In this document: in pieces, positions 1-64,000 of the stretch
Numbering within the stretch: the stretch's first letter is position 1
Layout of the letters: the number at the start of each line of letters is the position of its first letter
DNA from: an uncultured Acidobacteriota bacterium
GTDB taxonomy: Bacteria > Acidobacteriota > Thermoanaerobaculia > UBA5066 > DATFVB01
NCBI GenBank assembly: GCA_963813155.1
Contig: CAWEYG010000003.1
Coordinates: forward strand, 769,866 to 833,865
Reading direction: 5' to 3'
Length of the DNA stretch: 64,000 nucleotides
The notes under the pieces: model-generated
Told to the model about the DNA's origin: nothing
Database searches by the model: none
What the model saw: the letters and a program-made list of their open reading frames with translations, nothing else
Position numbers and translations under genes: made by a program

Positions 1-859
1 CCGCGAGGATGACGTTGTTCCGGACTTTTTCCTGGAATTCCGGATCGACCCGCGAGATCAGGTCGAGCATCGTCTCGGTGACGGGGGCGAGAAGGCTTTC
101 GCAGGCGCGCCGCATCTCCGACGTGATGTCGACCGTCGTCGGCTTGCCGTCGACCGGAAAGGTCACCATCACCGGCTTCTTCGGCTCGCCGACGAAGCTC
201 TGCTGCTCTTTCCATTCCCGCACCATGTAGACGGAGAACCGTCCCTCCGGATGGCGGCTCTTCACGAGCGCGGCGAGCTGCTCGTCGATCGCGTCGCCGG
301 CGTTGGTGAGCGTGCGCTGGTCTTCGTCGGTCGGATAGCGGCCGTTCATCACGCAGAAATCCGCCGTGCCCGCGCCGATGTCGATGATCATCGTGTGGAG
401 AAGGGAGTCCATCCCGTACGCGACGGCGAACGGCTCCGAAACGATCATGAGCGAGCTCGCGATCCCCGAGACGGCGTTGCGCAGGTGCTGCTTCGAAACG
501 CGCAGCGCTTCGGCCGGCACTCCGACGACGGCGAAAACCTTCTGCCCCTCCTTCGGCTCCGCCAGGGAGATCAGGTGGCCGAGCAGCTCCCGCACGGCAA
601 GCTCGTCCTTTTCGGACCCTTCCTTGATCAGCCCCCGCTCGAGCGGTCGGTGAAGATCCAGCATCGGGCGGTTCTCGAGCGCTTCGTGGCCGAACAGAAT
701 CGCCTTCTTGACGACTTTTCTCGCAACCATGTCCACCGGCCATCCGACGTAGCTCTCGACGACGTGCCGCGACCCGTTGGACGCGGAGATGGAGCTGCGG
801 GACGTTCCGAGGTCGATCCCGACGTGCAGAATTTCGCCTTTCGCGGACTTCGTGCTCAT
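1..859 (-). CDS. Actin-like ATPase, MamK/MreB superfamily (partial; 3' end lies beyond window start)
   Basis: Reverse-strand translation from ATG (cat at 857-859): MSTKSAKGEILHVGIDLGTSRSSISA...IIDIGAGTADFCV; phosphate-1 and phosphate-2 motifs and overall layout resemble MamK-type bacterial actins. No stop before position 1. Confidence 0.65.
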   Translation of the reverse strand, partial: MSTKSAKGEILHVGIDLGTSRSSISASNGSRHVVESYVGWPVDMVARKVVKKAILFGHEALENRPMLDLHRPLERGLIKEGSEKDELAVRELLGHLISLAEPKEGQKVFAVVGVPAEALRVSKQHLRNAVSGIASSLMIVSEPFAVAYGMDSLLHTMIIDIGAGTADFCVMNGRYPTDEDQRTLTNAGDAIDEQLAALVKSRHPEGRFSVYMVREWKEQQSFVGEPKKPVMVTFPVDGKPTTVDITSEMRRACESLLAPVTETMLDLISRVDPEFQEKVRNNVILA

Positions 860-889
860 GAATTCCTTTCCCACGATTCGATCATGGAA

Positions 890-1954
890 TCAGCTGCCCG
901 CCGACACGGGCGCCGAAGCGGGCGATCCGCCGCGCGAGGCCACGTACGATTCGACGCCCGCGCGGAGCGCCTGCGCGATCTCCTGGCGGTACGCCGGCGT
1001 CGAGAGGCGCCGCGCTTCGCCGCCGTTGGAAATGCACGAAACCTCGGCGAGGATCGCCGGCATCTGTGTGCCGACGAGCACGACGAGCGGCGCCGTCTTC
1101 ACGCCGCGGTTCTCCAGCTCCGGAGTCACGACGTGGAGCCTCCGGTACAGCCCGTTCTGCATGTCCTCGGCGAGGCGCCTCGATTCGTCGTGCCGGACGT
1201 CCACGTACACGCCTTCGAGCAGCGTCTTGAAATCGGAGAGCGAGTAGCCCGAGCCGGAGTTTTCGGCATGGGCGAGCCGAAGGGCGGCGGGATCGCGGGA
1301 AGTCCCGAGGTAGTACGTCTCCACGCCGAACTGTTCCGGAAGCGGAATCGAATTGACGTGGATGGAGACGAACAGGTCCGCCTTCTCGCGATTCGCGATC
1401 TCGACGCGCTTCTCGAGTGAGACCGACTCGTCCCGGTCGCGGGTCAGCACGACACCGAACAGGTTCCCCCCGCGCAGCAGCGCCGCGAGGCGGACCGCGA
1501 TATCGAGGGTGATGTCCTTTTCCGAGAGGCCGCCGCGAGTCATCGCCCCGGGATCGCCGCCGCCGTGGCCCGGATCCACGACGATCTTCCGGACGGCGAG
1601 CTGGAAGAGGTTCGGATCGATCGCCCTCGGAGCCGGGAGCGATTCGGGCGAGAGCGGCGCCGACGCGGGCGAGACGCCGCCCGAGGCCGGGTGAGCCGCC
1701 GCCGGCGCAAGCTCCGCGACCGGATCGGCGACGGCGGCGCGGCGAGCTTTCCGGCCTCCCCCGGCGGAGGTGGTTCCGATCGAACCCGTGAAGAAAGCCG
1801 CGGCCGCGACGATCAACGCGCCGAGGATCCACCCTCCCGCCCGTTTCGTCTCGCGGGACCGCGACCGGTATCGCGGAACACCTCGGGCAACGTCGAGATT
1901 TTCCTGCACGAGATCGCGGATCAACCGCTGTTTGAGACGGTGATTTCCCTGCAT
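890..1954 (-). CDS. N-acetylmuramoyl-L-alanine amidase (Amidase_3, AmiC-like) with N-terminal membrane anchor
   Basis: ORF-track protein has the Amidase_3 core (IVVDPGHGGGDPGA...LFVSIHVNS...) preceded by a hydrophobic anchor; ATG (cat) at 1952-1954, stop at 890-892. Confidence 0.8.
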   Translation of the reverse strand: MQGNHRLKQRLIRDLVQENLDVARGVPRYRSRSRETKRAGGWILGALIVAAAAFFTGSIGTTSAGGGRKARRAAVADPVAELAPAAAHPASGGVSPASAPLSPESLPAPRAIDPNLFQLAVRKIVVDPGHGGGDPGAMTRGGLSEKDITLDIAVRLAALLRGGNLFGVVLTRDRDESVSLEKRVEIANREKADLFVSIHVNSIPLPEQFGVETYYLGTSRDPAALRLAHAENSGSGYSLSDFKTLLEGVYVDVRHDESRRLAEDMQNGLYRRLHVVTPELENRGVKTAPLVVLVGTQMPAILAEVSCISNGGEARRLSTPAYRQEIAQALRAGVESYVASRGGSPASAPVSAGS

Positions 1955-2055
1955 GGCGCTGCCTTTAGTTTAGAGGCTTCCGCGGGGAGAGTCCACCGGA
2001 GCGCGCGAAACGCCGCGGGCGGGCCTCGCAGAGCGCCGGTCTATAATGCCCGAGG

Positions 2056-3612
2056 ATGACGACGCGTCCGGCGACTTTCGGGGAGCTCAAGGCCAGCGGT
2101 TATCGCCCGCGTTCCGTCAAGGACGAGCTGCGGGAAAACCTGATCGACCGGCTCCGCACCCGCCAGAACGCGTTCCCCGGAATCTATGGCTACGACCACA
2201 CCGTCCTGCCGATGCTCCACAACGCGATCCTCGCCCGGCACGACATCATCCTCCTGGGCCTGCGCGGGCAGGCGAAGACGCGCCTGCTGCGGTCGCTCGT
2301 CGGCCTTCTCGATCCGGAAATGCCCGTGATCGACGGAAGCGAGCTCAATGAGAGCCCGTTCGCGCCGATCACGAAATACGGCACGCGACTCGTCGCGGAC
2401 CGGGGCGATCAGACGCCGATCGCGTGGATGCCGCGCGAAGAGCGATACCGCGAAAAGCTCGCCACTCCCGACGTGACGATCGCGGATCTGATCGGAGACA
2501 TCGACCCGATCAAGGCCGCGACGCAGAGACGCTCGTACTCCGACGAGGAAATCATCCACTTCGGCATCGTCCCGAGGACGAACCGGGGGATCTTCGCGAT
2601 CAACGAGCTGCCCGACCTGCAACCGCGCATCCAGGTCGGCCTCCTGAACATCCTGGAAGAGCGAGACCTCCAGATCCGCGGCTTTCCCGTTCGCATCCCG
2701 CTCGACATCCTGCTCGTCTTTTCCGCCAACCCCGAGGACTACACGAACCGCGGCAACATCATCACGCCGCTGAAGGACCGGATCTCGTCGCAGATCCTCA
2801 CCCACTACCCCGACGACGTGAAGGTCGCGCGGGCGATCACCGACCAGGAGGCGTGGGTCGCGCGCGACCCGGGGATCCGCGTCGAGGTCCCCGAGTATTT
2901 CAAGGAGCTCGTGGAGAAGATCGCGTTCGCGGCGCGGGAGTCGGAGTTCGTCGACCAGTCTTCCGGCGTTTCGGCGCGAATGCCCATCTCCGCCCTCGAG
3001 ATCCTCGTTTCGAACCTCGAGCGCCGCGCGATCGTCCACGGCGAGCAGTGCGTCCTCCCGAGGCTGTGCGACCTGCTCGCGTGCCTCCCGGCGATCACCG
3101 GAAAAGTCGAAGTCGTCTACGAAGGAGAACAGCAGGGAACGGAAGTCATCGCGAAAAAGCTCATTTCGGTTCCCGTCGCCGAGCTGTTCAAACAGAAGTT
3201 CCCTCCCGTCGACTCGGGGCGCAGGACGGAACGGCGTCCCCCGCCGGCGGAGGAAGAAGAGAATCCGGGCGCCCGGCGCGGCGCGCGGTTCGCGGCCGAA
3301 GAGCCGGACAAGCTGAACCCCGTCTACCGCGAAATCGTCGACTGGTTCGGCGCCGGAAACTCGATCGACATTTCCGACGAATCCCCGTTCGCGCGCCACT
3401 TCCAGGATCTCGAATCGGTGCCGGGCCTGAAGCGAGTCGCCGAAGAGCACTTCAAGCCGTCGTCGCGCGAGGAAACGGCGCTCGCGATGGAGCTCGTGCT
3501 CGAGGGGCTGACGCAGCACCTGAAAATCGCGCGCGAGGACCTCGACAGCAAGATTTCCTACAAGGAAATGCTCAAGTTCAACCTGGTTCGGCAAAGAACA
3601 CCGGTCAATTAA
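2056..3612 (+). CDS. ChlI/BchI-like AAA+ ATPase (Mg-chelatase subunit I family)
   Basis: 518 aa; degenerate Walker A GLRGQAKT and ChlI-like lid region; encoded two genes upstream of a VWA protein, the usual ChlI/ChlD-type partner. Confidence 0.65.
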   Translation: MTTRPATFGELKASGYRPRSVKDELRENLIDRLRTRQNAFPGIYGYDHTVLPMLHNAILARHDIILLGLRGQAKTRLLRSLVGLLDPEMPVIDGSELNESPFAPITKYGTRLVADRGDQTPIAWMPREERYREKLATPDVTIADLIGDIDPIKAATQRRSYSDEEIIHFGIVPRTNRGIFAINELPDLQPRIQVGLLNILEERDLQIRGFPVRIPLDILLVFSANPEDYTNRGNIITPLKDRISSQILTHYPDDVKVARAITDQEAWVARDPGIRVEVPEYFKELVEKIAFAARESEFVDQSSGVSARMPISALEILVSNLERRAIVHGEQCVLPRLCDLLACLPAITGKVEVVYEGEQQGTEVIAKKLISVPVAELFKQKFPPVDSGRRTERRPPPAEEEENPGARRGARFAAEEPDKLNPVYREIVDWFGAGNSIDISDESPFARHFQDLESVPGLKRVAEEHFKPSSREETALAMELVLEGLTQHLKIAREDLDSKISYKEMLKFNLVRQRTPVN

Positions 3613-4374
3613 ATGACTCCCCATCTTCGCGCGAGAATCCTCGCGGGCGAACGGTTGCTGGGCTGCTTCCTCACGTGGCCCGTCGGGGGCGCGGCGGAGC
3701 TGCTCGGGCTGGCCGAGCTCGATTTCCTCGTCATCGACGTGGAGCACGGCTTTCACGGCATCGAGTCGATTGAAAATCTCGTTCGCGCGTCGGACACGGC
3801 TTCCATCCCCGCGATCGTCCGTCCTCCCCGTTTCGACTCCGACGTCATGAGCCGATCGCTCGACGCGGGAGCCGCCGGGGTCCTCGTGCCGCGCGTGGAC
3901 GGCGCCGCGTCCGCGAAGATCGCCGTCGAGAGCGTGAAGTTCGCTCCCGAGGGACGCCGCGGTCTCGGCGGAGTGCGCGCGAACCGCTACGGCACCCAGC
4001 CCCTCGCCGACTTCGTTCGGGAATCCAACGAGCAGACCGTCGTCGCCGTTCAGATCGAGACGCCGGGCGCGCTCGACGACGTGGGGTCGATTGCGGCCCT
4101 GCCGGGAGTCGACGTCCTCTTCGTCGGGCCGAACGACCTCACGCAGGCGCTCGGGATCCCGGGCCGGATCGACGACCGCCGCTACCACGATGCCCTCGAA
4201 AGGATCGCCTCCGCGGCGCGCGACAACGGGCGGGCCGCGGGGATCATGCTCGGGCGGCGCGAGCAGATCCCGGAGCTCGTCGAGCTCGGGTACCGCTTCT
4301 TCACGACGAGCGACCGCACCCTGCTGCTCGAGTCCGCGCGCGGCTGGCGCGCCGCCGTCGCGCCCGCGCGGTAG
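3613..4374 (+). CDS. HpcH/HpaI aldolase / citrate-lyase beta-like family protein
   Basis: 253 aa with typical HpcH family layout (LDFLVIDVEHG...VLVPRVD...VQIETPGALD); ATG 1 nt after the previous stop. Confidence 0.75.
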   Translation: MTPHLRARILAGERLLGCFLTWPVGGAAELLGLAELDFLVIDVEHGFHGIESIENLVRASDTASIPAIVRPPRFDSDVMSRSLDAGAAGVLVPRVDGAASAKIAVESVKFAPEGRRGLGGVRANRYGTQPLADFVRESNEQTVVAVQIETPGALDDVGSIAALPGVDVLFVGPNDLTQALGIPGRIDDRRYHDALERIASAARDNGRAAGIMLGRREQIPELVELGYRFFTTSDRTLLLESARGWRAAVAPAR

Positions 4375-4419
4375 GGCGCTCTCGCCCGGTCTTCTCCACG
4401 GGGCGTAGAATCAAATCGG

Positions 4420-5505
4420 ATGCGCTACCGATACCAGGATTACCCGGTCGATCTCCTCCGCCAGCTCCTGACGATGGACGAGCTGACGAAGCTCTTCTGG
4501 CAGCTCGTTTTGCAGACGGGCGGCGACGTCGAGGAAGCGCTCCGGTGGATGAAGTACCTGCAGGAACGCGGCCTGATCGATCCCGGTATCGACCTCGCGC
4601 AGTTCGCAAAGGAACTGGAAAAGCGCGAGCTCGTTGAAAATCAGGGAGGCAACCTCGTGCTGACCGGCGCCGCGGAGCGGCAGATCCGGCGGCAGGCCCT
4701 CGAAGAAGTGTTTTCCTCGCTCAAGAAATCGGGCGCGGGGTACCACTCGATTCCGCAGTCGGGCGCGGGCGGCGAGACTCTGCCCGAAACGCGGCCGTAC
4801 GAGTTCGGCGACAACCCCACCTCGATCGACGGCATCCGGACGATCGGCAATGCGATCAAGCGCGACATTTCGGATATTGCGCTGAAGGAGGAGGACTTCG
4901 AGGTCTACTCCACGGAGCACCTCGCGTCGTGCGCGACCGTCATCGCGATCGACATCTCGCATTCGATGGTCCTGTACGGCGAGGACCGGTTCACGCCGGC
5001 GAAGAAGGTCGCGCTCGCGATGGTGGAGCTGATCCAGTCGAAATACCCGAAGGACTCGATCGAGGTCGTGCTCTTCGGCGACGACGCGAAGCGCATCCCG
5101 ATCTCGGAAATCTCGAAAACGGACGTCGGCCCCTTCCACACGAACACGAAGGCGGGATTGGCGCTTTCGCGCAAGATCCTGCAGCACAAGAAGAACCCGA
5201 ACAAGCAGATCTTCATGATCACCGACGGAAAGCCCTCCGCGATCTTCGACCGGGGAAAGCTCTACAAGAACCCGTTCGGCCTGGATCTGAAGATCGTCAA
5301 CCGCACGCTCGAGGAGGCGGACGCCTGCCGGCGCGACGGCATCACGATCACGACGTTCATGATCGCGACCGATTCGCATCTCGTGGAGTTCGTCGAGAAA
5401 CTGACGAAAATCAACCGCGGGCGCGCGTACTACGCCTCGCCGTACAACCTCGCGGAGTTCCTCTTCACCGACTACATCCGGAACCGCAAGCGGTTTTTGC
5501 ACTGA
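4420..5505 (+). CDS. von Willebrand factor A (VWA) domain protein, ChlD/CobT-like partner of the upstream AAA+ ATPase
   Basis: 361 aa; MIDAS-like DISHSM motif and VWA fold signature in the C-terminal half. Confidence 0.75.
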   Translation: MRYRYQDYPVDLLRQLLTMDELTKLFWQLVLQTGGDVEEALRWMKYLQERGLIDPGIDLAQFAKELEKRELVENQGGNLVLTGAAERQIRRQALEEVFSSLKKSGAGYHSIPQSGAGGETLPETRPYEFGDNPTSIDGIRTIGNAIKRDISDIALKEEDFEVYSTEHLASCATVIAIDISHSMVLYGEDRFTPAKKVALAMVELIQSKYPKDSIEVVLFGDDAKRIPISEISKTDVGPFHTNTKAGLALSRKILQHKKNPNKQIFMITDGKPSAIFDRGKLYKNPFGLDLKIVNRTLEEADACRRDGITITTFMIATDSHLVEFVEKLTKINRGRAYYASPYNLAEFLFTDYIRNRKRFLH

Positions 5506-5556
5506 GGGAGGTCGCTCGGCACTCGTCCGCTCGCGTCACCGGCGCGGCCGGGGCCT

Positions 5557-6528
5557 CTACCCTCCGGCGGTCTTCGGCTTCGACTCCGGCGCGTCGGGAA
5601 ACTTCACGACGTCGTTGCGGATCGGCGGAAGCGACTTCAGGTAGTCGTAGATCGCGCCCAGGTCCTGCTCGGTCATTCCCGAGAACGCGAGCCACGGCAT
5701 GACCGTGTTCCGGCCGGGCTCGGCGGTGGGCATCGTCTCCGGCGTGAACGACGCGAACGCCTTGAAGCGCCCGATGAACTCCGCCTTGCTCGCCTGGCCG
5801 ACGTACGTGCCCTGCTCGGGAGTGATGTTCGCGGTCACGACGCGGCCCCACGGGCCCTTCATCTCCCAGCCGCCGGAGAAATCCCGGCCGGCGACTTCCC
5901 GCCCATTCTCGCGGGGCGTGTGGCAGGTCCTGCAGCCGGCGATCGTGACGACGTACTTCCCGTAGGCCAGATGGTCCCGGCTGTCGTCGGGCGCGACGAC
6001 GGGCCCCGTCAGCGGCTGCGGAACGAACTTGATCATGAGGTTCACGGGAAAGTCGATGTGCTTCTTCGGCACCGCGTGGGCGATTGCGGGCAGCGATCGA
6101 AGATAGACGACGACGGACTTCGCATCCTCGTCGCTCATCTCCGCAAGGCTTCGGTACGGCATCATCGGAAACAACTCTTTCCCGTCGCGATCGACCCCTT
6201 CGCGGAACGCGCGGAGAATCTCGCCGTCGGTCCATCGTCCGAGCCCGTGCTCCGGGTCGGGCGTGATGTTCTGCGCGCAGACGATGCCGGGCACGCCGAG
6301 CTTCGCGTCGAACGGATAGCCGCCCTGTCCCTCCGTGCCGCGCTTGATCGGCATCGCGAACCGCGTCGTGTGGTCCGAGTGGCAGCCGAGGCAGTCGCTC
6401 ACGTGATCCACGAGGTACCGGCCCCGGGCCATGCGGGACGGCGTGGCTTCGACCTTCTCCGCGGAAGGAGGCCGCATCTTCGGCGGGCGAATCGACAGAA
6501 AAACGACGCCGGCCGCCGCGACGAGCAC
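5557..6528 (-). CDS. Diheme cytochrome c
   Basis: Two CXXCH motifs (CLGCH, CRTCH); N-terminal hydrophobic anchor. Track start is GTG at 6528; an out-of-frame ATG at 6574 (MLKLAK...) may be the true start if a 1-nt indel is present. Confidence 0.75.
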   Translation of the reverse strand: MLVAAAGVVFLSIRPPKMRPPSAEKVEATPSRMARGRYLVDHVSDCLGCHSDHTTRFAMPIKRGTEGQGGYPFDAKLGVPGIVCAQNITPDPEHGLGRWTDGEILRAFREGVDRDGKELFPMMPYRSLAEMSDEDAKSVVVYLRSLPAIAHAVPKKHIDFPVNLMIKFVPQPLTGPVVAPDDSRDHLAYGKYVVTIAGCRTCHTPRENGREVAGRDFSGGWEMKGPWGRVVTANITPEQGTYVGQASKAEFIGRFKAFASFTPETMPTAEPGRNTVMPWLAFSGMTEQDLGAIYDYLKSLPPIRNDVVKFPDAPESKPKTAGG

Positions 6529-6649
6529 GACGACGAGCAGCGATGCAGCCGACGATCTTCGCGAGCTTCAACATTCCGACCTCCTCGAGAGTCGGGCGAT
6601 TCTAGAGGCTGGAATCCCCTCGAATCGGACGCGATACCATCGCTCGAGG

Positions 6650-6868
6650 ATGCAGGGCCTTCCGACACTCCCCTCCGCCCCGGCCGAACGCGATCCCGTC
6701 TGCGGAATGACGCCGAAACCGGACACGCCCCACCGAGCGACGTTCGAGGAGCGGGAATACCTCTTCTGTTCCGCCGGCTGCCGCGCAAAATTCGACGCCG
6801 ATCCGCGCAAGTATCTTGCAGCCGTTCCTTCGCCCGCCGGGCCTGCACCGCTTCCCCCTCTCGCTTGA
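6650..6868 (+). CDS. YHS/TRASH-domain metal-binding protein (start uncertain)
   Basis: Motif DPVCGM...[12 protein letters not shown] typical of YHS domains that precede heavy-metal P-type ATPases; internal ATG at 6650 chosen over the track start 6431. Confidence 0.5.
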
Positions 6869-6911
6869 GGGAGAGGGGACGCGAGAGGCGGCGACGGAGT
6901 GGGGCTGTCCC

Positions 6912-8975
6912 ATGCATCCGGAAGTCGTCGCGAACGCTCCCGGGTCCTGCCCGATCTGCGGCATGGCGCTCGAGCCGCGAACGGTCACGGCCGAGGAGGG
7001 GCCCAACCCCGAGCTCGCCGACATGACGCGCCGCCTGTGGGTGAGCGCCGCGCTCACCCTTTCCGTCGTCGTTCTGGGAATGGGGATGCGAGCGGGCGGC
7101 GGCGCTCTCACTCAGCTCGCGCTCGCGGCTCCCGTCGTTCTCTGGGGGGGCTGGCCTTTCTTCGTGCGGGGGTGGAAGTCGCTCGTTCTGCGCAGCCTCA
7201 ACATGTTCACGCTCATCTCGCTCGGGGTCGGCGTCGCTTTTCTCTACAGCGTCGTCGCGGCTCTCGCGCCGGGAATCTTCCCCACCTCCCTCCGAATGGC
7301 CAACGGCGAAGTCGCCGTCTACTTCGAAGCGTCCGCTTCGATCGTCACGCTCGTCCTCGTCGGACAGGTCCTGGAGCTGCGGGCGCGAAGCCGGACCGGC
7401 GCCGCGCTCCGGGCCCTGCTCGGCCTCGCGCCGAAGACCGCGCGAAGGGTCGGCCCGGAGGGGCGGGACGAAGACGTCCCTCTCGACGCGATCCGTCCCG
7501 GCGACCGCCTTCGCGTGCGCCCGGGAGAGAAGATTCCCGTGGACGGCGTCGTTCTCGAAGGCTCGAGCGCGATCGACGAGTCGATGATCTCGGGCGAGCC
7601 GATTCCGGTCGAAAAAGGCCCCGGGGATCGCGTCGTCGGAGCGACGGTCAACCGCACCGGCTCGTTCGTCCTGCGCGCCGAGAAGGTGGGATCCGAAACC
7701 CTGCTCGCGCGGATCATCCAGATGGTCGCCGCGGCGCAGCGCAGCCGCGCCCCCATCCAGCGCCTCGCCGACGTCGTGGCCGGGTATTTCGTCCCCGCCG
7801 TCGTCGCAGTCGCGGCGGCGACCTTCGTCCTCTGGTCGCTCTTCGGGCCGGCGCCCCGCCTCGCGCACGCGATCGTCAACGCGGTCGCGGTCCTCATCAT
7901 CGCCTGCCCGTGCGCGCTCGGCCTCGCCACGCCGATCTCGATCATGGTCGCGATGGGAAAGGGAGCGAGCGTCGGCGTCCTCTTCCGCAATGCCGAATCG
8001 ATCGAACAACTCCGAAACGTGGACACGCTCGTCGTCGACAAGACCGGCACTCTCACGGAGGGAAAGCCGCGGCTCGACGGAATCGTCGCGGCCGCCGGGT
8101 GGAGCGAGGCCCGCGTTCTCGAGATCGCCGCCGGCCTCGAGCGCGGCAGCGAGCACCCTCTCGCCGCGGCGATCGTCGAAGGCGCGAACGATCGGGGCGT
8201 CGCGGTTCCCGCGTCTTCCGATTTCGAGGCCGTCCCCGGGAAGGGCGTGCGGGGAACGATCGGCGGCGCGGCGTGCGCGCTCGGAAACCTCGCGCTGATG
8301 CAGGCGCTCGGAATCGACCCGGACGCGATGGCCGGGCGGGCCGAAGAGTTTCGGCGGAACGGAAGGACCGCCGTCTACGTCGCTTCCGGCGGAGAGATCG
8401 CGGGAATCGTGGCGATCGCCGACCCGATCCGGCCGAGCGCCCGCGAAGCGGTCGCGGCGCTGCACCGGGAGGGAATCCGCCTCGTGATGCTGACGGGGGA
8501 CAGCCGCGCAACCGCCCTGGCCGTCGCGCGCGAGCTCGGGATCGACGAGGTCGAGGGAGACGTCCTGCCGGCCGGCAAAGCCGAGGCGATCCGCCGGCTT
8601 CAGGGCGAGGGGCTCGTGGTCGCGATGGCCGGCGACGGGATCAACGACGCGCCGGCGCTCGCGCAGGCGCGGGTCGGCATCGCGATGGGAACGGGAACGG
8701 ACGTCGCGATGGAAAGCGCCGGAATCACGCTCGTGCGCGGCGACCTGAACGGGATCGTCCGCGCCCGGAGGCTGTCGCAGGCGACGATGCGAAACATCCG
8801 GCAGAATCTCTTCTTCGCGTTCGTCTACAACTCCGTCGGGGTGCCGGTCGCGGCCGGAGCGCTCTATCCCTTCTTCGGAATCCTTCTCTCGCCAATCCTC
8901 GCCGCCGCCGCGATGAGCTTCAGCTCCTTCTCGGTGATCGCGAATGCCTTGAGGCTGAGCCGGGCGCGCATCTAG
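6912..8975 (+). CDS. copA: Copper-translocating P-type ATPase (P1B), N-terminal CPICGM metal-binding motif
   Basis: CPC transmembrane metal site, DKTGTLT phosphorylation motif, GDGINDAP hinge; alternative upstream start at 6816. Confidence 0.85.
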
Positions 8976-9008
8976 GCGTCGCCGAACGGGTCCTGTCGCG
9001 GGACGGCA

Positions 9009-10103
9009 CTACCGCGTATATGAGATTCGGTAGATCGTTCCCGTCTGGTCGTCCGACACAAGAAGCGCTCCGTCCGGCATGACCTGCACGTCGACCGGCC
9101 TTCCCCAGGCCCTCTCGCCCTGGAGCCATCCCTCGGCGAACGGGCGGTAGCCGGTGACCCGGCCGCGGTCCACGCCGACGAACGTCACCCGATAGCCGAC
9201 CTTGCGACTGCGATTCCAGGAGCCGTGCTCCGCGATGAAAATCCCTCGGCGGTACTCGGACGGAAACGTGGTGCCCGTGGAAAATCGCATGCCGAGGGAC
9301 GCCACGTGCGCGCCCAGATTTTGCGCGGGCGGCGTGAATTGCGAGCAAGGATGTTTGTTGCCGAATTCCGGATCCGCGACCGTACCGCCGTGACAATAGG
9401 GAAAGCCGAAATTCATGCCGGGCTTCGGCGCGAAGTTCAACTCGTCCGGAGGCACGTCATCGCCGAGCAGGTCCCTCCCGTTGTCGGTGAACCACAGCTC
9501 CCGCGTTTCCGGGTTCCAGTCGAAACCGACCGAGTTGCGCACGCCCCGGGCATAGACTGCCATCCCGCTTCCGTCCGGGCGCATGCGCATGATCGTGCCG
9601 TAAGGGTCCGGCTTTTCGCAGACGTTGCACGGCATTCCGATGCCGAAGTAGAGCCAGTTGTCCGGCCCGAACCGGATCACCTTCAGCCCGTGCCATTCCT
9701 CCGGGGGCAGGGCGTCGGTCACGAGCGCGGGGTGACGCGGCGACCGAAGCGTCTGCAGGATGTCGTCGTAACGCCAGACCCGGTTGATCTCGGCGACGTA
9801 GAGCGATCCGGCGCGGAACGCGACCCCGTTCGGAGACCGAAGGCCCCGCGCAATCACGATCGTCTCCTCGGACTTCGGACCGCAGTGCGGGTTCGTCAGC
9901 GCGTAGACGTTCCCGCCCTTGGACCCGACGAACACCGTGCAGTCCGGCCCGAGCACCATCGAACGGGCCTCCGGGACCTGATCGGCGTAGATCCCGATCT
10001 GAAACCCGGGCGGAAGCCGAATCGTGTCGAGCGGAAGATGGCGCTCCGCCATCGCGGAGCCGGAGAGGGCCAGGAGCGGGAAAAGCCAGGCGAGTCTTCT
10101 CAT
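9009..10103 (-). CDS. PQQ-dependent sugar dehydrogenase (sorbosone dehydrogenase / YliI family), secreted
   Basis: 364 aa with signal peptide and beta-propeller SDH-family signature regions (VAFRAGSLYVAE, FTDNGRD). Confidence 0.8.
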   Translation of the reverse strand: MRRLAWLFPLLALSGSAMAERHLPLDTIRLPPGFQIGIYADQVPEARSMVLGPDCTVFVGSKGGNVYALTNPHCGPKSEETIVIARGLRSPNGVAFRAGSLYVAEINRVWRYDDILQTLRSPRHPALVTDALPPEEWHGLKVIRFGPDNWLYFGIGMPCNVCEKPDPYGTIMRMRPDGSGMAVYARGVRNSVGFDWNPETRELWFTDNGRDLLGDDVPPDELNFAPKPGMNFGFPYCHGGTVADPEFGNKHPCSQFTPPAQNLGAHVASLGMRFSTGTTFPSEYRRGIFIAEHGSWNRSRKVGYRVTFVGVDRGRVTGYRPFAEGWLQGERAWGRPVDVQVMPDGALLVSDDQTGTIYRISYTR

Positions 10104-10111
10104 TCACTTCC

Positions 10112-11026
10112 TCACAAGAGCGAAACCGATGCCATCGCAGCCGGAACGCGCACGCGAATCGCGCCCGGAACGACCCAGAAGCTCACCGGAAACGAGGGCT
10201 TCCGGATCTCGCCGTCCGCGTGCGCAAACAGAGGACGGTCGGAGCCCAGCGTGAACCCTTTTCCACGGAAGAACCTCGCCTTCGGATGGCTCCGGTGCGC
10301 GCCGAAGAGCGCCTTCGGAAGGTTCGCGAGCGTTTCGAGCTTGCCGAGATCCCCGATCACGCACGCGTCGAGCGCTCCGTCGGACGGGGAAGCGTCCGGC
10401 GTGAGGAGAAACCCGCCGCCGCACGACGGTCCGTTGCCCACCGCGCAGAGGAGAGCCTTCCCTTCCCAGGACCCGAAATCCCCCTCGAGTCTCAGGACGG
10501 GCTTCTCGTAGGTCGCGATCGTCGCGACGGCGGCCGCGAGGTACGCGGGCAGCCCGCGCAATCTTCGAAACTCCTTCGACTTCGCGGCTGCCGCCCCGTC
10601 CAGCCCGACGCCGACGCCGCTGAAGAAGAATTCGCCGTCCATCGCGCCGAGGTCGAGAGTCTTTTCTTCGCCATCGATTGCGAGATCGGCCGCCGGGCCG
10701 AACTTCCGCGGCGAGCCGATCGTCCTCGCGGCGTCGTTTCCGCCTCCCGCGGGAACGAAACAGAGGACTCCCCGGCCCGGCGCCGCCCCCATCGCCTGCA
10801 CGATCTCGTGGACGGTGCCGTCGCCGCCGACCGCCACGACGACGCCGTCCCGCTCGGCCTCGATGAATTCGCGCGCCAGCTCCGTCGCGTGGCCGGGCGC
10901 AGCGGTCCGAAAAATCTCGAACGAGGCGCCGCGCTCCCGCAGGCGCGACTGGACGCTCGCGAGAATTCGCGGCTCACGGCCGTTGCCGGCGGCCGGATTC
11001 CCGATGACGCGGATCGGAGAGGACAG
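10112..11026 (-). CDS. Diacylglycerol/lipid kinase catalytic-domain protein (YegS/DAGK_cat family); non-canonical start
   Basis: Domain motifs VAVGGDGTV, GNDAART. The frame stays open upstream of the track's GTG (10837) through ...DLSSPIRVIGNPAAGNG, with no ATG/GTG/TTG; CTG at 11024-11026 would give a textbook N-terminus, MSSPIRVIGNPAAGNG. Confidence 0.65.
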   Translation of the reverse strand: MSSPIRVIGNPAAGNGREPRILASVQSRLRERGASFEIFRTAAPGHATELAREFIEAERDGVVVAVGGDGTVHEIVQAMGAAPGRGVLCFVPAGGGNDAARTIGSPRKFGPAADLAIDGEEKTLDLGAMDGEFFFSGVGVGLDGAAAAKSKEFRRLRGLPAYLAAAVATIATYEKPVLRLEGDFGSWEGKALLCAVGNGPSCGGGFLLTPDASPSDGALDACVIGDLGKLETLANLPKALFGAHRSHPKARFFRGKGFTLGSDRPLFAHADGEIRKPSFPVSFWVVPGAIRVRVPAAMASVSLL

Positions 11027-11052
11027 ATCGATTCTTCGGTTATCCTTCGGCG

Positions 11053-11568
11053 ATGATTCTGAAGGTTTCGAAGCTCGGCGTCAAAGTTCTGCGCGAAAAG
11101 GCGGCCGACGTCGACCCGAAAGACGTGCGGCAGGGCAAGTACGAGCCGTTCCTCGAGCACATGCTCGACACGATGCGGGAATACGACGGGACCGGCCTGG
11201 CGGCCCCGCAGGTCTTCGCGGGAGTGCGCGTGTTCGTGTACGAAGTCGTTCCCGAACGCCGGAACAAGAAGGAGAAGGCCGTTCCGCTGACGGCGCTCTT
11301 CAACGCCCGCTACGAACCGGTCGGCGACGAAATCGAGGTCGATTCGGAGGGTTGCCTCTCCGTCCCGTTCCTTTGGGGAGACGAGGTCCCGCGATGGAAG
11401 ACGATCCGCGTCCGCGCTCTCGACCGCGGCGGAAAGGCGGTCGCGTTCGAGGCGGAAGGCTTTCACGCGCGGGTCCTGCAGCACGAGATCGACCACCTCG
11501 ACGGGATCGTCTACCTGGACCGGATGAAAGACCTCCGGAGCCTCGGCTACACCGTAAAGTTTGGGTAA
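11053..11568 (+). CDS. def: Peptide deformylase
   Basis: GLAAPQ, EGCLS and HEIDHL motifs; 171 aa. Confidence 0.9.
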   Translation: MILKVSKLGVKVLREKAADVDPKDVRQGKYEPFLEHMLDTMREYDGTGLAAPQVFAGVRVFVYEVVPERRNKKEKAVPLTALFNARYEPVGDEIEVDSEGCLSVPFLWGDEVPRWKTIRVRALDRGGKAVAFEAEGFHARVLQHEIDHLDGIVYLDRMKDLRSLGYTVKFG

Positions 11569-11576
11569 GTCGAGCT

Positions 11577-11592
11577 TGTGAAGCGTTTCACA
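11577..11592. promoter_or_regulatory. CRP/FNR-family-like palindrome TGTGA-N6-TCACA upstream of nuoB
   Basis: Exact TGTGAagcgttTCACA at 11577-11592 in the 53-nt def-nuoB gap, ~30-45 nt upstream of the nuoB start. Confidence 0.35.
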
Positions 11593-11621
11593 TTCCCGTT
11601 TCGCTCTGATAGATTTTGAGC

Positions 11622-12164
11622 ATGGCGAGCTCGCGCCCCCTCGACACGATGCCGTCCGGCTCTGCCGACTTCTTCACGACGCGGCTCGACAACCTCGTCG
11701 CGTGGGCGCGCAAGAACTCCCTGTGGCCGCTCCCCTTCGGGACGGCGTGTTGCGCGATCGAATACATGTCGATCGTCTCCTCGCATTACGACCTCTCCCG
11801 GTTCGGCGCGGAGGTCGTGCGGTTTTCTCCCCGGCAGGCCGATCTTCTGATCGTTGCGGGAACGGTCGTCGACAAACTCGCTCCCGTGCTCCGCAAGATC
11901 TACGACCAGATGCCGGAGCCGAAATGGGTGATCTCGATGGGCGTCTGCGCCTCGTCGGGAGGGTTTTACCGGGCGTACCACGTCGTCCAGGGCATCGACG
12001 AGATCGTTCCGGTCGACGTTTACGTCCCCGGCTGCCCTCCGACGCCGGAAGAGCTGATGTACGGGATCATCCGGCTCCAGGAAGCGATCCAGTCGGGAAA
12101 GAAGTCCCGCGACGGCCGCTCGGCGCGCTACGCGGCGAGCCTTCCCGCGATCCAGGCGCCGTGA
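11622..12164 (+). CDS. nuoB: NADH-quinone oxidoreductase subunit B
   Basis: CCAIEYM and GVCASSGG / CPP Fe-S ligands. ATG at 11622 (track TTG at 11616). No nuoA upstream; def is the upstream neighbour. Confidence 0.9.
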
Positions 12165-13890
12165 GCGACACGGCCGTCTCTTCCCTGTCGGCGCCCGCCG
12201 AACGGATCCGGCGGAAAATCGCGGAGAAATTCCCCGATTCGAAAGTCTCCGTCGCAGACCTCGACCTGCCCACCGTCGAGACCGACCCTTCGAGCTGGCC
12301 CGCGGTCGCCCGCTTCCTGCGCGACGACCCGGAGCTGCGGTTCGATCTTCTGCTGGATCTCGCGGGAGTCGACAATCTCCAGCGCCGGGGCCGGCCGAGC
12401 CGGTTCGAAGCCGTCGTCGCACTTTTACTCCACTGTTCGCGACGAGCACGTTCGCGCGAAGGTCATCCTGGACTCCGACAAACCGGGCCTGCCGTCCGTC
12501 GTCGACGTCTGGCCCGCGGCGAACTGGTTCGAGCGCGAGGCCTTCGACCTTTTCGGTTTCGATTTTCCCGGGCATCCGAGGCTGCGTCGCCTGCCTGTGC
12601 CACGAGGCGTTCGTCGGCCACGCGCTCCGCAAAGACTACGCCGCCGGCCAGCGCTGGATGTGCACGGACGACGACCTCTACGTGCCGTCGCTCGTCGAGC
12701 GGGAGAACGAGGAGCAGGACCAGTTCGAGACGGTCGTCGTCAACCTCGGGCCGTCGCATCCCGCGACGCACGGGACGCTCCGGATCGTCGCGCGCCTCGA
12801 CGGGGAGCAGATCCTCGAGGCCGAGTCGGAGATCGGCTACCTGCACCGCTGCTTCGAGAAAATGTCGGAGACGCACACCTGGAACCAGGTCATCCCGTAC
12901 ACGGACCGCCTGAACTACTGCTCGTCGTTCCTCAACAACGTCGCCTACTGCAAGACGGTGGAGCGGATGCTCGGGATCGAGGTGCCGGAGCGCGGCGCGC
13001 TCATCCGCACGATCCTCTCCGAGTTCTCGCGGGTGATGGACCACTGCGTGTGCATCGGCGCGAACCTCGTCGACACGGGAGCGCTCACGAACTTCTGGTA
13101 TCTCTTCCAGTGCCGCGAGGAGATCTACTCGCTGATCGAGGCCTGCTGCGGGGCACGCCTGACCGTCTCCTACGGACGGATCGGCGGCCTCTCGCGCGAC
13201 GTGCCGGAGGACTTCGTCGAGCGGTGCAAGTCGCTGCTGAAGTCGATTCCGCCGTTCCTGAACGACGTGGACGGGCTCATCAAGAAGAATCGGATCGTGT
13301 GGAACCGTTTTCACGGCGTCGGCGTCGTCTCCCGCGAGCAGGCGATCGCCTGGGGATTCACCGGCCCGTGCCTGCGCGCTTCCGGAGTCGGGTACGACGT
13401 GAGGAAGTCCCGTCCGTACGATTTCTACGACCGCTTCGACTGGGACGTGCCGGTGCACCGCGACGGCGACAACTATGCCCGCTACCTCGTCCGCATGGAG
13501 GAGATGCGGCAGTCCCTTTCGATCATCCGCCAGGCGCTCGAGGTGTTTCCGAAGTCCGGGCCCGTCGACGCCGCCGACTGGCACGTCGTGCTCCCGCCGA
13601 AGAACAACGTGTACCACGACATGGAATCGCTCATCTATCACTTCAAATGGGTGATGGAGGGGATCCAGGTGCCGGAAGGCGAACGGTACGAATGGTTCGA
13701 AGGGGGCAACGGGGAGCTCGGCTTCTACATCGTGTCGACGGGAGGCGGATCGCCCTACCGCGTCAAGGTCCGGCCGCCCTGCTTTCCCCTGATGGCCGCC
13801 TTCGAAAAGATCATCGCGGGCAGCCGCATTTCGGACGCCGTCGCGACGCTCGGGACGCTGAACATCATCGCCGGGGAACTGGACAGATGA
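12161..13890 (+). CDS. nuoCD: Fused NADH-quinone oxidoreductase subunit C/D (nuoCD); NuoC portion interrupted by two apparent +1 frameshifts
   Basis: GTG at 12161 overlaps the nuoB stop (GTGA). NuoC N-terminus reads in frame 2 to ~12418; the conserved NuoC core ([18 protein letters not shown]...[18 protein letters not shown]) reads in frame 0; ...[12 protein letters not shown] runs in frame 1 straight into intact NuoD (12658-13890; [16 protein letters not shown]...). Confidence 0.7.
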
Positions 13891-14529
13891 GCGCGAAGGT
13901 CGTCGACATCACCGACCGCGAGCCGCGCTCGCCGTCTTTCGCCGCGCGCCTCTATCTCCCCGAGATCTTCAAGGGGATGCTCGTCACGATCGGGCATTTC
14001 CTGCGCAACATCGTCGCGATCGGCAAGCTCCCGACGATCCTCTACCCCGAACAGAAGCGGAACTATTCCGAAAGGTTTCGCGGCAAGCACATCCTGAAGA
14101 CCCGCGAGGACGGGACGCTCAAGTGCGTCGCCTGCTACATGTGCGCGCAGGCGTGCCCGGCGGACTGCATCCAGATCGTCGCCGGCGAGCACCCGAAGAT
14201 CGCCTACGAGAAATATCCGGTCGTCTTCAACATCGACATGCTGCGCTGCGTCATGTGCGGTTTCTGCGTGGACGCCTGTCCCGAAGGACGCGATCTGGAT
14301 GAGCCGCGACTACGAGCTCTCGTTTTTCACGCGGCACGAATCGGTCTTCGACATCTCCCGGCTCGTCGAAAAGCCGGGCGCCCCCGTCAAAGACGGGTAC
14401 GGATACCGGCCGTACTACCCCGGCGACGGCACCGTGCCCCCGACCGACGCTTCGACCGCCCCCGTCGTTCCCGGCGACGGAGGACGAAAGGAGCTCCGCG
14501 AGAAGGGGCTGCTGCCGGTCCACTCCTGA
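13887..14529 (+). CDS. nuoI: NADH-quinone oxidoreductase subunit I (2x[4Fe-4S]); apparent +1 frameshift near 14290
   Basis: ATG 13887 overlaps the nuoD stop (ATGA). First ferredoxin motif CYMCAQACPADC and second CGFCVDACPEG in frame 0; the C-terminus (AIWMSRDYELSFFTRHE...) continues in frame 1 to TGA 14527-14529. An extra base near ggAcgcg (~14291) would explain it. Confidence 0.7.
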
Positions 14530-16637
14530 CGCGCCGCCGGCAAATCTTTCTTTTTCTTGCGCTCTGGTGGCTCGCTCTCGGCGCGGTCAACCTCGCGTGG
14601 CTCTCGAAAAACACCCGTCCCCCGTCGTGGGATCCCTTCAACCATCTCTTTTCCGGCGCGAAGTACCACAACCTCGTCGCGGATCTGCTCGAGGGGAACG
14701 CGACCGTCCGGGCGACGGCCCGATCGCTGCTGCGCGTCGACGACCACTATCCGCCGCTGGCGCCCCTCGCGGCGGGACCGGCGTTCGGAGGCGCCGATCC
14801 CCGGAGCCCGACGCTCTTCCTGAACCAGGCCGCGCTCGCGCTGCTGATCGGCGCGACCTACGCGATGGGAAAAAGATATTCCTCGGAGGCGACCGGGATC
14901 CTCGCCGCGATCGCCGTGTCGTCGTTTCCGATCGTCTCGATGCAATCGAGGATGTTCATGCTCGATCTGCCCGATGCGGCGATGACCGCGCTCGCCCTGC
15001 TTGCGCTCTGCCGCGCCGACGCCTTTCGCCGCGCCGCACCTTCGTTGGTCTTCGGAGCGACGCTCGGGCTGGCTCTTCTCACGAAATGGACGGTCGTCTT
15101 TTTCCTCGCCGCGCCCCTCGCCTTCGAGTTGCTTCGAGCCGCGAGGTCGTCCGAGCGCGGCCGGCGTCTGGGAAACGCGGGCGCGGGTCTCCTTCTCGCG
15201 GCCGCGATCCCCCTCCCGTGGTACTCGGCGCACCTGTGGAACATCCTCCGCGATTCAGCGAAATTTTCGTACGACGTCGGAGTACGCGAAGGCGATCCGC
15301 CGGTCTTCACCGCGAAATCGCTGTTCTTTTACGCCTCGTCGCTTCCGGCGGCCGTCCTCGCGCCCTGGGCCTTTCTCTTTGTCGGGGGTCTTGCGCTCGC
15401 GGCTCGGGACCGTTTCCGCCGGGGCCGGTTGATGTTCTTTGCGATCCTGGGCGGCTGGGCGATCCTGACCCTGATCCGGAACAAGGATTCCCGCTACGTG
15501 ATCCCCATGCTGCCCGTCATTGCGGTCGTCGCCGCGTCCGCGCTCGACGCTTTCCGAGTCCGGTTCCGCTGGAAGGCCGCCGCCGCGGGCTTGCTCGCCG
15601 CGATCTCGCTCGGCGCGGCCTGGCGGACGGACCCTCCGGTTCGCGAGAATTGGCCCATTCACGAAGCGGTCGAGTTTCTCCGGCGCCAGCCGGTTTCACG
15701 GCCCCGGCTTCGGGTCGTCCCGGACTGGCCGTATTTCGAGAGGCATGGCTTCGAGTACGCCGCGGAAGAAGCGCGCTTTCCGCTCGACGTCGGCATGTGG
15801 TTTCATTTCCCCGCTTTCACCGACTTCGTGATCACGAAGAGCGGCGACCAGGGAGAGCGCCCGGAGCCGAAGGAGATCATGCGCGAGGTCGAAGATCCCC
15901 GGAGCGACTTCCGGTCTCTTTTCCAACCCGTCTGGGAACACCCGCTCCCCGACGGAGGCGTCGCACGGATCTACGCCCGGCACGTCGCGCCGGCTCCGGC
16001 CGAGCCGGACGAGATCGTTCGCCGACTTCGATCGGCCGCGGCCGACCTCGTCGCCGCCTACTTCCGCGACGTCGAGGGACTGGAAATCGATGTCGACCCG
16101 TACTCCGACGGCGAGACCCGGAGCGGGCGGTTCCGGCGGATCGACATCCGCATTTCCACCGCTGCGATCCGCGGGAAAAAACCCGGTTCACCCGCGCTCG
16201 CGCTTCGAAACGTCCGACTGGAAGTGTCCGACGTCGTCGTCAATCCGTATCGCCTCCTTCGCGACGGAACGATCGAAGTCCTGAGCCTTCGCGAGGCGGC
16301 GCCCTCCGTCGAGCTGCGGGAAGAAGACGCGAGCGAGTATCTCGCCTCGCTTCTTCGCGGCCCGAGCCACGTGCGATTCTCCTCCGGAACGATCTCGATC
16401 GAAGCGCATCCGCGCGGGCGGATCCCGGCGATCTCGCTCTCCCTCGAGCCGCGAATCGTCGCGGGCGAGAACATCGGATTCCACGTGACGCGATTTCGCG
16501 TCGGCGATCTACCGATCCCGGCGGCGATCGCCGGAATGTTGACCGCGGGAAACGACCCGATCCTCAAACCGATGCCGTGCCGCGTGCGACTCGATCGCTT
16601 GAGCATCGAGGGCGGGGTCCTGGCCCTCAACGAATAG
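14526..16637 (+). CDS. GT-C fold membrane glycosyltransferase (ArnT/PMT/GT39-GT83-like) with ~270-aa C-terminal soluble domain; probable CTG start
   Basis: About 12 predicted TM helices. No ATG/GTG/TTG between the nuoI stop and the first TM helix; CTG at 14526-14528 overlaps the nuoI TGA (CTGA) and would give MTRRRQIFLFLALWWLALGAV. Confidence 0.6.
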   Translation: MTRRRQIFLFLALWWLALGAVNLAWLSKNTRPPSWDPFNHLFSGAKYHNLVADLLEGNATVRATARSLLRVDDHYPPLAPLAAGPAFGGADPRSPTLFLNQAALALLIGATYAMGKRYSSEATGILAAIAVSSFPIVSMQSRMFMLDLPDAAMTALALLALCRADAFRRAAPSLVFGATLGLALLTKWTVVFFLAAPLAFELLRAARSSERGRRLGNAGAGLLLAAAIPLPWYSAHLWNILRDSAKFSYDVGVREGDPPVFTAKSLFFYASSLPAAVLAPWAFLFVGGLALAARDRFRRGRLMFFAILGGWAILTLIRNKDSRYVIPMLPVIAVVAASALDAFRVRFRWKAAAAGLLAAISLGAAWRTDPPVRENWPIHEAVEFLRRQPVSRPRLRVVPDWPYFERHGFEYAAEEARFPLDVGMWFHFPAFTDFVITKSGDQGERPEPKEIMREVEDPRSDFRSLFQPVWEHPLPDGGVARIYARHVAPAPAEPDEIVRRLRSAAADLVAAYFRDVEGLEIDVDPYSDGETRSGRFRRIDIRISTAAIRGKKPGSPALALRNVRLEVSDVVVNPYRLLRDGTIEVLSLREAAPSVELREEDASEYLASLLRGPSHVRFSSGTISIEAHPRGRIPAISLSLEPRIVAGENIGFHVTRFRVGDLPIPAAIAGMLTAGNDPILKPMPCRVRLDRLSIEGGVLALNE

Positions 16638-16656
16638 CGCGGGCTCGCGGTCCGAG

Positions 16657-17743
16657 CTACCGGACCCGGACCTTCAGCGCGAGGCCGAAGTCCGCTCGGT
16701 CGCCGAAAGCGGGGACGTTTTCCGTCAGGGTGACGCCCGCGGCGACGCGCGATGGAAAGATCGCGGTCCACGCCGAGCGCGATCTCGAACCCGGTATGCG
16801 AGAGGTCTCCGAGCCCGTCCCGGCGGAAAGGGCTCTGCTCGTACGTCGCGGAAGCGCCGATCCTCGTGCTCGCGCCAAACGAGCGCGTCGCCCCGACGAG
16901 AGCCCGCGCGAACCACGCGACCGGGAGCCCCGTTTCGCTGCGCCATTTTCCCGGGAAGACGACGCCCGCTTCGCCATCGAGCGTCCATCGCGGACCGTCG
17001 CGCCGGGCGAACGCGAGAGCGCCCGCGTCCCACGATCCCGAACCGTTGAAATTCCTGGCGCTTCCCGTCGGGGCCTTGACGGCCGCGTCGGCGCCGTAGG
17101 ACCACCGCGAACCGCCGCCCGGTCGCCACGACAGCGTCGCCGTCGCGTCGCCGAGACCCGATTCCGGCGGGCGGTCGTCGAAGGTCATCGCGCCGTTCGG
17201 CCTTTGGATGACGACGTCGAAGGAATCGGCGGGAAACTCGTCGCGGCCCGACTGCGGGAGGCCGAACGCCCGATGAAACGCCTCGACCGCGGAACCTCCG
17301 CGGATCGCGTCGTGCGACACGTAAACGAGCTCGAGGGAGACCGAGAAACACCGGGAAAGCCCCGCTCGGCCGGTCAGGCCCGCGCGAAACAAATCGCTCT
17401 CGAGAAAGAACACCCGGTCTCCTGGAAAATCCCGATGGATCATTTCGGCCTCGGCGCTCGTGAACGGCGTTCCGGCGAGACCGAGGTTCTTGTGGTAGCT
17501 CAGCGCGTGCCAGGTCGAGGAGAACGTGCTCGCGTACGCGGTTTCGAGCGTCCAGTTCACCGCTCCCGGTTCGGGGCTCGCCGCGTCGGCAGGGCCAAAA
17601 TCGAGAAACGGGACGTGGAGGACATGAAGGCTTCGTTCGCCGAAAACGGGCGGAGAGTTACTCTGGGACGGCGCTCCGCGGACAGGCAACCGCGGGGGCA
17701 GACCATCACTGCGCGAAAAACGCTCCAGTCGCCGAAGTCGCAA
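16657..17743 (-). CDS. Hypothetical beta-rich protein (possible outer-membrane beta-barrel); 3' end and frame uncertain
   Basis: Track ORF 16058-17743 has alternating hydrophobic/polar, Gly/Ser/Thr-rich barrel-like composition, but its last ~190 codons overlap the convergent GT-C gene. A second frame (ORF 16657-16977) ends ...ADFGLALKVRVR*, consistent with a 1-nt indel near 16745. Confidence 0.3.
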
Positions 17744-17814
17744 ACGACTTGAAATCTATCGCATTTCGACGACGACCTTGACGCCGCGAGACGCCCCTGT
17801 ATAATCTCCGGCGG

Positions 17815-19514
17815 TTGTCCACCCGCCGAACGATCCCGCGCAAACAGGGAGTACTCGTCCACAGGTCCGTCCGCAGCGCGGCTTTTTCGATTTTCGCGCT
17901 CCTGCTGGCGCCGACGACGAGACTCTTCGCCGCCTCGTACTTCATGATCTCCGACGAGTCCCTGGCCCGGCGGAGCCCCGTCGTCGTGCGCGCGACCGCG
18001 CTCGCGTCGAGAGTTCTTCCGGCGGGCGGTTTCCACACGGAGACCCGCACGACCTTCTCCGTCGAAGAGGTCGTCCGCGGAACCGCCGGGCGGTCGATCG
18101 ACGTCGCGCTGCCGGGAGGAAACCTGCCCTCCGGCGCCGGATCGTACGCCTGGATGCCGGAATTCCGGGCCGGCAGCGACTACGTCCTCTTTCTCGCGCG
18201 CCGATCCGACGGCGTCTACGGCGTCGTGGAGCTGGAGCTCGGGATCTTCGAGGTCCAATACGACGCGGCCGGCGCCGCGTTCGCCGTTCGCCCGCGTTTC
18301 CCGTCGAGCGCCGCGCCGTCGCGATCGCTCGACTCGGCCGGCGGCCTCCCCGCGGAGCGTCCCGCGGGAGCTGCGCGCGTTCCTCTCGATGATCGCTGGA
18401 CCGACTTCCCCCGTTTCGGGAAAGCCGCCCGCCGGACGCCTGCAGTCCGTCCCGGTGTCGGGGACGGGCGGACAGATCCGGCCGATGTGGAACAACCTCG
18501 GCAGCGTTCTCGCGCGCTGGCCCACGAACGCGCCGATCTCCGCCGGCTACGTCGACGACGACACGACCGACGGCGGCACGGGTCCGCAGGCCAACCTCAC
18601 CGGAGGCGGAGGAGGTTTGCCCCAGCTCCAGAACGCCGTTTCCCACTGGAACGACGACTCCTCGAGCAGCATCAACATCTCGTTCTCGGCCGGGTCGAAA
18701 TCGGTCACGATTCACACCGACAACGTCTCGGAGTTCTCCGGAGGAACGGGAATTCCGTGCGATCTCGGCGTCGTCGGCCTCACGATCGTCTCGTGGAGCT
18801 CCGCGAATCAGACCTTCAAGAGACGAGAGCTATCGAACGCTGCTCGGGGCCGACGTCTACCTTCGCCGTTGGGATTGCCTGACGAGCACCTACCTGCCGA
18901 GCGCTTTCGAGAATGTCGCGACGCACGAGCTCGGCCATGCCCTCGGCCTCGATCATCCCGACCAGGCGACGAGCCCGCACGACCACACGCCGAACGACGT
19001 TGCGGACGCCGTCATGATCTCGACCGGCAGCTACACCCGCCACACCGGCCTCGGCAGCGACGACGTCGAGGGAATTTGCTGGCTGTACGGAGCCTGTACG
19101 GACACCGTCGCGCCTCCTCCCCCGCCACCGCCCCCACCGCCACCGCCTCCCCCGCCGCCTCCGCCTCCGACGAGCGGCTGCCAGGCGGGCGCGAACACAT
19201 TGTGCCTGCAGGGTGCCCGCTTCCGCGTGAGCGTCGCGTGGCAGGCCTTGAACGAGGGCACGAGCGGAAACGGCATCGCGATCCCGCTGACGGGAGACAC
19301 GGGCGCATTCTGGTTCTTCGATCCGAGCAACCTCGAGCTCACCGTCAAGGTTCTCGACGGCCGCCCGATCAACAAACACTTCTGGGTGTTCTACGGCGCG
19401 CTGTCGAACGTGCAGTACACGATCACCGTCACCGACACGCAGACCGGAGCGATCCGGAAGTACACGAACCCGCAAAATACGATGGCAAGCGTGGGAGACG
19501 TAGCCGCCTTCTAG
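17815..19514 (+). CDS. Secreted metzincin-type zinc metalloprotease with 20-proline linker and beta-rich C-terminal domain; two apparent +1 frameshifts
   Basis: Signal peptide at N-terminus (frame 1); middle region in frame 2 (18389-~18820); HELGHALGLDH (HExxHxxGxxH) plus Met-turn AVM in frame 0, followed by PPPPPPPPPPPPPPPPPPPP (19095-19154) and a ~115-aa domain ending ...SVGDVAAF*. Confidence 0.5.
19095..19154 (+). repeat. Low-complexity CCN repeat encoding a 20-residue polyproline linker
   Basis: cctcctcccccgccaccgcccccaccgccaccgcctcccccgccgcctccgcctccg, in frame with the metalloprotease catalytic domain. Confidence 0.8.
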
Positions 19515-20647
19515 CGTCCGGAAGCCTCCGGGGGTGACGCTGCCGCGAGCGCACAAGCGACAGCTTCGACTTCTTCCGGGGTCAACTCCGGGTAGCACGG
19601 GATCGAGACCACTTCTCCCGCGACCCGTTCGGAGACCGGCAGCGCGCCCTCCGGGAATTGCGGGTCGGCGAAGGCGGGTTCCAGATGCGCCGGGTTTGGA
19701 TAGTGAACGTCGGTCTCGACGCCAAGGTCCGCGAGCCGGGCGCGAACGCGCTCCCGTTCGAGGGTCCGGATCACGAAGAGGTGGTACACGTGCTCCCGCT
19801 CGGGAGACTCGAAAGGAGCAACGAGACGGGTGCCTGCCAGCGCCTTCCTGTACCGGTCCGCGATCGCGCGCCTCGCCCGATTCCAACCCTCGAGGCGCGG
19901 CAACTTCACGCGCAGAATCGCGGCCTGAACTTCGTCGAGGCGGCTGTTCGCTCCGCCGGGAAGGACGGCGTGAAAACGGCTCTCCCACCCGTATTCCCTC
20001 AGCTGTCGGACGCGGAGCGCGAGATCTTCGTCGTTGGTCACGACGATGCCTCCGTCGCCTGCCGCCCCGAGGTTCTTCGTCGGGTAGAAGCTGAAACAGC
20101 CCGCGGCCGCGAGGCTGCCGACCGGTCTCCCCCGATATCGCGCCCCGTGGGCCTGGGAGCAGTCTTCGATGACGGGCAAACCGCGCCGTCCCGCGATCTC
20201 GAGAATTTCGTCCATTTCGGCAGGAAGGCCGTAGAGATGCACGACGAGAACGGCAGACGCCGCGGCCGTGATTCCCCGCGCCAGGGACCCGGGGTCCATC
20301 GTTTGCGAGAGAACATCGACATCGACGTAGACCGGTCGCGCTCCGGCGAGGCGGATCGCGGCCGGCCCGGGTACACCGGCGTTGGCCACCGTGACGACGT
20401 CGCTGCCCGCCTTCACTCCGGAAGCGAGGAGCGCCAGGCGGATCGCGTCCGTGCCGCTGCCGACCCCGACGCCGTGCGCGGCGCCGCACAGACTCGAGAA
20501 TTCGTTTTCGAACGCTTTCGTCTGGGGTCCGAGGATGTACCGACCCCGTTCGAGGGCCCCGGACACGGCCTCCCGGAGCTCCGGCTCGATGGACCGGAAC
20601 TGGCGCGCCAGATCACCGAACGGAACGCGAATCGGCGCGTCTACCAG
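19511..20647 (-). CDS. DegT/DnrJ/EryC1/StrS-family PLP-dependent sugar aminotransferase (ArnB/WecE-like); non-canonical start
   Basis: Sugar-aminotransferase family layout and typical family length (~380 aa), e.g. PFGDLARQF...GVGSGTDAIRLAL...HLYG...FYPTKNLGAAGDGG. No ATG/GTG/TTG in the ~60 nt (20 codons) upstream of the domain start, and every upstream candidate lies inside the epimerase gene; CTG at 20645-20647 overlaps the epimerase stop and gives MVDAPIRVPF. Confidence 0.75.
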   Translation of the reverse strand: MVDAPIRVPFGDLARQFRSIEPELREAVSGALERGRYILGPQTKAFENEFSSLCGAAHGVGVGSGTDAIRLALLASGVKAGSDVVTVANAGVPGPAAIRLAGARPVYVDVDVLSQTMDPGSLARGITAAASAVLVVHLYGLPAEMDEILEIAGRRGLPVIEDCSQAHGARYRGRPVGSLAAAGCFSFYPTKNLGAAGDGGIVVTNDEDLALRVRQLREYGWESRFHAVLPGGANSRLDEVQAAILRVKLPRLEGWNRARRAIADRYRKALAGTRLVAPFESPEREHVYHLFVIRTLERERVRARLADLGVETDVHYPNPAHLEPAFADPQFPEGALPVSERVAGEVVSIPCYPELTPEEVEAVACALAAASPPEASGR

Positions 20648-21645
20648 TACCGCTCCCGATTCTTCCGGAAGAATTCGACCGTTCGCGCGAGACCTTCGCG
20701 AAGAGCGACGCGGGGCCGCCAGCCGAGCTCGACTTCGATTCGTTGGAACGAGCTGTAGACGTCGCCCACGTCGAGGGCCTTCTTTTCCGGAGGCCACGGC
20801 ACGAGGCGGTAGCTTCCCGAGCCCGCGAGCTCGATCAGGAGGTCGAGCAACTGGCGGTGCTCGGTCGGCTCCAACCCCCCCAGGTTGTAGATCCGGCCGT
20901 TGCTCCGCTCGTCGGCGGCGGCGAGGAGGAAGGCGTCGACGACATCGTCCACGTAGTTGTAGTCGCGCATCTGGGTGCCGTCGCCGAAGATCTCGACTTC
21001 TCCTCCTTCGACGACGAGCCGGACGAACCAGCCGAGCGCCGTTTGGCGACTGTGCTTGACGAGCATTCCCGGGCCGTACGTATTGGTCAGGCGAAGCGAA
21101 CAGGCGCGAATTCCGTACACGTCGTTGTAAAGGATGTGATACCGCTCGCCCGCCATCTTGTTGATGCCATTGACGTCCACCGGCCGAACCGGGTGCGCTT
21201 CGTCGATCGGGAGATAGCTCGGCCGGCCGTAGATCTGCCTTGTGCCGGCAAAAACGATCTTCGCGTCCCGATTGAACTTTCGGCAGGCTTCGAGGATCGA
21301 CACCTGCGCCCGGCAGTTGATGTCGAGGTCCGTGAAAGGATCCTCCATCGAATCCCAATGGCTGACCTGGCCCGCGAGATTGAAAATGAAATCGCGATCC
21401 TGCACGAGATACTGCATCGAGTGCCCGTCGCGGACGTCGGCAAAATTCACGCGGACCCGGTCTTGAATCCCTTCGATGTTGTGGAGATTGCCCCCGTATT
21501 CCGGAATCATGCTGTCGACGAGGACGACGTCCGCACCGGAGGCCGCGAGCGCGCGAGCGAGGTGGCTACCGATGAACCCCAGGCCTCCCGTGACGAGGCA
21601 TCTCTTCCCGGAAAAGAAATCTCGCGAGCGAGGAGAATCAGTCAA
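20641..21645 (-). CDS. NAD-dependent epimerase/dehydratase (extended SDR; UDP-sugar 4-epimerase/decarboxylase-like)
   Basis: GGLGFIGSHL Rossmann motif and YxxxK catalytic residues; 334 aa. Confidence 0.85.
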   Translation of the reverse strand: MTDSPRSRDFFSGKRCLVTGGLGFIGSHLARALAASGADVVLVDSMIPEYGGNLHNIEGIQDRVRVNFADVRDGHSMQYLVQDRDFIFNLAGQVSHWDSMEDPFTDLDINCRAQVSILEACRKFNRDAKIVFAGTRQIYGRPSYLPIDEAHPVRPVDVNGINKMAGERYHILYNDVYGIRACSLRLTNTYGPGMLVKHSRQTALGWFVRLVVEGGEVEIFGDGTQMRDYNYVDDVVDAFLLAAADERSNGRIYNLGGLEPTEHRQLLDLLIELAGSGSYRLVPWPPEKKALDVGDVYSSFQRIEVELGWRPRVALREGLARTVEFFRKNRERYW

Positions 21646-22069
21646 TTCGATCCGAATTGTAGCCCGTGTCCGGAGCCGATTCCGCGGCGCGAACGCCCAG
21701 GGCCCACCGCGCGAGAAAGAACGTCAGCGGAACGCTCCCGACGATCGCGAGACCGGATGCCATCCATTGAGGCAGGTGGCCGTTCGCCAGACACATCCAG
21801 AGGATCGCCATTCCCAGCGCGTACTGGCCGACGTAAACGACCGGATAGCGCAGGAAGGCGCTCCACGTCGCCGGCCGGCGAAAAACGTAGCGCGAATTCA
21901 GCGCGAAAGAGAGCAGGATCCCCGCGAGATACGAGGCCGAATAGGCGATCGGATACGGAAGGTAAGCGACGAGGGCGAGGTAGAGAAGATAAGTGGCGAC
22001 GGTATTGACGGCCCCCGCGAGAAGGAAGCGCCGCGGCTCCCCGGAACCGAGGAGGTTCGCGAAGCTCAC
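21638..22069 (-). CDS. GtrA-family membrane protein (lipid-linked sugar translocase-like)
   Basis: 4-TM small protein; GTG at 22067-22069 overlaps the upstream GT2 stop (GTGA). Confidence 0.7.
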   Translation of the reverse strand: MSFANLLGSGEPRRFLLAGAVNTVATYLLYLALVAYLPYPIAYSASYLAGILLSFALNSRYVFRRPATWSAFLRYPVVYVGQYALGMAILWMCLANGHLPQWMASGLAIVGSVPLTFFLARWALGVRAAESAPDTGYNSDRID

Positions 22070-22857
22070 GGCTTCTGACCCGCGGACGGCCCGTTGAGGC
22101 TCTCGCTTCCCGCGGGTTCGCGGACACCTTCGCGGCGAACGACGAGCTGCCACCAGAGCTCGATCAGCTGGATCAGCGTGCGCCAGAGCCGGCGAAAATT
22201 GAAGAACTGGCTCTTCCCGTAGGCGCGATGAAAGTGGTGAACGGGGACCTCCGCGAATCGAAAGCCGGCGTCCTGCAGCTTCTTGACGAGCTCCAGACAG
22301 ATCGTCCCGGTGTTCGATTGCAGGTCGACGACGTCGAACACGCGGCGTCGCAGCAGGCGGAAATCGCAGTCGACGTCCCGCAGACGGAAGCCGAATGCCG
22401 CGCGGACGATGTGGTGATAGACCCGGCCGATGATTTTTCGGTGAAGCGGATCCGATCGGTCGATCTTGTAACCGTTGACGACGTCGACCTCCGGAGACAT
22501 CGCCTCGGCGAGCCGGCGAAGCTCCCGGGGATCGTACTGGGCGTCGCCGTCGGTATAGAAGACCAGCTCCCGCGTTGCCGCCGCGAATCCGGTGCGAAGC
22601 GCGGCTCCATAGCCCCGGTTTCGGCCGTGGTCGATCACACGCAAGCTCGGATATCGGGCCGCCAGCTCCTTCAGGATGTCGGCCGTGTAATCGGTCGATC
22701 CGTCATTGACGACGATGATCTCGAAGTCGTCGGTGAGCGAGCAGAGGGTAGCCTCGGCCGAGACGACCATGCTCGCGATCGTCCCGCCGTCGTTGAACGC
22801 GGGGAAAAACGCGGAAATCGACGGGCGGCCGGCGCGATCGTCAGCCACTTTTCTCAC
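22066..22857 (-). CDS. GT2 polyprenyl-phosphate glycosyltransferase (GtrB/ArnC/DPM1-like)
   Basis: VVNDGSTD and DGD(AQ) DxD motifs; starts the 4-gene minus-strand operon GT2 - GtrA - epimerase - DegT. Confidence 0.8.
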   Translation of the reverse strand: MRKVADDRAGRPSISAFFPAFNDGGTIASMVVSAEATLCSLTDDFEIIVVNDGSTDYTADILKELAARYPSLRVIDHGRNRGYGAALRTGFAAATRELVFYTDGDAQYDPRELRRLAEAMSPEVDVVNGYKIDRSDPLHRKIIGRVYHHIVRAAFGFRLRDVDCDFRLLRRRVFDVVDLQSNTGTICLELVKKLQDAGFRFAEVPVHHFHRAYGKSQFFNFRRLWRTLIQLIELWWQLVVRREGVREPAGSESLNGPSAGQKP

Positions 22858-22971
22858 CCCACCCGCGCCAGCACTTCGGGCTCATCCGGCTTCAATTCGC
22901 CTCCAATTTGCGCGAAAAAGGCATTGTAGCGGTTATACTGCGTCGTTTTCGAGAAGGAACGAGGAGGCACG

Positions 22972-23937
22972 TTGAAGACCGCTCTGATCACAGGTACCAC
23001 GGGCCAGGACGGCTCGTACCTTTCCGAGTACCTCCTGGGACTCGGCTACAAGGTGTACGGGCTGATTCGCCGCAGCTCGACCCAGAATTTCGAAAGGGTC
23101 GCGCACATCCAGGACCGGATCGAATTCCTGAACGCCGACCTGCTCGACCAGAACTCCCTGACCAACGCGATCGCCGAAGCGAAACCGGACGAGGTCTACA
23201 ACCTCGCGGCACAGTCGTTCGTTCCGGCTTCGTGGTCGCAGCCCGTCCTGACCGGCGAATTCACGGCACTCGGCGTGACCCGCATGCTCGAAGCGATCCG
23301 CGTGTTGAATCCGAAGATCCGGTTCTACCAGGCGTCCTCCTCGGAAATGTTCGGAAAGGTGCACTCGGTTCCCCAGGACGAGGAGACGAAATTCCATCCG
23401 CGCAGTCCCTACGGGGTCGCGAAGCTGTACGGGCACTGGATCACGGTGAATTACCGGGAGTCGTACGGCATGCACGCGGTCTCGGGAATCCTCTTCAATC
23501 ACGAGTCTCCGCGCCGCGGAGAGGAATTCGTCACGCGAAAGATTTCGCTCGGCGCCGCGCGCATCGCCGCTGGACTGCAGAAGGAGCTGCGCCTCGGAAA
23601 CCTCGAGGCCAAGCGCGACTGGGGCTTCACGGGCGACTACGTGAAAGCGATGCACATGATGCTGCAGCACGACGAGCCGAAGGATTACGTCGTCGGCACC
23701 GGAGAGACCCACACGGTCGAAGAATTCGTCGACATCGCCTTTTCGCGCGTCGGGCTCAAATGGCGGGACCACGTCGTGATCGACAGGAAATTCGTCCGCC
23801 CGGCGGAGGTCGACCTCCTCATCTCGAATCCGCGGCGCGCGCGCGAAGAGCTCGGCTGGGTACCCGAAGTCCCGTTTCGCGCTCTCGTCGAAATGATGGT
23901 CGACGCGGACGTGAAGCTGACTCAGGAACGCCGGTGA
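22972..23937 (+). CDS. gmd: GDP-mannose 4,6-dehydratase
   Basis: MKTALITGTTGQDGSYLSEYLL... is a near-canonical Gmd N-terminus. TTG start with GAGGAGG Shine-Dalgarno 4 nt upstream. Confidence 0.9.
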   Translation: MKTALITGTTGQDGSYLSEYLLGLGYKVYGLIRRSSTQNFERVAHIQDRIEFLNADLLDQNSLTNAIAEAKPDEVYNLAAQSFVPASWSQPVLTGEFTALGVTRMLEAIRVLNPKIRFYQASSSEMFGKVHSVPQDEETKFHPRSPYGVAKLYGHWITVNYRESYGMHAVSGILFNHESPRRGEEFVTRKISLGAARIAAGLQKELRLGNLEAKRDWGFTGDYVKAMHMMLQHDEPKDYVVGTGETHTVEEFVDIAFSRVGLKWRDHVVIDRKFVRPAEVDLLISNPRRAREELGWVPEVPFRALVEMMVDADVKLTQERR

Positions 23938-23969
23938 GCCGCGGCGCGTGCGTGCTGGAAGTGCTATGA

Positions 23970-26517
23970 TTGCTTCCGGTTTGTGTGAATTTCCTATCTG
24001 GCCTTTCCTCGCGCCTTCCTCTCTGTAGCGCGCCGAATCCCGCGCGGATACTGGCGGCCGCGGCGCTTCTCCAACTTTTCCTTCTCGCCGGACCCGCCCG
24101 CGCGCAGCCGGCGGGCGAGCAACCGGTTCGCCCGGTCGTGAGTCTGCCCTCTCACCATGACATTTCTCCTCCGCTTCGAAGCCTTCCGCCGGCCGCGCGC
24201 CGGGGTGGCCCGCCCCGGGAGGCTCCCGAGCCCGGCCCTCTTCCTCCGCGGCACACCAACGGGGAGGCCGATCCCGTGACGCAGACGTGGAATGGCCCGC
24301 TCGCGATGCCTTCGACGAACGTCAATTTCGAGGGAATCGGGCAGGGGCTCGCGGGCTTTACGGTTCAATGGGCTCCGCCTGACACCGACGGCGACGTCGG
24401 CCCAAACCACTATGTTCAGATCGTCAATACTGACTTCGCGGTCTTCAATAAGAGCGGGACCCTGCTCTATGGCCCGGTTTCGACAAACACTCTCTGGAGC
24501 GGCTTCGGAGGCGCGTGCCAGACCGCCAATGACGGCGACGCGGTCGTCAAGTACGACAAGCGCGCCGACCGTTGGATTTTCGAGCAACCGGTATTCGAGT
24601 CGCCGTACATGCAGTGCCTCGCGATCTCGACGACGGCCGACCCTACTGGTTCCTACGCCCGCTACTCCTACACGTTTTCGAACTTTCCCGATTACCCGAA
24701 GCTCTCCGTCTGGCCGGACGGCTATTACATGACGTACAACATGTTCAACGGGAATAGCTTCGTCGGCGGCGAGACTTGCGCCTACGACCGCTCGAAGATG
24801 CTCACCGGTGCCGCCGCCACGCAACAGTGTTTCGGCCCGGTCTCGGCGATGGGCGGATCGGTTCCGTCAGACCTCGATGGCCCAACGGACCCCCCGGCGG
24901 GATCACCCGACTACGTCATGAGCTACGAGACGTTTCAAAGCTCCCCGCCGGTGCTGCTCCTCTGGAAGGCCCACGTCGACTGGGTCGAATTCCGGAAATT
25001 CGGCGCTTTCCGGGCCAGCGACGATCACGCCCGCCACATTTTCTCCCGCCTGCGGCGGGGGAACCTGCATCCCCCAGCCGGGAACGACGAATCAGCTCGA
25101 CTCGCTCGCGGACCGGTTCATGATGCGCCTTGGCTACCGGAACTTTGGAGACCACGAATCGCTCGTCGTCAATCACAGCGTAACGCCGCCCGGCTCCGGA
25201 GTCAGCGGAATCCGCTGGTACGAGATCCGCTCGCCGGGTAGCTCGCCCTCGATCTTCCAGCAAGGCACGTACGCGCCCGACGACGGGGCTTCTCGGTGGA
25301 TGGGATCGGCCGCGATGGACGGTTCCGGCGACGTCGCCGTCGGCTACAGCGTCTCGTCGGGTACCGTCTACCCGTCGGTCGCCTACACCGGGCGACTCGC
25401 AGGCGATCCCCTCGGGACGCTGCCGGAGGGCGAATCGACGATGCGGTCCGGAAGCGGCTCGCAGACGAAGGCCAAGGGAGGCTCCTCGCTGACCCGCTGG
25501 GGCGATTACAGCGCCCTCGCGGTCGATCCTGTCGACGACTGCACCTTCTGGTACACCGACGAGTACCTTGCCACGACGGGAGCGTTCAACTGGCAAACAC
25601 GGATCGGGTCGTTCCGGTTCGCGAGCTGCGGCTGCGCCTCGAACCCAACGGCAGTCGCCTCCGGCAGCGCAGCGATCTGCGCCGGCAAGTCCACATCGCT
25701 TTCCGGCTCCGGGGGCGTTTCGTGCTCGTGGTCGCCGTCGACGGGCCTTTCGAATGCGTCGAGCTGCTCGCCGACGGCCTCGCCCGCGGCAACGACGACC
25801 TACACGCTCACGGTCACCGACGCCAGCGGATGCCCTTCCACCAACGGTCCGACAGTCACGGTCACCATCAACCCCCCGCCCGCGACACCCGTGATCACCG
25901 CTTCTTCGACCGCCAATCCGGGGGACACGGGGTTGATCGCCTCGGTCGCGAACCACGTCGGAAGCACCTACGCCTGGTCGATTACCAACGGAACGATCAC
26001 GCTGGGCAACGGCACGAACCAGATCACGTTCACGGCCGGTGTCGCCGGCACGTTGACGCTTCAGGTCGTCGAGACGAATTCGAACGGCTGCGCGTCGGTC
26101 ACGGGCTCGACGACAGTCCAGGTCGGCTCGGGCGGTTCGGCGGGGGCTTTGTTCTATACCCTCATGCCCTGCCGGGTCGTCGACACCCGCAACATAGCGG
26201 GACCGTACGGCGGGCCTTCTTTGAGCGCAGATTCGACACGAACCTTCGTGCTGGCCGGACAGTGCGGAATTCCGAGTGACGCGAAGGCCGTCTCGCTGAA
26301 CGTTACGGTTGTCGCGCCGACTTCCGGTGGCACCCTCAAGCTCAATCCTGCCGGCGTCTCGCCAAGCGTCGCGACGGCGATCAACTTCAATGCCTTGCAG
26401 ACTCGCGCAAACAACGCGCTCGCGTTTCTCGGCGCAACGGGAGCCGTCAGCGTCGAGGACGACCAGACATCGGGCACAACGAATTTACTCATCGATGCGA
26501 ACGGATATTTCAAGTGA
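23970..26517 (+). CDS. Large secreted protein with Ig-like Thr/Ser-rich repeats and the shared conserved C-terminal domain (unrecognised family); apparent +1 frameshift near 24960-25030
   Basis: Signal peptide ...ILAAAALLQLFLLAGPARAQP; N-terminal part in frame 0 (23970-25241), remainder in frame 1 (to 26517); C-terminus ...MPCRVVDTRN...GIP...DANGYFK*. Confidence 0.5.
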
Positions 26518-26597
26518 TCCGCTCTTGATTAAGAGTCATCAGTGCAAGGAGGCAAACCCCTGCTAAGATCGCGACGGCTTCGAAGTGGGGATCTCAA

Positions 26598-28556
26598 ATG
26601 CTGAGTAGAACCGAAATGACTGCGAGCAAGATTCACGTCGCGCGCGGAGCAGCGCGACGACTGCGAACAGCTTCTCTCGCGGCTTTATCCTTGCTCTTCA
26701 TTGGCCAGCGTCATCTTCAGGCTCAACAGCCCGTGCTCCCTCCGGGCGTTTTGTCCAAGTCCGGGTTTCCGATAACCTTCAGCGGCAACAAGACCTCGCA
26801 CGGCGAGCCCGTCATCGCGGACCTTGGGTTGACCCCTGGCCACAAACAGATAATCTTCGGCACGTACAACCACAAGTTATACGTCGTGAATTATGACGGC
26901 TCGGTCGCGAGCGGCTTTCCCGTGACTCTTCCCGGAGACATTTACAGCAGCCCCGCGATCGGCGACCTCGACGGCGACGGCATTCCGGACATCGTCGTCG
27001 GCTATGGCTCGACGATCGAGGTGGCCGCAACGGGCCTGGAAACCGGAGGCGTCTGCGCGTACCACCGCAACGGCGCGCAGATGTGGTGCCGCGTGTCCGG
27101 AGACTTCAACAACAATGGGTCCCCCGATCCCGTCATGTCGACGCCCGCGATTGGCGACGTGAACGGGGACGGCCACAACGAGGTCGCCTGGGGCGGACTC
27201 GACGCGAATGTCTACCTCGTGAACGGCGCAACCGGCGCGAATAAGACCGGGTGGCCAAAGTTCGTCCGGGACACGATTTTCTGTTCTCCAGCCCTCGCGG
27301 ATCTCAACGGTGATGGAAAGCTCGAGGTCATCATCGGTGCCGACGCTCACAAGGAAGGCGCTCCGTACAACACTCCCAACGGTGGATGCCTGCACGTGCT
27401 TCAGTTCGACGCCTCAGAAATGGCGGGGTTTCCCCAGTGCGTCAATCAGGCGATGGACAGCACCCCCGCAGTGGGCGATATCAACGGAGATGGAAAGCCC
27501 GAGATCATCGTGGGGACCGGAACATTCTGGAACAGCACCAACAACGGCACCGGCGTATCGCCGCCGCACGTCGTCTACGCGTTCGAGTGCAACGGAACGC
27601 AAGCGCCAGGCTGGCCGGTTTCGGTCGATGGTGAGGTTTCGAGCTCGCCCGCCCTGGGCGACATCGACGGCGACGGAATTCCGGACGTCGTGGTGACCGA
27701 CACCAGCGACGGGCCGAGTGGAACCTTTCACGTTTACGGTTTCAAAGGAAACGGCACGCCAATATTCAAGACACAGCCAAAAACCTTTTTCGGAACGACG
27801 CCGAATGCTGGGAGTCCTCGGATCGCCAACATCTTGAACGACTCTCACCCGGAAATTGTTTTCCCCATCGGGACGGAGATTTGCGTCCTGTCCTCAACCG
27901 GAACACAGTTGACCGACCCAGGGACTCACGCCGCAGGGACATTCTCGTTCTATACGCAAACGGCGGTGAGCGGTGTCGCGATCGGAGATCTGGACAACGA
28001 CGGTGTCGCCAATGAGATGGTTGTGGTCTCGGGTACGCCCTTCCCTTCGGCGACTGACACCCAGGTCTTTGCCTGGACCCTGACGACGAATTCGACACCC
28101 CTCTGGGGATTTTTCAAGTACGGTACAGCCCGTACGGGGATCATCCCGGGCACGCCCAGTTGCTCCACCTCCACGATTTCCACGACGGATTTTTTTCCGC
28201 TCCCGCCCTGTCGGATCGTCGACACGCGAAACCCGACCGGGCCTTACGGTGGGCCGCCCCTGTCAGCCGGCTCAACCCGCACCTTCGTTCTCGCAGGTCA
28301 GTGCGGCATTCCTGTCGGCGCCGGAGCCGCCTCGGTCAATATTACGGTCGTCAGTCCCAGTTCGGGCGGAGCCTTGAAATTAAACCCCGCCGGCGCAACA
28401 CCGACTGCCGCGACAGCCATCCTCTTCAACTCCCTGAAGACGCGCGCAAATAACGCGATCGTCTTCTTGAGCTCGAGCGGAGCCGCGAGCGTCGAGGACG
28501 ATCAGACCTCCGGCACGACCAACTTCCTACTCGACGTGAACGGATACTTCAAATAG
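26598..28556 (+). CDS. Secreted FG-GAP/VCBS beta-propeller repeat protein carrying the shared conserved C-terminal domain
   Basis: Multiple repeats of the form SSPAIGDLDGDGIPDIVVG; signal peptide; C-terminal ...PCRIVDTRN...VNGYFK*. Confidence 0.75.
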   Translation: MLSRTEMTASKIHVARGAARRLRTASLAALSLLFIGQRHLQAQQPVLPPGVLSKSGFPITFSGNKTSHGEPVIADLGLTPGHKQIIFGTYNHKLYVVNYDGSVASGFPVTLPGDIYSSPAIGDLDGDGIPDIVVGYGSTIEVAATGLETGGVCAYHRNGAQMWCRVSGDFNNNGSPDPVMSTPAIGDVNGDGHNEVAWGGLDANVYLVNGATGANKTGWPKFVRDTIFCSPALADLNGDGKLEVIIGADAHKEGAPYNTPNGGCLHVLQFDASEMAGFPQCVNQAMDSTPAVGDINGDGKPEIIVGTGTFWNSTNNGTGVSPPHVVYAFECNGTQAPGWPVSVDGEVSSSPALGDIDGDGIPDVVVTDTSDGPSGTFHVYGFKGNGTPIFKTQPKTFFGTTPNAGSPRIANILNDSHPEIVFPIGTEICVLSSTGTQLTDPGTHAAGTFSFYTQTAVSGVAIGDLDNDGVANEMVVVSGTPFPSATDTQVFAWTLTTNSTPLWGFFKYGTARTGIIPGTPSCSTSTISTTDFFPLPPCRIVDTRNPTGPYGGPPLSAGSTRTFVLAGQCGIPVGAGAASVNITVVSPSSGGALKLNPAGATPTAATAILFNSLKTRANNAIVFLSSSGAASVEDDQTSGTTNFLLDVNGYFK

Positions 28557-28633
28557 AGATGCCGAATGAAAATCCAAAACCAGTTGTGCTACTCTTATCG
28601 AAGGGTCGAGGACTTGCCGAAGAAGGAGATCCA

Positions 28634-29140
28634 ATGAATCCAGACACTCGCACTCTCAGAAGATGGGCGTTCGCCCTGGTTGTCGTCGTAGCCCTCTTCA
28701 CGGGCAAACCGGCGGCCGCGCAGACGGGTCTTCAATACTTTGCGGTCATCCCCTGCCGGGTCGCCGACACGAGGAGCAGTACTTTCAATTCGGGATCCTA
28801 CCTGAACGGGTCTCCAAGTCTGACAGCGGGCGCCACTCGGGCCTTTTTCGTGAAGGGCCGCTGCGGCATTCCCGATACGGCGCAAGCCGTCTCGGTCAAC
28901 GCGGCTATCCTCAATCCGACGGACGCCGGATTTCTCTCGCTTTGGCCTGCAGGCGGCCAGTTTCCGGTAGTGTCGACGATAAATTTCGTGGCGGGAGAGC
29001 CTGGCCTGGCGAACGGAGCGATCGTACCCCTAAAAATCTGCGCCTCGCCATGTGCAGATCTCAACGTCGTCTACGGGAATGGCGGCGCCGCCGGACAGAC
29101 TTTGAATTTCATCCTCGACGTGACCGGGTACTTCGAGTAG
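28634..29140 (+). CDS. Small secreted protein made of a signal peptide plus the shared PCRVxDTR...GYF(K/E) domain only
   Basis: ATG at 28634 preceded by GGAG; MNPDTRTLRRWAFALVVVVALFTGKPAAAQ... then ...IPCRVADTRS...VTGYFE*. Confidence 0.6.
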   Translation: MNPDTRTLRRWAFALVVVVALFTGKPAAAQTGLQYFAVIPCRVADTRSSTFNSGSYLNGSPSLTAGATRAFFVKGRCGIPDTAQAVSVNAAILNPTDAGFLSLWPAGGQFPVVSTINFVAGEPGLANGAIVPLKICASPCADLNVVYGNGGAAGQTLNFILDVTGYFE

Positions 29141-29221
29141 GGAATTCTCCAGGGAACATCTGGAGGTTTCTGCGTTTTCTAAAGCCAGGCGAAACCTCGC
29201 ATCGCGTCAGTTTCGCGTAAT

Positions 29222-30892
29222 TTATCTGTCTGGCGGGAGGAGCCGAATCGCTCCCGGATCGTTTCGATAGACGGCAAACGGGCCCACCTCGTCGTATCGA
29301 AAGTGTCGGTGGTCAAGCTTCAGGGTCGATTCGATATATTCCTGCCGCGGGTCACCTTTGAAGAAGACGTACGCGGGCGATCGCGAGGCGTTTGCTGCTC
29401 GCGTATACATCTGGTCCCGATCCCAGTCACGAAACAGGCCCAGTTTGACGTCGCCGTTCGAACGCATATTCACCACGTAACTGATCCAGTACGAGCCATA
29501 GCCCACGCTAATATTTTCCCGCCGGAGAAATGCGATCAGGTCTCCGTTAGGGTCCGGCTTGCGAGCCAGCTCCCAATCCGGCCCGAGAGCTCCGTTGGTC
29601 TGATACCAGAGGCCGGTTTGAACAGCCGGGTAGAAAAACAAAAAAGCCACGAGACCCGCAGATGCGAAACGATGTCGAAGCGCCAGCCGCGCCAAGAAGC
29701 CTCCCGACAGGACGGCCAGAGCCGGGACGCAGGGGAGAAGATAGTGGTTCGAAAGGACATCCTGCGGATTCCTGGAGAGACCGAAAACCAGGAGGTTCAC
29801 GCCCACGAGGATCCCCAGGAAGACGGGAATGTATCTCCACGCTCGGCGATTGAGAGGGATCTCGTCCCGCCGCCAGAATACCGCGAGCCACGCCCAGGAA
29901 AGAAGGAGCGCAAAGAGAAATCCGGTCAGGCTCCACGCTAGGCCCGCCGCCCCGACCGCCGGCCCGAGTTCCCGTGTCCGCGCGGGGTTGATCCCCAAAA
30001 AGGCCGGGAGCGCGCGGGTCGCGAGGAGGCCGAAGTTAGCGCGAATCTGGGCGAATGAAGCGAGTCCGTAGTCGACCCGAGGCGTTCTTAACGTGTGTCG
30101 AAGGATCGCGCGAACCTTGGGAGCCCACCCAAGGCCGAAAGCAACCGTAAAGAGCCCTAGACGCGACGTAACCCAGCTCACGCGGTGGGTCAACGCGGCG
30201 GGTTCACGAGCAGCGTTCGCCAGGGCGAACGCAAAGGCGGCGCAGAGAACCACGAGATCGACCAGAAAGAGCTCGTAGGTGTACAGGCTGAAACCGCAGA
30301 GGAAGCCGAAAAGAACAGTCCGGCCCGGACGAAAGTCCGGCGGCAGGCGCGCAAGGACCAAAAAGGAGAGGACGCCGCAAAGCATGACAAGCGAGAATCC
30401 GCCGCTCGCCGACGTCGTCCATTGAACCAGTTGCGGCGAGAACACCGCGGCCGTGCTCGCGCCGATGATCCCACCGGGAGGTCCATAAAATTCCCGCGCG
30501 AGAAAGTAGACGGCGACAACGAAGGCGAGAAGGGTCGCGACCGTTGCCAGTTTGAAAGCCAGCGGTTGGAAACCGACGAGAACAACCAGCGGGATTGAGA
30601 TCAGGCCCTCGACAACGCCATAGGACGTCGCGTCCCAGTTGTAAAACGACAGTCCTCCGCCGGACAGCGTGCGCTTCACGACTAAGGCGTTTACCGCCTC
30701 ATCGGAAATAAAGAAAGCATTCGCGTTGTAAAGGACAGGCAGCCGGACGAGCATCGCCCAAGCAAGAACGCTTCCGATGGCGAAAGCGATTGCGAGACGC
30801 CGTGCTGTGGAAGGTCGCAGGCTAATCATCCGCGGGCATCTACCAAGAATTCCGACGCCGACGGGTCGGTAATTGCTAGCTCCTTTCCGCAA
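29222..30892 (-). CDS. Polytopic membrane protein, GT-C-like glycosyltransferase candidate
   Basis: 556 aa with more than 10 hydrophobic helices; last gene of a minus-strand glycan operon. Confidence 0.55.
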   Translation of the reverse strand: MRKGASNYRPVGVGILGRCPRMISLRPSTARRLAIAFAIGSVLAWAMLVRLPVLYNANAFFISDEAVNALVVKRTLSGGGLSFYNWDATSYGVVEGLISIPLVVLVGFQPLAFKLATVATLLAFVVAVYFLAREFYGPPGGIIGASTAAVFSPQLVQWTTSASGGFSLVMLCGVLSFLVLARLPPDFRPGRTVLFGFLCGFSLYTYELFLVDLVVLCAAFAFALANAAREPAALTHRVSWVTSRLGLFTVAFGLGWAPKVRAILRHTLRTPRVDYGLASFAQIRANFGLLATRALPAFLGINPARTRELGPAVGAAGLAWSLTGFLFALLLSWAWLAVFWRRDEIPLNRRAWRYIPVFLGILVGVNLLVFGLSRNPQDVLSNHYLLPCVPALAVLSGGFLARLALRHRFASAGLVAFLFFYPAVQTGLWYQTNGALGPDWELARKPDPNGDLIAFLRRENISVGYGSYWISYVVNMRSNGDVKLGLFRDWDRDQMYTRAANASRSPAYVFFKGDPRQEYIESTLKLDHRHFRYDEVGPFAVYRNDPGAIRLLPPDR

Positions 30893-31673
30893 CTACCGTG
30901 AAGAGATCGCCTTTGATCTCGGGACCGGAAAACTCGGATACAGGCGTTGCTCCCCAGGGCGAGAATCCCGGCCGAAAGATCTGGGTGTGATAGCCGACCT
31001 CGAAGCGGGAGAACCCGAGCGAGCTCAACATGCGTTTCACGGCCCCCGGCGAGAGATACCACCATGTGCACGGGTCCCGCCCGGCCGAGGGATCGAAAAG
31101 CATTCCGGAACGCGCGTCGTGCGTTTCCGAGATCGTCTCGTCCTTGAACGGGGGATTGTAGGTGTCGGTCACGATGATTTTCTGCTTCGTGACCCGCGCG
31201 GCCTCTTTCAGCGCTGAGTACGGATCCCGTAGGTGGAGCAGAATCGACCCGAACAGCGTCACGTCAACATCTCCGATTCCATTCGGGAGCTCGTAAGCCG
31301 AGCCGTGAACGAGATCGGTGGAAGAGTGAAACGCCTCGCGCGCATATCGCCAGGCCCGATTGAGGCCGGCGACGACCACGCGGTAGTTTCGCTCAAAGTC
31401 CGCGTAGTCCTGGCCCGGCTTCTTCATGATGTCACCAAGAAACTCCGGCGAGAGGTCGTACGGAACGACATTCGCGCCGCGGTGCTCCATCGAAAAGGTC
31501 AAAAATCCGTTCGCCGCGCCGACCTCCAAAACGCGCTTGCCCTCGAGCTCGACATTTCCGAGGTAATCATCGACGTTTTTCCGGAGATCCCAGGCTCCCG
31601 CGATCGCAGGAGTCTCCGGCAATTCGATCGAGTGGTAAAAGTAGCCGTCGGCGAATTCTGAGGATGTACTCAA
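30876..31673 (-). CDS. Class I SAM-dependent methyltransferase
   Basis: Motif I VLEVGAANGFLT and typical fold length (265 aa). Confidence 0.8.
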   Translation of the reverse strand: MSTSSEFADGYFYHSIELPETPAIAGAWDLRKNVDDYLGNVELEGKRVLEVGAANGFLTFSMEHRGANVVPYDLSPEFLGDIMKKPGQDYADFERNYRVVVAGLNRAWRYAREAFHSSTDLVHGSAYELPNGIGDVDVTLFGSILLHLRDPYSALKEAARVTKQKIIVTDTYNPPFKDETISETHDARSGMLFDPSAGRDPCTWWYLSPGAVKRMLSSLGFSRFEVGYHTQIFRPGFSPWGATPVSEFSGPEIKGDLFTVVAERS

Positions 31674-31783
31674 TTTGTATTCAACTGCCCCTTAACAGCG
31701 CTGGGCGAAATTTCGCAACAAGGACCCAAGTATAGCCGACGGCAGGGAAGCTCTGGCTCGATCGAAAAGCCGGGTATCAATTC

Positions 31784-33142
31784 TCATGGCCCGACCCGCA
31801 GCTCCTGGGTGAGGAACCGGAACCTCTCTCCACGCCCGGGGGCCCGGAGAACCAACCGGATCCGATAAATGCCAGCGGCGAGCGAGCGCTTGTCGATTCT
31901 CGCCTGAAATCCCGTCTTTACCGGGCTGTTCGGAAAGGATGCCGAGACGTCCGGCCTCGCCATTCGAGCGCATTCAACGACATAGCGATGGGAGGCCGAT
32001 TCGAGAAGCAGCTCGACGGTGTCCGCTTCCTCTCCGGGGACGAAGGTCCAGCCGAGGATGGACGCTTCGGTGGATCTGTCCTCGAATCCATCAACGTTGA
32101 AAAGCACCTCGCGCGCTTCCGCGCTGGACTTCGCGTTCGGTTTCCCGAGCTTCGCGAAGCGCGAGAAGATCCGGTTCGCCGCCGACTCTTTCCCCGCCGC
32201 GGGCGCCGCGGAAACCACCGACGGCACAGCCAGCTCTTCCAGAAACTGAATCCGCCACCGCCTGTCGGCCACCGGGGTCTTCAGGAACGTTCGGCCGTTG
32301 TAGGTCTGCGTCACGAGACCTCCGGTGCGCAGGTCGGTGACGTCCCGGAGACACATCTCCCCCGCGACGGTATTCGAATAGAGAGGAACGTAGTAGATGC
32401 AGTCCTCAAAGAAATAGTGTGTCACCTGCGTCCAGCGCGTCAGCTCCTTGTTCAACCGCGGCATGCCGCCGTGCACGAGGTTCGACGACCAGATGAGCGC
32501 CGATCCCTTCTTGACGCGAAGCTGTTCCCGTTGAAACCCCTCCGTCGCCATGAGCTCGCTGACGAAGCCGGGATAACGCTGGCCGAAGAAGTCGTCCGGG
32601 TCCTTTCCCGGATCGTGGAAGTCCTGAACGTAATACTCCTTGAGCCGCTGGGACCCCGGATAGTAGAAGAGGGGGCCGCTCTCGAGGTCCACGTCCTCCA
32701 GCGCCACCCAGACTCCGCACATGAACCGGGCCGGCAGCGAATTGAAAAGGATCGCGTCGGAGTGATTCGCCTGCTGGGAGCCATAGAGAAAGTTCAGCGT
32801 CTGGAAAGGAACGGGTTCTCTTCCGTAAAGGAGCCGAAGAGCCGAAATGATTGGCCCGTGAAGCGCCAGATCCTTGACCGCGGGAGAGGTATGCCACGCA
32901 TCGTGGACCCGGTAGTAGCTGGCGTATCCCTCCTCGATATCCGGGCGAAAAAGCCCCTGCGCTTCCCGCTTGACGCGCTCAGCCAGGTCGTCGCTGACGA
33001 CATTCTCCAGCGTCGCGTAGCCATAGGTGTGGTATCTCGTGACGAGCTCGACCTCGGCAGCCGTGAGAGTGGGTTTGCGGGCCAGTTCCTGCTTGAAGAA
33101 CGGCGATTCCACCCACGGCTCGTTCGGAGGCGTATTCATCAT
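31784..33142 (-). CDS. PhyH-like Fe(II)/2-oxoglutarate-dependent dioxygenase with ~170-aa C-terminal extension
   Basis: ATG ATG at 33142, 3 nt after the upstream stop, preceded by AGGAA; PhyH-family HxD...H core. Confidence 0.65.
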   Translation of the reverse strand: MMNTPPNEPWVESPFFKQELARKPTLTAAEVELVTRYHTYGYATLENVVSDDLAERVKREAQGLFRPDIEEGYASYYRVHDAWHTSPAVKDLALHGPIISALRLLYGREPVPFQTLNFLYGSQQANHSDAILFNSLPARFMCGVWVALEDVDLESGPLFYYPGSQRLKEYYVQDFHDPGKDPDDFFGQRYPGFVSELMATEGFQREQLRVKKGSALIWSSNLVHGGMPRLNKELTRWTQVTHYFFEDCIYYVPLYSNTVAGEMCLRDVTDLRTGGLVTQTYNGRTFLKTPVADRRWRIQFLEELAVPSVVSAAPAAGKESAANRIFSRFAKLGKPNAKSSAEAREVLFNVDGFEDRSTEASILGWTFVPGEEADTVELLLESASHRYVVECARMARPDVSASFPNSPVKTGFQARIDKRSLAAGIYRIRLVLRAPGRGERFRFLTQELRVGP

Positions 33143-33144
33143 TC

Positions 33145-34997
33145 CTAAGAGCTGATCGCGTCCAGGCGATCGACGATGCGGCGCGCGCTCGCGTCCCACG
33201 TCCATTTCGCCGCGACTTCGAGGGCCGCGGCCTGCCCTCGAAGGCGTGCGGCGTCGCGATTCTCGTACACCTCGCGAAGGAGGGCCCGCAGGTGGTCCGG
33301 GTCCGGGTCGGCCCAGCGAAATCCTTCGTAGTAGGGGCACTTCGCTTCCGCGGGTATCGTGCCGCGCACACGGAGAGGGTAGGAAATCTGCTCGTGGACG
33401 AACTCGCGGTGCGCGCCCCAGTCCGTCGCGATCGTCGGAAGCCCGCAGGCCATCGCCTCCATGAGGGGCATGTCCCACCCCTCCCCGCGGCCGGCGGAGA
33501 CGTAGCAGTCCGCGGATCGGTAGAAGCTCGCGAGCTGGGCGTAGGGAAACTCGAGGTTCAGCAGGAACGCGGTGCGGCCTCCGGACTTCTTCAGCTCCAG
33601 CTTCCGGATCTCCTCCCGGACGGCGACGCTCGGGTCGCGATTGATGATCTTGCACACGAGCCGGACCGGCTCGCTCGCCTTGAACTCGTCGTTGAACGTC
33701 TTGAGGAGCAGCCCGGGCGCTTTCCGCTCGCCCCATTCGAAGTTCGTCGCGAACACGAACTCCCCGAGCGGGTTCTCGTGGCGGCGAACCCCGGGATGAA
33801 AGTAGTTCGTGTCGATGCCGAGCGGGATCTTGTGGATCGGGCGTTTCAGTCCGGACGCGAGAAATCCCTCGCGGTTGAATTCGGTCGGAACCCAGACCTC
33901 GTCCATGAGGTTGGCCTGGCGGACCCACTCGCGCGGAAACCCGTCGACCTCCAGCATCGTGAAGCCGATCTTCTGCCGGCCCCGATTCGACCGGAACACG
34001 TCGCCCTGGCCGTAGACGACGGAGACCCGCGGGCGAAGTGCCCGTCCGCCCGCTCCCGGATGACGTTCATCAGGTAGTCGCCGGTGTTCTCCGGCTCGTC
34101 GACCGGAAATGGCGTTCCGCGGCCGTAGACGTATTCGTAGGCCGCTCGCACGCCCAGTCCTTCGAGGGCTCGCAGGATTTCGCGGGAGCTGATCGCGTAT
34201 CCCGTGGAGAAGTTCAGGATCGATTGCCAGAGGACATTGTGGCGATACCGGCCATTCAGATGGGAGCGCCAGTTCTTGCGAAAGATCTCCCGGCTCGCCT
34301 GGAACAGGCTGCTGAAATGCTCGTCCGAACCGGAGGTGGACCCGTGCTCGTCGTGCACGAGCGTGACCCCGCCGCACACGACGACTTTGAACCCGGCACG
34401 GCGGGCGCGAAGGCAGTAGTCCGTGTCTTCGAAGTACGACTCGAAGTCCTCCGAGAGGGCTCCGATCGCCGCGATCGCCTCTCTCTTCAAAAGCGCGCAC
34501 GCGAAGACGACGCCCTCGACTTCGCGGCTCGAGGTGTATTGCCCGATGTCGCGTTCCCCCGATCCGATCTGCTGGCCCCACATCGTCTCGGGAACCATGA
34601 ACGTGCCGGCGTGGAGCAGCGACCCGTCGGGCCTCGTCAAACGGCAGCCCACGACGCCGATCACGGGAGAGGAATGGGCGCAGGCACGCATCCGCGACAG
34701 CCAGTCTTCCTGGAAAAACTCCAGATCGTTGTTCAGCAGGACGATGTCCGACCCCGGATCGGCCTCTCGAATTCCGACGTTGTTGCCCCTCACGTAGCCG
34801 AGGTTTCGATCGTTCCGGATGACTCGGACCCAGGCGTATTCTTCGAGCCGGCGGGGAGTCTCGTCCGTCGAACCGTTGTCGACGACGATCACCTCCGCGT
34901 CGGACAGGTCCGTTCGCCGCAGGGAGTCCAGGCACTTCTTGGTCAGGTTCCAGCGGTTCCAGGCCAGAACGATGAGGGTCGCTTTTCGCGCGGTCAT
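33145..34997 (-). CDS. Probable bifunctional GT2-GT4 glycosyltransferase; reading frame changes near 34040
   Basis: GT2 domain (VVDNGSTD, DTDYCLRA) from ATG 34997. Same frame continues into a GT4-like N-terminal Rossmann segment; GT4 C-domain (EX7E region ...GEGWDMPLMEAMACGLP...) is in another frame to stop 33145. Confidence 0.5.
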
Positions 34998-35302
34998 CTA
35001 GGAGCGCTCACGGCCTTTCTCTGCACGGCGAGCGATCGCCACAATTCGGTCATCGTCTCTTCGACGTCCGCGGGGAAAAGCTCGGTCGACTCCCTCCAGC
35101 CGGCAAGGCCGATTCCCGATCGGGGCAGCGGCGGCAACCCGGACGACAGCCGCGAAAGCGTCACGAGATCCTTGTCGCAGAGCTCGGGCGAGAGCGCTCG
35201 AATCAGGTCGGAACGCTCGGCGAGGCTCCTCTCGAGCCGCTCGACCTGAGCCTCGAGCCCCGCGATGCGGAGCTGGGCGGAACGCTCGTCGTCCGCTACC
35301 AT
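34994..35302 (-). CDS. Small coiled-coil protein
   Basis: Heptad-rich AQLRIAGLEAQVERLERSLAERSDL; overlaps neighbours by a few nt on each side. Confidence 0.3.
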   Translation of the reverse strand: MVADDERSAQLRIAGLEAQVERLERSLAERSDLIRALSPELCDKDLVTLSRLSSGLPPLPRSGIGLAGWRESTELFPADVEETMTELWRSLAVQRKAVSAPR

Positions 35303-35583
35303 TTTCGGCCGATGATTCGCCGGAAGAACTGCAGGAGCCGCCAGGACCGGGAACCTTCCACTCGCTGATTGAATTCCATGTACTTGCGGACCTTCTCGCG
35401 CAGCTCCCGCTCGCGGGAAACGGCTTCTCCGTCGAGGGAGTCGAGGCGTTCTCCGAGATCGCGCTCGCGCTCGAGGCTCTCGCCGAGGCGCAGCTCGAGG
35501 TCTCGGACGAGCGCTCTCAACTCCCCTTCGCCCCGGGCTTCCCTCGTCTCGGTGTCCAACACTTGAGAAATGTTCTCCGGCAT
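35296..35583 (-). CDS. Small coiled-coil protein (95 aa)
   Basis: ATG at 35583; charged heptad repeats; starts 4 nt after the conserved 58-nt leader element. Confidence 0.35.
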   Translation of the reverse strand: MPENISQVLDTETREARGEGELRALVRDLELRLGESLERERDLGERLDSLDGEAVSRERELREKVRKYMEFNQRVEGSRSWRLLQFFRRIIGRKW

Positions 35584-35586
35584 AGA

Positions 35587-35644
35587 CCCCTGCGTACAAA
35601 TCCGTTAACTGGCAATCGCCTCTCGCAATATTGTACGCGAGAGG
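35587..35644 (-). promoter_or_regulatory. Conserved 58-nt leader element, copy 1, with perfect 8-bp inverted repeat CCTCTCGC-N10-GCGAGAGG
   Basis: 52/58 identical to 39977-40034; inverted repeat at 35619-35626 / 35637-35644; loop holds TACAAT (-10-like in gene sense); element ends GGGG 3-4 nt before the ATG. Confidence 0.5.
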
Positions 35645-36431
35645 GGCCCAAATCGTATACTGCGCGAAATTGGACGCTCTTCCACCCCCTCCCCTCCGCC
35701 TGTCGGTCGTGATCGCCGCCTACGACGAGGCTGAAAACGCGGAAAGGCTGACGCGGAGGCTCGATGCCGTTCTGCGGTCGCTTGCAGGGTGCCAATCCGA
35801 GCTCCTCTTCGTCGTCGAAGGACGGGACGGCACTCGGGACATCCTGGAGGGGCTGACGGGCGAGATTCCCAACCTCCGGATCCTCTACGCCGAGGACCCG
35901 GGCGGCCTCGGAAAGGCCTTCCGGAGGGGTTTCGCCGCGGTCTCCCCCGACAGCGACTACGTCCTCACGATGGACGCCGACCTCAACCACCAGCCGGAGG
36001 AAATTCCCCGCCTTCTCCAGGCCGCGCGGGATCGCGACGCCGACATCCTCGTCGGCTCGCGGTTTGTCGAGGGCGGGCGGGTCGACGGGACGCCCCCCTG
36101 GAAGCTCCTCCTGAGCGGCACGCTCAACGTGATCATGCGGATCGTCTTTCGTCTGCGCGTCCGGGACAAGACCTCGGGATTTCGAATCTACAGGACCGAG
36201 GCCCTCCGCCGCCTGGAGTTCGAAAACGAAAATTTCGCGTTCCTCCCGGAGATCCTCATTCGCGCGAACGCCCTCCGGATGCGGATAGTCGAGGAACCGA
36301 TCCACTTCATCTTCCGAACGGCGGGGAAATCGAAAATGCACATCGTGACGACGGCATGGAGCTACCTGTCGCTGATGAGGCTCCGATTCCGCTCTTTGAA
36401 AAGCTCGGGCTCGAGGCGCCTCACTCCTTGA
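35631..36431 (+). CDS. GT2 polyprenol-phosphate sugar synthase (DPM1-like)
   Basis: SVVIAAYDE...DAD signature; true start probably TTG near 35668 (MDALPPPPLRLSVV). Confidence 0.75.
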   Translation: MYARGAQIVYCAKLDALPPPPLRLSVVIAAYDEAENAERLTRRLDAVLRSLAGCQSELLFVVEGRDGTRDILEGLTGEIPNLRILYAEDPGGLGKAFRRGFAAVSPDSDYVLTMDADLNHQPEEIPRLLQAARDRDADILVGSRFVEGGRVDGTPPWKLLLSGTLNVIMRIVFRLRVRDKTSGFRIYRTEALRRLEFENENFAFLPEILIRANALRMRIVEEPIHFIFRTAGKSKMHIVTTAWSYLSLMRLRFRSLKSSGSRRLTP

Positions 36432-37260
36432 CGGCGTAGGCGGTCATCAGGTCACCGAAATTGACGGGGACTTCAACGCCGCTCAACCCGGCCCTGCCAA
36501 CCGCCCAGGAAAGCGCGCGGCCGACCCGGTCGCCACACACTCCTCCGACTCGGGTCGCGAAGTAGCCGGCGCTCACGCGCCTCCCTTCCGCGAAGATCCG
36601 AACTGCCCGGAAACCCGTCGATTCCAGCGACCTCGCGAGTGTCCGGCGCGAGAAATAGTGGAGGTGCATCTCCATCAGCCAGGGCCAGCGGCCGCGCATC
36701 AGATTCGCCGTGAGGCTTCCCACATCCATCGTGTGCACGACGAGGACTCCTCCCTTGCCGAGGAGCCGGGCGGCAGCGTGCAGCAGGGAAATCGGATCGG
36801 AGATGTGCTCGATGACGTCCCACATCGTGACGACATCGAAAGAGCCCTCCGCGAACCCAGCGGAATCGAGCGTCCCCTCGACGACGTCGAGTCCCCGGGC
36901 GCGGGCTTCTCCGGCAGCCCACCGCGACGGCTCGATCCCGGAGGCGGTCCACCCGCGCCGGCCCGCGACTTCGACCATCGTTCCCGTGTAGGCCCCGACG
37001 TCGAGCAGCCGGCCCGGAGGGCGCCGCAGCGTTTCGATCCGCGCGAGACGGCGGCCGAAGGTGGCCACGCGCGAATCCTCTTCGCGGAGATACAGCGGAT
37101 CCTCGACTTCCCGGTAGGCCGAGAGCACGGTTTCCTGGCTCGCCCCCGCGCTCGAAAGCAGGCCGCATTCCACACACTCGAAAATCGCGGGGTGGATGCC
37201 ATAGCCGGAATGGGTGCACTCGTACGACGACGGTTGGGTGGGAGCGCGGTCGGCTGGCAT
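36421..37260 (-). CDS. SAM-dependent methyltransferase with N-terminal Cys4 zinc-ribbon
   Basis: ATG at 37260; CxxC...CVECG ribbon then motif I LLDVGAYTG; paralog of 54462-55259. Confidence 0.75.
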   Translation of the reverse strand: MPADRAPTQPSSYECTHSGYGIHPAIFECVECGLLSSAGASQETVLSAYREVEDPLYLREEDSRVATFGRRLARIETLRRPPGRLLDVGAYTGTMVEVAGRRGWTASGIEPSRWAAGEARARGLDVVEGTLDSAGFAEGSFDVVTMWDVIEHISDPISLLHAAARLLGKGGVLVVHTMDVGSLTANLMRGRWPWLMEMHLHYFSRRTLARSLESTGFRAVRIFAEGRRVSAGYFATRVGGVCGDRVGRALSWAVGRAGLSGVEVPVNFGDLMTAYAVKE

Positions 37261-37340
37261 GGTGTCGGGAAAACGGAGATGCCGCTGGCTCCCTCCGCAG
37301 AGAACGCACGACCAGGTCTTCTCCGGCGAGCGCAAACTCG

Positions 37341-38660
37341 CTACTTTCCGCCGCGAAACATTGCCAAACGGTACTTGCGCAGGATCGGCATGTCCTTGCG
37401 AACCTCTTCCGGCTCGGGATAGATCGACCGCCGGATCTGAGCGTCGCTTATCGTGCCCGCCGTCAGGTCCGCGGCGTTTCGCCGACGCACGATCGTATTT
37501 CCCCGCAGAATCGGAAGCCAACGGACGGAAGGGATCACGGACGCCGCCAGCGAAAAGCTTGCCGCGAGCCCAATCGCGAGCAAGCGAAGCGGCCGCCGCC
37601 CGAGGCCAAGATCCAACCTCATCGAGACGAGCACGAGAGTCGCAATGCCCAGGAAGGACGTCGAGGCGACATAGTGGGAACCCAGAGCCTGTTGCGGACC
37701 GGCAATCGACCTCGCCATCGCGACCAGGGCAGCCGCGCCAAGCGAGAGCAGGCCCAGCGAAATCCAGCGCCGAAAGGAATCGCGTCGGGCCTCTTCCCGG
37801 CGAACGGCCCAGAGGACGCAGTAACCAAAGAGCAGGAGGACGCCGAAACCCAGGCCCGCGGCGAGCTGGAATGACGGCTTCGGGGCCACGCCGTACGGCC
37901 GCCCCAGAAGAGCGAAGAAGAATGGCACGACCGTGTTCCACTCGACGTACATGCCGGCGGTTTGTGAGGCACCACGCGCGAACAGCAGCGTGCCGAGCCC
38001 GACGGCGGCCCAGACGGCGAGCTTTCCGAGACGGCGCCCGCCGGCCGTTGCGATCGCGAACAGGCCGACGACCCAGATCGCGTTCGCCGCACCGAAAGAA
38101 AACGCGGCCACGAGCGCCGACAGGAGCGCCAACCAGAACAGATTTCTCGAGGGATCTCGCCGGGTGAGGAGAAAGACCGCGAGAACCGACGCTAGGATCG
38201 AGAAGTTCTGGCCAAACGAGTAACCCGACAGAAAACATTCGAATTCCACGATCGAAAAGACGTATGCCGACAGGGGTGCGGCCAGGATCAACAGCCTCGG
38301 CTCCGTTTCGCGAAGCATGGCGATGAGCAGCGCCAGCGTGCCCGCGCACACGGCGTAACTTGCGAGGACTTCGACCTTCACGTTCCAGTGCGTGAGAACG
38401 CCCAGGACGTAGAAGATCATTCGCGGCACCACGTTGTAGTGACCGTTGTACGGCTTCAGGAGGAGGGGAAGGACCGGCAGGTGCTCATAGTGCGCGGCCC
38501 AGACTTCGACCTCGCTCCACTGGTCCCAGCTCGGGATGTCCAACGTCATCGGAAAAAGAAGCGCGAACTGAACGAGCGGGATCGCCGCGGCGACGGCCAG
38601 AGAGAACAACCCCGCGATGTTCCATCCGCGATCGGGGAGATTCCCGGGTTCCCGCGTCAC
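37341..38660 (-). CDS. Polytopic membrane protein, tandem paralog A (WDQW / KPYNGH family; GT-C-like candidate)
   Basis: 439 aa, ~11 TM helices; shares IPLVQFALLFPMT...WDQW...KPYNGH...HWNVKVEV with the next three genes. Confidence 0.65.
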   Translation of the reverse strand: MTREPGNLPDRGWNIAGLFSLAVAAAIPLVQFALLFPMTLDIPSWDQWSEVEVWAAHYEHLPVLPLLLKPYNGHYNVVPRMIFYVLGVLTHWNVKVEVLASYAVCAGTLALLIAMLRETEPRLLILAAPLSAYVFSIVEFECFLSGYSFGQNFSILASVLAVFLLTRRDPSRNLFWLALLSALVAAFSFGAANAIWVVGLFAIATAGGRRLGKLAVWAAVGLGTLLFARGASQTAGMYVEWNTVVPFFFALLGRPYGVAPKPSFQLAAGLGFGVLLLFGYCVLWAVRREEARRDSFRRWISLGLLSLGAAALVAMARSIAGPQQALGSHYVASTSFLGIATLVLVSMRLDLGLGRRPLRLLAIGLAASFSLAASVIPSVRWLPILRGNTIVRRRNAADLTAGTISDAQIRRSIYPEPEEVRKDMPILRKYRLAMFRGGK

Positions 38661-39970
38661 GGATGCTCCTGCCCCGTCCCATGGCGATAAGCCGCGAGGC
38701 GATGCTCCCGGAGAATCGGCAGTGAGTCGCGAACGACTTGCGGCAGTGGGAACAGAGACTGCTCGATCTGGGCGTCCGTGGCCGTGCCCCTCATCAGGGC
38801 AGCGTCGTTTCGCCGGCCCACGTTCGACCAGCGGCGAAGAACGGGAAGCCAGCGGGCCGAGATCGCCACGACGTTCAGAAAGAACAGCGCCGCGACGGCG
38901 CAGACCGCGAGAGGAGACCCCCGCCCGAGCCTCGATCCTCCCCCGAGGATGACGCCGAGGAGCACGAGGAGCGCGACTCCGAGGAGACTCGTTGCTCCCG
39001 TGTAGTGGGAGGTGAAGGCCCCGCGAAGGTCAGGCGAAGATCGTGCAATCGCGATCAGCGCCGCCGATCCCAGCGCCAGCAGGCCGACCGCCGTCCAGCG
39101 GCGGACCGAGGGAGCATCCACCTTCTTTTCGCGGACAGCGAGAGCCACAAGAAGCGGGAGGAGGAGCACGGCAGCGATTCCAGAGATTTCGGCCGCATGA
39201 ACGTTTCCGCGCGGAGCCGATGTGTAGGGCGCGCCGAGGAGCGCCAGGAAAAAGGGCCCGACGGAAGGCCAGTCGACGGAAATTTGCGGCACTCGAGCGA
39301 CCGCGATCCGAGCGAGCGCGGCGCATCCCGCACCCGCCAGCACCCAGAGCGCGAGACGGCCGCGCCGTACCGGCCTTTCCCCCGCGAGGAGAAGGAGGCC
39401 TACCGGCCAGACGGCAACCGCGGCCCCCCAGGAGAAGGAAGCGACGAGAGCGAGGAAGAGCGCGATCCAGTAGCGATTTCTCGAAGATTCGCGGCGCGTG
39501 AGAAAGAACAGAGCTGCCACCGACGCGAGCAGGGAAATCGTCTGGCAAAGCGGATACCCGGAGAGGAAGTTCTCGAACCCCGCAATCGAGAAAATCGACG
39601 CCGACACCGGCGCGGCCAGGATCAGCAGCCTCGAGTCCGTCTCCCGAAGCATGGCGAGCAGTACCGCCAGCGTGCCACCGCACATAACGTAGCTGGCAAC
39701 CACTTCGACCTTCACGTTCCAGTGCGTGAGAAGGCCCAGGATGTAGAAGATCATTCGTGGCACGACGTTGTAGTGACCGTTGTACGGCTTCAGGAGGAGG
39801 GGAAGGACGGGGCGGTGCTCATAGTGAGCCGCAAACACCTCGACGTCGTTCCACTGGTCCCAGGTCGGCATCTCCGAGGTCATCGGAAACAGGAGCGCAA
39901 ACTGAACCAGGGGGAATGCCGCGGCGACCGTCAGAGAGACGATCGCGATGGCCCGTCCGGACGCCGTCAC
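38657..39970 (-). CDS. Polytopic membrane protein, tandem paralog B
   Basis: GTG at 39968-39970 gives MTASGRAIAIVSLTVAAAFPLVQF, co-linear with paralog A's N-terminus; the track start at 40018 would read through the conserved leader element. Confidence 0.6.
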   Translation of the reverse strand: MTASGRAIAIVSLTVAAAFPLVQFALLFPMTSEMPTWDQWNDVEVFAAHYEHRPVLPLLLKPYNGHYNVVPRMIFYILGLLTHWNVKVEVVASYVMCGGTLAVLLAMLRETDSRLLILAAPVSASIFSIAGFENFLSGYPLCQTISLLASVAALFFLTRRESSRNRYWIALFLALVASFSWGAAVAVWPVGLLLLAGERPVRRGRLALWVLAGAGCAALARIAVARVPQISVDWPSVGPFFLALLGAPYTSAPRGNVHAAEISGIAAVLLLPLLVALAVREKKVDAPSVRRWTAVGLLALGSAALIAIARSSPDLRGAFTSHYTGATSLLGVALLVLLGVILGGGSRLGRGSPLAVCAVAALFFLNVVAISARWLPVLRRWSNVGRRNDAALMRGTATDAQIEQSLFPLPQVVRDSLPILREHRLAAYRHGTGQEHP

Positions 39971-39976
39971 GGCCGA

Positions 39977-40034
39977 CCCCTGCGTACAGATCCGTAAGCT
40001 TGCAATCGCCTCTCGCAAAATTCTACGCGAGAGG
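39977..40034 (-). promoter_or_regulatory. Conserved 58-nt leader element, copy 2
   Basis: CCTCTCGC (40009-40016) / GCGAGAGG (40027-40034), loop TAGAAT in gene sense; ends GGGG 6 nt before the GTG of paralog B. Confidence 0.5.
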
Positions 40035-40070
40035 ACTCCAGATCGACGGTGTAGGCGATCATCGGCGGCG

Positions 40071-41435
40071 CTACTTTCCCGGACCCGCGCCCGGCGAGGG
40101 CTCCGCGACCGCTTGCTCCCGGAACATCGCCAGCCGGTATTTCCGGAGAACCAGAAGGCCTTTGCGAACCTGTTCGGGGCGGGGATAGATGGACTGCCGG
40201 ATCTGGGCGTCGGTCGCCGTGCCCGCCGTCAGGTCCGCGGCGTTTCGCCTCCGCGTGACCGTGTATCCCCGCAGAACCGGAAGCCAGCGAGCGGAGGCAA
40301 CCACGGAGACAGCCAGCGACAGGCTTGCCGCGAGTCCAACGGCAAGCAAGCGAACCGAAGGGCGTCGCAGGCCCCGATCCAACAGCATCGAAAAGAGCAC
40401 CAGAGTCGCTGCGCCGAGCAAGGACGTCGAGGCGGCATAGTGGGCGGCCAGCGCCTGTTTCGGGGGTGCAGTCGACCTCGCCATCGCGATCAAACCGGCA
40501 GAGCCGAGCGCGAGGAGGCCGAGCGAGAGCCAGCGCCCGAGCGAGTCGCGGCGGAGGTCTCGGCCGCGAAGGGCCCAGGCCGCGCAGCAGCTGAAAATCA
40601 GGACGGCGCCGAGACCGGCGGCCGCCGCGAGCTGCAACGACGGGTTGGGAATGGGGACGTAGGGCCGACCCAGCACGGCGAAGAAGAACGGGACGACGGT
40701 CTTCCGGTTGACGTACAGGTGCGCGGTTCGAGAAGCGACCCGCGCCAGCAGCAGTGAGCCGAGTCCGACGGCGCTCCAGGCGGCGAGCCGGACGGCGCGG
40801 CGCCCCCCGGCAATCGCGATCGCGAACAGACCGGCGACCCAAATCGCGTTTCCCCCGCCGAAAGAAAACGACGCCACGAGCGCCGACAGGAGCGCCAGCC
40901 AGAACAGATTTCTCGAGGGATCTCGCCGGGTGAGGAGAAAGACCGCGAGAACCGACGCCAGGATCGAGAGGTTCTGGGTAAGCGAATACCCCGACAGAAA
41001 ATTTTCGAACTGCACGATGGAAAATACGTAGGCCGACAACGGCGCGGCCAGGACCAACAGCCGCGAGTCCGTTTCGCGGAGCATCGCGATCAGAGCCGCC
41101 ACGGTCCCCGCGCACACGGCATAGCTCGCGAGGACCTCGACCTTTACGTTCCAGTGCGTGAGGAGGCCCAGGAAAAAGAAGATCATCCGGGGCAGGACGT
41201 TGAAATGGCCGTTGTACGGCTTCAGAAGGAGCGGAAGGACGGGGCGGTGCTCATAATGCGCGGCAAACACCCCGATTTCGCTCCACTGGTCCCAGCTGGG
41301 GATCCCCAGGGTCATGGGAAAGAGGAGAGCGAACTGGATCAGGGGGATCGCCGCGGCGACGAGAAGCGAGACGCCCGAGGCACGCGCCCAGGCGGGGCCG
41401 GAATTCTGGTCCTGGGACTCGGGGTTCGGCGGCAT
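40071..41435 (-). CDS. Polytopic membrane protein, tandem paralog C
   Basis: ATG at 41435 (MPPNPESQDQ...); ~100-nt stretch with 3 mismatches to paralog A (40875-40976 vs 38109-38220). Confidence 0.65.
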   Translation of the reverse strand: MPPNPESQDQNSGPAWARASGVSLLVAAAIPLIQFALLFPMTLGIPSWDQWSEIGVFAAHYEHRPVLPLLLKPYNGHFNVLPRMIFFFLGLLTHWNVKVEVLASYAVCAGTVAALIAMLRETDSRLLVLAAPLSAYVFSIVQFENFLSGYSLTQNLSILASVLAVFLLTRRDPSRNLFWLALLSALVASFSFGGGNAIWVAGLFAIAIAGGRRAVRLAAWSAVGLGSLLLARVASRTAHLYVNRKTVVPFFFAVLGRPYVPIPNPSLQLAAAAGLGAVLIFSCCAAWALRGRDLRRDSLGRWLSLGLLALGSAGLIAMARSTAPPKQALAAHYAASTSLLGAATLVLFSMLLDRGLRRPSVRLLAVGLAASLSLAVSVVASARWLPVLRGYTVTRRRNAADLTAGTATDAQIRQSIYPRPEQVRKGLLVLRKYRLAMFREQAVAEPSPGAGPGK

Positions 41436-41493
41436 CTTGAAGACTTCAGCCCTATTCTGACATCGATCCGAGATGCGGTAGAGTCGGTTCGCT

Positions 41494-42069
41494 ATGAAAA
41501 AAGCTGCGACACCACCCGCCCTTCTCCTGTTGCTTTCCGTGGTCGTAACGATCTTTTCCCTATCCTGCAGCCGCGAGCCGGCGTCGACGCCCGGGGAGGC
41601 GTCCTCATCCGCCTCGACCTCCCCTCCGGCTCCCACGGGGCCGCCTGCTGTCCCCGACGGGCTGACGTCCCTGTCGGAAACGGCCTTCCGAGTCGAGTGG
41701 GGCAACCCAAAACTTTCGCCCGCGCTCCGCGCCGGTCAGTCTTCGAGCGTGACCGTTCTCGTCAAAAACACGGGCGATGAGCAGTGGCCGAGCAAGGGAT
41801 CGCTTGACCCGAGCTGGGCCGGCGCGGGCGCGGTTCGTCTGAGCTACCGTTGGCTGAAACCCTCGTCTGACCCCCTCACCTCATTCACGGACCGAGTCGA
41901 TCTTCCCAAGGCTTTGGGACCGGGAGAATCGGCCGAATTGGTCGTTCCCGTGAAGACCCCAGGGGAGCCCGGCGACTACAAACTCCAGTTCGATCTGGTT
42001 CAGGAGTCCGTGGCGTGGTTCAGCGACAAGGGAGCAGCCAAGCTCGCCGTGCCCGTCAAAATTCAGTGA
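41494..42069 (+). CDS. Secreted/lipoprotein with FDLVQExVAWF domain (family member 1)
   Basis: Signal peptide with Cys, Pro/Ser linker, then FRVEWG...VRLSYRW...GDYKLQFDLVQESVAWFSDKGAAKL. Confidence 0.6.
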   Translation: MKKAATPPALLLLLSVVVTIFSLSCSREPASTPGEASSSASTSPPAPTGPPAVPDGLTSLSETAFRVEWGNPKLSPALRAGQSSSVTVLVKNTGDEQWPSKGSLDPSWAGAGAVRLSYRWLKPSSDPLTSFTDRVDLPKALGPGESAELVVPVKTPGEPGDYKLQFDLVQESVAWFSDKGAAKLAVPVKIQ

Positions 42070-43826
42070 GGACCTGAAGGCCGCGCCGCCAGATCCGACG
42101 CCGCACCGACAACGCGGATTCCGGCCTCGTCGGGCACGAGCCGGCCGATTTCGATGTCGCGCCGCCTCCCGTACAGGCACCGCAGTCGGACGCGGAGATC
42201 GTGAACGCCTGACGCGGGCAGGACAGACAACGGCACCCGGATCCGCCAACCCGCGTGCCGAAACGCCTGGTCGCGGTAGCTCGCGGCAACGTCGGGTCGC
42301 GGAAGCCCGAGCTCCGCGGAGGCGACGGGGTGGCCGTCCAAGACGAGATCGAGCCGCTCCACGGGCACACCGGAACGGGGAGAGTCCGCCGCCCATCCGC
42401 GGATGTCGACCACCGTGCCAGTGCGGAGAATCACCGTTCGCCCGCGGAAGGCGAGACCGTTGATGACATCCACGCTTCCGATTGGCGGAATACTCGACGG
42501 CCTGTTTCGGTAGGCCGCGAGCCCGTATTCCCGGAGTACGCCCAGGGCATCGCGCACTGCCTGCGGCCTCGGGTAGAGCGAGCTGCGGATCTGCGCATCC
42601 GTGGCGGTACCGTTGAGGAGGTCAGCGACGTTCCGGTCGTTGATCTGGGAAAAACGACGAACGACCGGGAGCCAGCCCGCGGAGAGTTTCACGACCTGCA
42701 CCGTCGCGAGAGATCCGATCACGACGATTGCCACAAGCCGATGCCCGGAGCTCGTCGCCGTCCGCTGCGGCTCGCAGTCGATCGACGCGACGATCAGCAT
42801 GAACGCGGCGATTCCCAGCGGCGTCGTCGACGTGCAGTAGTGAGAAGCGAGCGCCTGATCGAGGCCCGCGCTGGCGCGCGCAAGGGCAATCAAGGCTGCC
42901 GACCCGATCGCAAGCAGCCCGACGCAGCTCCACCTCCGAAGAGAGTTTCGGTCCATGCCCCCTCGACGCCAGGCGAATGCCAGTGCCAGAACAAACGCCG
43001 CGCACACGGCGAAACCGATTTCTCCTAACGCCCGAAGCGAAGAGTGCGGCGAGAGAGCGAACGGCCGGCCGAGAAGGACGAGGAAAAAAGGAACCACTCT
43101 CGCCCAATTGACGCGGAGCGTGGCGACGCTGGCGGCGTGCTTGGCGAGAATCAGGCCGCCGACGCCCGCAAGGCTCCACACCGACAGGCGGAGACGCCGG
43201 CGCGTGGGATCCGTGGCGATCGCGACCAGCCCCACGATCCAGAGCGAGTTTGCGGCCGAAAAGGACAGCGACGCAAGGACCGCCGCGATCACCGCGGGCA
43301 CGAACCGATTCGCCCGGCCGTCTCGCCGAGTGAGAAAGAAAATCGACAGGACAGAGGCCAAAAGAGATAGGTTCTGCATCAGAGGATAGCCCGAGAAGAA
43401 GTTCTCGAATTGCGAGAGGGAGAACACGTAGGCCGACAGGGCCGCGGCGACGACGAGCAGGCGGGGACTCGTTTCTTTCGCCATCCAGATCAGCAACGCG
43501 AGGACCCCGACGCAGACGACGTAGCTGGCGACGACCTCCGCGCGGACGTTCCAGCGCGTCAGCAGTCCCAGACAGTAGAAAATGAGCTTCGGAAACACGT
43601 TGAAGTGCCCGTTGTAAGGACGGAGCAGGAACGGCAGAACCGGCTTGTGGGTGTAGTGCCGCAGCCAGAGCTCGACCTGGCTCCACTGGTCCCAGATGGG
43701 CATGTCGCTCGTGAGTGGAAAGATCAAAGAAAACTGGAGAATGGGAATTGCCGCCGCGATGCAGAACGACGCGACGTTCGCGATCGACCATGCCCGCGAG
43801 TCCCGGTCGATGGTGTCGATTTTCAA
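42063..43826 (-). CDS. Polytopic membrane protein, tandem paralog D, with ~150-aa C-terminal Ig-like extension
   Basis: Same N-terminal family motifs as A-C; extra C-terminal soluble domain resembling the C-terminus of 63456-63986. Confidence 0.65.
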   Translation of the reverse strand: MKIDTIDRDSRAWSIANVASFCIAAAIPILQFSLIFPLTSDMPIWDQWSQVELWLRHYTHKPVLPFLLRPYNGHFNVFPKLIFYCLGLLTRWNVRAEVVASYVVCVGVLALLIWMAKETSPRLLVVAAALSAYVFSLSQFENFFSGYPLMQNLSLLASVLSIFFLTRRDGRANRFVPAVIAAVLASLSFSAANSLWIVGLVAIATDPTRRRLRLSVWSLAGVGGLILAKHAASVATLRVNWARVVPFFLVLLGRPFALSPHSSLRALGEIGFAVCAAFVLALAFAWRRGGMDRNSLRRWSCVGLLAIGSAALIALARASAGLDQALASHYCTSTTPLGIAAFMLIVASIDCEPQRTATSSGHRLVAIVVIGSLATVQVVKLSAGWLPVVRRFSQINDRNVADLLNGTATDAQIRSSLYPRPQAVRDALGVLREYGLAAYRNRPSSIPPIGSVDVINGLAFRGRTVILRTGTVVDIRGWAADSPRSGVPVERLDLVLDGHPVASAELGLPRPDVAASYRDQAFRHAGWRIRVPLSVLPASGVHDLRVRLRCLYGRRRDIEIGRLVPDEAGIRVVGAASDLAARPSGPH

Positions 43827-43931
43827 GTCTCCAACGCTCGATTCCAGCCTACACGAAACCTCACCTGCAGGGCTAGCCCGGGAGGATATCGAGTTGAGCT
43901 TCGCATCGGTCGCCCGTACACTCTCGGCAAG

Positions 43932-46343
43932 GTGTACGAAAATGGCGAACTGCGCGTCTCGTTTCGGGAGGGTCTCGCGGTGGCACTGCTCTATCTTGTC
44001 GCTCTCGGGTGCGCCTATCCAAACGTTCTATTCAAGGGGAAATCGCTCGTCTACACGGACAATCGCAATCCGGCCGACGAGCGACTGATTGCGCAGAATT
44101 ATGGAGAGAAATTCGTTCCCGCTGAGGTCTGGGCCGACAAGAACTACAACCGTTATCCGAATCTGCACGATCCCGGAGCCACTTGGTGGCAATGGGAACC
44201 CGCCGCCGAGTTTCTGAGAACCGGTCTCGAGAAGAGAGAGCTTCCTTTCTGGGACCCCTACGTCGCCGGCGGAACGCCGGCGATGACGAACGTCATCTCT
44301 GCGCTTGCTTTTCCGCCGTACGTCGCCGTGGTTCTCGCCGGAAACACGGCCTTCCTTCGAAACGCCTACTACCTTTTTCTGCTGTTCGCCGCCGCTCTCT
44401 TTACCTACCTCTTCCTGCGCAAGCACGGCCTGCTGCGGGAGGCGTGCTTCCTCGGGGGCGTCGTCTTTCTCTTCTGCGGTGGCCTCATTCAGAACGCGGG
44501 ATCGTTTATCGGTCAGGCGGCGGCATGCGTTCCGTTCGTTCTCTATCTCGTTCGCCGATTCCTGGACCGCCCCGAGGCGAGACGACTCGTCGTTCTCGCG
44601 TTCGGGATGGCGCTGGTGTCGCTCGCCAGCTTTCCGCCGCTCCTGGTAGGAACGTTCGGAACCGTCGCAATCTACGCGGTTTCGATGATCCTCTCGGCCG
44701 ACCGGCCCTCGCAGCCGGCCGGCGGGCGGGCGCGACTGATCGCGTTATTTGCAGCCGCCTGCGGGCTCGCGTTCGGGCTCGTCGGGTTTTACTTCGTTCC
44801 GTTCGTGGCCCTCGTCCGGGCTACCCCCTACGTATCCGCGCTGTACAAGGGGGCAGCGTTGCTCTCGATGCCGTTCGTCACGATCTATGACCTGCTTTCC
44901 CCGGTCGCGCTGGGCGGCCGGAAAGTCTTCGCTCAGGCCCCCTTCCGAAGCCCCAGTCATTTCAGCCTCTTTTACCTCGGGGTCGCGCCGATCGCACTGG
45001 CGGCGCTCGCCGGCCCCGTACAGCCGAAAAAGGCGAAAGCCCTGTTTTGGATCTTCTTTTCGAGCACAGCTCTCCTGAGCCTCAAGCTTTTCGGGGTACA
45101 GCCTGTTCAGTCGCTCGGACGGTTACCGATTCTGAAGAACGTGCACATGGCACAATACTTCGGTATCTACCTCGACTTTTTTATCGCCGTTTTGGCCGCG
45201 ATCGGTCTCGAGCGGCTCGCCTCGGGACGGCCGGCGCGAGCGCGAGCGGCGTTCGCGTCATTGCTCGTCGCTCTGCTGCTCGGCGGCGCTCACCACGTCG
45301 CGATCGCGGGGGGACTCCGAAAATCCGGCCTCGAGAGCTTCTGGCTTCGCTCTTGGGCGTTCCTCGTCGGCACCGCCATCCTGATCCTCGCGTCGATTCT
45401 TCTCGCGTCCATCCTGTCGATAGGGCGCGCGAAGACCGTCGTCGTGGCCGCTTGCATCGCGCTTTGCATGGCCGAGGGAGCCTTCAACGCTTATTATCCT
45501 CGCCAATACACTTGGAACGTGTGGCGCCACCCCGTTCCATATGTCCAGGAGCTCCAGCGCGAAGCCGCCCACGACCGAGTGCTCGGCCTCGGGGCGTTGG
45601 AAGCGAACCTCGGGTCGGCGTACGAGGTCTTCGAGATCGATTCCCTGATGGCGTTCAATCCGGAAAGGATCTACGATTTTTACCATCGCTATTTCAGTCG
45701 CTCCAAAGAGATTTTTCTTCGGTCGACAAGACGCCTTCCGGAAGAGGGGCCGCTTGATCGCGCCGACCTGAGGTACCTCATCGTCGCCGAAGGGATTCCG
45801 AGCGCGGTCCGGGAAGCGAGCCGGCGCGGCTACGAGTCGATTTTTGCTGACGGAACCGTGCGGATTTTCCGCCGAGCGTCCTCGCCGCGGTACTACTTTA
45901 CAAGCGACTATCAGCTCGCCACGCCGGCGAGAGCGCTCGATCTGGCTGGATCGCTGCCGCCCGGCAGGGGAATCGCGATCGAGGAGCAACCGGAATTCAG
46001 TTCACAGCCCAACGCCGGCGACGATCCTGCCATCCAGGTGCTCGATTTTCATCGAAATTCGTTGACTCTCGGCCTCTTTGCTCCCCGGCCGGGGCTCGTC
46101 TATTGTGCCGAGAGCTATTTCGACGGATGGTCCGCAACTGTGAACGGTCGACCGACAAAGATTCTGCCAGCCAATTACGCCTTCCGCGCCGTCGAGGTCC
46201 CGGCGGGAACAGTTCGCGTCCACCTTTCGTACTGGCCTCCCGGTCTCATGGCAGGTCTCGCACTCACGGCGGGGAGTCTTCTCTTCACGGTAGCGCTGTC
46301 AGCGGGCTTCGTCCTTCGGCGGCGAGAAGGAGGGCCGCTGTAA
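43932..46343 (+). CDS. YfhO-family membrane protein (GT-C-like, wall polymer glycosylation)
   Basis: GTG at 43932 gives an N-terminus co-linear with the paralog at 54417; C-terminal YFDGWSATVNGRPTKILPANYAFRAVEVPAGTVRVHLSYWPPG is YfhO-typical. Confidence 0.7.
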   Translation: MYENGELRVSFREGLAVALLYLVALGCAYPNVLFKGKSLVYTDNRNPADERLIAQNYGEKFVPAEVWADKNYNRYPNLHDPGATWWQWEPAAEFLRTGLEKRELPFWDPYVAGGTPAMTNVISALAFPPYVAVVLAGNTAFLRNAYYLFLLFAAALFTYLFLRKHGLLREACFLGGVVFLFCGGLIQNAGSFIGQAAACVPFVLYLVRRFLDRPEARRLVVLAFGMALVSLASFPPLLVGTFGTVAIYAVSMILSADRPSQPAGGRARLIALFAAACGLAFGLVGFYFVPFVALVRATPYVSALYKGAALLSMPFVTIYDLLSPVALGGRKVFAQAPFRSPSHFSLFYLGVAPIALAALAGPVQPKKAKALFWIFFSSTALLSLKLFGVQPVQSLGRLPILKNVHMAQYFGIYLDFFIAVLAAIGLERLASGRPARARAAFASLLVALLLGGAHHVAIAGGLRKSGLESFWLRSWAFLVGTAILILASILLASILSIGRAKTVVVAACIALCMAEGAFNAYYPRQYTWNVWRHPVPYVQELQREAAHDRVLGLGALEANLGSAYEVFEIDSLMAFNPERIYDFYHRYFSRSKEIFLRSTRRLPEEGPLDRADLRYLIVAEGIPSAVREASRRGYESIFADGTVRIFRRASSPRYYFTSDYQLATPARALDLAGSLPPGRGIAIEEQPEFSSQPNAGDDPAIQVLDFHRNSLTLGLFAPRPGLVYCAESYFDGWSATVNGRPTKILPANYAFRAVEVPAGTVRVHLSYWPPGLMAGLALTAGSLLFTVALSAGFVLRRREGGPL

Positions 46344-47108
46344 CCCTTCTGCCACCGGGAGTGCTGCCGCCGTTCGCTGGTGCCGGTGGTAATCGCCGCG
46401 GGAGAGCAGCTTCTCAAGGAAGATGTACAAAACGATAAAGAGATAACGGCTGCCCATCTCCTTGATCTTGAGCTTCGAGACGCCGGTCGTCCGGTTGTAC
46501 CAGTTGATTGGAAGGACGGCGTACGTGTAGCCACGGACAATCGCTTTCAACGGCAGCTCGATCGTCAGGTTGAAATGCCGTGACAGAATCGGGCTCACGC
46601 CCCCGATGACCTCGCGCCGATAGCCCTTGAAAGCGTTCGTGGTGTCATTGAGATCGAGCCGGAACAGGATTTTGATGAACCAGTTCGCGAGCCGGTTCAA
46701 AGCGAGCTTGAAAACCGGATAATCCACGACCCTGCTTCCCCGCAGGAACCGGGACCCAAAAACGCACTCGAAACCTTCCTCCAGCTTTCGGGCGTACTTG
46801 ACCACGTCGGCCGGGTCATCCGAGGCGTCCGCCATGACGATGCAAACGGCGTCGCCTCGAAACGTTTCGAGCCCCCTGGTCACGGCGTGGCCGAACCCGG
46901 CGGACTTCTCGTTCGACACTCCGCGGACTTCCGGATATTCGCGAGCGAGGTCTGCGACTGTCTCGGCCGTTCGATCGGTGCTGTGATCGTTCACGACGAC
47001 TATCTCGAAAGCGATCTCTGCCGACCTCAAAGCGACGCAAAGCGCCGAAACCGTCGTGCCCAGGCTGCCTTCCTCGTTATGAGCGGGAATGACCACCGAT
47101 ATCAGCAT
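46299..47108 (-). CDS. GT2 polyprenol-phosphate glycosyltransferase with C-terminal membrane helices
   Basis: ISVVIPAHNEE...DADxxD...; ATG at 47108 overlaps the upstream epimerase stop (alternative ATG 47126). Confidence 0.75.
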   Translation of the reverse strand: MLISVVIPAHNEEGSLGTTVSALCVALRSAEIAFEIVVVNDHSTDRTAETVADLAREYPEVRGVSNEKSAGFGHAVTRGLETFRGDAVCIVMADASDDPADVVKYARKLEEGFECVFGSRFLRGSRVVDYPVFKLALNRLANWFIKILFRLDLNDTTNAFKGYRREVIGGVSPILSRHFNLTIELPLKAIVRGYTYAVLPINWYNRTTGVSKLKIKEMGSRYLFIVLYIFLEKLLSRGDYHRHQRTAAALPVAEGLQRPSFSPPKDEAR

Positions 47109-48181
47109 TACGCGCCCGCTGTCCACCTCTCCACGTTCTTCTCGTAGATGTCACGGAGCAGGCTCTCGAGATCGTATCTCTGCTTCCAGTTCGGGAAATG
47201 CACCTGGAATTTTCCGAGGTCGCTGATGTACCAAATGTGATCGCCCAGCCGATTCGCCTCGGAGTACGTCCACTGCAGGGGTCGGTTCGCGATCGATTCA
47301 CAGAGCTCGATCGCTTCGAGCATGGAGCAATTGCTGAAGCGGCCGCCGCCCATGTTGTAGACCTCGCCGGGCCGCGGAGCCCGGAAGTACTCATGGAACG
47401 CCGCAACCAGATCTGCACTGTGGATGTTGTCGCGCACCTGCTTTCCTTTGTATCCGTAGACCGTGTAGGGCTGCCCGGTGCAGACGCACTTCATGAGAAA
47501 AGCCAGAAAGCCATGGAGCGCCGTCCCGGAATGATTCGGCCCCGTAAGACAGCCTCCCCGAAAGCACACCGTCGGCAGGCCGAAATACCGCCCGTACTCT
47601 TGAACGAGCACGTCCGCGGCGACCTTCGACGCTCCGAACACGGAATGGGTCGACGCATCGATGCTCATCGACTCGTCGATCCCGTTCGAGAATTCGTGGC
47701 CCCGCTCGATCTCCCAACGGGTCGACTCTTCGACGAGGGGAAGCAAGTTCGGGCGGTCGCCGTAGACTTTGTTCGTCGAGGTGAAGATGAAGACGGCGCC
47801 GGGACAGAAGCGGCGACACGCTTCGAGTAGGTTGAGAGTCCCGACTGCATTGACGGAAAAATCCGTTTTCGGTTCGCGGGCCGCCCAGTCATGAGAGGGC
47901 TGCGCGGCCGTATGAACGACGAGGCGGACGGCCGAGCCGAGACCCTGGAACAGCCGCTCGATCGACGCCTCGTCGCGAATGTCGATATCCCGGTGGCTGT
48001 ACCGCGCCGGGAACCGGGATCTCAGAAGATCGCGGTTCCAGGCTGTCGAAGCCTCGTCGCCGAAGAAGCGCCGCCGCATGTCGTTGTCGATGCCGACGAC
48101 ATCGAAACCGAGCTCGGCGAAGGAGCTCGCCGTCTCTGAACCCACGAGACCGCAACTGCCCGTCACAACGGCGAGGGACAT
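47108..48181 (-). CDS. NAD-dependent epimerase/dehydratase (CDP/UDP-sugar epimerase-like SDR)
   Basis: TGSCGLVGS Rossmann motif, YxxxK; 357 aa. Confidence 0.85.
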
Positions 48182-48190
48182 TTCAGCCTT

Positions 48191-49267
48191 TCAAGCCCAC
48201 AGTCCGCGAAGCTCGTGCTCCGAAGCACGGATCCATTCGAGCGTGTCGTGAAGAATGTCGCGAGGCGATCTCTTCGGGCGCCAGCCGGTCGCCTCGCGAA
48301 TGCGGTCGGTGTCGGAGACGTACAACTTCACGTCCGCCGGACGATTCGACGGTTCCGACCCGATCGATACTGTATTTCCCGTCAGCTCGCGGCAAAGGGC
48401 CGTGGCTTCGCGGAGCGACAGGCTGCACTCCAGCCCTCCCCCGACGTTGAAAGTCAGCCCCCGGAAGCGTTCCAGTTCCCCGAGCTGGAGACTCAGAAGC
48501 TCGGCGAGATCGTCGATGTGCAAGAGGTCGCGGACCTGTTTCCCCTCTCCACCCCAGCCATGGTACGCGATGGCTTTGCCGAAGTAGTGGCTCGCCACCC
48601 AGAGAGCGAACACGCCCTGCTCGACTTTCCCGAACTGATAGGGGCCGGCGATGACGCCGCAGCGATTGATGATCGCGCGGAGGGAATACATGTCCGCATA
48701 TTCGCCGATCAAGAGTTCCGAAGCGAGCTTCGTAGCCCCGTAAAGAGATCGCGCTCCACCCAGGGGGAAATCTTCACTGATCCCTTTCGGTGATATGCCG
48801 ACGAGTCTCTGGGTTTTCGAAATCTTCAGCCGCGTTTCCGTTTCCTCGGTCTCGATCTCGTTGAGCAGCCGCGTCGGATAAACTCGGCTCGTAGAGAGAA
48901 AGACGAAGGCGGCTTCCCGCTTGCGAGCAAACTCGAGACAGTTCACGGTACCCACCAGATTCGTCCGGAGCACATACTCTGGCGACTCTCCGTGGCCCGC
49001 GAGAACGGACGGCTCCGCTGAGCACTCGAGAACGAGATCGATCTTCGGGAGAGCGGTTTCGAGATCTTCGGGACTTCGAATGTCCGCGTGCAGGAACTCT
49101 ACCCCGCCCGTCCGGAGTCGCGCGAGATTCGTCTCCGACCCCCGGCGCCGAAGATTGTCCGCCGCGATCACGCGAACCTCCGGATGTGCCTGCTTGAGCC
49201 CGACAGCGAGGTTCGAACCGACGAAGCCGGCCCCGCCCGTGACCAGGACTTTTCGAAAGTCGAACAT
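48191..49267 (-). CDS. NAD-dependent epimerase/dehydratase (second SDR)
   Basis: VTGGAGFVGSNL, YGATK; 358 aa. Confidence 0.85.
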   Translation of the reverse strand: MFDFRKVLVTGGAGFVGSNLAVGLKQAHPEVRVIAADNLRRRGSETNLARLRTGGVEFLHADIRSPEDLETALPKIDLVLECSAEPSVLAGHGESPEYVLRTNLVGTVNCLEFARKREAAFVFLSTSRVYPTRLLNEIETEETETRLKISKTQRLVGISPKGISEDFPLGGARSLYGATKLASELLIGEYADMYSLRAIINRCGVIAGPYQFGKVEQGVFALWVASHYFGKAIAYHGWGGEGKQVRDLLHIDDLAELLSLQLGELERFRGLTFNVGGGLECSLSLREATALCRELTGNTVSIGSEPSNRPADVKLYVSDTDRIREATGWRPKRSPRDILHDTLEWIRASEHELRGLWA

Positions 49268-49339
49268 CTTCTATCAGCCGGAGAGTTCCGAACGAGAGAC
49301 TATCAGAGGAAAGAGGCGGCCGGGAGTTAGAATGTCACC

Positions 49340-49810
49340 GTGTCCCGGAGCCTGATCAGTATTTCTCTCGTTGCGTTCGTCCTTTCGTGCGCGCGGTCGC
49401 CCGAGGCAAATTTCCCTCCAGCGCTCTCGGCGCCTTCCGCGGGCCCTTCGCCGGATCTCTACTCGGTCACCTGGCTCGACCATGAGTTTCCCGCCGAGGT
49501 CAAACATGGAACGCAGGTATTGGCGGCCGTGACGTTCAAGAATTCCAGCCCCCGCGTCTGGAACCACTTCGTGAGGTTCAATTACACTTGGAGGCTCGAC
49601 GGTGCTGCCCCCGGCCCCTATGAGCCGAACCGGACGTTCTTCGGGAGGCCGGTCGCTCCCGGAGAAGCGGTTTCTTTGGACCATGTCCTAGTCGACGTCC
49701 CCGCAAAGGCCGGGCTCTACACGCTCGTCTTCGTACTGGTCAACGAGTCGGTCGCCTGGTTTCCCGATCGCGGCGCCAAAGCTCTTTCCATCCCGGTTCG
49801 CGTGAGCTAA
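49340..49810 (+). CDS. Lipoprotein with FDLVQExVAWF-type domain (family member 2, divergent)
   Basis: Lipobox-like FVLSCA; ...LVFVLVNESVAWFPDRGAKALSIPVRVS*. Confidence 0.55.
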   Translation: MSRSLISISLVAFVLSCARSPEANFPPALSAPSAGPSPDLYSVTWLDHEFPAEVKHGTQVLAAVTFKNSSPRVWNHFVRFNYTWRLDGAAPGPYEPNRTFFGRPVAPGEAVSLDHVLVDVPAKAGLYTLVFVLVNESVAWFPDRGAKALSIPVRVS

Positions 49811-49835
49811 TCGCGCATTGGGGCGACGCGAAGCG

Positions 49836-51548
49836 TTATTCGGCGCCTCCCCCGCCGAGATAACCGAGCGCGCGCATCTTTTTCGAAATCTCCGACATCT
49901 CCGCCGGCGATAGCTGGACGATCGACGCGACTCGAACCTCGAAGGGACCGATCCGGCCCCGGAAGCCCACGGTGATCGGAAGCAGCGGTCCTCGAGGGGA
50001 GACCGTCAGGTGAGCCGTGAGGCCAGGCACTCCATCCAGCGTATCGAACTGCGCCTCGAAATCCTGGTCCTCACCGACCGTAACCGCGATGGGAAGCCGG
50101 CCCGGTTGTCTCGGGTCGATGGGATACCGCTCGCGGTCGAGAAGCGTGAGGTAGGCGGGCTCGCCGTCGGGCAAGTCGATGAATCCCCGAATCGTCCCTG
50201 CGCCCCTGTCCTTCTTCCAGATCCTGATCCCCCCGTAAGACGCGATTTCCCTTCGGCGGTACTGCTCGAGCCTCCTCGTGAGCTCGGAGTCGTTCAGGAC
50301 GGGGTTCTCCTCGCCAGGATCTCGCGCGAGGTCGAACTGCACCCGAAACGGAGGCGTCACCGACGCGATCATTTTCATCGAGCCTCTCCGCATCCCGTAC
50401 TGCCGGTGAAAGTCGAGCTCTTCCGAGAAATAGATCTCGCGCCGCGGATTGGGCTTCGTTCCGTCGATCGCGGTCCCTCGCCAGCTCCGATCCGACGGCA
50501 GGTCGGACCAGTGCGCGAGAGAAGGCAGAAGATCGAGCACGCTCACGGGCAGTTTTTCGACTTCTCCGGGCCTCCCCCAGCCCGGCCCCTTCACGATCAG
50601 AGGGATGTGAACCAGCTCTTCGAACAACGACTGGCCGTGGTAGAGAGACCCGTGCTCGTAAAACTCTTCGCCATGGTCCGCGAGATAAACGACGAGCGCC
50701 TTCTTCCAGAAGTGCTTCTTTTCCAGAGCGGCTCGCAGCCGTGCAAACTGGTCGTCGGCCTGCCGAACGAGGGCGTCGTATTTCGCCAGGCGCCAGTCCC
50801 GGCTGTCGAGATCCATCGGCGCCCGGGAAAAAAGATTCTCGTAGCCGCCGATCCAGTGCCGGTAGGGATTCGGATTCACCGAGATCATGCCGTTGTGGGG
50901 GTCAACGACGTGAACGAACAGGAAAAACCTCGGATCCCGGCGCGACTCGATCCACCGGATGGCCGGCTCGACGATGCTGTCGGCGGTCGCGACCCCTCCG
51001 TCCACCGCGTCCCCCCGAGCCGGTATCGAGACGAACGTCGTGAAGCCGCGCCGGAAACCCAGCTCTTCGGCGTAGATGTTCGGCTGCCCGCAGAACGCGG
51101 CGGTCGCCCAGCCGTTGGCGAGGAACATCGCCGGCATCACGGGGATCCTGTCGGTGAGAGCGCCCCACCGTCCGACCGCCCCCACCTCCGCAGGCCAGCG
51201 GGACGTGAAGAGAGACGCGACCGCGGGGCGTGTCCAGGAAGCGACGGAATAGGCGGCGTCATACCGAACTCCCTCCCGGGCAAGGCGCTCGGCGGCCGGA
51301 GTTGTCGGCCGTTTCGCTCCATACGCGCTCATACGGTCGTACCGAAGCGTGTCAACGAGATAGATCACGACGGGCCCCTGGCCAGTCCCCGGGCCGAGCA
51401 GCGCCGAACCCGCGATCCAGAACGCGGCCACGAGAAGAACGAGAACCGTGGCCGAGACGAGCTTCCTCAAGGGAGCGATTCTTTCAGAGTGCGGGCGTCT
51501 GGTAAACTCCCGCGATGCATTTTCGAGGCGCACGCGGCTCCCTGGCAA
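49836..51548 (-). CDS. Membrane-anchored sulfatase / alkaline-phosphatase-superfamily protein
   Basis: N-terminal TM helix, metal-binding LVDTLRYD region and HGEEF motif of the sulfatase family. Confidence 0.7.
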   Translation of the reverse strand: MPGSRVRLENASREFTRRPHSERIAPLRKLVSATVLVLLVAAFWIAGSALLGPGTGQGPVVIYLVDTLRYDRMSAYGAKRPTTPAAERLAREGVRYDAAYSVASWTRPAVASLFTSRWPAEVGAVGRWGALTDRIPVMPAMFLANGWATAAFCGQPNIYAEELGFRRGFTTFVSIPARGDAVDGGVATADSIVEPAIRWIESRRDPRFFLFVHVVDPHNGMISVNPNPYRHWIGGYENLFSRAPMDLDSRDWRLAKYDALVRQADDQFARLRAALEKKHFWKKALVVYLADHGEEFYEHGSLYHGQSLFEELVHIPLIVKGPGWGRPGEVEKLPVSVLDLLPSLAHWSDLPSDRSWRGTAIDGTKPNPRREIYFSEELDFHRQYGMRRGSMKMIASVTPPFRVQFDLARDPGEENPVLNDSELTRRLEQYRRREIASYGGIRIWKKDRGAGTIRGFIDLPDGEPAYLTLLDRERYPIDPRQPGRLPIAVTVGEDQDFEAQFDTLDGVPGLTAHLTVSPRGPLLPITVGFRGRIGPFEVRVASIVQLSPAEMSEISKKMRALGYLGGGGAE

Positions 51549-52021
51549 TTCTTTCTCTCGCGTTGCTCGCGCTGGCGACCGCCTGCGAACACGATACCGA
51601 GCAGGGCGCGGAGCCGGCTCCCCTCCCGGACTCGGCGTTCAAGGTCGAATGGGGCGCGGCGACGATTCCGCCTTCCCTGAAACCCGGGGAAAAGGTCGTC
51701 GTTTCGGTCACGTTCAAAAACGCCAGCACGCAGACCTGGCCGGACTCGAAGACGGCTGGCGGCAAACCGCCGGGCTCGGGCGCCGTGCGCCTTTCGTACC
51801 GCTGGTGGCCGCCGAGCTCGCCTCTGGCGACTCCGTACACGGTTCGCGCCGATCTGACGACCCCCCTCAAACCGGGGGCTTCCGCCACGCTTCCCATCGC
51901 GGTGATCGCACCGAACGCGCCCGGGGATTACCGGCTCCAGTTCGATCTCGTGGACGAGCTTGTCGCGTGGTTCGAGGAAAAAGGCGCGTCCAAGCTGATC
52001 GAGCCCGTCGCCGTTCGCTGA
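51515..52021 (+). CDS. Lipoprotein with FDLVQExVAWF domain (family member 3)
   Basis: Signal peptide ...LALATAC; FKVEWG...VRLSYRW...GDYRLQFDLVDELVAWFEEKGASKL. Confidence 0.6.
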   Translation: MHFRGARGSLAILSLALLALATACEHDTEQGAEPAPLPDSAFKVEWGAATIPPSLKPGEKVVVSVTFKNASTQTWPDSKTAGGKPPGSGAVRLSYRWWPPSSPLATPYTVRADLTTPLKPGASATLPIAVIAPNAPGDYRLQFDLVDELVAWFEEKGASKLIEPVAVR

Positions 52022-54417
52022 AGAGCTCTCCTGCGCCGCTCGAAAATCGCCAGGAGCATCCAGATCGACGCCGCGAGGCCCGACAACGCCGTTCCGAGCC
52101 TCAGCCCCGGCGGCCGGTAGAAGAACCGAACGTCCGCCTTCCCCGAGGGGACTTCGACTCCGCGAAAGGCATAGTTGACGGGGAGAATCCGCGCCGGCCT
52201 GCCATTGACGGTCGCGAACCAGCCCGGAAAGTCGTTCTCGGAGCAGGCGACAAGGCCCGGCCGCGGCGAATCGAGCGTCAGGGCATAGCCGTTGCGGTGG
52301 AAATCGCGGATTCCGACGGCCGGATCCGCTGACGAATTCGGCAGCCTCGGAAAAGACGGCGGCGACTCGACGATCACCTGCCGCAGCGGAGCACCGGGCG
52401 TCGCGAGGTCCCGAAGCGCCGCCGCCGGCCGGTCGACCCGAAAGTCGGACGAAAAGAAATACCTCGGCAGGGAGACTCGTCGAAAAATCGCGTTCAGCCC
52501 GTCGTCGAAGATTTTTTCGTAGCGGCGCGCCTCGCACTGTTCGATGAGCCCCGGCACTCCTTCGCGAACGACGACGTATCCGATGCTCGCGCTGTCGAGC
52601 ACCGGCTCCGGCGGAATCGTGCTCGCCGACCGAAGAAACGTCGCGTCCCGGCCGCCGGCATAGCGGCGGTAGAGCTCGAAGATTCGGGGCGGATTGAAGG
52701 TCATCAACGAATCGAGGGAGAAGATTCCAAACGCCGAGTTCGTGTCCGCAGGCAACGTGGCGATCGTGAGGCATCGAGTCATGCCCGCGTCGCGGGCGAG
52801 CCGCGCCACGTACGGTGGCGGGTGCCGCCAGACATCCCGCCGATTCTGTCTCGGATACTTTGCGTTCCTCACGCCTTCTCCGGCCACCAGAAGGGCGAGA
52901 ATCGACGCGGCGGAAAAGCGGAGCCAGGCCTTCCTCCGCGCGACGACCGCCACGGCGGCGAGGAATGACGCCAGCAGAGCGCCCAGGAGCAGCACTCTCC
53001 ACTTGTGCTCCCACTGGTGCAGGGCCAGGGGATCCGTGCCGAGGGGTCCGGCAACGTTTTCCTTCAGCGCGAGCACCGCGACGGGGAGAGCGAGCGCCCC
53101 GAGCCAGCCCTTGAGCGGGCCAACCTCGTTCCGAACGAGCGAATCGATTCCGAGGCCCGCCAGAATCGCGATCAGGAAATCGAGGGTGATACCGAAATAG
53201 GCGGCATAGTGGAAAGTCCTGAGACCCGGGACTTCGGCGATCCACTGCACGGGCGCCACTCCGAAAAGCTTGAGCATGACCACGATCGACCCGACACACG
53301 CAAAAACGCCGAGAGCACGGCGCGGGCCGTCCCTGGGCGACGCCAGAAGGGCGAGCAGGACCGCGGCGGCCCCGAGGTACGGGATCTGATAACCATGCGG
53401 GCGTCCGACCGCGTGGACGAGAAAAATCTTCCAGCCGTCCATCAGCGCCGGCGAGAGCAGCTCATAGAGGCACCGGAGCGGGATCGAATCCTTCGCCGCG
53501 CCGGCATAGGCGGCCGTCGCCTGAGGGGTGCTGCGGAGGAGCGTGAAAGCGGGCACGTAGTACCAGGCGACCAGCCCCATGCCGAGGACGCAGGCGCAGG
53601 CCCAGCGAAACGCCGCCCGCCCGCGCGCACGCGCCCGGTTCGCCGCCGGCCACCAGAGAATCCGAGCGATCGCGTAAATGCCGGCGATCGCCAGCGCCTG
53701 AGCCAGAAAAGGAGGAGCACTCGCGAGCGAGATCCCTGCATAGAGAACCGAAAGGCCGCAAACGCGCCGCCACGTCGGATCTTCGAGAAACCAGATCGTG
53801 ACAAAGAGCGCCAACGGAATACAGGCGATCGTCTGGCCGATGAACGAGCCGATGTTCTGGCTGATCGCCCCGCAGAACATGAAGGCCGCGCCGCCCGCGA
53901 AGCTCCCGGCCGCCGACAACTCGTGCTTTCGGAGAACGAGGTAGGTGAAGAGCCCGGCCGTGAAGGCGATTCCGAGAAAATAGAGGTTCTTGAGCAGCGC
54001 CGTATTTCCCAGCAGGACGACGAGCAGGGAGGGCGGAAAGAAATACGCGGCCGTCTGGTTTGCCATCGAAGGAACGCCCCCGCCGATATAAGGGTCCCAG
54101 AACGGCATCTCTCCATCCGCGAGCGCGGCGCGCAAGAACGGCCCGGTGGGCTCCCACTGCCAGAGCCCGGAGCCCGCGTCGTGAAAATTCGCCGTGAGCA
54201 AAAGATTTCGCTCGGCCCAGACTTTCTCCGGAACGAACTCTTCACCGTAGTTCTCGACGGTGAAGCGCGCGTCGAACGGGTTGGCGTTGTCCGAGTAGAC
54301 GAGCGACTTCCCTTGGAAGATGACGTTTCCATAGGCCAGGCAGAGAAGAGCGGCGTAGACGGCGCTCGCGAGCGCGATTTCGCGGAGGAGGGGATTCCTT
54401 CTCGTCTCAGATACCAT
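51928..54417 (-). CDS. YfhO-family membrane protein, paralog of 43932-46343
   Basis: 829 aa; co-linear with the plus-strand YfhO-like gene including the C-terminal DFPGWFATVNGRPARILPVNYAFRGVEVPSG. Confidence 0.7.
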   Translation of the reverse strand: MVSETRRNPLLREIALASAVYAALLCLAYGNVIFQGKSLVYSDNANPFDARFTVENYGEEFVPEKVWAERNLLLTANFHDAGSGLWQWEPTGPFLRAALADGEMPFWDPYIGGGVPSMANQTAAYFFPPSLLVVLLGNTALLKNLYFLGIAFTAGLFTYLVLRKHELSAAGSFAGGAAFMFCGAISQNIGSFIGQTIACIPLALFVTIWFLEDPTWRRVCGLSVLYAGISLASAPPFLAQALAIAGIYAIARILWWPAANRARARGRAAFRWACACVLGMGLVAWYYVPAFTLLRSTPQATAAYAGAAKDSIPLRCLYELLSPALMDGWKIFLVHAVGRPHGYQIPYLGAAAVLLALLASPRDGPRRALGVFACVGSIVVMLKLFGVAPVQWIAEVPGLRTFHYAAYFGITLDFLIAILAGLGIDSLVRNEVGPLKGWLGALALPVAVLALKENVAGPLGTDPLALHQWEHKWRVLLLGALLASFLAAVAVVARRKAWLRFSAASILALLVAGEGVRNAKYPRQNRRDVWRHPPPYVARLARDAGMTRCLTIATLPADTNSAFGIFSLDSLMTFNPPRIFELYRRYAGGRDATFLRSASTIPPEPVLDSASIGYVVVREGVPGLIEQCEARRYEKIFDDGLNAIFRRVSLPRYFFSSDFRVDRPAAALRDLATPGAPLRQVIVESPPSFPRLPNSSADPAVGIRDFHRNGYALTLDSPRPGLVACSENDFPGWFATVNGRPARILPVNYAFRGVEVPSGKADVRFFYRPPGLRLGTALSGLAASIWMLLAIFERRRRALQRTATGSISLDAPFSSNHATSSSTRSNWSR

Positions 54418-54461
54418 CGAGTGCTGGAATCACAGGTTTTCGGCGCTCCGTTCGCATTGTC

Positions 54462-55259
54462 TTATGGCTTCGTCGCGACCATCCGAAGAATGTCGTAGAG
54501 GTTGAGATAGACGGGAGGATCGAGCAGGCCACCCGCAACGACGCGGCGACAGACACTCGCGGCCTTCGTTCCGCCGAGCGGGGACATGCCGTAAAGCATC
54601 GATCGCAGGCTGCGCCAATAGCCGACGGACGACACCGACCGCACCTCAAGTCCCGCCTGCTCAACTGCCCGGGACAGCGTTTTCCTGGAGAAATAGAAGA
54701 GGTGCGTCGGAGGATGGATCTGTCGCCAACGAGACTTTCGCCAGCGGGCAACGAGGCTTCCAATGTCGCCCGTCGTGATTACGAGTGAGCCTCCGGGCTT
54801 GAGCCACCTCGACGCCTTTTCGATCGTTCGCGCGGGCCGCGGAAGGTGCTCGATCGTATCCCAGAGGCAAATGAGGTCGAAAGACTCGGGTTGCTCCGAA
54901 GCATCCAGAAAATCGCCCAGGACGACGGGGAGGCCGAGGACCTCGCGCGAATGCTGCACGCCCTCCTGTGAAACATCGATTCCGAGCACGCTCCAGTGAG
55001 AGCGCGCGAGGTCCAGGAAGAACCCGTACGCGGATCCGATTTCGAGCAGCCGGCCGGCTGGCGCAACTTCCCGCAGGCGGGCGATCTGAGCGCGAAAGTT
55101 GCGCTGAAGGATTTTCCGGTCCGCGTTGTAGTCGAGATACTCGCCTCCCGAGAAGTATTCCTTGCCGTAGAGGCCGTCTTCCGGGATCGGGCCCGCATAG
55201 AAGACGAGGTCACACCTGGGACACTTCACGATTCCAAAACGGGGATAGAGCGAGACCAT
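54462..55259 (-). CDS. SAM-dependent methyltransferase with N-terminal zinc-ribbon (paralog of 36421-37260)
   Basis: ATG at 55259; CPRCD ribbon then motif I LLEIGSAYG. Confidence 0.75.
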   Translation of the reverse strand: MVSLYPRFGIVKCPRCDLVFYAGPIPEDGLYGKEYFSGGEYLDYNADRKILQRNFRAQIARLREVAPAGRLLEIGSAYGFFLDLARSHWSVLGIDVSQEGVQHSREVLGLPVVLGDFLDASEQPESFDLICLWDTIEHLPRPARTIEKASRWLKPGGSLVITTGDIGSLVARWRKSRWRQIHPPTHLFYFSRKTLSRAVEQAGLEVRSVSSVGYWRSLRSMLYGMSPLGGTKAASVCRRVVAGGLLDPPVYLNLYDILRMVATKP

Positions 55260-55288
55260 TTCTTCCGAGTGTCCGCAGAGCTCGCACG

Positions 55289-56344
55289 TCAAGGCCCGGC
55301 CTCGGCGTGGCGACCCGTCAGCTGATCTGACGAGTCGGCGAACCCCAACCGCCGCGAGATGAGATACAGAGGCCGTTGCTTGGCTTCCTCGTAGATTCGG
55401 CCGACGTAGACGCCAATGATGCCTGTCAGACCCAGCTGCGCCCCTCCGATGAGCATCACGATAACGATCAAGGATGTCCAACCAGGGACCACATCCCCGA
55501 CGACGAGACGCGAGTAGAGGATATAGAGGAGATAGCCGAAGCCGGCCAGCACCAGCGCCAGACCGAGGTAGATCGCTACATAGAGTGGCGTCGCCGAGAA
55601 GGAAACCAGCCCGTCCATCGCAAGACGGAGCATCTTTCGCGCGCCGTACTTGGATTCTCCCGAGCGGCGCGACGGAGCCTCGTAAATGACTGCCGTTGAG
55701 CGAAATCCGACCCAGCTGGCGAGCCCTCGCAAGAAACGGGTCCGTTCGCGGATCCTTCCAAATGCTTCGACGACTTTGCGGTCGAGCAGCCGAAAGTCCG
55801 CCGCGTTGCTGGAAAGGTCGAGGCCCGAGAGTGCGCGGAAAAGGCGGTAGAAGAACGATGAGAACAGGCGTTTCAGCGGCCCCGCGTCCTCCATCTCCTC
55901 GCGGATCGTGTAGACAACCTCGAACCCCTCGTTCCAACGCCGGACAAGCTCCCGAATGACCCTGGGGGGGTGCTGCAGGTCGGCATCCATCATGATGACC
56001 GCGTCGCCCGTCGCGCAATCCATCCCCGCAGTAAGAGCGTTCTGGTGGCCGAAGTTTCGGGAGAGGGAAATCAGCTTCACCCGAGGATCCTGCCGGTGAA
56101 GCATCTCGACCGCCGAAGCAGACCCGTCGGTGCTCCCATCATCGACGAACAGGATCTCGAAATCGGCGGCAAGGGGCGAGACTTCTTCCACGAGCAGCCC
56201 ATAAAGAATGGGAACGTTTTCCTCCTCGTTGAAGACCGGAACGACGAGCGAGAGCGTGCGGCTCTGGCTCACGGCACTGCGGGTTGTGTGTTTTTTGTCA
56301 TCGTGCACGAGCTCGATCGGATGGATTGTAGCAGGCCTCTCCAT
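55289..56344 (-). CDS. GT2 undecaprenyl-phosphate aminosugar/hexose transferase (ArnC/GtrB-like) with C-terminal TM helices
   Basis: LSLVVPVFNEE, DDGSTD, MDADLQHPP motifs; 351 aa. Confidence 0.8.
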   Translation of the reverse strand: MERPATIHPIELVHDDKKHTTRSAVSQSRTLSLVVPVFNEEENVPILYGLLVEEVSPLAADFEILFVDDGSTDGSASAVEMLHRQDPRVKLISLSRNFGHQNALTAGMDCATGDAVIMMDADLQHPPRVIRELVRRWNEGFEVVYTIREEMEDAGPLKRLFSSFFYRLFRALSGLDLSSNAADFRLLDRKVVEAFGRIRERTRFLRGLASWVGFRSTAVIYEAPSRRSGESKYGARKMLRLAMDGLVSFSATPLYVAIYLGLALVLAGFGYLLYILYSRLVVGDVVPGWTSLIVIVMLIGGAQLGLTGIIGVYVGRIYEEAKQRPLYLISRRLGFADSSDQLTGRHAEAGP

Positions 56345-56369
56345 GAACGTCCGGCGCCCGCGCGCTTCT

Positions 56370-58019
56370 TCACGGACCCGACGGTCCGCCGTGGAGAATC
56401 CGCGGGGCGCCGAGGGTCACTCCCGAGACTCGGTCAGGAGACACGGGCAGAAAGCCCGTCGCCTCTCCGTAGAATCGGCGACGCACCGACCGCTCCCCGA
56501 AAGGCACAAGGACGAGGGAATAAAGAAGGAGCACGGCGAGAAGTCCCGTCGAGATCGCCGTCCGAAGAGCGCCACATCGAAGAGCCTTCGGCGCATAGAA
56601 GGCTCCAAGCCAGAGCACGGGCAGCAGATACGGGTACCAGTGTCTGCCGACGGTATCCATGCCGTCGAGGGTGACGACATAAAGCACCAGATAGAACGCG
56701 GTGTATAAAACGAGAGCCGACACAAGAGGATTCGAGACCGTCAGCGATACTACCCGCCGGCGACGGCCCGCACGGAAGACCCGGCGAAGACGAGCAAAGA
56801 GCCGGGCGGCAGAGATCAAGGAAAGGGCAAGGACAACCCAGCACCCGATCCTCAAAGCCTGCCAGAAAAACGCGTCGAACCGCGGAGTGCCAACGACGAC
56901 CGGGGTGTCCATCCAGCCGTAGATTCCCGCCGTCCCTCCACCGCCCCAGAACGTCTGAAAGCACGTTCCGCCTCCATAGATCTGGTGCAGCGCGGAAGAA
57001 ACCGCCGCGCCGACATATCGCACCGGCCCGGCGGACCTCCAAAGCTGAGCGGTCTGCCGCGGCTCCATGTCCGCCGTGAGATTCGTGAAACCGTTCCAAT
57101 CGACCCAGAGTTGAACGCCGGCGAGAACAACGCACGGGAGAAGCAAACTGCCGAGCCGAAAGCCCCATCGGCGTTCACCCTTCGGCAGAAGCGCAACTTC
57201 GACCGCGATCATGACCGCCACGGCGCCGAAGGTGGCTGCGAAAAAGTGATACTTCGTGACGAGCAGCGCTCCGAGGGCCAGGCCGGTCCAAATCCACGGT
57301 AATCGGCGGGTCGAACTGCGAATTTCACGCCGCGCTACTAACGCGCCCCAGATCGAAGCCAGCGTGAGGGCTGCGCTCAGGTTTTCGGGATGTGCGCTGG
57401 ACGAAACGGCGATCGTCAGCGGAAAGAATGCGACGGCTGCGGTCAACATCAACGAGCGACCTTTCGAGACGCGCAGCTCTCGAAGTATCCCGAACACGGC
57501 CAAAACCCTGAAGCCGAGCAACAAGACCGAGCTCATCCGCGCTGCAAAGAAGAGCGTCACCAGGCGCGAGTCGAACGTGTTGACGAGGCGCAGCCACGCC
57601 GCGAGCGCCGCGTACCATCCAAACGGATACTCAGCCAGGATGTAGGGGTTTCTCGCCGCGGAGGCTCTGAGACCGGAAGCTTCCCGGTTCAGCTTCGCGA
57701 AGAACGCGGAAGACCCATATCCGGGAGGAATTCGCGACGCGGGGTGGAGATGAACGCCATCGAAATTCGTCCGGGTAGACAGGAGCCATAGGTCGGGGTG
57801 AGTCACGGGAATCAACGACGCGTCGGGTCTCCTTTCGACTACGGGCTTCTCCGCGACCTGGAGGAGTCGACCGGAGGCAGCAACACACCACGCATAGTCA
57901 AGATGGATGTCTTCATCGGGGACCTCGAGCATCGGGACGAGGAAAGCCCAGTAAGCCGAAACCGCCATCGCGGCGACGGCGATCAGCCCGAGAAGAATAC
58001 GCGCCCGCCTTTGACTCAT
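56370..58019 (-). CDS. Polytopic membrane protein (DUF2142/GT-C-like glycosyltransferase candidate)
   Basis: 549 aa, more than 10 TM helices; ATG 58019 overlaps the upstream lipoprotein stop (ATGA). Confidence 0.5.
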   Translation of the reverse strand: MSQRRARILLGLIAVAAMAVSAYWAFLVPMLEVPDEDIHLDYAWCVAASGRLLQVAEKPVVERRPDASLIPVTHPDLWLLSTRTNFDGVHLHPASRIPPGYGSSAFFAKLNREASGLRASAARNPYILAEYPFGWYAALAAWLRLVNTFDSRLVTLFFAARMSSVLLLGFRVLAVFGILRELRVSKGRSLMLTAAVAFFPLTIAVSSSAHPENLSAALTLASIWGALVARREIRSSTRRLPWIWTGLALGALLVTKYHFFAATFGAVAVMIAVEVALLPKGERRWGFRLGSLLLPCVVLAGVQLWVDWNGFTNLTADMEPRQTAQLWRSAGPVRYVGAAVSSALHQIYGGGTCFQTFWGGGGTAGIYGWMDTPVVVGTPRFDAFFWQALRIGCWVVLALSLISAARLFARLRRVFRAGRRRRVVSLTVSNPLVSALVLYTAFYLVLYVVTLDGMDTVGRHWYPYLLPVLWLGAFYAPKALRCGALRTAISTGLLAVLLLYSLVLVPFGERSVRRRFYGEATGFLPVSPDRVSGVTLGAPRILHGGPSGP

Positions 58020-58576
58020 GGCCCCGCCACGACAATCGGAAGGATCAGCCGGTCAGCGCCTTTCGAGGCGAACCACGCGACGTCCTCCTGAACGAGCTCG
58101 AACTCGATCTCATATTTTCCCGCAATCGCCGGAAGATCCACCTGGACCGGGAGAATCACGTCCTTGCCGGGCCGGACGGGCCAGGGCAGGTCGGAACGCG
58201 CGCGCCGGTCCTGGATGACGCGCCCGTCGCGTGGATCGAGACACCTCCAGGCCAGCCGTACGGCATACATACCCGTCGGATGGCTCGGCATCGCAGCCTG
58301 GGCGTCGGGCCAGGTCGCCGAGCCGCGGTTTCGCAACTTCACCGCGAAGGTTGCCCTGGCGCCGGCCACCAGCTCCGAAACGGGCTCCACGGAAATCCAT
58401 TGGACGCGGAACGCGTCGTCGGGAAGCGGCGGAGCGTGCTCCTCCGGGGAAGCTGTACGGCGCGATTTCGAGCAACCCGCCAGCGCAAGACAAAAGGCGA
58501 CCAGAGTCATCTTTCGTAAGCCGCTCGCCAACGTTCCCCGCGCGTTGCCCCGCTGATCAGCCTTCCGGGCAGCCAC
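58016..58576 (-). CDS. Lipoprotein with FDLVQExVAWF domain (family member 4)
   Basis: Classic lipobox LALAGCS; FRVQWI...VRLAWRC...GKYEIEFELVQEDVAWFASKGADRL. Confidence 0.65.
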   Translation of the reverse strand: MAARKADQRGNARGTLASGLRKMTLVAFCLALAGCSKSRRTASPEEHAPPLPDDAFRVQWISVEPVSELVAGARATFAVKLRNRGSATWPDAQAAMPSHPTGMYAVRLAWRCLDPRDGRVIQDRRARSDLPWPVRPGKDVILPVQVDLPAIAGKYEIEFELVQEDVAWFASKGADRLILPIVVAGP

Positions 58577-59923
58577 TCAGCCCTTCACAGGGTTCCCGTC
58601 AACGGCGGAACCAGCTCTCGACTTTCCCCGTGGTCGCCATCGCAGAAGATCCGCGACCACACAGCCACAGGTGCCCCCTCCGAACAGCACGAAGGGCATT
58701 TGCCATACGATGAAATCCATGTGCGTGTGTATGAACGAATGAGCTTTGAACACCACGAACCACGAGACCGGGCCAAGAAAAGCGACCCACGTGGCCAATA
58801 TCAAGGCCATTTCCTTTCGCCGAATTGCCTCCTCCCTCGCGCTCCGGCTGCGGACATAAAGCGCAAGCGACATCGCAATGACGACGGCAATCAGATACAC
58901 ATACCTCATGTTCAGGAAATAGGTCCCGGTCAGGTATCGCGCGATCACAGGTGCCGTACCCGCTCTCAAACTGTCGCCAAATTCAGCCGGGAGCCGCGTC
59001 GGGTCCCCCCGTGTTCTCTTCGCAAATGAATAGATTATGTGGGACACACCCGCCGCAACACGCCCCCGAACGGACGCTATTTGAAAACAGAGAAGAACCA
59101 TGCTGGCAACGACAGCGCTACACGCGCCAGCGATCGACACGGAGAGAATTTGTATCCATCGCCTCACCGGCCACCGTTCAACAGCGCCATAAAACACGCC
59201 TGGAACGAGAACCATGACGATCGTCGTCGTGATGTACTCGTATCCGTTGACCACACATTTCACGAACACACCCAGCGCGACGACGCCGAATAACGCCGCG
59301 AGGTTGACAGCGCGACGACGAGCCGGAGGCCGCAAATAGTAGAGAACGGCACCCAGCGGAACGTAAAATGCCCAGAGCGACCACCACAGATTGCGACCGA
59401 ACACGACGAGCCATTGGGAACAGATGATCGACAGGAGAACACCCACGGCAACCACCGACCTGAATTCAAAATAAAACCACAGAACAATCGCGCTCAGGAC
59501 GAGAGCCGAGATCGAGGCCGTGAGGCCATGGAACACGCGCAACTTTGTTTCCGGCGAGGCGGCCAGCACTCTGTCGAGAATTCCAAATAACATTCCCTGG
59601 CCGCCAATTTGCGAATCGTACGTTGTGAAAGCGCGAAATCGGTAATGGTTCGCGTAGGCTGAATATTGATCGGAAAACGGGTTGTCGGCGTAGTCGACCG
59701 GAACCGTCGTGAGGCTGCCCAGGCCCGGCAGCCCGCCTGCCGCAAGGATGCCATCCTGGCGGCTCTTGACGAGTCTGCCGATGACGTAGCTTTCACTGTC
59801 GCTTTGAAAGTTGGCGAACCAATCCTCGTTGGCGACACCAAAAGAGTTGGTGAAGAAGCTCAAGAACAGGGACGCTACCGAAACGATGACGAGGACCGAC
59901 CCCGCGGCGGCCGACCGGCTCAT
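58577..59923 (-). CDS. Polytopic membrane protein (start at internal ATG, MSRSAAAG...)
   Basis: About 10 TM helices; the track ORF extends to 60145 with an Arg-rich, non-protein-like N-terminus. Confidence 0.45.
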   Translation of the reverse strand: MSRSAAAGSVLVIVSVASLFLSFFTNSFGVANEDWFANFQSDSESYVIGRLVKSRQDGILAAGGLPGLGSLTTVPVDYADNPFSDQYSAYANHYRFRAFTTYDSQIGGQGMLFGILDRVLAASPETKLRVFHGLTASISALVLSAIVLWFYFEFRSVVAVGVLLSIICSQWLVVFGRNLWWSLWAFYVPLGAVLYYLRPPARRRAVNLAALFGVVALGVFVKCVVNGYEYITTTIVMVLVPGVFYGAVERWPVRRWIQILSVSIAGACSAVVASMVLLCFQIASVRGRVAAGVSHIIYSFAKRTRGDPTRLPAEFGDSLRAGTAPVIARYLTGTYFLNMRYVYLIAVVIAMSLALYVRSRSAREEAIRRKEMALILATWVAFLGPVSWFVVFKAHSFIHTHMDFIVWQMPFVLFGGGTCGCVVADLLRWRPRGKSRAGSAVDGNPVKG

Positions 59924-61623
59924 CGGGCCGATTCCATCAGCACCCGTTCGGCCATCCGGGCGGCAGGGGCGGTGAAAATCAACGCCCGAGGTCGGTAGTC
60001 GGAGCCCTGAGAGGCAGACCCCGACGCGATCTCCGGCGGAAGTCGCTCGGCGAGGAAATAGCCGTTTCGGGCCGCGTCGTACCGGAGTATCACCGCGGCC
60101 GGCAAGGCCACGTCGGCGAGAATTTGGTCTTTCGAATCGCGGCAAGCAATCTCGTCATGCTCGGCCGAACAATGCTGATCCCCGTACGGACCTATGAGAA
60201 GCGTTCTCTCCCACATCGACCGGTCGTCATAGAGCAGGCTGGCCCACGCCTGCGCAAGATAATCCGCCTGCGTGGCGAGGTAATAGGGCGGGCGTTCCGG
60301 GATCAGGAGGACGAGCGAGGCCGACGGCGCGAGTCGGGGCGCCGCCTCGACGATCGACCTCAGCTCCATGCGATGCCGCCGCCAGTACGCCAGAAAATAG
60401 TCCTGCCGGTCGAGCCCACCATCGATTCCGAGCCCGACGAACACGAGCGGCAGCGCGACGCCCAGCCAGCGAAATGAGAAGCGCAGGCGAAGCACAATCG
60501 ATGCCGAAAGGGCAATCGCGAGCGAAGCCCAGTAGCGCGAAAGAATTTGCGACCGGAAAAAGTACTGGGAAAATTGCAGGAGCCCGTGAGTCGAGTTGCA
60601 CGCGAGCGCCATCAGGAGGAACGCCGCGAGGAATGTGAAGTCCCTCTTCCGCGACTCCTCCTCCCGCTCCAGGTCCCGGCGGCGGACCAGGAACCAGGCC
60701 GTTCCGCCAAGAAACGCGAAAGCCCCGACGACGGGAGCCCAGAGCCGGATCCAGCCCGGCACGACGGAGGGTGGCGGTGGGAACCAGTTCCGCCGGGCGC
60801 GCCCCCACGTCCACGGCGCGAAGTTGTGAAAATATGCTGCCGCGATCCGATGTCCCCGGGCCATGAAGCTGATCGGCTCGATCGCGGTTGCGGCATAGCT
60901 GTGAGGGTCGAGCAAGAATCTCCCGAAAACCACGAGGTAGGGCGCGAACACGCACGCCATGGCGAGCGATGCGGCCTTCACGCGCCGGGAGAAACGCCCC
61001 TCGACGAGCCAGAGCAAGGCCGGAGTCAGCAGGATCGGTGCAAACGCAACGTCTGTATTTCCGAGGCTGACCGCGAGCGCCGCGATGCTCAACGCGATCC
61101 ATCGCCGCCTTCCCGACTTCAACCAGGCCAGAAGGAGCGCGAGCGTGACGAAGTAAAACAGGGCCGCCAGGTCGTAGTGAAGCGCCTCGAGACTGTTCGC
61201 CTGATAGTCGCCTGTCGCGCAAATCGTCAGACACCCTCCCGCGAATGCGAGCCAGCGATTCCCCGGAAAGATCTGCGCGAGGACGAGGGCGGCGAAGACA
61301 CCGCCGAGGAACCACGTGAGGCCGTAAAAGATCTGCAGAGTCGCGACGGGCGACGGCGTGAAGAGAGCGAGCGCGAAGGGCGCGCCGGCAAAGATTCGCG
61401 TTGGCTGGGCGATCGGAAGAAGGAACCGAAAAATCCCGTGGCCCCAACTGTTCACATATCCCAAAATAAAGGTCTCATCCTGGAACATCCCCCGATCGAG
61501 CGCGAATATTCCCCAGACGAGATACGTCAGAAAGGCGAAGACGCCGAGAGCCATGCACACCGCAGGCGCATTCCACGCCCTCTCGGGCGAAAGATTCTCG
61601 AGTGTCTCCGGGTGGGCCGACAT
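59920..61623 (-). CDS. Polytopic membrane protein, GT-C-like candidate
   Basis: 567 aa with 12 or more hydrophobic helices followed by a ~170-aa soluble C-terminal region. Confidence 0.5.
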   Translation of the reverse strand: MSAHPETLENLSPERAWNAPAVCMALGVFAFLTYLVWGIFALDRGMFQDETFILGYVNSWGHGIFRFLLPIAQPTRIFAGAPFALALFTPSPVATLQIFYGLTWFLGGVFAALVLAQIFPGNRWLAFAGGCLTICATGDYQANSLEALHYDLAALFYFVTLALLLAWLKSGRRRWIALSIAALAVSLGNTDVAFAPILLTPALLWLVEGRFSRRVKAASLAMACVFAPYLVVFGRFLLDPHSYAATAIEPISFMARGHRIAAAYFHNFAPWTWGRARRNWFPPPPSVVPGWIRLWAPVVGAFAFLGGTAWFLVRRRDLEREEESRKRDFTFLAAFLLMALACNSTHGLLQFSQYFFRSQILSRYWASLAIALSASIVLRLRFSFRWLGVALPLVFVGLGIDGGLDRQDYFLAYWRRHRMELRSIVEAAPRLAPSASLVLLIPERPPYYLATQADYLAQAWASLLYDDRSMWERTLLIGPYGDQHCSAEHDEIACRDSKDQILADVALPAAVILRYDAARNGYFLAERLPPEIASGSASQGSDYRPRALIFTAPAARMAERVLMESAR

Positions 61624-61684
61624 TGCGATTGTGAACTCCCGAAAGCGACGGAATCGTACCGCAATTCCTGCGGCCCGGATCCCC

Positions 61685-63401
61685 TCATTTCACGCGAACC
61701 CGGATGACGAGCGGGTTCGCCCCCTGATCCGAAAACCACGACACAAACTCCTGGACGAGATCGAAGTGAAGCTCGAAGTCACCGGCGAGATCCGGCGGCG
61801 TGATGTCGATCGGAAGAGTCGTCCATTGCCCCGGCAGGAGGGGTTCGCTCAGGTCCGCGCGCGGCGAATCGTCGGGAAGGGGTTCGGAGGAGTTGACCTT
61901 GAACCATCGACATCCCAACCGCACGGCGCGGACCGCATCGGGGATCCCCGATATCGAGGGCCGGGGACCGAGCCAGGAGACCGGGCTCGCGTTTTGGAAG
62001 CGAACCGTCGCCTCGAAGGGCTTGCGCTCGATCACCGGCGGTACATGGACCTCTCCCCACCGGACCCTGTAGCCGTCGGGCGGGAGAGCATTCGGCCGAG
62101 CCGTGAATCCCGCGACGTTCGAGCGCGCAAGGAGATCCTCCCGCATCTCCAGATGATGCCAGTCCCATGCATGGGCCTCCAGCGGGAGTCCCATCCTCGC
62201 TTCCCAGTTCGACGAACCGTAGGCGAGACCTCCTTCGATCTGGATGAGGATCGACAGAAGCGCCAATACGCCGGTCACGATCAGGTGTGGCCGTCTCATC
62301 CGCCTCAATGCCAGAATCGAGGTGAGCGCGAGCACGGGCAGTATCTCGATCAGGTAGCGCGGCCCGAAACTCCAGCCGCCGGCCCAGCGGGCAAACGAAC
62401 AGTGGACGAGCGCGTAGGCGATCGCCGCCGCAGAAAAGGTCGCCAGAAGAGGCCGGGCCTTCGCCTGGCGGAAGGCAATCCCCATTCCCGCCAGGCCCAC
62501 GACCGCCACCGGCGTGTAGAAGAGGAGTCCGCGATTCGGGCTGAAAAACAGGCCGAGAATGCCGAGCGGAGCGTTGCGCAGAGCGATGTGCGTGGCGCCG
62601 TGAACGGTTCCCCCCATGGGATTGTCGAAGTAGTAGAGGTTGTAGAAGAGAAACGGCGCCGCGGCGGCGATCGCGCCCGCTCCGTAGGCCAGCGGCGCCC
62701 TCCATCCCCGTCTGCGCCGTATCCCTTTCAGAAGCAAATAGGCGAACCCGGCGGCCGCGAAAATCGCCGCCGCCGGCCGGATGCCGTACAGAAAATCCGA
62801 GAAAGACGCCGGCCAAAGCTCCTGAGCGAACCGTCCCGCCCGGCCGAGAGAGGCAGAACAATCCGAGGAGCAGGAACAGCACGTCCGGGCCGTGCTGCCA
62901 GAGCTCCTGGCTCGCCACCGCCCACATCGAGGTGCCCAGACCGAATACGAGAGCGACGCCGAGTGCGCGGTACGGGCCCGCCCAGGGAACGAGCATCCGG
63001 AAGAGCACCAGTACCGCCGCGGCGCAGATGATCCCGGCGCTCCAGATCTCGGCCGTGGCGGCCACATCGAAGAGATTCCGGGGGGAAGTTCGTTTCTGCA
63101 GCGAAAGAACGGCGTAGATGGGGAGGTCGACGGGAAGCGCGGCGATCGCCGCGCCGATGGGATAGTGGGACATCAGATGCCCGCGCCGGTTCTCGAGATA
63201 GCCGACCTCCCGCGTGTCGCGCGAGAATTCTGCCGAGAACGAGTCCAACGTCACTCGATGGTCACGAAGAATCGCGAAAGGAAGGACCCGCGTACCGAGC
63301 GTGTCCCAGCCTTCCGCAACACTCGACACGTCGGCCGTCGAGACGTAGGCAGCGAGGCAAACGAAGAAGATTGCCACGCCCGAAAGAAAGGGTCGAGTCA
63401 C
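61685..63401 (-). CDS. Membrane GT-C-like protein fused to a C-terminal FDLVQExVAWF domain; apparent 1-nt insertion near 62800
   Basis: N-terminal ~200 codons (MTRPFLSGVAIFFVCLAAYV...) in the frame of ORF 61779-63401; remainder in the frame of ORF 61685-63067, ending ...GDFELHFDLVQEFVSWFSDQGANPLVIRVRVK*. Confidence 0.5.
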
Positions 63402-63455
63402 TCGACGAATCGTAACCCGAACCGGGATAGCATCGCGCGCGCCCGCTTTATCTCT

Positions 63456-63986
63456 TCACGGTACCGGGCCGAACTCGATTTCTGCAGCCGGCACACGGCT
63501 TTCATCCTGCAGGACGGCAATGAGGTTCAAAGCCGATCCTTCTCGCGCCGGAAGCGCGACGGTCAGGCGGAAGCCGCAACTCTTCGCGTCCGGGACCTCG
63601 GGGAATACCGCTGCGACGTCGAGCCGCGGCAGCCGAGCCCTCGTTCGAGCGACTGTCCGATCGCCCCGGACGAGCTCGACAGCCTCGACCGGGGAGCTCT
63701 TCCCGACGACCCATCCCTCCAGATCGACGCTGCGGGCATCCACGCCGGCGCCGGGTTTCGGGATGTCGATCGATGCCCCGAAAAGCCTCTCCGGAGACCA
63801 GGCCGGGACGACTCGAGTCACACGAAGAGCAGTCGCTCTTTCACTCGCCCGCAAGCGCTCTTCGATTTCGCGGACCGGCGCAGCCGACGGCACAGCCGGA
63901 CCGGGCCCGAGCTCTCGGTCCGCAATGAGCTCATAACATCGCTTGACCATCATCACTCGAATTGTCTCGTCGTACCGCTTTCCCAA
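63456..63986 (-). CDS. Hypothetical protein with C-terminal Ig-like domain related to the paralog-D extension
   Basis: 176 aa; ...GWVVGKSSPVEAVELVRGDRTVA...LPRLDVAAVFPEV... resembles ...GWAADSPRSGVPVERLDLVLDGHPVA...LPRPDVAASYRDQ... of 42063-43826. Confidence 0.35.
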   Translation of the reverse strand: MGKRYDETIRVMMVKRCYELIADRELGPGPAVPSAAPVREIEERLRASERATALRVTRVVPAWSPERLFGASIDIPKPGAGVDARSVDLEGWVVGKSSPVEAVELVRGDRTVARTRARLPRLDVAAVFPEVPDAKSCGFRLTVALPAREGSALNLIAVLQDESRVPAAEIEFGPVP

Positions 63987-64000
63987 TCGGCCGAAAATGC

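Follow-up and report, generated by a model that had tools for sequence, protein, structure and literature searches.

Near-cognate codons probably replace canonical start codons in three clade-conserved envelope and lipid enzyme genes of an uncultured Acidobacteriota bacterium

How does translation begin in genes that lack ATG, GTG, and TTG where their proteins should start? The question is raised by three genes in a 64-kb stretch of DNA (the window) from an uncultured Acidobacteriota soil bacterium (Thermoanaerobaculia), which encode a DAGK/YegS lipid kinase, a GT-C glycosyltransferase, and a DegT aminotransferase. The original prediction had placed a CTG exactly at the expected start of each, at positions 11026-11024 (-), 14526-14528 (+), and 20647-20645 (-), respectively, and had proposed that either the organism initiates at CUG unusually often or canonical starts were lost to point errors. 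The positions, strands, and translations of these codons proved correct, and reading of the frames confirmed that no in-frame ATG, GTG, or TTG lies between the upstream stop codon or neighboring gene and the conserved N terminus of any of the three proteins. A canonical in-frame start is likewise absent before the conserved N terminus in the relatives L003, L009, L005, L001, and L002. Since all remaining Pfam-annotated genes of the window have a canonical codon 5' of their domain, the anomaly is confined to these three. Among start columns comparable across relatives, 11 of 14 were canonical. The rate, estimated from a single 64-kb window picked for this very feature, is roughly 3 of some 50 genes without a canonical start (about 6%), far more than is usual in bacteria.

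Because CTG accounts for 3.3% of the codons in frame here, a lone CTG close to a start carries little weight, and further near-cognate codons lie close by (ATC at 11032, 11014, and 11005 for DAGK; ATC at 14544 for GT-C; ATT at 20632 and 20674 for DegT). What stands above chance, on sequence grounds, is the absence of a canonical start combined with conservation in relatives. We consider it probable (about 0.7) that the three genes are intact and translated and that their canonical starts have been replaced at the level of the clade by near-cognate initiation codons: CUG in GT-C, CUG or AUU in DegT, and AUC in DAGK. The sequences show directly that canonical starts are missing, that the near-cognate codons are conserved, and that purifying selection acts on the N-terminal codons; from this we infer that the near-cognate codons actually recruit initiator tRNA. 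A ribosome-recruiting context, either a Shine-Dalgarno (SD) sequence at 4 to 10 nt or a stop/start overlap, was found at each site: GGGAG-N5-CTG plus an overlap in DegT, AAGGA-N10-ATC in DAGK, and the CTGA overlap only in GT-C.

In the GT-C gene (14526 to 16637, +; 703 aa if started at CTG; Pfam matches PMT_2, Glyco_transf_22, and LmeA), the likely start is the CTG at 14526 to 14528, which overlaps the nuoI stop codon TGA (14527 to 14529) as CTGA. CTGAC is found at this site in all five clade genomes (the window, L005, L033, L001, and L006), and the last nuoI codon differs (TCC, AAC, or ATC); conservation of the CTG is partly forced by the overlapping nuoI gene, through its TGA stop and third-position C. 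No canonical in-frame codon lies near the CTG in any of the four genomes checked. The nearest upstream canonical codons are at least 86 codons back, within nuoI, and the first downstream one differs in every relative (+16, +44, +65, and about +113), being located beyond +69 in the window, at about +113 by reading of the sequence. In L005, where the frame extends from a stop codon at -63 to a TTG at +65, CTG is the sole near-cognate codon from -12 onward, while L006, which carries GTG at +16, may use another start. Outgroup orthologs P0251 (GTG; VTRR) and P0252 (ATG; MTRR) start no more than one residue from the CTG in the alignment, and the L032 outgroup has a TTG a few residues upstream of the aligned position. 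The start-less stretch holds a conserved N-terminal hydrophobic segment, interpreted as TM1, and a WDP.NHL motif, and codons +1 to +43 show pN/pS values of 0.16 to 0.46 against four relatives. Inspection of the upstream sequence revealed no SD within range of the CTG, which suggests that initiation would be translationally coupled, with termination-reinitiation at the CUG of the CUGA stop/start overlap with nuoI.

The DegT/DnrJ/EryC1 aminotransferase gene (19511 to 20647, -) would encode 378 aa from a candidate CTG (20645 to 20647) or 373 aa from an alternative ATT five codons downstream (20630 to 20632), which would give MRVPFGDL; Pfam PF01041 matches from profile position 3 on residue 20. 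Its only canonical codons in the window lie at -50, which falls within the epimerase gene, and at +27. The CTG overlaps the epimerase stop codon TAG (20641 to 20643) as CTGGTAG and is preceded, at 5 nt, by a Shine-Dalgarno-like GGGAG (20653 to 20657, -) inside the C-terminal codons of the epimerase. The window, L001, and L002 all share CTG, ATT, and GGGAG, and the spacing matches the GGGAG-N5-NTG of a neighboring metalloprotease start column. Conservation of the CTG is, however, partly forced by the conserved Tyr-Trp-stop (TAG) of the overlapping epimerase gene. DegT homologs mostly start 3 to 5 residues nearer to the PFGDL motif; the match of the CTG to ortholog starts is exact for DAGK and lies within one residue for two outgroups of GT-C. 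Between CTG and ATT there are only nonsynonymous differences, whereas downstream of ATT the changes are nearly all synonymous. The Val codon before PFGDL is GTT, GTG, or GTC across the three genomes and thus represents an ordinary valine rather than a lost start. The start-less stretch, which includes the PFGDL N terminus, has pN/pS values of 0.07 to 0.11. The initiation codon would be either the CUG overlapping the epimerase stop, which GGGAG precedes by 5 nt, or the AUU that follows five codons later; the start reads as noncanonical in both cases. The two are plausible and inseparable, with SD geometry favoring CTG and N-terminal length and substitution pattern favoring ATT. L001 carries GTG at +7 and may use another start. 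L002 has an in-frame TAG at codon +22, upstream of the GTG at +27 at which the source annotation (P0001, 351 aa) is cut.

For the DAGK/YegS gene (10112 to 11032, -; 306 aa from ATC; Pfam DAGK_cat and YegS_C), the frame is closed upstream by a TGA at 11083, and the first canonical codon is a GTG at 10837, 63 codons downstream and beyond the GNPAAGNG loop. Translation from the flagged CTG (11024 to 11026) gives L/M-SSPIRVIGNPAAGNG. This codon aligns with the ATG or GTG of more distant orthologs, whose N termini (MxxPIRV) match its position exactly, and DAGK_cat profile position 2 aligns four codons past it; in outgroups L007 and L032, an ATG lies at or near the aligned start. The three closest relatives do not keep the CTG, the column reading CCG in L003 and L009 and CAG in L033; in L004 it reads CCT. 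An ATC two codons upstream (11030 to 11032), directly after the invariant CGAAGGATAACCGAAGA, is kept in four of five genomes (the window, L003, L009, and L033), and the codons that follow it vary. A Shine-Dalgarno-like AAGGA (11043 to 11047, -) in the 20-nt spacer between def and DAGK is invariant in five relatives and ends 10 nt upstream of the ATC and 16 nt upstream of the CTG. L004 has neither codon, with ACA in place and GTG at +6, and may use another start. The start-less stretch comprises the DAGK_cat profile from position 2, including GNPAAGNG, and codons +3 to +62 have pN/pS values of 0.19 to 0.41. The ATC is most likely the better candidate; initiation would occur at this AUC, two codons 5' of the CUG, served by AAGGA in a short conserved leader. 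A promoter-like TTGACG-N17-CAGAAT is also present at 11084-11056 (-) and would give a DAGK leader of roughly 17 nt.

A simpler scenario, in which CUG is a routine start codon of the organism and all three genes begin at the flagged CTG, appears rather doubtful. While the CTG aligns with ortholog starts for DAGK and GT-C, is kept at GT-C (5/5) and DegT (3/3), and fills the protease start column in L033, it is replaced in the three closest DAGK relatives, where the upstream ATC persists at a better distance from AAGGA, and the DegT ATT is conserved equally well. The proposal of unusually frequent CUG initiation is thus retained only in the broader form of a lineage that tolerates near-cognates: CTG is well supported for GT-C, plausible for DegT, and probably wrong for DAGK. 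The other half of the original prediction, that point errors in sequencing or assembly changed ATG, GTG, or TTG to CTG, draws on the ATG or GTG of distant orthologs at the DAGK and GT-C positions and on an imperfect assembly. The window has at least six indels in conserved genes (roughly 1e-4 per base), several of them single-base insertions, and one such indel separates the canonical ATG of a cytochrome c gene from its ORF. The metalloprotease gene, which carries two frameshifts, has a GTC at its start column (17857 to 17859, +), where relatives have GTG, GTG, TTG, and CTG, the CTG being that of L033 at this SD-led (GGGAG-N5) site. At such a rate, three first-base errors all giving C are very improbable. 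No indel relative to relatives lies around any of the three starts, the identical CTG is found in four other genomes for GT-C and two for DegT from different projects, and the closest DAGK relatives lack a canonical codon in any frame. Comparison of ortholog 5' ends within the clade turned up no relative with a canonical codon where the CTG lies. The recurrence of the noncanonical state across assemblies of independent origin (Logan SRA contigs, JGI and ENA metagenomes, and an NCBI MAG) refutes the loss of starts to point errors, which we hold to have next to no chance of being right. Loss of starts in pseudogenes of a frameshift-rich genome is similarly remote. Several frameshifted genes do share the window, but the frameshifts are private to this assembly, whereas the start-less state is common to the clade down to 63 to 65% amino acid identity under clear purifying selection (pN/pS well below 1), and the three ORFs are otherwise intact and full length.

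If the first canonical codon farther downstream were instead the start, as in the database calls (DAGK, 241 aa; DegT, 351 aa; GT-C, 552 to 687 aa), the upstream similarity would be untranslated. The GTG codons at +63 (DAGK) and +27 (DegT) are kept in relatives, and the L002 stop precedes the latter; nevertheless, we find this improbable, since the upstream codons have pN/pS values of 0.07 to 0.46 with many synonymous changes. A downstream start would also delete the DAGK glycine loop with the first beta-alpha unit, the GT-C hydrophobic segment, and the DegT N-terminal strand with half of helix 1, and the first such codon in GT-C shifts between relatives. GT-C and DegT both overlap an upstream stop codon and could do without a start if ribosomal frameshifting or read-through fused them to the upstream protein; the source annotation even includes a 916-aa NuoI/GT-C chimera. 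This chimera results from a private 1-nt insertion at about 14279, though; there is no slippery heptamer, the bases preceding CTGA vary from relative to relative, and outgroups have separate genes with gaps of 19 to 36 nt and canonical starts of their own. As a fusion of NuoI to a membrane glycosyltransferase also seems biologically implausible, we give this explanation the least credence of all. Replacement of canonical starts by near-cognate codons remains our preferred reading. It might, more tentatively, reflect a Thermoanaerobaculia clade with relaxed start-codon discrimination (e.g., an altered IF3, initiator tRNA, or 16S P site), in which any NTG or ATH in an SD-led or stop-overlapping context would start translation, several percent of genes would begin at CUG, AUC, or AUU, and gene callers would be systematically wrong; we consider this extension unlikely.

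Conserved CUG, AUC, or AUU starts are generally regarded as highly exceptional in bacteria. That three cases shared by the clade fall inside 10 kb suggests either that translation of these envelope and lipid enzymes is deliberately weak, with the weak codons perhaps holding their output low, or that the lineage selects start codons less strictly. The three genes most likely begin at weak codons that are rarely used (CTG, ATC, or ATT), which would be why gene finders misannotate them in every relative. All database calls appear wrong: DAGK is shortened to 239 to 241 aa in four assemblies, DegT to 343 to 363 aa, and GT-C to 552 to 687 aa or merged into the 916-aa chimera. As a result, the DAGK glycine loop, the GT-C N-terminal hydrophobic segment, and other N-terminal motifs would be missing from protein databases for this clade.

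Near-cognate initiation itself is already known, CUG, AUU, AUC, and AUA being bacterial initiation codons in table 11; these three genes would be fresh instances of it. As in known cases, an in-frame near-cognate codon would replace AUG, GUG, or UUG at or near the orthologous start, in an SD or coupling context. In Escherichia coli, AUA, AUC, AUU, and CUG initiate at 1 to 2% of the AUG level (Hecht et al., bioRxiv 10.1101/063800), which makes starts of this type mechanistically feasible though inefficient; weak, possibly IF3-sensitive initiation would be expected here. Confirmed E. coli examples are limited to infC and pcnB, both AUU, and 99.95% of starts in annotated model genomes are canonical (Hecht et al., bioRxiv 10.1101/063800); the frequency of about 6% here is far above the remainder. 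Unlike the known cases, the present three or four candidates lie within 10 kb, are conserved in the clade, and affect ordinary enzyme genes outside any translation-factor autoregulatory loop. The GT-C CTGA (4-nt overlap) and DegT CTGGTAG (7-nt overlap, same phase) overlap a codirectional upstream stop like ATGA and GTGA termination-reinitiation pairs, and canonical pairs in the window are built alike (GTGA at nuoB/nuoCD and GT2/GtrA; ATGA at nuoCD/nuoI). The intragenic SD of DegT is as in most overlapping gene pairs (Huber et al. 2019, PMC6728339). In contrast to known pairs, the restart codon here would be CUG rather than AUG, GUG, or UUG, and CTG or other noncanonical restart codons are not mentioned in that study (Huber et al. 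2019, PMC6728339). Start columns also vary at a fixed position between relatives (nuoB, ATG/GTG; nuoCD, GTG/ATG; protease, GTG/TTG/CTG). Compared with ordinary ATG/GTG/TTG turnover, the exchange in the three genes would extend to CTG and ATC and then become stable across the clade.

Our comparison confirmed that three genes in the window, encoding a DAGK/YegS lipid kinase, a GT-C glycosyltransferase and a DegT aminotransferase, lack an ATG, GTG or TTG start and carry a CTG exactly where the original prediction had placed it, with coordinates and frames as described. Judged from sequence, we consider the three starts to be near-cognate initiation codons in coupling or Shine-Dalgarno (SD) contexts. 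Of the two explanations originally offered, loss of the starts to point errors is refuted, as the start-less state is common to the independently determined sequence of relatives. CUG initiation holds up for GT-C, is possible for DegT, where CTG competes with ATT, and for DAGK is probably incorrect, AUC being likelier there. Canonical codons in orthologues had been proposed as a sign of sequencing error; alignment of the 5' ends places them at or near the GT-C and DAGK columns in outgroups or distant orthologues, with none in the closest relatives.

The names of homologues assign the window (64% G+C) to Thermoanaerobaculia in the phylum Acidobacteriota. Since it is not entirely reliable with respect to indels, the error hypothesis was tested on independent sequence. 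Compared with every relative examined, the window carries single extra bases in nuoCD (~12415 and ~12593), nuoI (~14279) and a metalloprotease gene (~18360 and ~18823), which shift the frames of these conserved genes and probably arose in assembly. These defects, and the cytochrome c gap described below, are also present in the deposited source contig (1,046,371 bp), and its gene calls include a DegT protein cut to 351 aa (P0001) and a 916-aa NuoI/GT-C chimera (P0241), the latter resulting from the frameshifting extra bases. The contig name "np1212" of a related genome suggests that its project used long-read assembly, purely an inference from the name. In the cytochrome c gene (6540 to 6590, minus strand), a 2-nt gap at ~6544 relative to the related locus L004 imitates a start-less gene inside the same window; a good ATG at 6574 (-) with a GAGGAGG SD (GAGGAGG-N5-ATG) no longer shares the frame of the main ORF because of this gap, and the gene was ruled out as an indel artefact. 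At 33148 to 34997 (-), GT2 and GT1 domains lie in separate frames, the coding signal changing frame near 34030; since the outgroup locus L032 encodes a single 759-aa GT2-GT1 protein, this is probably a further frameshift. Comparable frame changes occur near 62800 and within 24 to 26 kb. No tRNA or Rfam element was found in the window.

The relatives comprised a related genome (ENA ERZ26871208, 946,771-bp contig; loci L001 and L004), two Logan contigs (L005 and L003), ENA farmland and forest contigs (L033 and L032), JGI contigs (L002, L007 and L009) and the NCBI Thermoanaerobaculia MAG GCA_050747885.1 (L006, on the same contig as L011). Genome contigs searched with the GT-C protein alone gave no match. 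An alignment-based contig scan returned one close relative, the contig of L006; its other matches, at most 39% identical, were of no use for start columns. A metagenome scan with DAGK yielded four loci only.

In the glycosyltransferase gene, CTG 14526-14528 (+) shares bases with the nuoI stop in a CTGA and leads into TRRRQIFLFLALWW. All five clade members (83 to 63% amino-acid identity) carry N CTG AC, where CTG is in frame with GT-C and nuoI ends in TGA; the last nuoI codon is TCC, TCC, AAC, ATC and TCC, its third base being C throughout. In the four genomes checked, no canonical codon occurs from at least 63 codons upstream of the CTG to the first one downstream, which differs in each (+16, +44, +65 and ~+113); in the window it lies past +69, at ~+113 by reading the sequence. 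The window has another near-cognate, ATC at 14544; in L005, where the frame is closed at -63, CTG is the sole near-cognate from -12 to +65. Codons +1 to +43 show pN/pS of 0.16 to 0.46 against four relatives. The outgroup proteins P0251 (VTRRSLL) and P0252 (MTRRHLI, internal) have a canonical start at most one residue from the aligned position, and L032 uses TTG, placed 19 nt past nuoI and a few residues upstream of that position. We discarded a fusion to the upstream gene by frameshifting or read-through, given that no slippery site is present, junctions differ among relatives and outgroups have separate genes. Because no SD lies within range (AAGGGG is 17 nt off), we infer that GT-C initiation depends on the stop/start overlap. 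The same design occurs at canonical pairs of the window, as GTGA at nuoB/nuoCD and GT2/GtrA and as ATGA at nuoCD/nuoI.

For the aminotransferase gene, CTG 20647-20645 (-) forms an overlap with the epimerase TAG (CTGGTAG) and precedes VDAPIRVPFGDL. The sole canonical codons are those at -50, within the epimerase gene, and at +27, and ATT at 20632 is another near-cognate. The window, L001 (88%) and L002 (73%) share GGGAG-N5-CTG-GTA, three variable codons and ATT-CGN-GTN-CCG-TTC. Since the valine codon ahead of PFGDL varies among GTT, GTG and GTC, the GTG chosen by the gene caller in L001 reads as a mere synonymous variant. From ATT to GTG +27, there are 5 synonymous and 1 non-synonymous differences from L001 and 10 and 3 from L002 (pN/pS 0.07 to 0.11); these comparisons indicate that the stretch is translated and that the annotated start at GTG +27 is wrong. 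One of the three in L002 is an in-frame TAG at +22 (L002 positions 106-108; GAG in the window), amid strongly conserved N-terminal codons, which may reflect an error, a nonsense mutation of recent origin or a relocated start in that organism. The SD spacing and a GGGAG-N5-NTG geometry identical to that of the metalloprotease start favor CTG. ATT is favored by the differences between CTG and ATT, all non-synonymous, and by a conserved Pro that usually follows after 2 to 5 residues (72/120 homologues with the N-terminal motif located; index 3 in 10 sequences and index 8 in 1). CTG and ATT are thus not separable here, and either start would be non-canonical.

The kinase gene (-), whose frame opens after TGA 11083, has no ATG, GTG or TTG before GTG 10837, and none occurs in any frame of the start stretch in the window, L003, L009 or L033. 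CTG 11026-11024 (-) is followed by SSPIRVIGNPAAGNG, and ATC at 11032, 11014 and 11005 are other near-cognates. Distant orthologues begin M/V-x-x-PIRV, their N terminus falling exactly at the CTG column; in the closest relatives this column is CCG (L003, 93% identity), CCG (L009) and CAG (L033). All four sequences have the same ATC two codons upstream of this column, directly 3' of the invariant 17-nt CGAAGGATAACCGAAGA, the codons after the ATC being variable. AAGGA lies 10 nt from this ATC and 16 nt from CTG. Given the conserved ATC, the variable CTG column and the closer AAGGA, ATC 11032-11030 is more likely the start than CTG, which in the window resembles a former start now drifting. Pro at +3 is retained via a synonymous change, and codons +3 to +62 show pN/pS of 0.19 to 0.41. 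A promoter-like TTGACG-N17-CAGAAT within the first def codons predicts a ~17-nt leader. L004 is an exception, having ACA in place of the ATC and a GTG at +6. In four assemblies, DAGK is called as a 239- to 241-aa truncation.

Genes were also screened automatically for homology extending 5' of their first canonical codon; most of the resulting flags traced, on inspection, to untranslated but conserved DNA, to overlapping reading frames or to artefacts of frameshifts. VWA and GMD were ruled out by canonical starts common to relatives and GtrA by a canonical codon ahead of the Pfam domain. The nuoC gene, suspected separately, has a canonical GTGA overlap at 12161. Ahead of the metalloprotease, 17778-17859 (+) holds a near-consensus sigma-70 promoter, TTGACG-N16-TATAAT (11/12), and GGGAG-N5; the window has GTC, neither canonical nor near-cognate, in the start column, relatives have GTG, GTG, TTG and CTG, and an in-frame TTG at 17815 is close to the likely transcription start. 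At 11616-14529, nuoB, fused nuoCD and nuoI, without nuoA/E/F/G/H between, directly precede GT-C, an order that every relative and outgroup keeps. A promoter-like TTCACA-N17-TAGATT (with TG; 11587-11624, +) ends 6 nt ahead of the nuoB ATG 11622; the 20 nt ahead of this start, GTG in L001, are invariant in relatives, and the mRNA may be leaderless. The def gene (ATG 11053) is without any SD. A heavy-metal P-type ATPase (6711-6900, +) has an uncertain start: the sole canonical codon, TTG 6816, followed by purine-rich GGGAGAGGGGA, precedes the HMBD motif by 30 codons. In L004 the intervening stretch shows no conservation, and GTG codons stand shortly before the motif.

Of the in-frame codons here, 3.3% are CTG and 4.2% ATC, so a CTG close to a start is by itself unremarkable; the remarkable feature is the absence of canonical starts. 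In a coding-potential map and Pfam scans (~50 ORFs), all other Pfam-annotated genes have a canonical codon upstream of the domain. Across 14 gene families comparable between genomes, the start columns are ATG 5, GTG 3, TTG 3, CTG 2, ATC 1 and variable 1 (the protease). ATG, GTG or TTG account for 99.95% of annotated starts in model bacterial genomes, and AUA, AUC, AUU or CUG initiation in E. coli reaches 1 to 2% of AUG (bioRxiv 10.1101/063800). Against this, ~6% non-canonical starts is a clear excess, in one window itself selected for this feature. Our literature search turned up no relevant work on the use of near-cognate starts in Acidobacteria; the significance would grow if relaxed start-codon selection held clade-wide. 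Termination-reinitiation at stop/start overlaps is established (PMC6728339), in a paper that is silent on CTG and on non-canonical restart codons. Near-cognate initiation is of a known kind, rarely documented, and is here clade-conserved and systematically mis-annotated.

Follow-up and report, generated by a model that had tools for sequence, protein, structure and literature searches.

The window analyzed here is a 64-kb stretch of DNA (64% GC) from an uncultured, Thermoanaerobaculia-like member of the Acidobacteriota, and it includes a large, poorly understood glycan-biosynthesis cluster in which two direct copies of one repeat are located on the minus strand. Copy A occupies most of an 86-bp divergent intergenic region, which extends from ATG 35583 on the minus strand to TTG 35670 on the plus strand, and the operon downstream of it runs on into a gene with a PhyH domain. 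Copy B lies in a 100-nt gap between the stop codon of membrane-protein paralog 3 (40071) and GTG 39970 of paralog 2; the database protein P0001 begins at the same codon. The longest ORF of the divergent GT2 gene next to copy A begins at 35631, within the hairpin loop of the repeat. No tRNA or tmRNA genes were found in the window, and exact-sequence look-ups of the 95-aa protein, the GT2 and P0001 returned no record. The features of the locus are as follows:

33846-35583, minus strand: operon downstream of copy A, with the same gene order in the related loci L020-L025
34997-33846, minus strand: GT2 glycosyltransferase gene of the copy A operon
35302-34994, minus strand: 102-aa coiled-coil ORF of the copy A operon
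35583-35296, minus strand: 95-aa coiled-coil ORF, first in the copy A operon
35585-35655, minus strand: copy A, putative promoter core with 5' leader and SD-like GGGG (pairwise match and nhmmer profile; orthologous in L011 and L020-L025)
35587-35590, minus strand: SD-like GGGG of copy A, 3 nt before ATG 35583-35581
35619-35644, minus strand: inverted repeat of copy A, CCTCTCGC / GCGAGAGG, 8 bp with a 10-nt AT-rich spacer (pattern search)
35619-35626, minus strand: 3' arm of this repeat, around the predicted +1
35637-35644, minus strand: 5' arm, at predicted promoter positions -14 to -21
35630-35635, minus strand: putative -10 box TACAAT of copy A in the hairpin loop, predicted start at ~35622-35624 and 5' UTR of ~40 nt
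35656-35661, plus strand: -10-like TATACT of a putative divergent promoter, separated by 20 bp from TACAAT and by 8 nt from TTG 35670 downstream
35670-36431, plus strand: divergent GT2 glycosyltransferase gene (inferred start TTG 35670)
36421-39970, minus strand: genes downstream of copy B
about 37200-36421, minus strand: methyltransferase gene of the copy B gene set
38660-37341, minus strand: membrane-protein paralog 1
39970-38657, minus strand: membrane-protein paralog 2
39975-40045, minus strand: copy B, the duplicated 71-nt cassette (pairwise match and nhmmer profile)
39977-39980, minus strand: SD-like GGGG of copy B, 6 nt before GTG 39970-39968
40009-40034, minus strand: inverted repeat of copy B, CCTCTCGC / GCGAGAGG, perfect over 8 bp with a 10-nt AT-rich loop (pattern search)
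40020-40025, minus strand: putative -10 box TAGAAT of copy B, different from copy A at hexamer position 3 only, predicted start at ~40012-40014

The initial annotation had reported a 58-nt element at 35587-35644 and 39977-40034, and coordinates, strand and identity (52 of the 58 core positions match) could all be confirmed; the full repeat unit is longer and comprises 71 nt with 86% identity between the copies. The perfect 8-bp inverted repeat that had been described for both copies was recovered as well, as CCTCTCGC-N10-GCGAGAGG is present exactly twice in the window, compared with 0.23 sites expected with up to 2 mismatches, and the 40-nt 3' part of the element also occurs twice (0.00 expected). 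An nhmmer profile built from both copies detected no third copy in the 64 kb, not even a degenerate one. At both edges the similarity breaks off sharply and the adjoining genes are unrelated. The element had been regarded as an island of conservation amid diverging coding DNA, of which the repeat itself is real, while the flanking coding sequences are not homologous at all. Therefore, the two copies represent a duplicated module and not conservation between paralogous loci.

Orthologs of copy A were compared at eight loci upstream of the gene for the 95-aa coiled-coil protein (copy A itself, termed winA, together with L011 and L020-L025), whose proteins are 62-87% identical to that of the window. 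TACAAT is invariant in all eight loci, and among all nine sequences, including copy B (winB), the hexamer varies at position 3 alone (C or G), where a -10 box is under the least constraint. Directly upstream of the hexamer, CTCTC-GC is invariant in all eight sequences of a second alignment (winA, winB, L011, L020, L021 and L023-L025). Downstream of it sequence and length vary, with hexamer-to-ATG distances of 17, 17, 28 and 46 nt (range 17-46), and ACGCAGGGG is kept in all five long-leader sequences (winA, winB, L011, L020 and L021). The hairpin behaves differently from the hexamer: both 8-bp arms are perfect in winA, winB and L011, which limits the palindrome to a sub-clade, and, next to an unchanged 5' arm, the 3' arm carries uncompensated mutations in L020 (GCGAGCGG) and L021 (GCAAGCGG) and is missing in L022, L023 and L025. 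Over the hairpin 78% of cells are paired, a level reached by 62 of 500 shuffles, and six of the eight pairs depart solely via unpaired cells, without any covariation.

The suggestion that the loop carries a -10-like TACAAT or TAGAAT is borne out by this invariance and by the use of the same hexamer class elsewhere in the window. Each of the two hexamers matches TATAAT at five of six positions with A2 and T6 present. TAnAAT occurs at only 14 sites on both strands of the window, and 10 of these are sense-oriented and lie between 80 nt upstream and 30 nt inside of predicted gene starts, for which 4.4% would be expected (binomial 2e-11). As the hexamer is invariant in the orthologs and the rare TAnAAT is concentrated upstream of gene starts, we infer that the loop is a -10 box. 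No -35 hexamer close to TTGACA was found in either copy, the best candidates ATACGA and CGTCGA matching at no more than three of six positions, and a consensus scanner, which demands both hexamers, reported no sigma-70 promoter in 35200-40400; most other TAnAAT sites of the window likewise lack a -35 box. Sigma-70-type promoters that rely mainly on the -10 box (TAnnnT) are found in high-GC bacteria rich in leaderless genes, where a -10 box 6-10 nt before the start codon is the signature of a leaderless transcript (PMC3160421). Copies A and B resemble these promoters in the invariant TA[C/G]AAT upstream of a gene start and in the lack of a conserved -35 box, and the hexamer class precedes many other genes of the window at leaderless spacing, including five TAnAAT sites that stand 6-10 nt ahead of a start codon. 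They differ from them in a leader of ~40 nt with an SD-like GGGG, which is unusually long for this window, and in the spacer CCCCTCTCGCG, which is conserved beyond expectation. Taken as a whole, the window shows that promoters with a -10 box only are in use in this lineage and that its genes frequently start without a leader. Two other promoter classes were judged by eye and rejected: a sigma-54 promoter is at odds with the GG/GC spacing, which is incorrect and not kept in copy B, and an ECF-type promoter with the absence of a GAAC-type -35 box.

Thus, the elements most likely represent a bacterial promoter of the ordinary kind with its short untranslated leader, present twice, once ahead of each of two operons in the glycan cluster, and we assign a probability of about 0.65 to a promoter-plus-leader cassette that is neither a structured RNA nor a mobile repeat. 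The loop hexamer would act as the -10 box of a sigma-70-type promoter without a recognisable -35 box, as is typical in the window, and RNA polymerase would start ~7 nt downstream of it, inside the 3' arm. This would yield a leader of ~40 nt with the SD-like GGGG at its end, followed by the start codon; the proposal that the 3' GGGG serves as a Shine-Dalgarno sequence fits its position in both copies. As the predicted start lies within the 3' arm, the hairpin would be missing from the promoter's own transcript, and the eye-catching structure is probably incidental. In this case the 8-bp inverted repeat owes its existence to a chance complementarity between the 3' arm and the conserved promoter spacer, and the conserved function would not depend on it. 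The main value of such an assignment lies in the annotation, as two likely transcription start regions are marked.

Copy A would be the native promoter of the operon for the two small coiled-coil proteins and the GT2 glycosyltransferase. Copy B, L020 and L021 have the same sequence throughout the 3' half of the leader (AGCTTACGGATCTGTACGCAGGGGTC), and copy A carries three derived changes, which argues that copy B is an older duplicate of the same promoter and not an independent element. We assume a lineage-specific duplication that reached from about -31 as far as the SD; the duplicated segment would have been inserted between two tandem membrane-protein paralogs and would have created an internal promoter there. 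The locus could therefore serve as a small and clean example of how duplication of a promoter cassette equips a tandem paralog array with an internal promoter. Since the two operons of the glycan cluster seem to share one promoter and leader, they are presumably co-expressed.

It is possible that a dimeric regulator binds CCTCTCGC-N10-GCGAGAGG across the -10 box and the start and either represses transcription or acts in a MerR-like manner, with the two operons as a small regulon. Such control would be added to the promoter and would not take its place, and we regard it as unlikely. A site over the -10 box and +1 is the classic position of a repressor, and the inverted repeat encloses both -10 box and predicted start, as in operators of the LacI, TetR or LexA type. 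The perfect 8-bp repeat is kept in winA, winB and L011 and the 5' half-site with CCCC is invariant across most orthologs, beyond the needs of a spacer, so that the block CCCCTCTCGCG hints at a bound factor. However, the 3' half-site changes freely in L020 and L021 or is absent from L022, L023 and L025 although the promoter core stays intact. In contrast to the known operators, the half-sites are 18 bp apart from centre to centre and thus lie on different helix faces, an uncommon arrangement for a simple HTH dimer. Furthermore, a scan of ~50 ORFs of the window revealed no regulator gene, and the window shows no enrichment of the half-site CTCTCGCG (11 sites versus 14.9 expected).

A role of the palindrome at the RNA level would require transcripts that read through from upstream, in which a switch could act on the downstream gene by tuning its translation or stability, at least at copy B, which would be transcribed from the upstream paralog 3. 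In one state the 5' strand CCCCUCUCGCGUACAA would pair with GCGAGAGG to a local hairpin, and the SD would stay accessible; in the other state CCCCUCUCGCGUACAA would form a long-range helix with UUGUACGC-AGGGG and thereby occlude the SD. Copy A indeed has two perfect, mutually exclusive 8-bp repeats, its MFE structure uses the long-range helix (-31.5 kcal/mol, z = -2.7) and that of copy B the local hairpin, and the outer helix is 85% paired across six long-leader sequences. Yet neither helix shows a compensatory change, the outer helix has zero double changes, L011 breaks GUACGC, and L022, L024 and L025 lack the region. Moreover, upstream of copy A there is neither a gene in the same direction nor a visible promoter from which the 5' strand could be transcribed. 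In the folding of both leaders that the initial annotation had called for, the z-score of copy B is just -0.8, and the consensus fold of the predicted leader is weak (-5.3 kcal/mol). Its Rfam check was negative, as Rfam 15 yielded no match at gathering thresholds over the whole window nor at E <= 5 over 35400-40300, and an attenuator or thermosensor hairpin finds no support in view of the uncompensated or missing 3' arm of the orthologs and of the predicted start inside this arm. Neither does the element resemble an intrinsic terminator: there is no U-run, as CGAUUGC comes after the stem in the minus sense and GGCCCAAA in the plus sense, and the hairpin did not appear in the terminator scan. 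Taken together, we consider the switch quite improbable. A combined version, in which the spacer CCCCTCTCGCG and its alternative partners GCGAGAGG and UUGUACGC-AGGGG form a lineage-specific regulatory device, be it an operator or an SD-occluding RNA switch on read-through transcripts, that was copied to a second operon, appears doubtful to us. If true, the copied device would extend this control to a family of uncharacterised membrane paralogs of glycosyltransferase-like type in Acidobacteriota. As it stands, the finding is an ordinary one and a role of the palindromes as operator or RNA switch gets no support here; a new mechanism would be implied only if they prove functional.

The location in the early leader of glycan-biosynthesis operons also recalls the JUMPStart/ops element of RfaH targets, a short conserved 5' leader sequence of such operons that, as here, stands at more than one operon head. 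The ops consensus is GGCGGTAGnnTG with the core GGCGGTAG(nnTG), and the candidate GGCGATTGCCAG matches 8 of 10 specified ops positions by eye, so that it might recruit a specialised NusG paralog; GGCGRTTG is kept in four of the eight aligned sequences (winA, winB, L011 and L021). The ops consensus as such is unmatched, however, since the core is absent from the leader, which has GGCGATTGCCAG instead, and the key bases G5 and A7 find no counterpart. In the other orthologs the motif is not conserved either, as it varies in L020 (GGCCGTTG), L024 (GGCGGTTT) and L023 (CCTGGTTG), and L022 and L025 lack it. GGCGRTTG is not enriched (9 sites versus 7.4 expected) and does not occur at other operon heads, and a Pfam scan detected no NusG or KOW-domain gene among ~50 ORFs of the window. 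Unlike in ops leaders, the best-conserved part of the element lies upstream of the predicted start, and an ops-like function is therefore very improbable in our view.

A small mobile or REP-like intergenic repeat, as also considered in the initial annotation, could have landed upstream of two genes by chance, and the sharp similarity edges, the internal inverted repeat and a 4-nt CCGT on both sides of copy B, which may itself be due to chance, would be in line with such an origin. However, this CCGT is the only flanking repeat, the inverted repeats are internal without terminal inverted repeats at the ends of the element, and no transposase or similar gene was found. The copy number is low too, with two copies in the 64 kb of the window and one in 11.4 kb of the related locus L020, and the other homologs are all located upstream of the 95-aa gene. 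The pattern search for further copies proposed earlier returned, in the collections named here, a single homolog besides the two copies of the window. Among 185,579 GTDB representative genomes, which do not include the source genome, the pattern CTCGC-N10-GCGAGAGGCGATTGC gave no true copy, as its three matches (L002-L004) are all chance hits within unrelated sequence. In JGI metagenomes the pattern CTCGCGTAnAATnTTGCGAG returned 13 loci, only one of which (L011) is homologous beyond the pattern itself and represents an ortholog, and viral contigs of IMG/VR contained 0 matches. The element is also absent from L001, L005 and L006, more distant relatives that were found via homologs of the paralog family. 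As no dispersed copies were found in the window or the scanned collections and every homolog found elsewhere lies at one orthologous locus, we reject the mobile or REP-like repeat, which is left with hardly any probability. An attC-like recombination site was ruled out as well, as the hairpin is short, located at one end and without core sites.

Returning to the promoter cassette, copy A seems to have a counterpart on the opposite strand. TATACT would drive transcription of the divergent GT2 gene, whose mRNA would probably be leaderless and begin at TTG 35670, and the 8-nt spacing between TATACT and this codon recurs at the leaderless sites 2042 and 4406. The complementary AGTATAC stands 20 nt upstream only in loci with a divergent upstream gene, and L022, L024 and copy B do not have it, a distribution as expected for a second, divergent -10 box. 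This arrangement of TACAAT and TATACT resembles back-to-back divergent promoters, in which each -10 box of copy A lies roughly where the -35 box of the other would be, whereas copy B has one -10 box only. The L020 ortholog of the divergent GT2 is 85.7% identical over window positions 34198-36386, and the divergent partner differs by genome, with a GT2 gene in the window and in L020 and a gene for a GT-C-like membrane protein in L011 and L021.

The hairpin elements described in the initial annotation could be confirmed: two similar units, copy A and copy B, directly precede minus-strand gene starts (58-nt core 52/58 identical, full 71-nt unit 86% identical). Pattern searches of the window gave exactly two matches both for the palindrome (0.23 expected) and for the 40-nt 3' part (0.00 expected), and an nhmmer profile of the copies revealed no third copy over the 64 kb, degenerate ones included. 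The similarity stops sharply in front of the start codons, at a distance of 3 nt from ATG 35583 for copy A and of 6 nt from GTG 39970 for copy B; GTG 39970 is also the start of the database protein P0001. The following features are relevant:

35585-35655 (copy A) and 39975-40045 (copy B), minus strand: repeat unit, in minus sense CGATyTGG..CCTCTCGC-GTAsAATwTT-GCGAGAGG-CGATTGCmAGyTwACGGATyTGTACGCAGGGGTC
35583-35296, minus strand: 95-aa coiled-coil ORF, first gene after copy A
35302-34994, minus strand: 102-aa coiled-coil ORF, overlapping the 95-aa ORF
34997-33846, minus strand: GT2 gene behind both coiled-coil ORFs
35670 (TTG, likely start) to 36431, plus strand: divergent GT2 gene on the other side of copy A
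37341-38660, 38657-39970, 40071-41435 and 42063-43826, minus strand: tandem array of four paralogous polytopic membrane proteins (paralogs 1 to 4)
41494-42069, plus strand: lipoprotein-like gene between paralogs 4 and 3 (191-aa ORF, lipoprotein-type signal peptide …LSLSC)

The window has a GC content of 64%, and from about 20 to 64 kb it consists of a large glycan-biosynthesis cluster with GT2 transferases, epimerases, dehydratases, sulfatase-type enzymes, methyltransferases and YfhO- and DUF2142-type membrane proteins. Copy A occupies most of an 86-bp divergent intergenic region. Copy B sits in the 100-nt gap that separates paralog 3 (stop at 40071) from paralog 2 (GTG 39970), and paralog 2 is followed by paralog 1 and a methyltransferase gene; as paralog 4 is set apart from paralog 3 by the plus-strand gene 41494-42069, copy B is internal to the unit paralog 3, paralog 2, paralog 1, methyltransferase. 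The 191-aa ORF diverges from paralog 3 across a 58-bp gap with a CAGAAT hexamer 18 nt before the paralog 3 ATG. The four paralogs are mutually 50-57% identical and belong to a family for which a collection of 5.8 billion proteins yielded only 24 members below E 1e-5; Pfam assigned no family to them, the only match being a sub-threshold one to DUF6057. Wherever found, this family is located in glycan clusters, with genes for GT2, methyltransferase and YfhO proteins as neighbours. For the 95-aa protein, which has no Pfam match, the same collection contains only nine homologs, and the coiled-coil gene pair precedes a GT2-like gene in unchanged order in the six further loci L020-L025.

Judged from the sequence, the hairpin loop, with TACAAT in copy A and TAGAAT in copy B, is most probably a -10 box, and the initial annotation was right on this point. 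TAnAAT occurs at only 14 sites on both strands of the window, 10 of which lie in sense orientation between 80 nt upstream of and 30 nt inside a predicted start (4.4% expected; binomial 2e-11). Five of the sites (2042, 4406, 17800, 21656 and 49328) are located 6-10 nt before a start codon, a spacing reported as characteristic of leaderless genes with TANNNT -10 boxes in high-GC bacteria (PMC3160421). No -35 box is recognisable at copies A and B or at most of the other TAnAAT sites, and several start codons behind such close hexamers, including a plus-strand TATACT at 35656-35661, are TTG or GTG. This suggests that leaderless mRNAs are frequent and that -10-only promoters are used in this Acidobacteriota lineage. 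TATACT lies 20 bp from the TACAAT of copy A and is followed after 8 nt by TTG 35670, with which the divergent GT2 gene likely starts. AGTATAC, the complement of TATACT, is confined to loci with a divergent upstream gene; copy B, L022 and L024, whose upstream genes are co-directional, lack it, and TATACT therefore fits a second, divergent -10 box.

The comparison with orthologs points in the same direction. TACAAT is unchanged in 8/8 orthologs (identity of their 95-aa proteins to that of the window: 62-87%), and with copy B included the third position alone varies. The block (CCCC)TCTCGCG just upstream is kept in most orthologs, and everything downstream of the hexamer varies. The 3' arm reads GCGAGAGG in both copies and in the metagenome locus L011, GCGAGCGG in L020 and GCAAGCGG in L021, and is not recognisable in L022, L023 and L025; no matching change in the 5' arm was found in the aligned orthologs, which leaves hairpin-centred interpretations unsupported. 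Of the hairpin cells, 78% are paired, a value also reached by 62 of 500 shuffles, and six of the eight hairpin pairs depart through unpaired cells only. The flanks of copy A and L011 differ at roughly 10-12% of positions, yet the run CCCCTCTCGCGTACAATATTGCGAGAGGCGATTGCCAG is identical; with so small a number of sequences, the 3' arm by itself shows no significant constraint. Between hexamer and ATG lie 46 nt in copy A, L011, L020, L021 and L023; this distance is shorter in L024 (28 nt) and shortest in L022 and L025 (17 nt).

Transcription would start about 7 nt downstream of the hexamer within the 3' arm, roughly at 35622-35624 (A) and 40012-40014 (B), resulting in a leader of about 40 nt that ends in an SD-like GGGG, present before both start codons and rightly proposed in the initial annotation as Shine-Dalgarno candidate. 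With such a start the 5' arm would be missing from the mRNA made by this promoter, which could not form the hairpin. Copy A would represent the native promoter and leader; in copy B the stretch between about -31 and the SD would be duplicated and act as an internal promoter in front of paralog 2, paralog 1 and the methyltransferase gene. If both copies act as promoters, two operons of the cluster are driven alike. The observation is real and the feature ordinary: most probably a promoter-plus-leader cassette of known type, present twice in one glycan cluster.

It is possible that the palindrome serves as an operator on top of this promoter, as the inverted repeat brackets the -10 box and +1 and the spacer block is conserved to an unusual degree, but the 3' half-site is not conserved, half-sites are not enriched and the window contains no regulator gene. 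That the palindromes add lineage-specific regulation seems unlikely to us. As to an RNA switch, GCGTACAA/TTGTACGC plus CCCCT/AGGGG could form a second helix in copy A that excludes the first one and covers GGGG; however, this helix lacks covariation, is broken in L011 and absent in three orthologs, and requires a transcript beginning upstream of the -10 box. The resemblance of GGCGATTGCCAG to GGCGGTAGnnTG recalls an ops/JUMPStart-like element, but the motif is variable and not enriched, and no NusG paralog is present in the window, all of which argues against this reading. The Rfam scan proposed in the initial annotation matched no RNA family.

At its 3' end (35587-35599) the leader nearly repeats the promoter core (35631-35646) in inverted orientation (TTGTACGC-AGGGG versus CCCCT(CTC)GCGTACAA), possibly as a remnant of an inverted duplication or a template switch by which the long leader arose; L022 and L025 have a leader of only 17 nt.

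Searching CTCGC-N10-GCGAGAGGCGATTGC in 185,579 representative genomes (source genome not among them) gave three matches, all by chance, and a viral scan gave none. The hairpin-plus-loop pattern hit 13 loci in JGI metagenomes, with homology beyond the pattern in L011 alone, which is 87.5% identical to window 34239-35674 and hence carries an ortholog of copy A. The loci L020-L025, reached via homologs of the 95-aa protein, contain at most one copy each, always directly upstream of the 95-aa gene. L020 is syntenic with the window (GT2, element, coiled-coil ORFs, GT2; 85.7% over 34198-36386) and has membrane-family paralogs, yet the 11.4 kb examined contain the element only once; the more distant relatives L001, L005 and L006 contain none. 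As copies elsewhere occur only at this orthologous position, the element is locus-specific and copy B a duplication peculiar to the source lineage. This duplication is not very recent, since copy B is identical to L020 and L021 in the leader 3' half and copy A has three derived substitutions. With two copies in 64 kb and the others found at one orthologous locus, copy number and position lead us to reject the suggested small mobile or REP-like repeat.

CTCGCGTAnAATnTTGCGAG on twelve unrelated JGI contigs (L007-L010 and L012-L019, including the two small families L007/L008/L017 and L014/L015) likewise places a -10-like hexamer within a short palindrome, which may reflect chance or a promoter/operator design that recurs. 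Synteny breaks precisely at the divergent gene start (window 35670-35674; L011 1451-1461; L021 about 1040): in the window and L020 the partner of the cassette is a GT2 gene, in L011 and L021 a GT-C-like membrane protein that is similar to window gene 61685-63067. The promoter region has the look of a fixed junction at which genes were swapped. Outside the cluster, the NuoD ORF at about 12164-13890 (plus strand) has 575-aa NuoC/D fusion proteins as homologs, the named ones from Acidobacteriota/Thermoanaerobaculia MAGs, and the true start of the gene is probably located well ahead of the 410-aa ORF used here.

Follow-up and report, generated by a model that had tools for sequence, protein, structure and literature searches.

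The domain that recurs five times in this stretch of DNA is a bacterial form of the FW Ig-like domain of NBR1 and ILRUN (Pfam PF16158, N_BRCA1_IG), a seven-stranded β-sandwich, and it is linked to GT-C-type membrane glycosyltransferases. The link is real and appears not to have been described before. We favor, at a probability of roughly 55%, the reading that this Thermoanaerobaculia-like lineage has recruited FW as a non-catalytic periplasmic partner of GT-C enzymes that binds or positions the acceptor; our inference covers the physical contact between the two, the binding of the acceptor, and its identity. The cluster, whose apparent business is cell-surface sugar decoration in soil Acidobacteria, would give the FW domain its first functional context in bacteria. 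The features on which the argument draws are listed below by position in the window, the 64,000-nucleotide stretch from an uncultured Acidobacteriota bacterium that was analyzed.

21638-22153, minus strand: GtrA-type flippase (PF04138, E 3e-20)
22066-22857, minus strand: GT2 glycosyltransferase beside GtrA (PF00535, E 1e-28)
37341-43826, minus strand: four polytopic paralogs of ~440 aa, MP440 (37341-38660, 38657-40018, 40071-~41435, and 42063-43826), flanking lipoprotein 1
41494-42069, plus strand: putative FW lipoprotein 1, 191 aa, lipobox FSLSC; domain at 41671-42066 (PF16158, 28.5 bits; profile E 1e-58)
43980-46343, plus strand: second YfhO-family protein (PF09586), 787 aa in the public annotation
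46299-49267, minus strand: GT2 glycosyltransferase (46299-47126) and two NAD-dependent sugar epimerases/dehydratases (47108-48181 and 48191-49267)
49340-49810, plus strand: putative FW lipoprotein 2, 156 aa, lipobox FVLSC, found by profile match
49836-51548, minus strand: sulfatase-family protein with one transmembrane (TM) anchor (PF00884, E 7e-37), lipoproteins 2 and 3 on either side
51515-52021, plus strand: putative FW lipoprotein 3, 168 aa, lipobox LATAC, identical to public protein P0001
51928-54417, minus strand: YfhO-family GT-C protein, 829 aa (PF09586, 49 bits), candidate partner of lipoprotein 3
55289-56344, minus strand: GT2 glycosyltransferase with two C-terminal TM segments, of the GtrB/CsbB-like polyprenyl-phosphate-sugar synthase type (PF00535, E 7e-31)
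56370-58019, minus strand: DUF2142-like polytopic membrane protein (PF09913, E 5.7e-6), translationally coupled to lipoprotein 4
58016-58576, minus strand: putative FW lipoprotein 4, 186 aa, lipobox LAGC, inside a minus-strand operon
58577-59923, minus strand: polytopic 9-TM protein, MP522, directly upstream of lipoprotein 4; ATGA overlap with its own upstream gene
59920-61623, minus strand: polytopic protein with no assigned family, MP567; homologs flank FW genes at loci L001 and L002
61685-63401, minus strand: PMT_2-like putative GT-C glycosyltransferase with FW at its C-terminus (61688-62086); the frame is shifted in this sequence
62790-62793, minus strand: TTTT run with one extra T that breaks the GT-C-FW frame, judged from reading frames and ortholog alignment

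A profile of the five copies, searched against all six translated frames of the entire window, recovered exactly five paralogous domains of ~130 aa (E 1e-46 to 1e-59) and no sixth in any frame, the next-best match having an E value of 0.2. The five positions proposed in the earlier note were thereby confirmed, and its motifs F(R/K)VEWG, VRLSYRW, and FDLVQExVAWF are present in the copies. Pairwise identity among the copies is 34 to 44%, with 24 invariant alignment columns; copy 2, the most divergent, lacks a loop of ~13 aa after the second Trp.

The earlier note had not recognized the domain as a named family and had suggested a previously uncharacterised module. The family exists, and the literature has mentioned bacterial members since 2012 (PMC3357945). 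With PF16158, copy 1 reaches 28.5 bits (cut-off, 28) and copies 2 to 4 fall below the cut-off at 17.7 to 21.1 bits, while the fused copy gave no PF16158 match when the whole protein was scanned. PF16158 was nevertheless matched at an E value of ≤0.01 by 16 of 18 family members. When the family's own profile was used for searching, 58 of the 64 top hits sampled also matched PF16158, with E values down to 1e-72. Structure agrees: the AlphaFold model of the copy 3 domain (pLDDT 94.7) has the Ig-like β-sandwich of the solved NBR1 and ILRUN FW domains, and its best Foldseek match is the human NBR1 FW domain (4OLE; E 3e-6). Four Trp positions are conserved in the family alignment, possible counterparts of the four in NBR1: W10 and W39 are invariant, W61 occurs in 90% or more of the sequences, and W116 occurs in most. 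The conserved Trp of FW reportedly lie buried in the fold (PMC3357945), which leaves no evident aromatic platform of the classical kind for sugar binding.

Each stand-alone protein in the window (4/4) begins with a hydrophobic segment and a lipobox-like Cys. By the criterion of a signal peptide plus lipobox Cys, all four are putative lipoproteins, as the earlier note had read them. Of 22 aligned stand-alone sequences, 18 retain this Cys, and three of the other four are N-terminally truncated. The conserved part of these proteins is the folded domain, not the tether; pooled, the tethers (10 to 38 aa, mostly 10 to 27 aa) are Pro/Ala rich with 17% Ser+Thr, and that of lipoprotein 1 (34 aa) is Ser/Thr/Pro rich with 35% Ser/Thr.

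The claim that the stand-alone copies lie beside polytopic membrane proteins held for three of the four. Copy 1 sits on the opposite strand between two MP440 paralogs, copy 3 adjoins a YfhO gene (YfhO_2) in convergent orientation with a 94-nt overlap, and copy 4 lies between MP522, whose gene it follows without a gap, and the DUF2142-like protein, with an ATGA overlap at 58019-58016 that indicates translational coupling. The claim failed for copy 2, which lies between an epimerase and the single-TM sulfatase and has no polytopic neighbor. Copies 1 to 3 are on the strand opposite to their membrane-protein neighbors, and only copy 4 shares an operon with them; the strand arrangement and the neighborhood of copy 2 both count against a partner role.

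Among these neighbors, both YfhO proteins score 49 bits against PF09586 (cut-off, 28.5) in an alignment confined to the last ∼50 residues, and their close homologs all carry PF09586 and are named YfhO family protein in the sources. The protein at 56370-58019 scores 25.8 bits against PF09913 (cut-off, 30.1) over most of the model and is therefore called only DUF2142-like. Neither MP522 nor the MP440 paralogs have a Pfam or NCBIfam match. MP440 aligned with the PMT_2-like GT-C profile in hhalign at a probability of 83.5% (E 8e-6) over 109 columns; MP567 has no detectable relation to the GT-C profile. The block of GT2 and two epimerases is syntenic at two other loci (L003 and L004), and sulfatase genes occur near FW genes at other loci too. 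The window's GtrA flippase gene and its GT2 genes whose products end in TM segments offer a context for possible use of a polyprenyl-phosphate-linked sugar donor by the fused GT-C partner described below, and the GtrA and GT2 genes at 21638-22857 are the remaining parts of a putative periplasmic glycosylation pathway.

The fifth copy is the C-terminal domain of a membrane protein. Its partner has the GT-C membrane fold and is a PMT_2-like putative glycosyltransferase; D33 (GWDT/GxDT), in the first extracytoplasmic loop directly after TM1, is invariant in six homologs. The earlier note was right about the fusion and wrong in drawing a single open gene from 61685 to 63401. One extra T in the run at 62790-62793 splits the gene over two frames, an N-terminal part from 63401 to about 62795 and the remainder from about 62797 to 61685. 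Deleting one T yields a 571-aa protein whose corrected junction, AGVFLGFLYGIRP, aligns exactly with AGVFLGFLFGIRP of intact orthologs. The frameshift, together with a public annotation that gives only a 350-aa fragment (61685-62737), could be taken to mean that the fusion arose through faulty assembly or annotation, or that the gene is dead, and that the Rosetta-stone argument fails. A contig of a related genome is labeled contig_165390_np1212, which resembles a nanopore-polishing label (a guess from the name alone); if it does indicate nanopore sequencing, homopolymer errors are plausible. That the fusion itself is spurious is nonetheless highly improbable. The uncorrected downstream frame already holds several TM helices and the FW domain, so the fusion is real: the junction of TM region and domain lies in this one uninterrupted frame, far from the frameshift upstream. 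Three intact orthologs (566 to 576 aa, 56% identity, 99% coverage) have the same fusion, as do further loci. As regards the architecture, we consider the artefact reading already refuted by this comparison of frames and orthologs.

Beyond the window, soil metagenomes and related Thermoanaerobaculia genomes again have the domain beside membrane proteins of the YfhO, DUF2142-like, and MP440 types. Domain-to-YfhO pairs occur at L003, L004, L011, L026/27, L033/34, and L038, and convergent pairs with YfhO occur in the window and at L006. L035 and L049 share the domain-to-DUF2142 pair of the window, and MP440 adjoins the domain in the window, L001, L004, and L016. Of 43 copies, 26 are fused to a region of 6 or more TM segments or lie no more than 500 nt from one. 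For control positions in the same loci, 4 kb or more away, the share is 18%; the resulting enrichment, approximately three-fold, was obtained with a crude TM predictor on loci that are not phylogenetically independent.

Fusions extend the pattern. The PMT_2-like-FW architecture occurs in the window, in P0025-28, and at L009, L012, and L037, as well as at L014 with two domains. Five YfhO homologs (P0234, P0240, P0243, P0245, and P0249; E 1e-40 to 1e-45) also end in FW, one of them verified as a single gene on a 51.8-kb contig. These YfhO fusions have an extra TM segment after the usual last helix, which is predicted to return the domain to the periplasm. FW is fused to an MP440-like protein at L017 and to other GT-C-like proteins at L006 (3598-6060), L014 (8378-10393), and L044. 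Conserved fusion, the GT-C fold of the partner, independent fusions, recurrent pairs, and the enrichment together support the functional coupling to GT-C-type membrane glycosyltransferases that the earlier note had proposed.

The wider family suggests a plainer reading, in which FW is just an Ig-like spacer, common in the periplasm, that bears no particular relation to GT-C enzymes, and the clustering reflects local duplication in a large, plastic surface-glycan island. The bacterial family is indeed very large, extracytoplasmic, and promiscuous (13,305 cluster representatives), a generic module often in tandem repeats and found with proteases, amidases, SpoIID, PD40, and glycoside-hydrolase-like domains; all five window copies lie in one island dense in membrane genes, and the flanking-DNA control frequency is already 18%. 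The generic character of the family also weighs against a partner role, as do three further observations. Some bacterial FW proteins are apparently cytoplasmic, among them a Zn-ribbon-FW-methyltransferase at L015 and the XRE-FW regulators (PMC3357945); partner types do not form clean groups in the domain tree; and among 64 sampled top hits of the wider PF16158 family there was no GT-C family, so that the GT-C link is specific to a subfamily. Against the spacer reading, the paralogs are old, as their 34 to 44% identity indicates, and each has closer orthologs elsewhere than in the window; the same pairings recur in many contigs with differing layouts, fusions to several GT-C families arose independently, and the sole evident effect of the extra TM segment in the YfhO fusions is to put the domain back in the periplasm. 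We therefore judge a mere spacer unlikely, and slightly more so than the reading that follows.

The stand-alone lipoproteins might instead be substrates, glycoproteins of the cell surface that the YfhO/PMT-like GT-C enzymes encoded alongside them would O-glycosylate on the tethers. The streptococcal Pgf system is a precedent, and in lipoproteins and membrane proteins disordered Ser/Thr-rich regions are glycosylated by YfhO-type enzymes (PMC12041528). The block of GT2, two epimerases, and YfhO (43980-49267) beside lipoprotein 2 resembles the pgf layout, the lipoprotein 1 tether is rich in Ser/Thr, and the fused partner is PMT_2-like. Yet the pooled tethers are mostly short and Pro/Ala rich, conservation resides in the folded domain, and C-terminal fusion to at least four GT-C-type families, including YfhO, fits an enzyme module better than a substrate, so that this too is unlikely. 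Handling of the lipid-linked donor, by an ML/NPC2-like β-sandwich that carries polyprenyl-phosphate-sugar or released polyprenyl phosphate to or from the GT-C active site, strikes us as improbable. Copy 4 has a weak ML-domain match (E 0.31), and one shared lipid carrier would explain partnership with many GT-C families; but the sequence family is FW, not ML, and the similarity to NPC2 is of the general β-sandwich kind. To our knowledge, moreover, GT-C enzymes (ArnT, PglB, and PMT structures) bind the lipid donor within the membrane, without a soluble carrier.

In the partner model that we prefer, a sugar would be attached to a lipid carrier by GT2 synthases on the cytoplasmic side, and the GtrA flippase would be the next part of a polyprenyl-phosphate-sugar-dependent periplasmic glycosylation. 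The GT-C-type transferases (two YfhO, one DUF2142-like, one PMT_2-like, and, as candidates, four MP440) would then pass the sugar to an acceptor outside the inner membrane. FW would reach the periplasm by either of two routes, on a lipid anchor and Pro/Ala-rich tether of 10 to 38 aa encoded beside a GT-C gene or as the C-terminal domain of the GT-C enzyme itself. There it may dock with its cognate enzyme from the periplasmic side and bind or position the acceptor, a surface glycan or protein, each paralog presumably serving a separate enzyme.

Several known systems share parts of this arrangement. The window domain belongs to the same family (PF16158/InterPro IPR032350) and has the same Ig-like β-sandwich as the FW domains of human NBR1 (PDB 4OLE) and ILRUN (PDB 6VHI), a non-catalytic recognition module that is often C-terminal in bacterial proteins (PMC3357945). 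Characterized FW proteins are cytosolic, eukaryotic, and protein binding, e.g., to Ams1 or MAP1B (PMC9233695, PMC3357945), and their described functions are protein-protein contacts only (PMC9233695). In contrast, the window domain has export signals and is either putatively lipid anchored or fused to membrane glycosyltransferases, most window copies score below the Pfam cut-off, and the literature describes no function for bacterial FW.

Three-component periplasmic glycosylation is represented by GtrA/GtrB/GtrC and, for lipoteichoic acid, by CsbB/GtcA/YfhO (PMC5836110, PMC8035078). The window likewise has genes for a GT2 synthase, a GtrA-type flippase, and a YfhO/GT-C transferase; those systems lack a fourth, FW-type component, and the window host is a diderm acidobacterium. 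In the streptococcal Pgf cluster, genes for a GT-A enzyme, an epimerase, and a pair of YfhO enzymes lie with those for their adhesin substrates (PMC12041528). The window resembles it in combining GT-A/GT2, epimerase, and two YfhO genes with genes for small exported proteins. The exported proteins of Pgf, however, serve as substrates, whereas in the window the exported domain is also fused to enzymes.

In the Corynebacterineae, the periplasmic lipoprotein LpqW is needed for full activity of the GT-C mannosyltransferase MptB (PMC7261415). No other precedent comes as close to a separate lipoprotein that assists a GT-C enzyme; the pair differs from the window in lineage and pathway. LpqW has a substrate-binding-protein type of fold, not FW, and we know of no LpqW fusions. 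Some GT-C enzymes with solved structures also have soluble acceptor-binding domains of their own: in EmbC and AftD these are C-terminal carbohydrate-binding modules, in PMT1/2 the MIR domain, and in PglB and AglB a periplasmic domain. The acceptor-positioning role suggested for FW would be analogous to theirs, and the PMT_2-FW and YfhO-FW fusions likewise place a β-rich extracytoplasmic domain on a GT-C core. Unlike those domains, FW belongs to another fold family, occurs also as a separate lipoprotein gene, and is common to at least four GT-C subfamilies.

A profile built from the five copies of the FW domain was used to search the whole 64 kb in six-frame translation, and it recovered exactly those five (E 1e-46 to 1e-59) and no sixth, the next-best score being E 0.2. 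The copies have 24 invariant columns, among which fall the shared motifs described in the earlier note, whose claim of five related copies is thereby borne out. Their pairwise identity of 34 to 44%, and the closer orthologs that each has elsewhere, led us to reject recent tandem duplication as their origin. Four are stand-alone proteins, and all four have the signal-peptide and lipobox features that had been claimed for them:

41494-42069, plus strand: copy 1, hydrophobic N-terminal segment and lipobox-type Cys
49340-49810, plus strand: copy 2, hydrophobic N-terminal segment and lipobox-type Cys
51515-52021, plus strand: copy 3, hydrophobic N-terminal segment and lipobox-type Cys
58016-58576, minus strand: copy 4, hydrophobic N-terminal segment and lipobox-type Cys

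When these four were aligned with 18 homologs, the lipobox Cys was kept in 18 of the 22 stand-alone sequences, and three of the four lacking it are N-terminally truncated. The tether between Cys and domain spans 10 to 38 residues and is rich in Pro and Ala (P 23%, A 17%, S 12%, T 5%). The domain had been taken for an unnamed family; it is the FW domain of NBR1 (Pfam PF16158, N_BRCA1_IG), which was the best Pfam match for all four stand-alone proteins and was matched at E <= 0.01 by 16 of 18 family members. Copy 1 scored just above the curated PF16158 cut-off and the other stand-alone copies below it. A search of PDB sequences with the domain profile gave nothing significant (best E 1.5); the link to NBR1 comes instead from the Pfam match and a comparison of folds.

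The window is GC-rich (60-68%), with a dip to about 0.60 at 26-32 kb against 0.64-0.68 on either side, and everything beyond roughly 20 kb belongs to an island of surface-glycan genes. Genes for a GtrA flippase, a GT2, a GDP-mannose 4,6-dehydratase, another epimerase and a protein with FG-GAP repeats lie in 20641-28556. The island as a whole encodes GT2s (one with two C-terminal TM segments), sugar epimerases and dehydratases, methyltransferases, the GtrA flippase and the GDP-mannose dehydratase, a gene set whose annotations identify it as predicted parts of polyprenyl-phosphate-sugar-dependent periplasmic glycosylation. Copies 1 to 3 lie on the strand opposite to their neighbours. The earlier note placed the stand-alone copies beside large polytopic membrane proteins, which holds except for copy 2, flanked by an epimerase and a single-TM sulfatase. 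Copy 4 (FW4) lies within a tightly packed array, here in minus-strand order:

63401-61685, minus strand: GT-C-FW, the PMT_2-like GT-C protein that ends in the fifth FW copy
61623-59920, minus strand: polytopic membrane protein MP567
59923-58577, minus strand: polytopic membrane protein MP522, ATGA overlap with MP567
58576-58016, minus strand: FW4, 0-nt gap after MP522
58019-56370, minus strand: DUF2142-like protein, ATGA overlap with FW4
between the DUF2142-like and YfhO genes, minus strand: GT2, then methyltransferase
54417-51928, minus strand: YfhO

FW lipoprotein gene 3 (plus strand) and this YfhO gene (minus strand) are convergent, and their 3' ends share 94 nt (51928-52021). A membrane-anchored sulfatase-family gene (49836-51548, minus strand) is flanked by FW genes 2 and 3, and in other loci (L007, L008, L010, L030, L031, L014; L numbers denote loci fetched from other genomes or metagenomes) an FW lipoprotein is accompanied by a sulfatase and a sulfotransferase (PF13469), a pattern suggesting that sulfation of, or phospho-transfer to, the same glycan may belong to the system.

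The two ~800-aa proteins of the island (51928-54417 and 43980-46343) belong to the YfhO family: they scored above the PF09586 cut-off, in an alignment limited to the C-terminal 50 residues, and their close homologs are all annotated as PF09586/YfhO. The protein at 56370-58019 is DUF2142-like, with a score below the family cut-off. Searches of PDB sequences with the DUF2142-like protein and with the YfhO protein beside copy 3 found no relatives. Four paralogs of ~440 residues, all polytopic and 50-74% identical to the first (MP440; 37341-43826, minus strand), had no Pfam or NCBIfam family; three of their genes are in tandem and the fourth is set apart by the plus-strand gene of copy 1. They are possibly distant relatives of the GT-C enzymes: hhalign matched them to the PMT_2-like profile with a probability of 83.5% (E 8e-6). 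No Pfam or NCBIfam family was detected for MP522 and MP567 (58577-61623, minus strand), and NCBIfam contributed almost nothing for the membrane proteins of the window. We do not call MP567 a GT-C protein, since hhalign found no relation of its family to the GT-C profile, nor do we call MP522 one. MP567 homologs occur three times in L001, adjoining FW and MP440 genes. A second recurrent soluble domain, with the motif GW...(L)PRPDVA and no Pfam match, forms a stand-alone ORF (63456-63986, minus strand) and the C-terminal ~150 residues of the MP440 paralog at 42063-43826 (minus strand; BLASTP E 2e-5), and is also found at L005 9154-10503.

The gene at 61685-63401 had been described as a GT-C protein fused to the domain. 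That architecture stands; the single open frame does not, as the N-terminal third is in a different frame from the rest. If the TTTT run at 62790-62793 (the gene is on the minus strand) is shortened by one T, a 571-aa protein results, and the corrected junction, AGVFLGFLYGIRP, aligns with AGVFLGFLFGIRP of intact orthologs. These orthologs (566-576 aa, 56% identity, 99% coverage) all end in an FW domain, and in the window the junction of membrane part and domain lies in one uninterrupted frame; the fusion is therefore real, and an artefactual origin is refuted for its architecture. The public annotation of the same sequence has just a 350-aa fragment (61685-62737). Either the extra T is a sequencing error in the homopolymer, or the gene has recently become a pseudogene. 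The contig name of a related genome, contig_165390_np1212, resembles a nanopore-polishing label, a guess from the name alone. A programmed frameshift at 62790 was rejected, as the orthologs are encoded in a single frame and the site is no more than a run of T.

To evaluate recurrence, we compared 13 genomic loci (query, a 6-sequence domain alignment; mostly Thermoanaerobaculia MAGs of the Acidobacteriota), 36 metagenomic loci and 2 contigs reached by exact protein look-up; the same kind of look-up with P0001, the public protein identical to FW lipoprotein 3, gave no record. The domain gene precedes a YfhO gene on one strand in L003, L004, L011, L026/27, L033/34 and L038 (with a 3-nt gap in L038), and the two are convergent in the window and L006. 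It precedes a DUF2142-like gene in the window, L035 and L049, adjoins MP440 in the window, L001, L004 and L016, and is divergent from a 9-TM, weakly PMT-like protein in L007/8/10/30/31. Among the 43 copies at E <= 1e-30 with at least 1.5 kb of flank, 26 either had a region of 6 or more TM segments within 500 nt or were fused to one, and 34 had such a region within 1.5 kb, as called by a crude hydropathy predictor and with kinship ignored; segments drawn at random from the same loci, 4 kb or more away, gave 18% and 29%, respectively. A neighbour-joining tree of the domains showed no clean separation by partner type, and the YfhO-fused domains were only marginally closest to copy 3, so partner-specific co-evolution is without support.

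Fusions are stronger evidence for the GT-C link than these neighbourhood counts. Among PMT_2-like enzymes, those of the window, L009, L012 and L037 and the public homologous proteins P0025-28 have a single C-terminal FW domain, and one in L014 has two; an MP440-like protein ends in one in L017, and further GT-C-like proteins have the domain (L006 3598-6060, L014 8378-10393, L044). Five YfhO homologs of 978-1049 residues (P0234, P0240, P0243, P0245, P0249), which align with the window YfhO at 43-45% identity across more than 90% of that protein, have an FW domain at their C-terminus (E 1e-40 to 1e-45). One YfhO-FW gene is a single 1000-aa ORF in a GT2/epimerase/methyltransferase cluster on a 51.8-kb forest-soil contig. 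In the five proteins and in L052 8001-11003, the usual last YfhO TM segment is followed by a short basic loop, one additional TM segment and the FW domain, which is therefore back in the periplasm. The additional segment looks like a fossil signal peptide, left over from a lipoprotein gene that once stood separately downstream. Several independent fusions and a topology that preserves the compartment point to a functional, and probably physical, partnership.

The FW family extends well beyond this setting. Its profile, searched against 1.84 billion representative proteins, matched 13,305 at E <= 1e-3 and 4,792 at E <= 1e-10, the top scorers being long proteins with up to 14 tandem copies. PF16158 was matched by 58 of 64 sampled top proteins (E down to 1e-72), whose consensus repeat shares the pattern ...YxW...R..LP...PG....AP...G.Y.L..D.V.EGV.WF..G. 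Domain partners in the sampled bacterial proteins were CARDB, PD40, subtilases, SpoIID, amidases and carbohydrate-binding domains, with no GT-C family among the 64; the family as a whole is thus a generic module. Bacterial FW proteins are already on record, with "strikingly diverse" architectures and no known function (PMC3357945, PMC9233695); their domains have been recognised since 2012 without an assigned function, and the eukaryotic domain was termed enigmatic until 2022, when a protein-binding role was shown. Use beyond the GT-C context is illustrated by a 1097-aa stop-to-stop ORF of a Chloroflexota MAG (L013 8240-11530) with no predicted TM segment and four tandem FW domains (E 1e-14 to 1e-23); by eye, its N-terminus is glycoside-hydrolase-like and its two C-terminal repeats are discoidin (F5/8 type C)-like. 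In L015 (9176-10990) and L051 (Gemmataceae), a single ORF without TM segments joins a PF13489-type methyltransferase to a Zn ribbon and an FW domain (E 1e-8). The methyltransferase type and CxxC ribbon are shared with window genes 54462-~55295 and 36421-~37300, which suggests that here a cytoplasmic FW domain is linked to a pathway of the same type.

The analysis establishes the identity and export of the FW domain, the GT-C fold of its fused partner, the gene neighbourhood and the fusions. We put the probability that the domain is coupled to GT-C enzymes at about 0.75. In the model that we favour, it most likely acts as a non-catalytic periplasmic partner of the transferase, either as a tethered lipoprotein acting in trans or, in cis, as the enzyme's own C-terminal domain. 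That it interacts with the enzyme and specifically binds or positions the acceptor is drawn by analogy, and we offer this acceptor-binding role tentatively, at somewhat less than even odds. The lipoproteins might instead be glycosylation substrates, as in the streptococcal Pgf cluster (PMC12041528). The tether of copy 1, 35% Ser/Thr, makes this plausible for that copy; tethers are mostly Pro/Ala-rich, however, and fusion to the enzymes is not what a substrate would lead one to expect, so we consider this reading unlikely. A generic spacer with no specific link to GT-C enzymes is slightly less probable again, given the conserved gene pairs and the independent fusions. Handling of the lipid donor in the manner of NPC2 draws on a fold similarity of a generic kind and seems very improbable.

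A bolder version of the partnership makes FW lipoproteins obligate, exchangeable specificity subunits, each paralog recognising and delivering a different surface acceptor in a two-piece, sometimes fused, transferase. Recognising components of glycan pathways would then be the ancestral role of the FW domain, later reused in eukaryotic NBR1, whose fungal FW domain binds an alpha-mannosidase. We regard this version as speculative and doubtful.

Neither the FW family nor the GT-C families are new, and that GT-C enzymes can carry accessory domains is likewise a known idea; we found no account of an FW-GT-C partnership, as separate lipoprotein or as recurrent fusions, in the searchable literature. 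The finding comes from comparative genomics of uncultured soil bacteria, and the mechanism is a putative one. The recurrent GT-C link, backed by gene fusions, offers a first functional context for bacterial FW domains that is concrete and testable, and a way into the orphan GT-C enzymes. It suggests that a separate periplasmic recognition subunit serves some of the YfhO, PMT-like and DUF2142-like transferases, which, if true, would bear on predicting the glycosylation targets of these largely orphan enzymes. It also marks the unannotated families MP440, MP522 and MP567 as likely participants in modifying the surface glycans of Acidobacteriota, a soil phylum that is dominant yet poorly studied.

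Known systems provide two precedents for the proposed role. Other GT-C enzymes carry soluble acceptor-binding domains. The second precedent is a lipoprotein that aids a GT-C enzyme, LpqW, which is required for full activity of MptB (PMC7261415). The glycosylation parts of the Gtr and CsbB/GtcA/YfhO systems (PMC5836110, PMC8035078) are also present in the window island.
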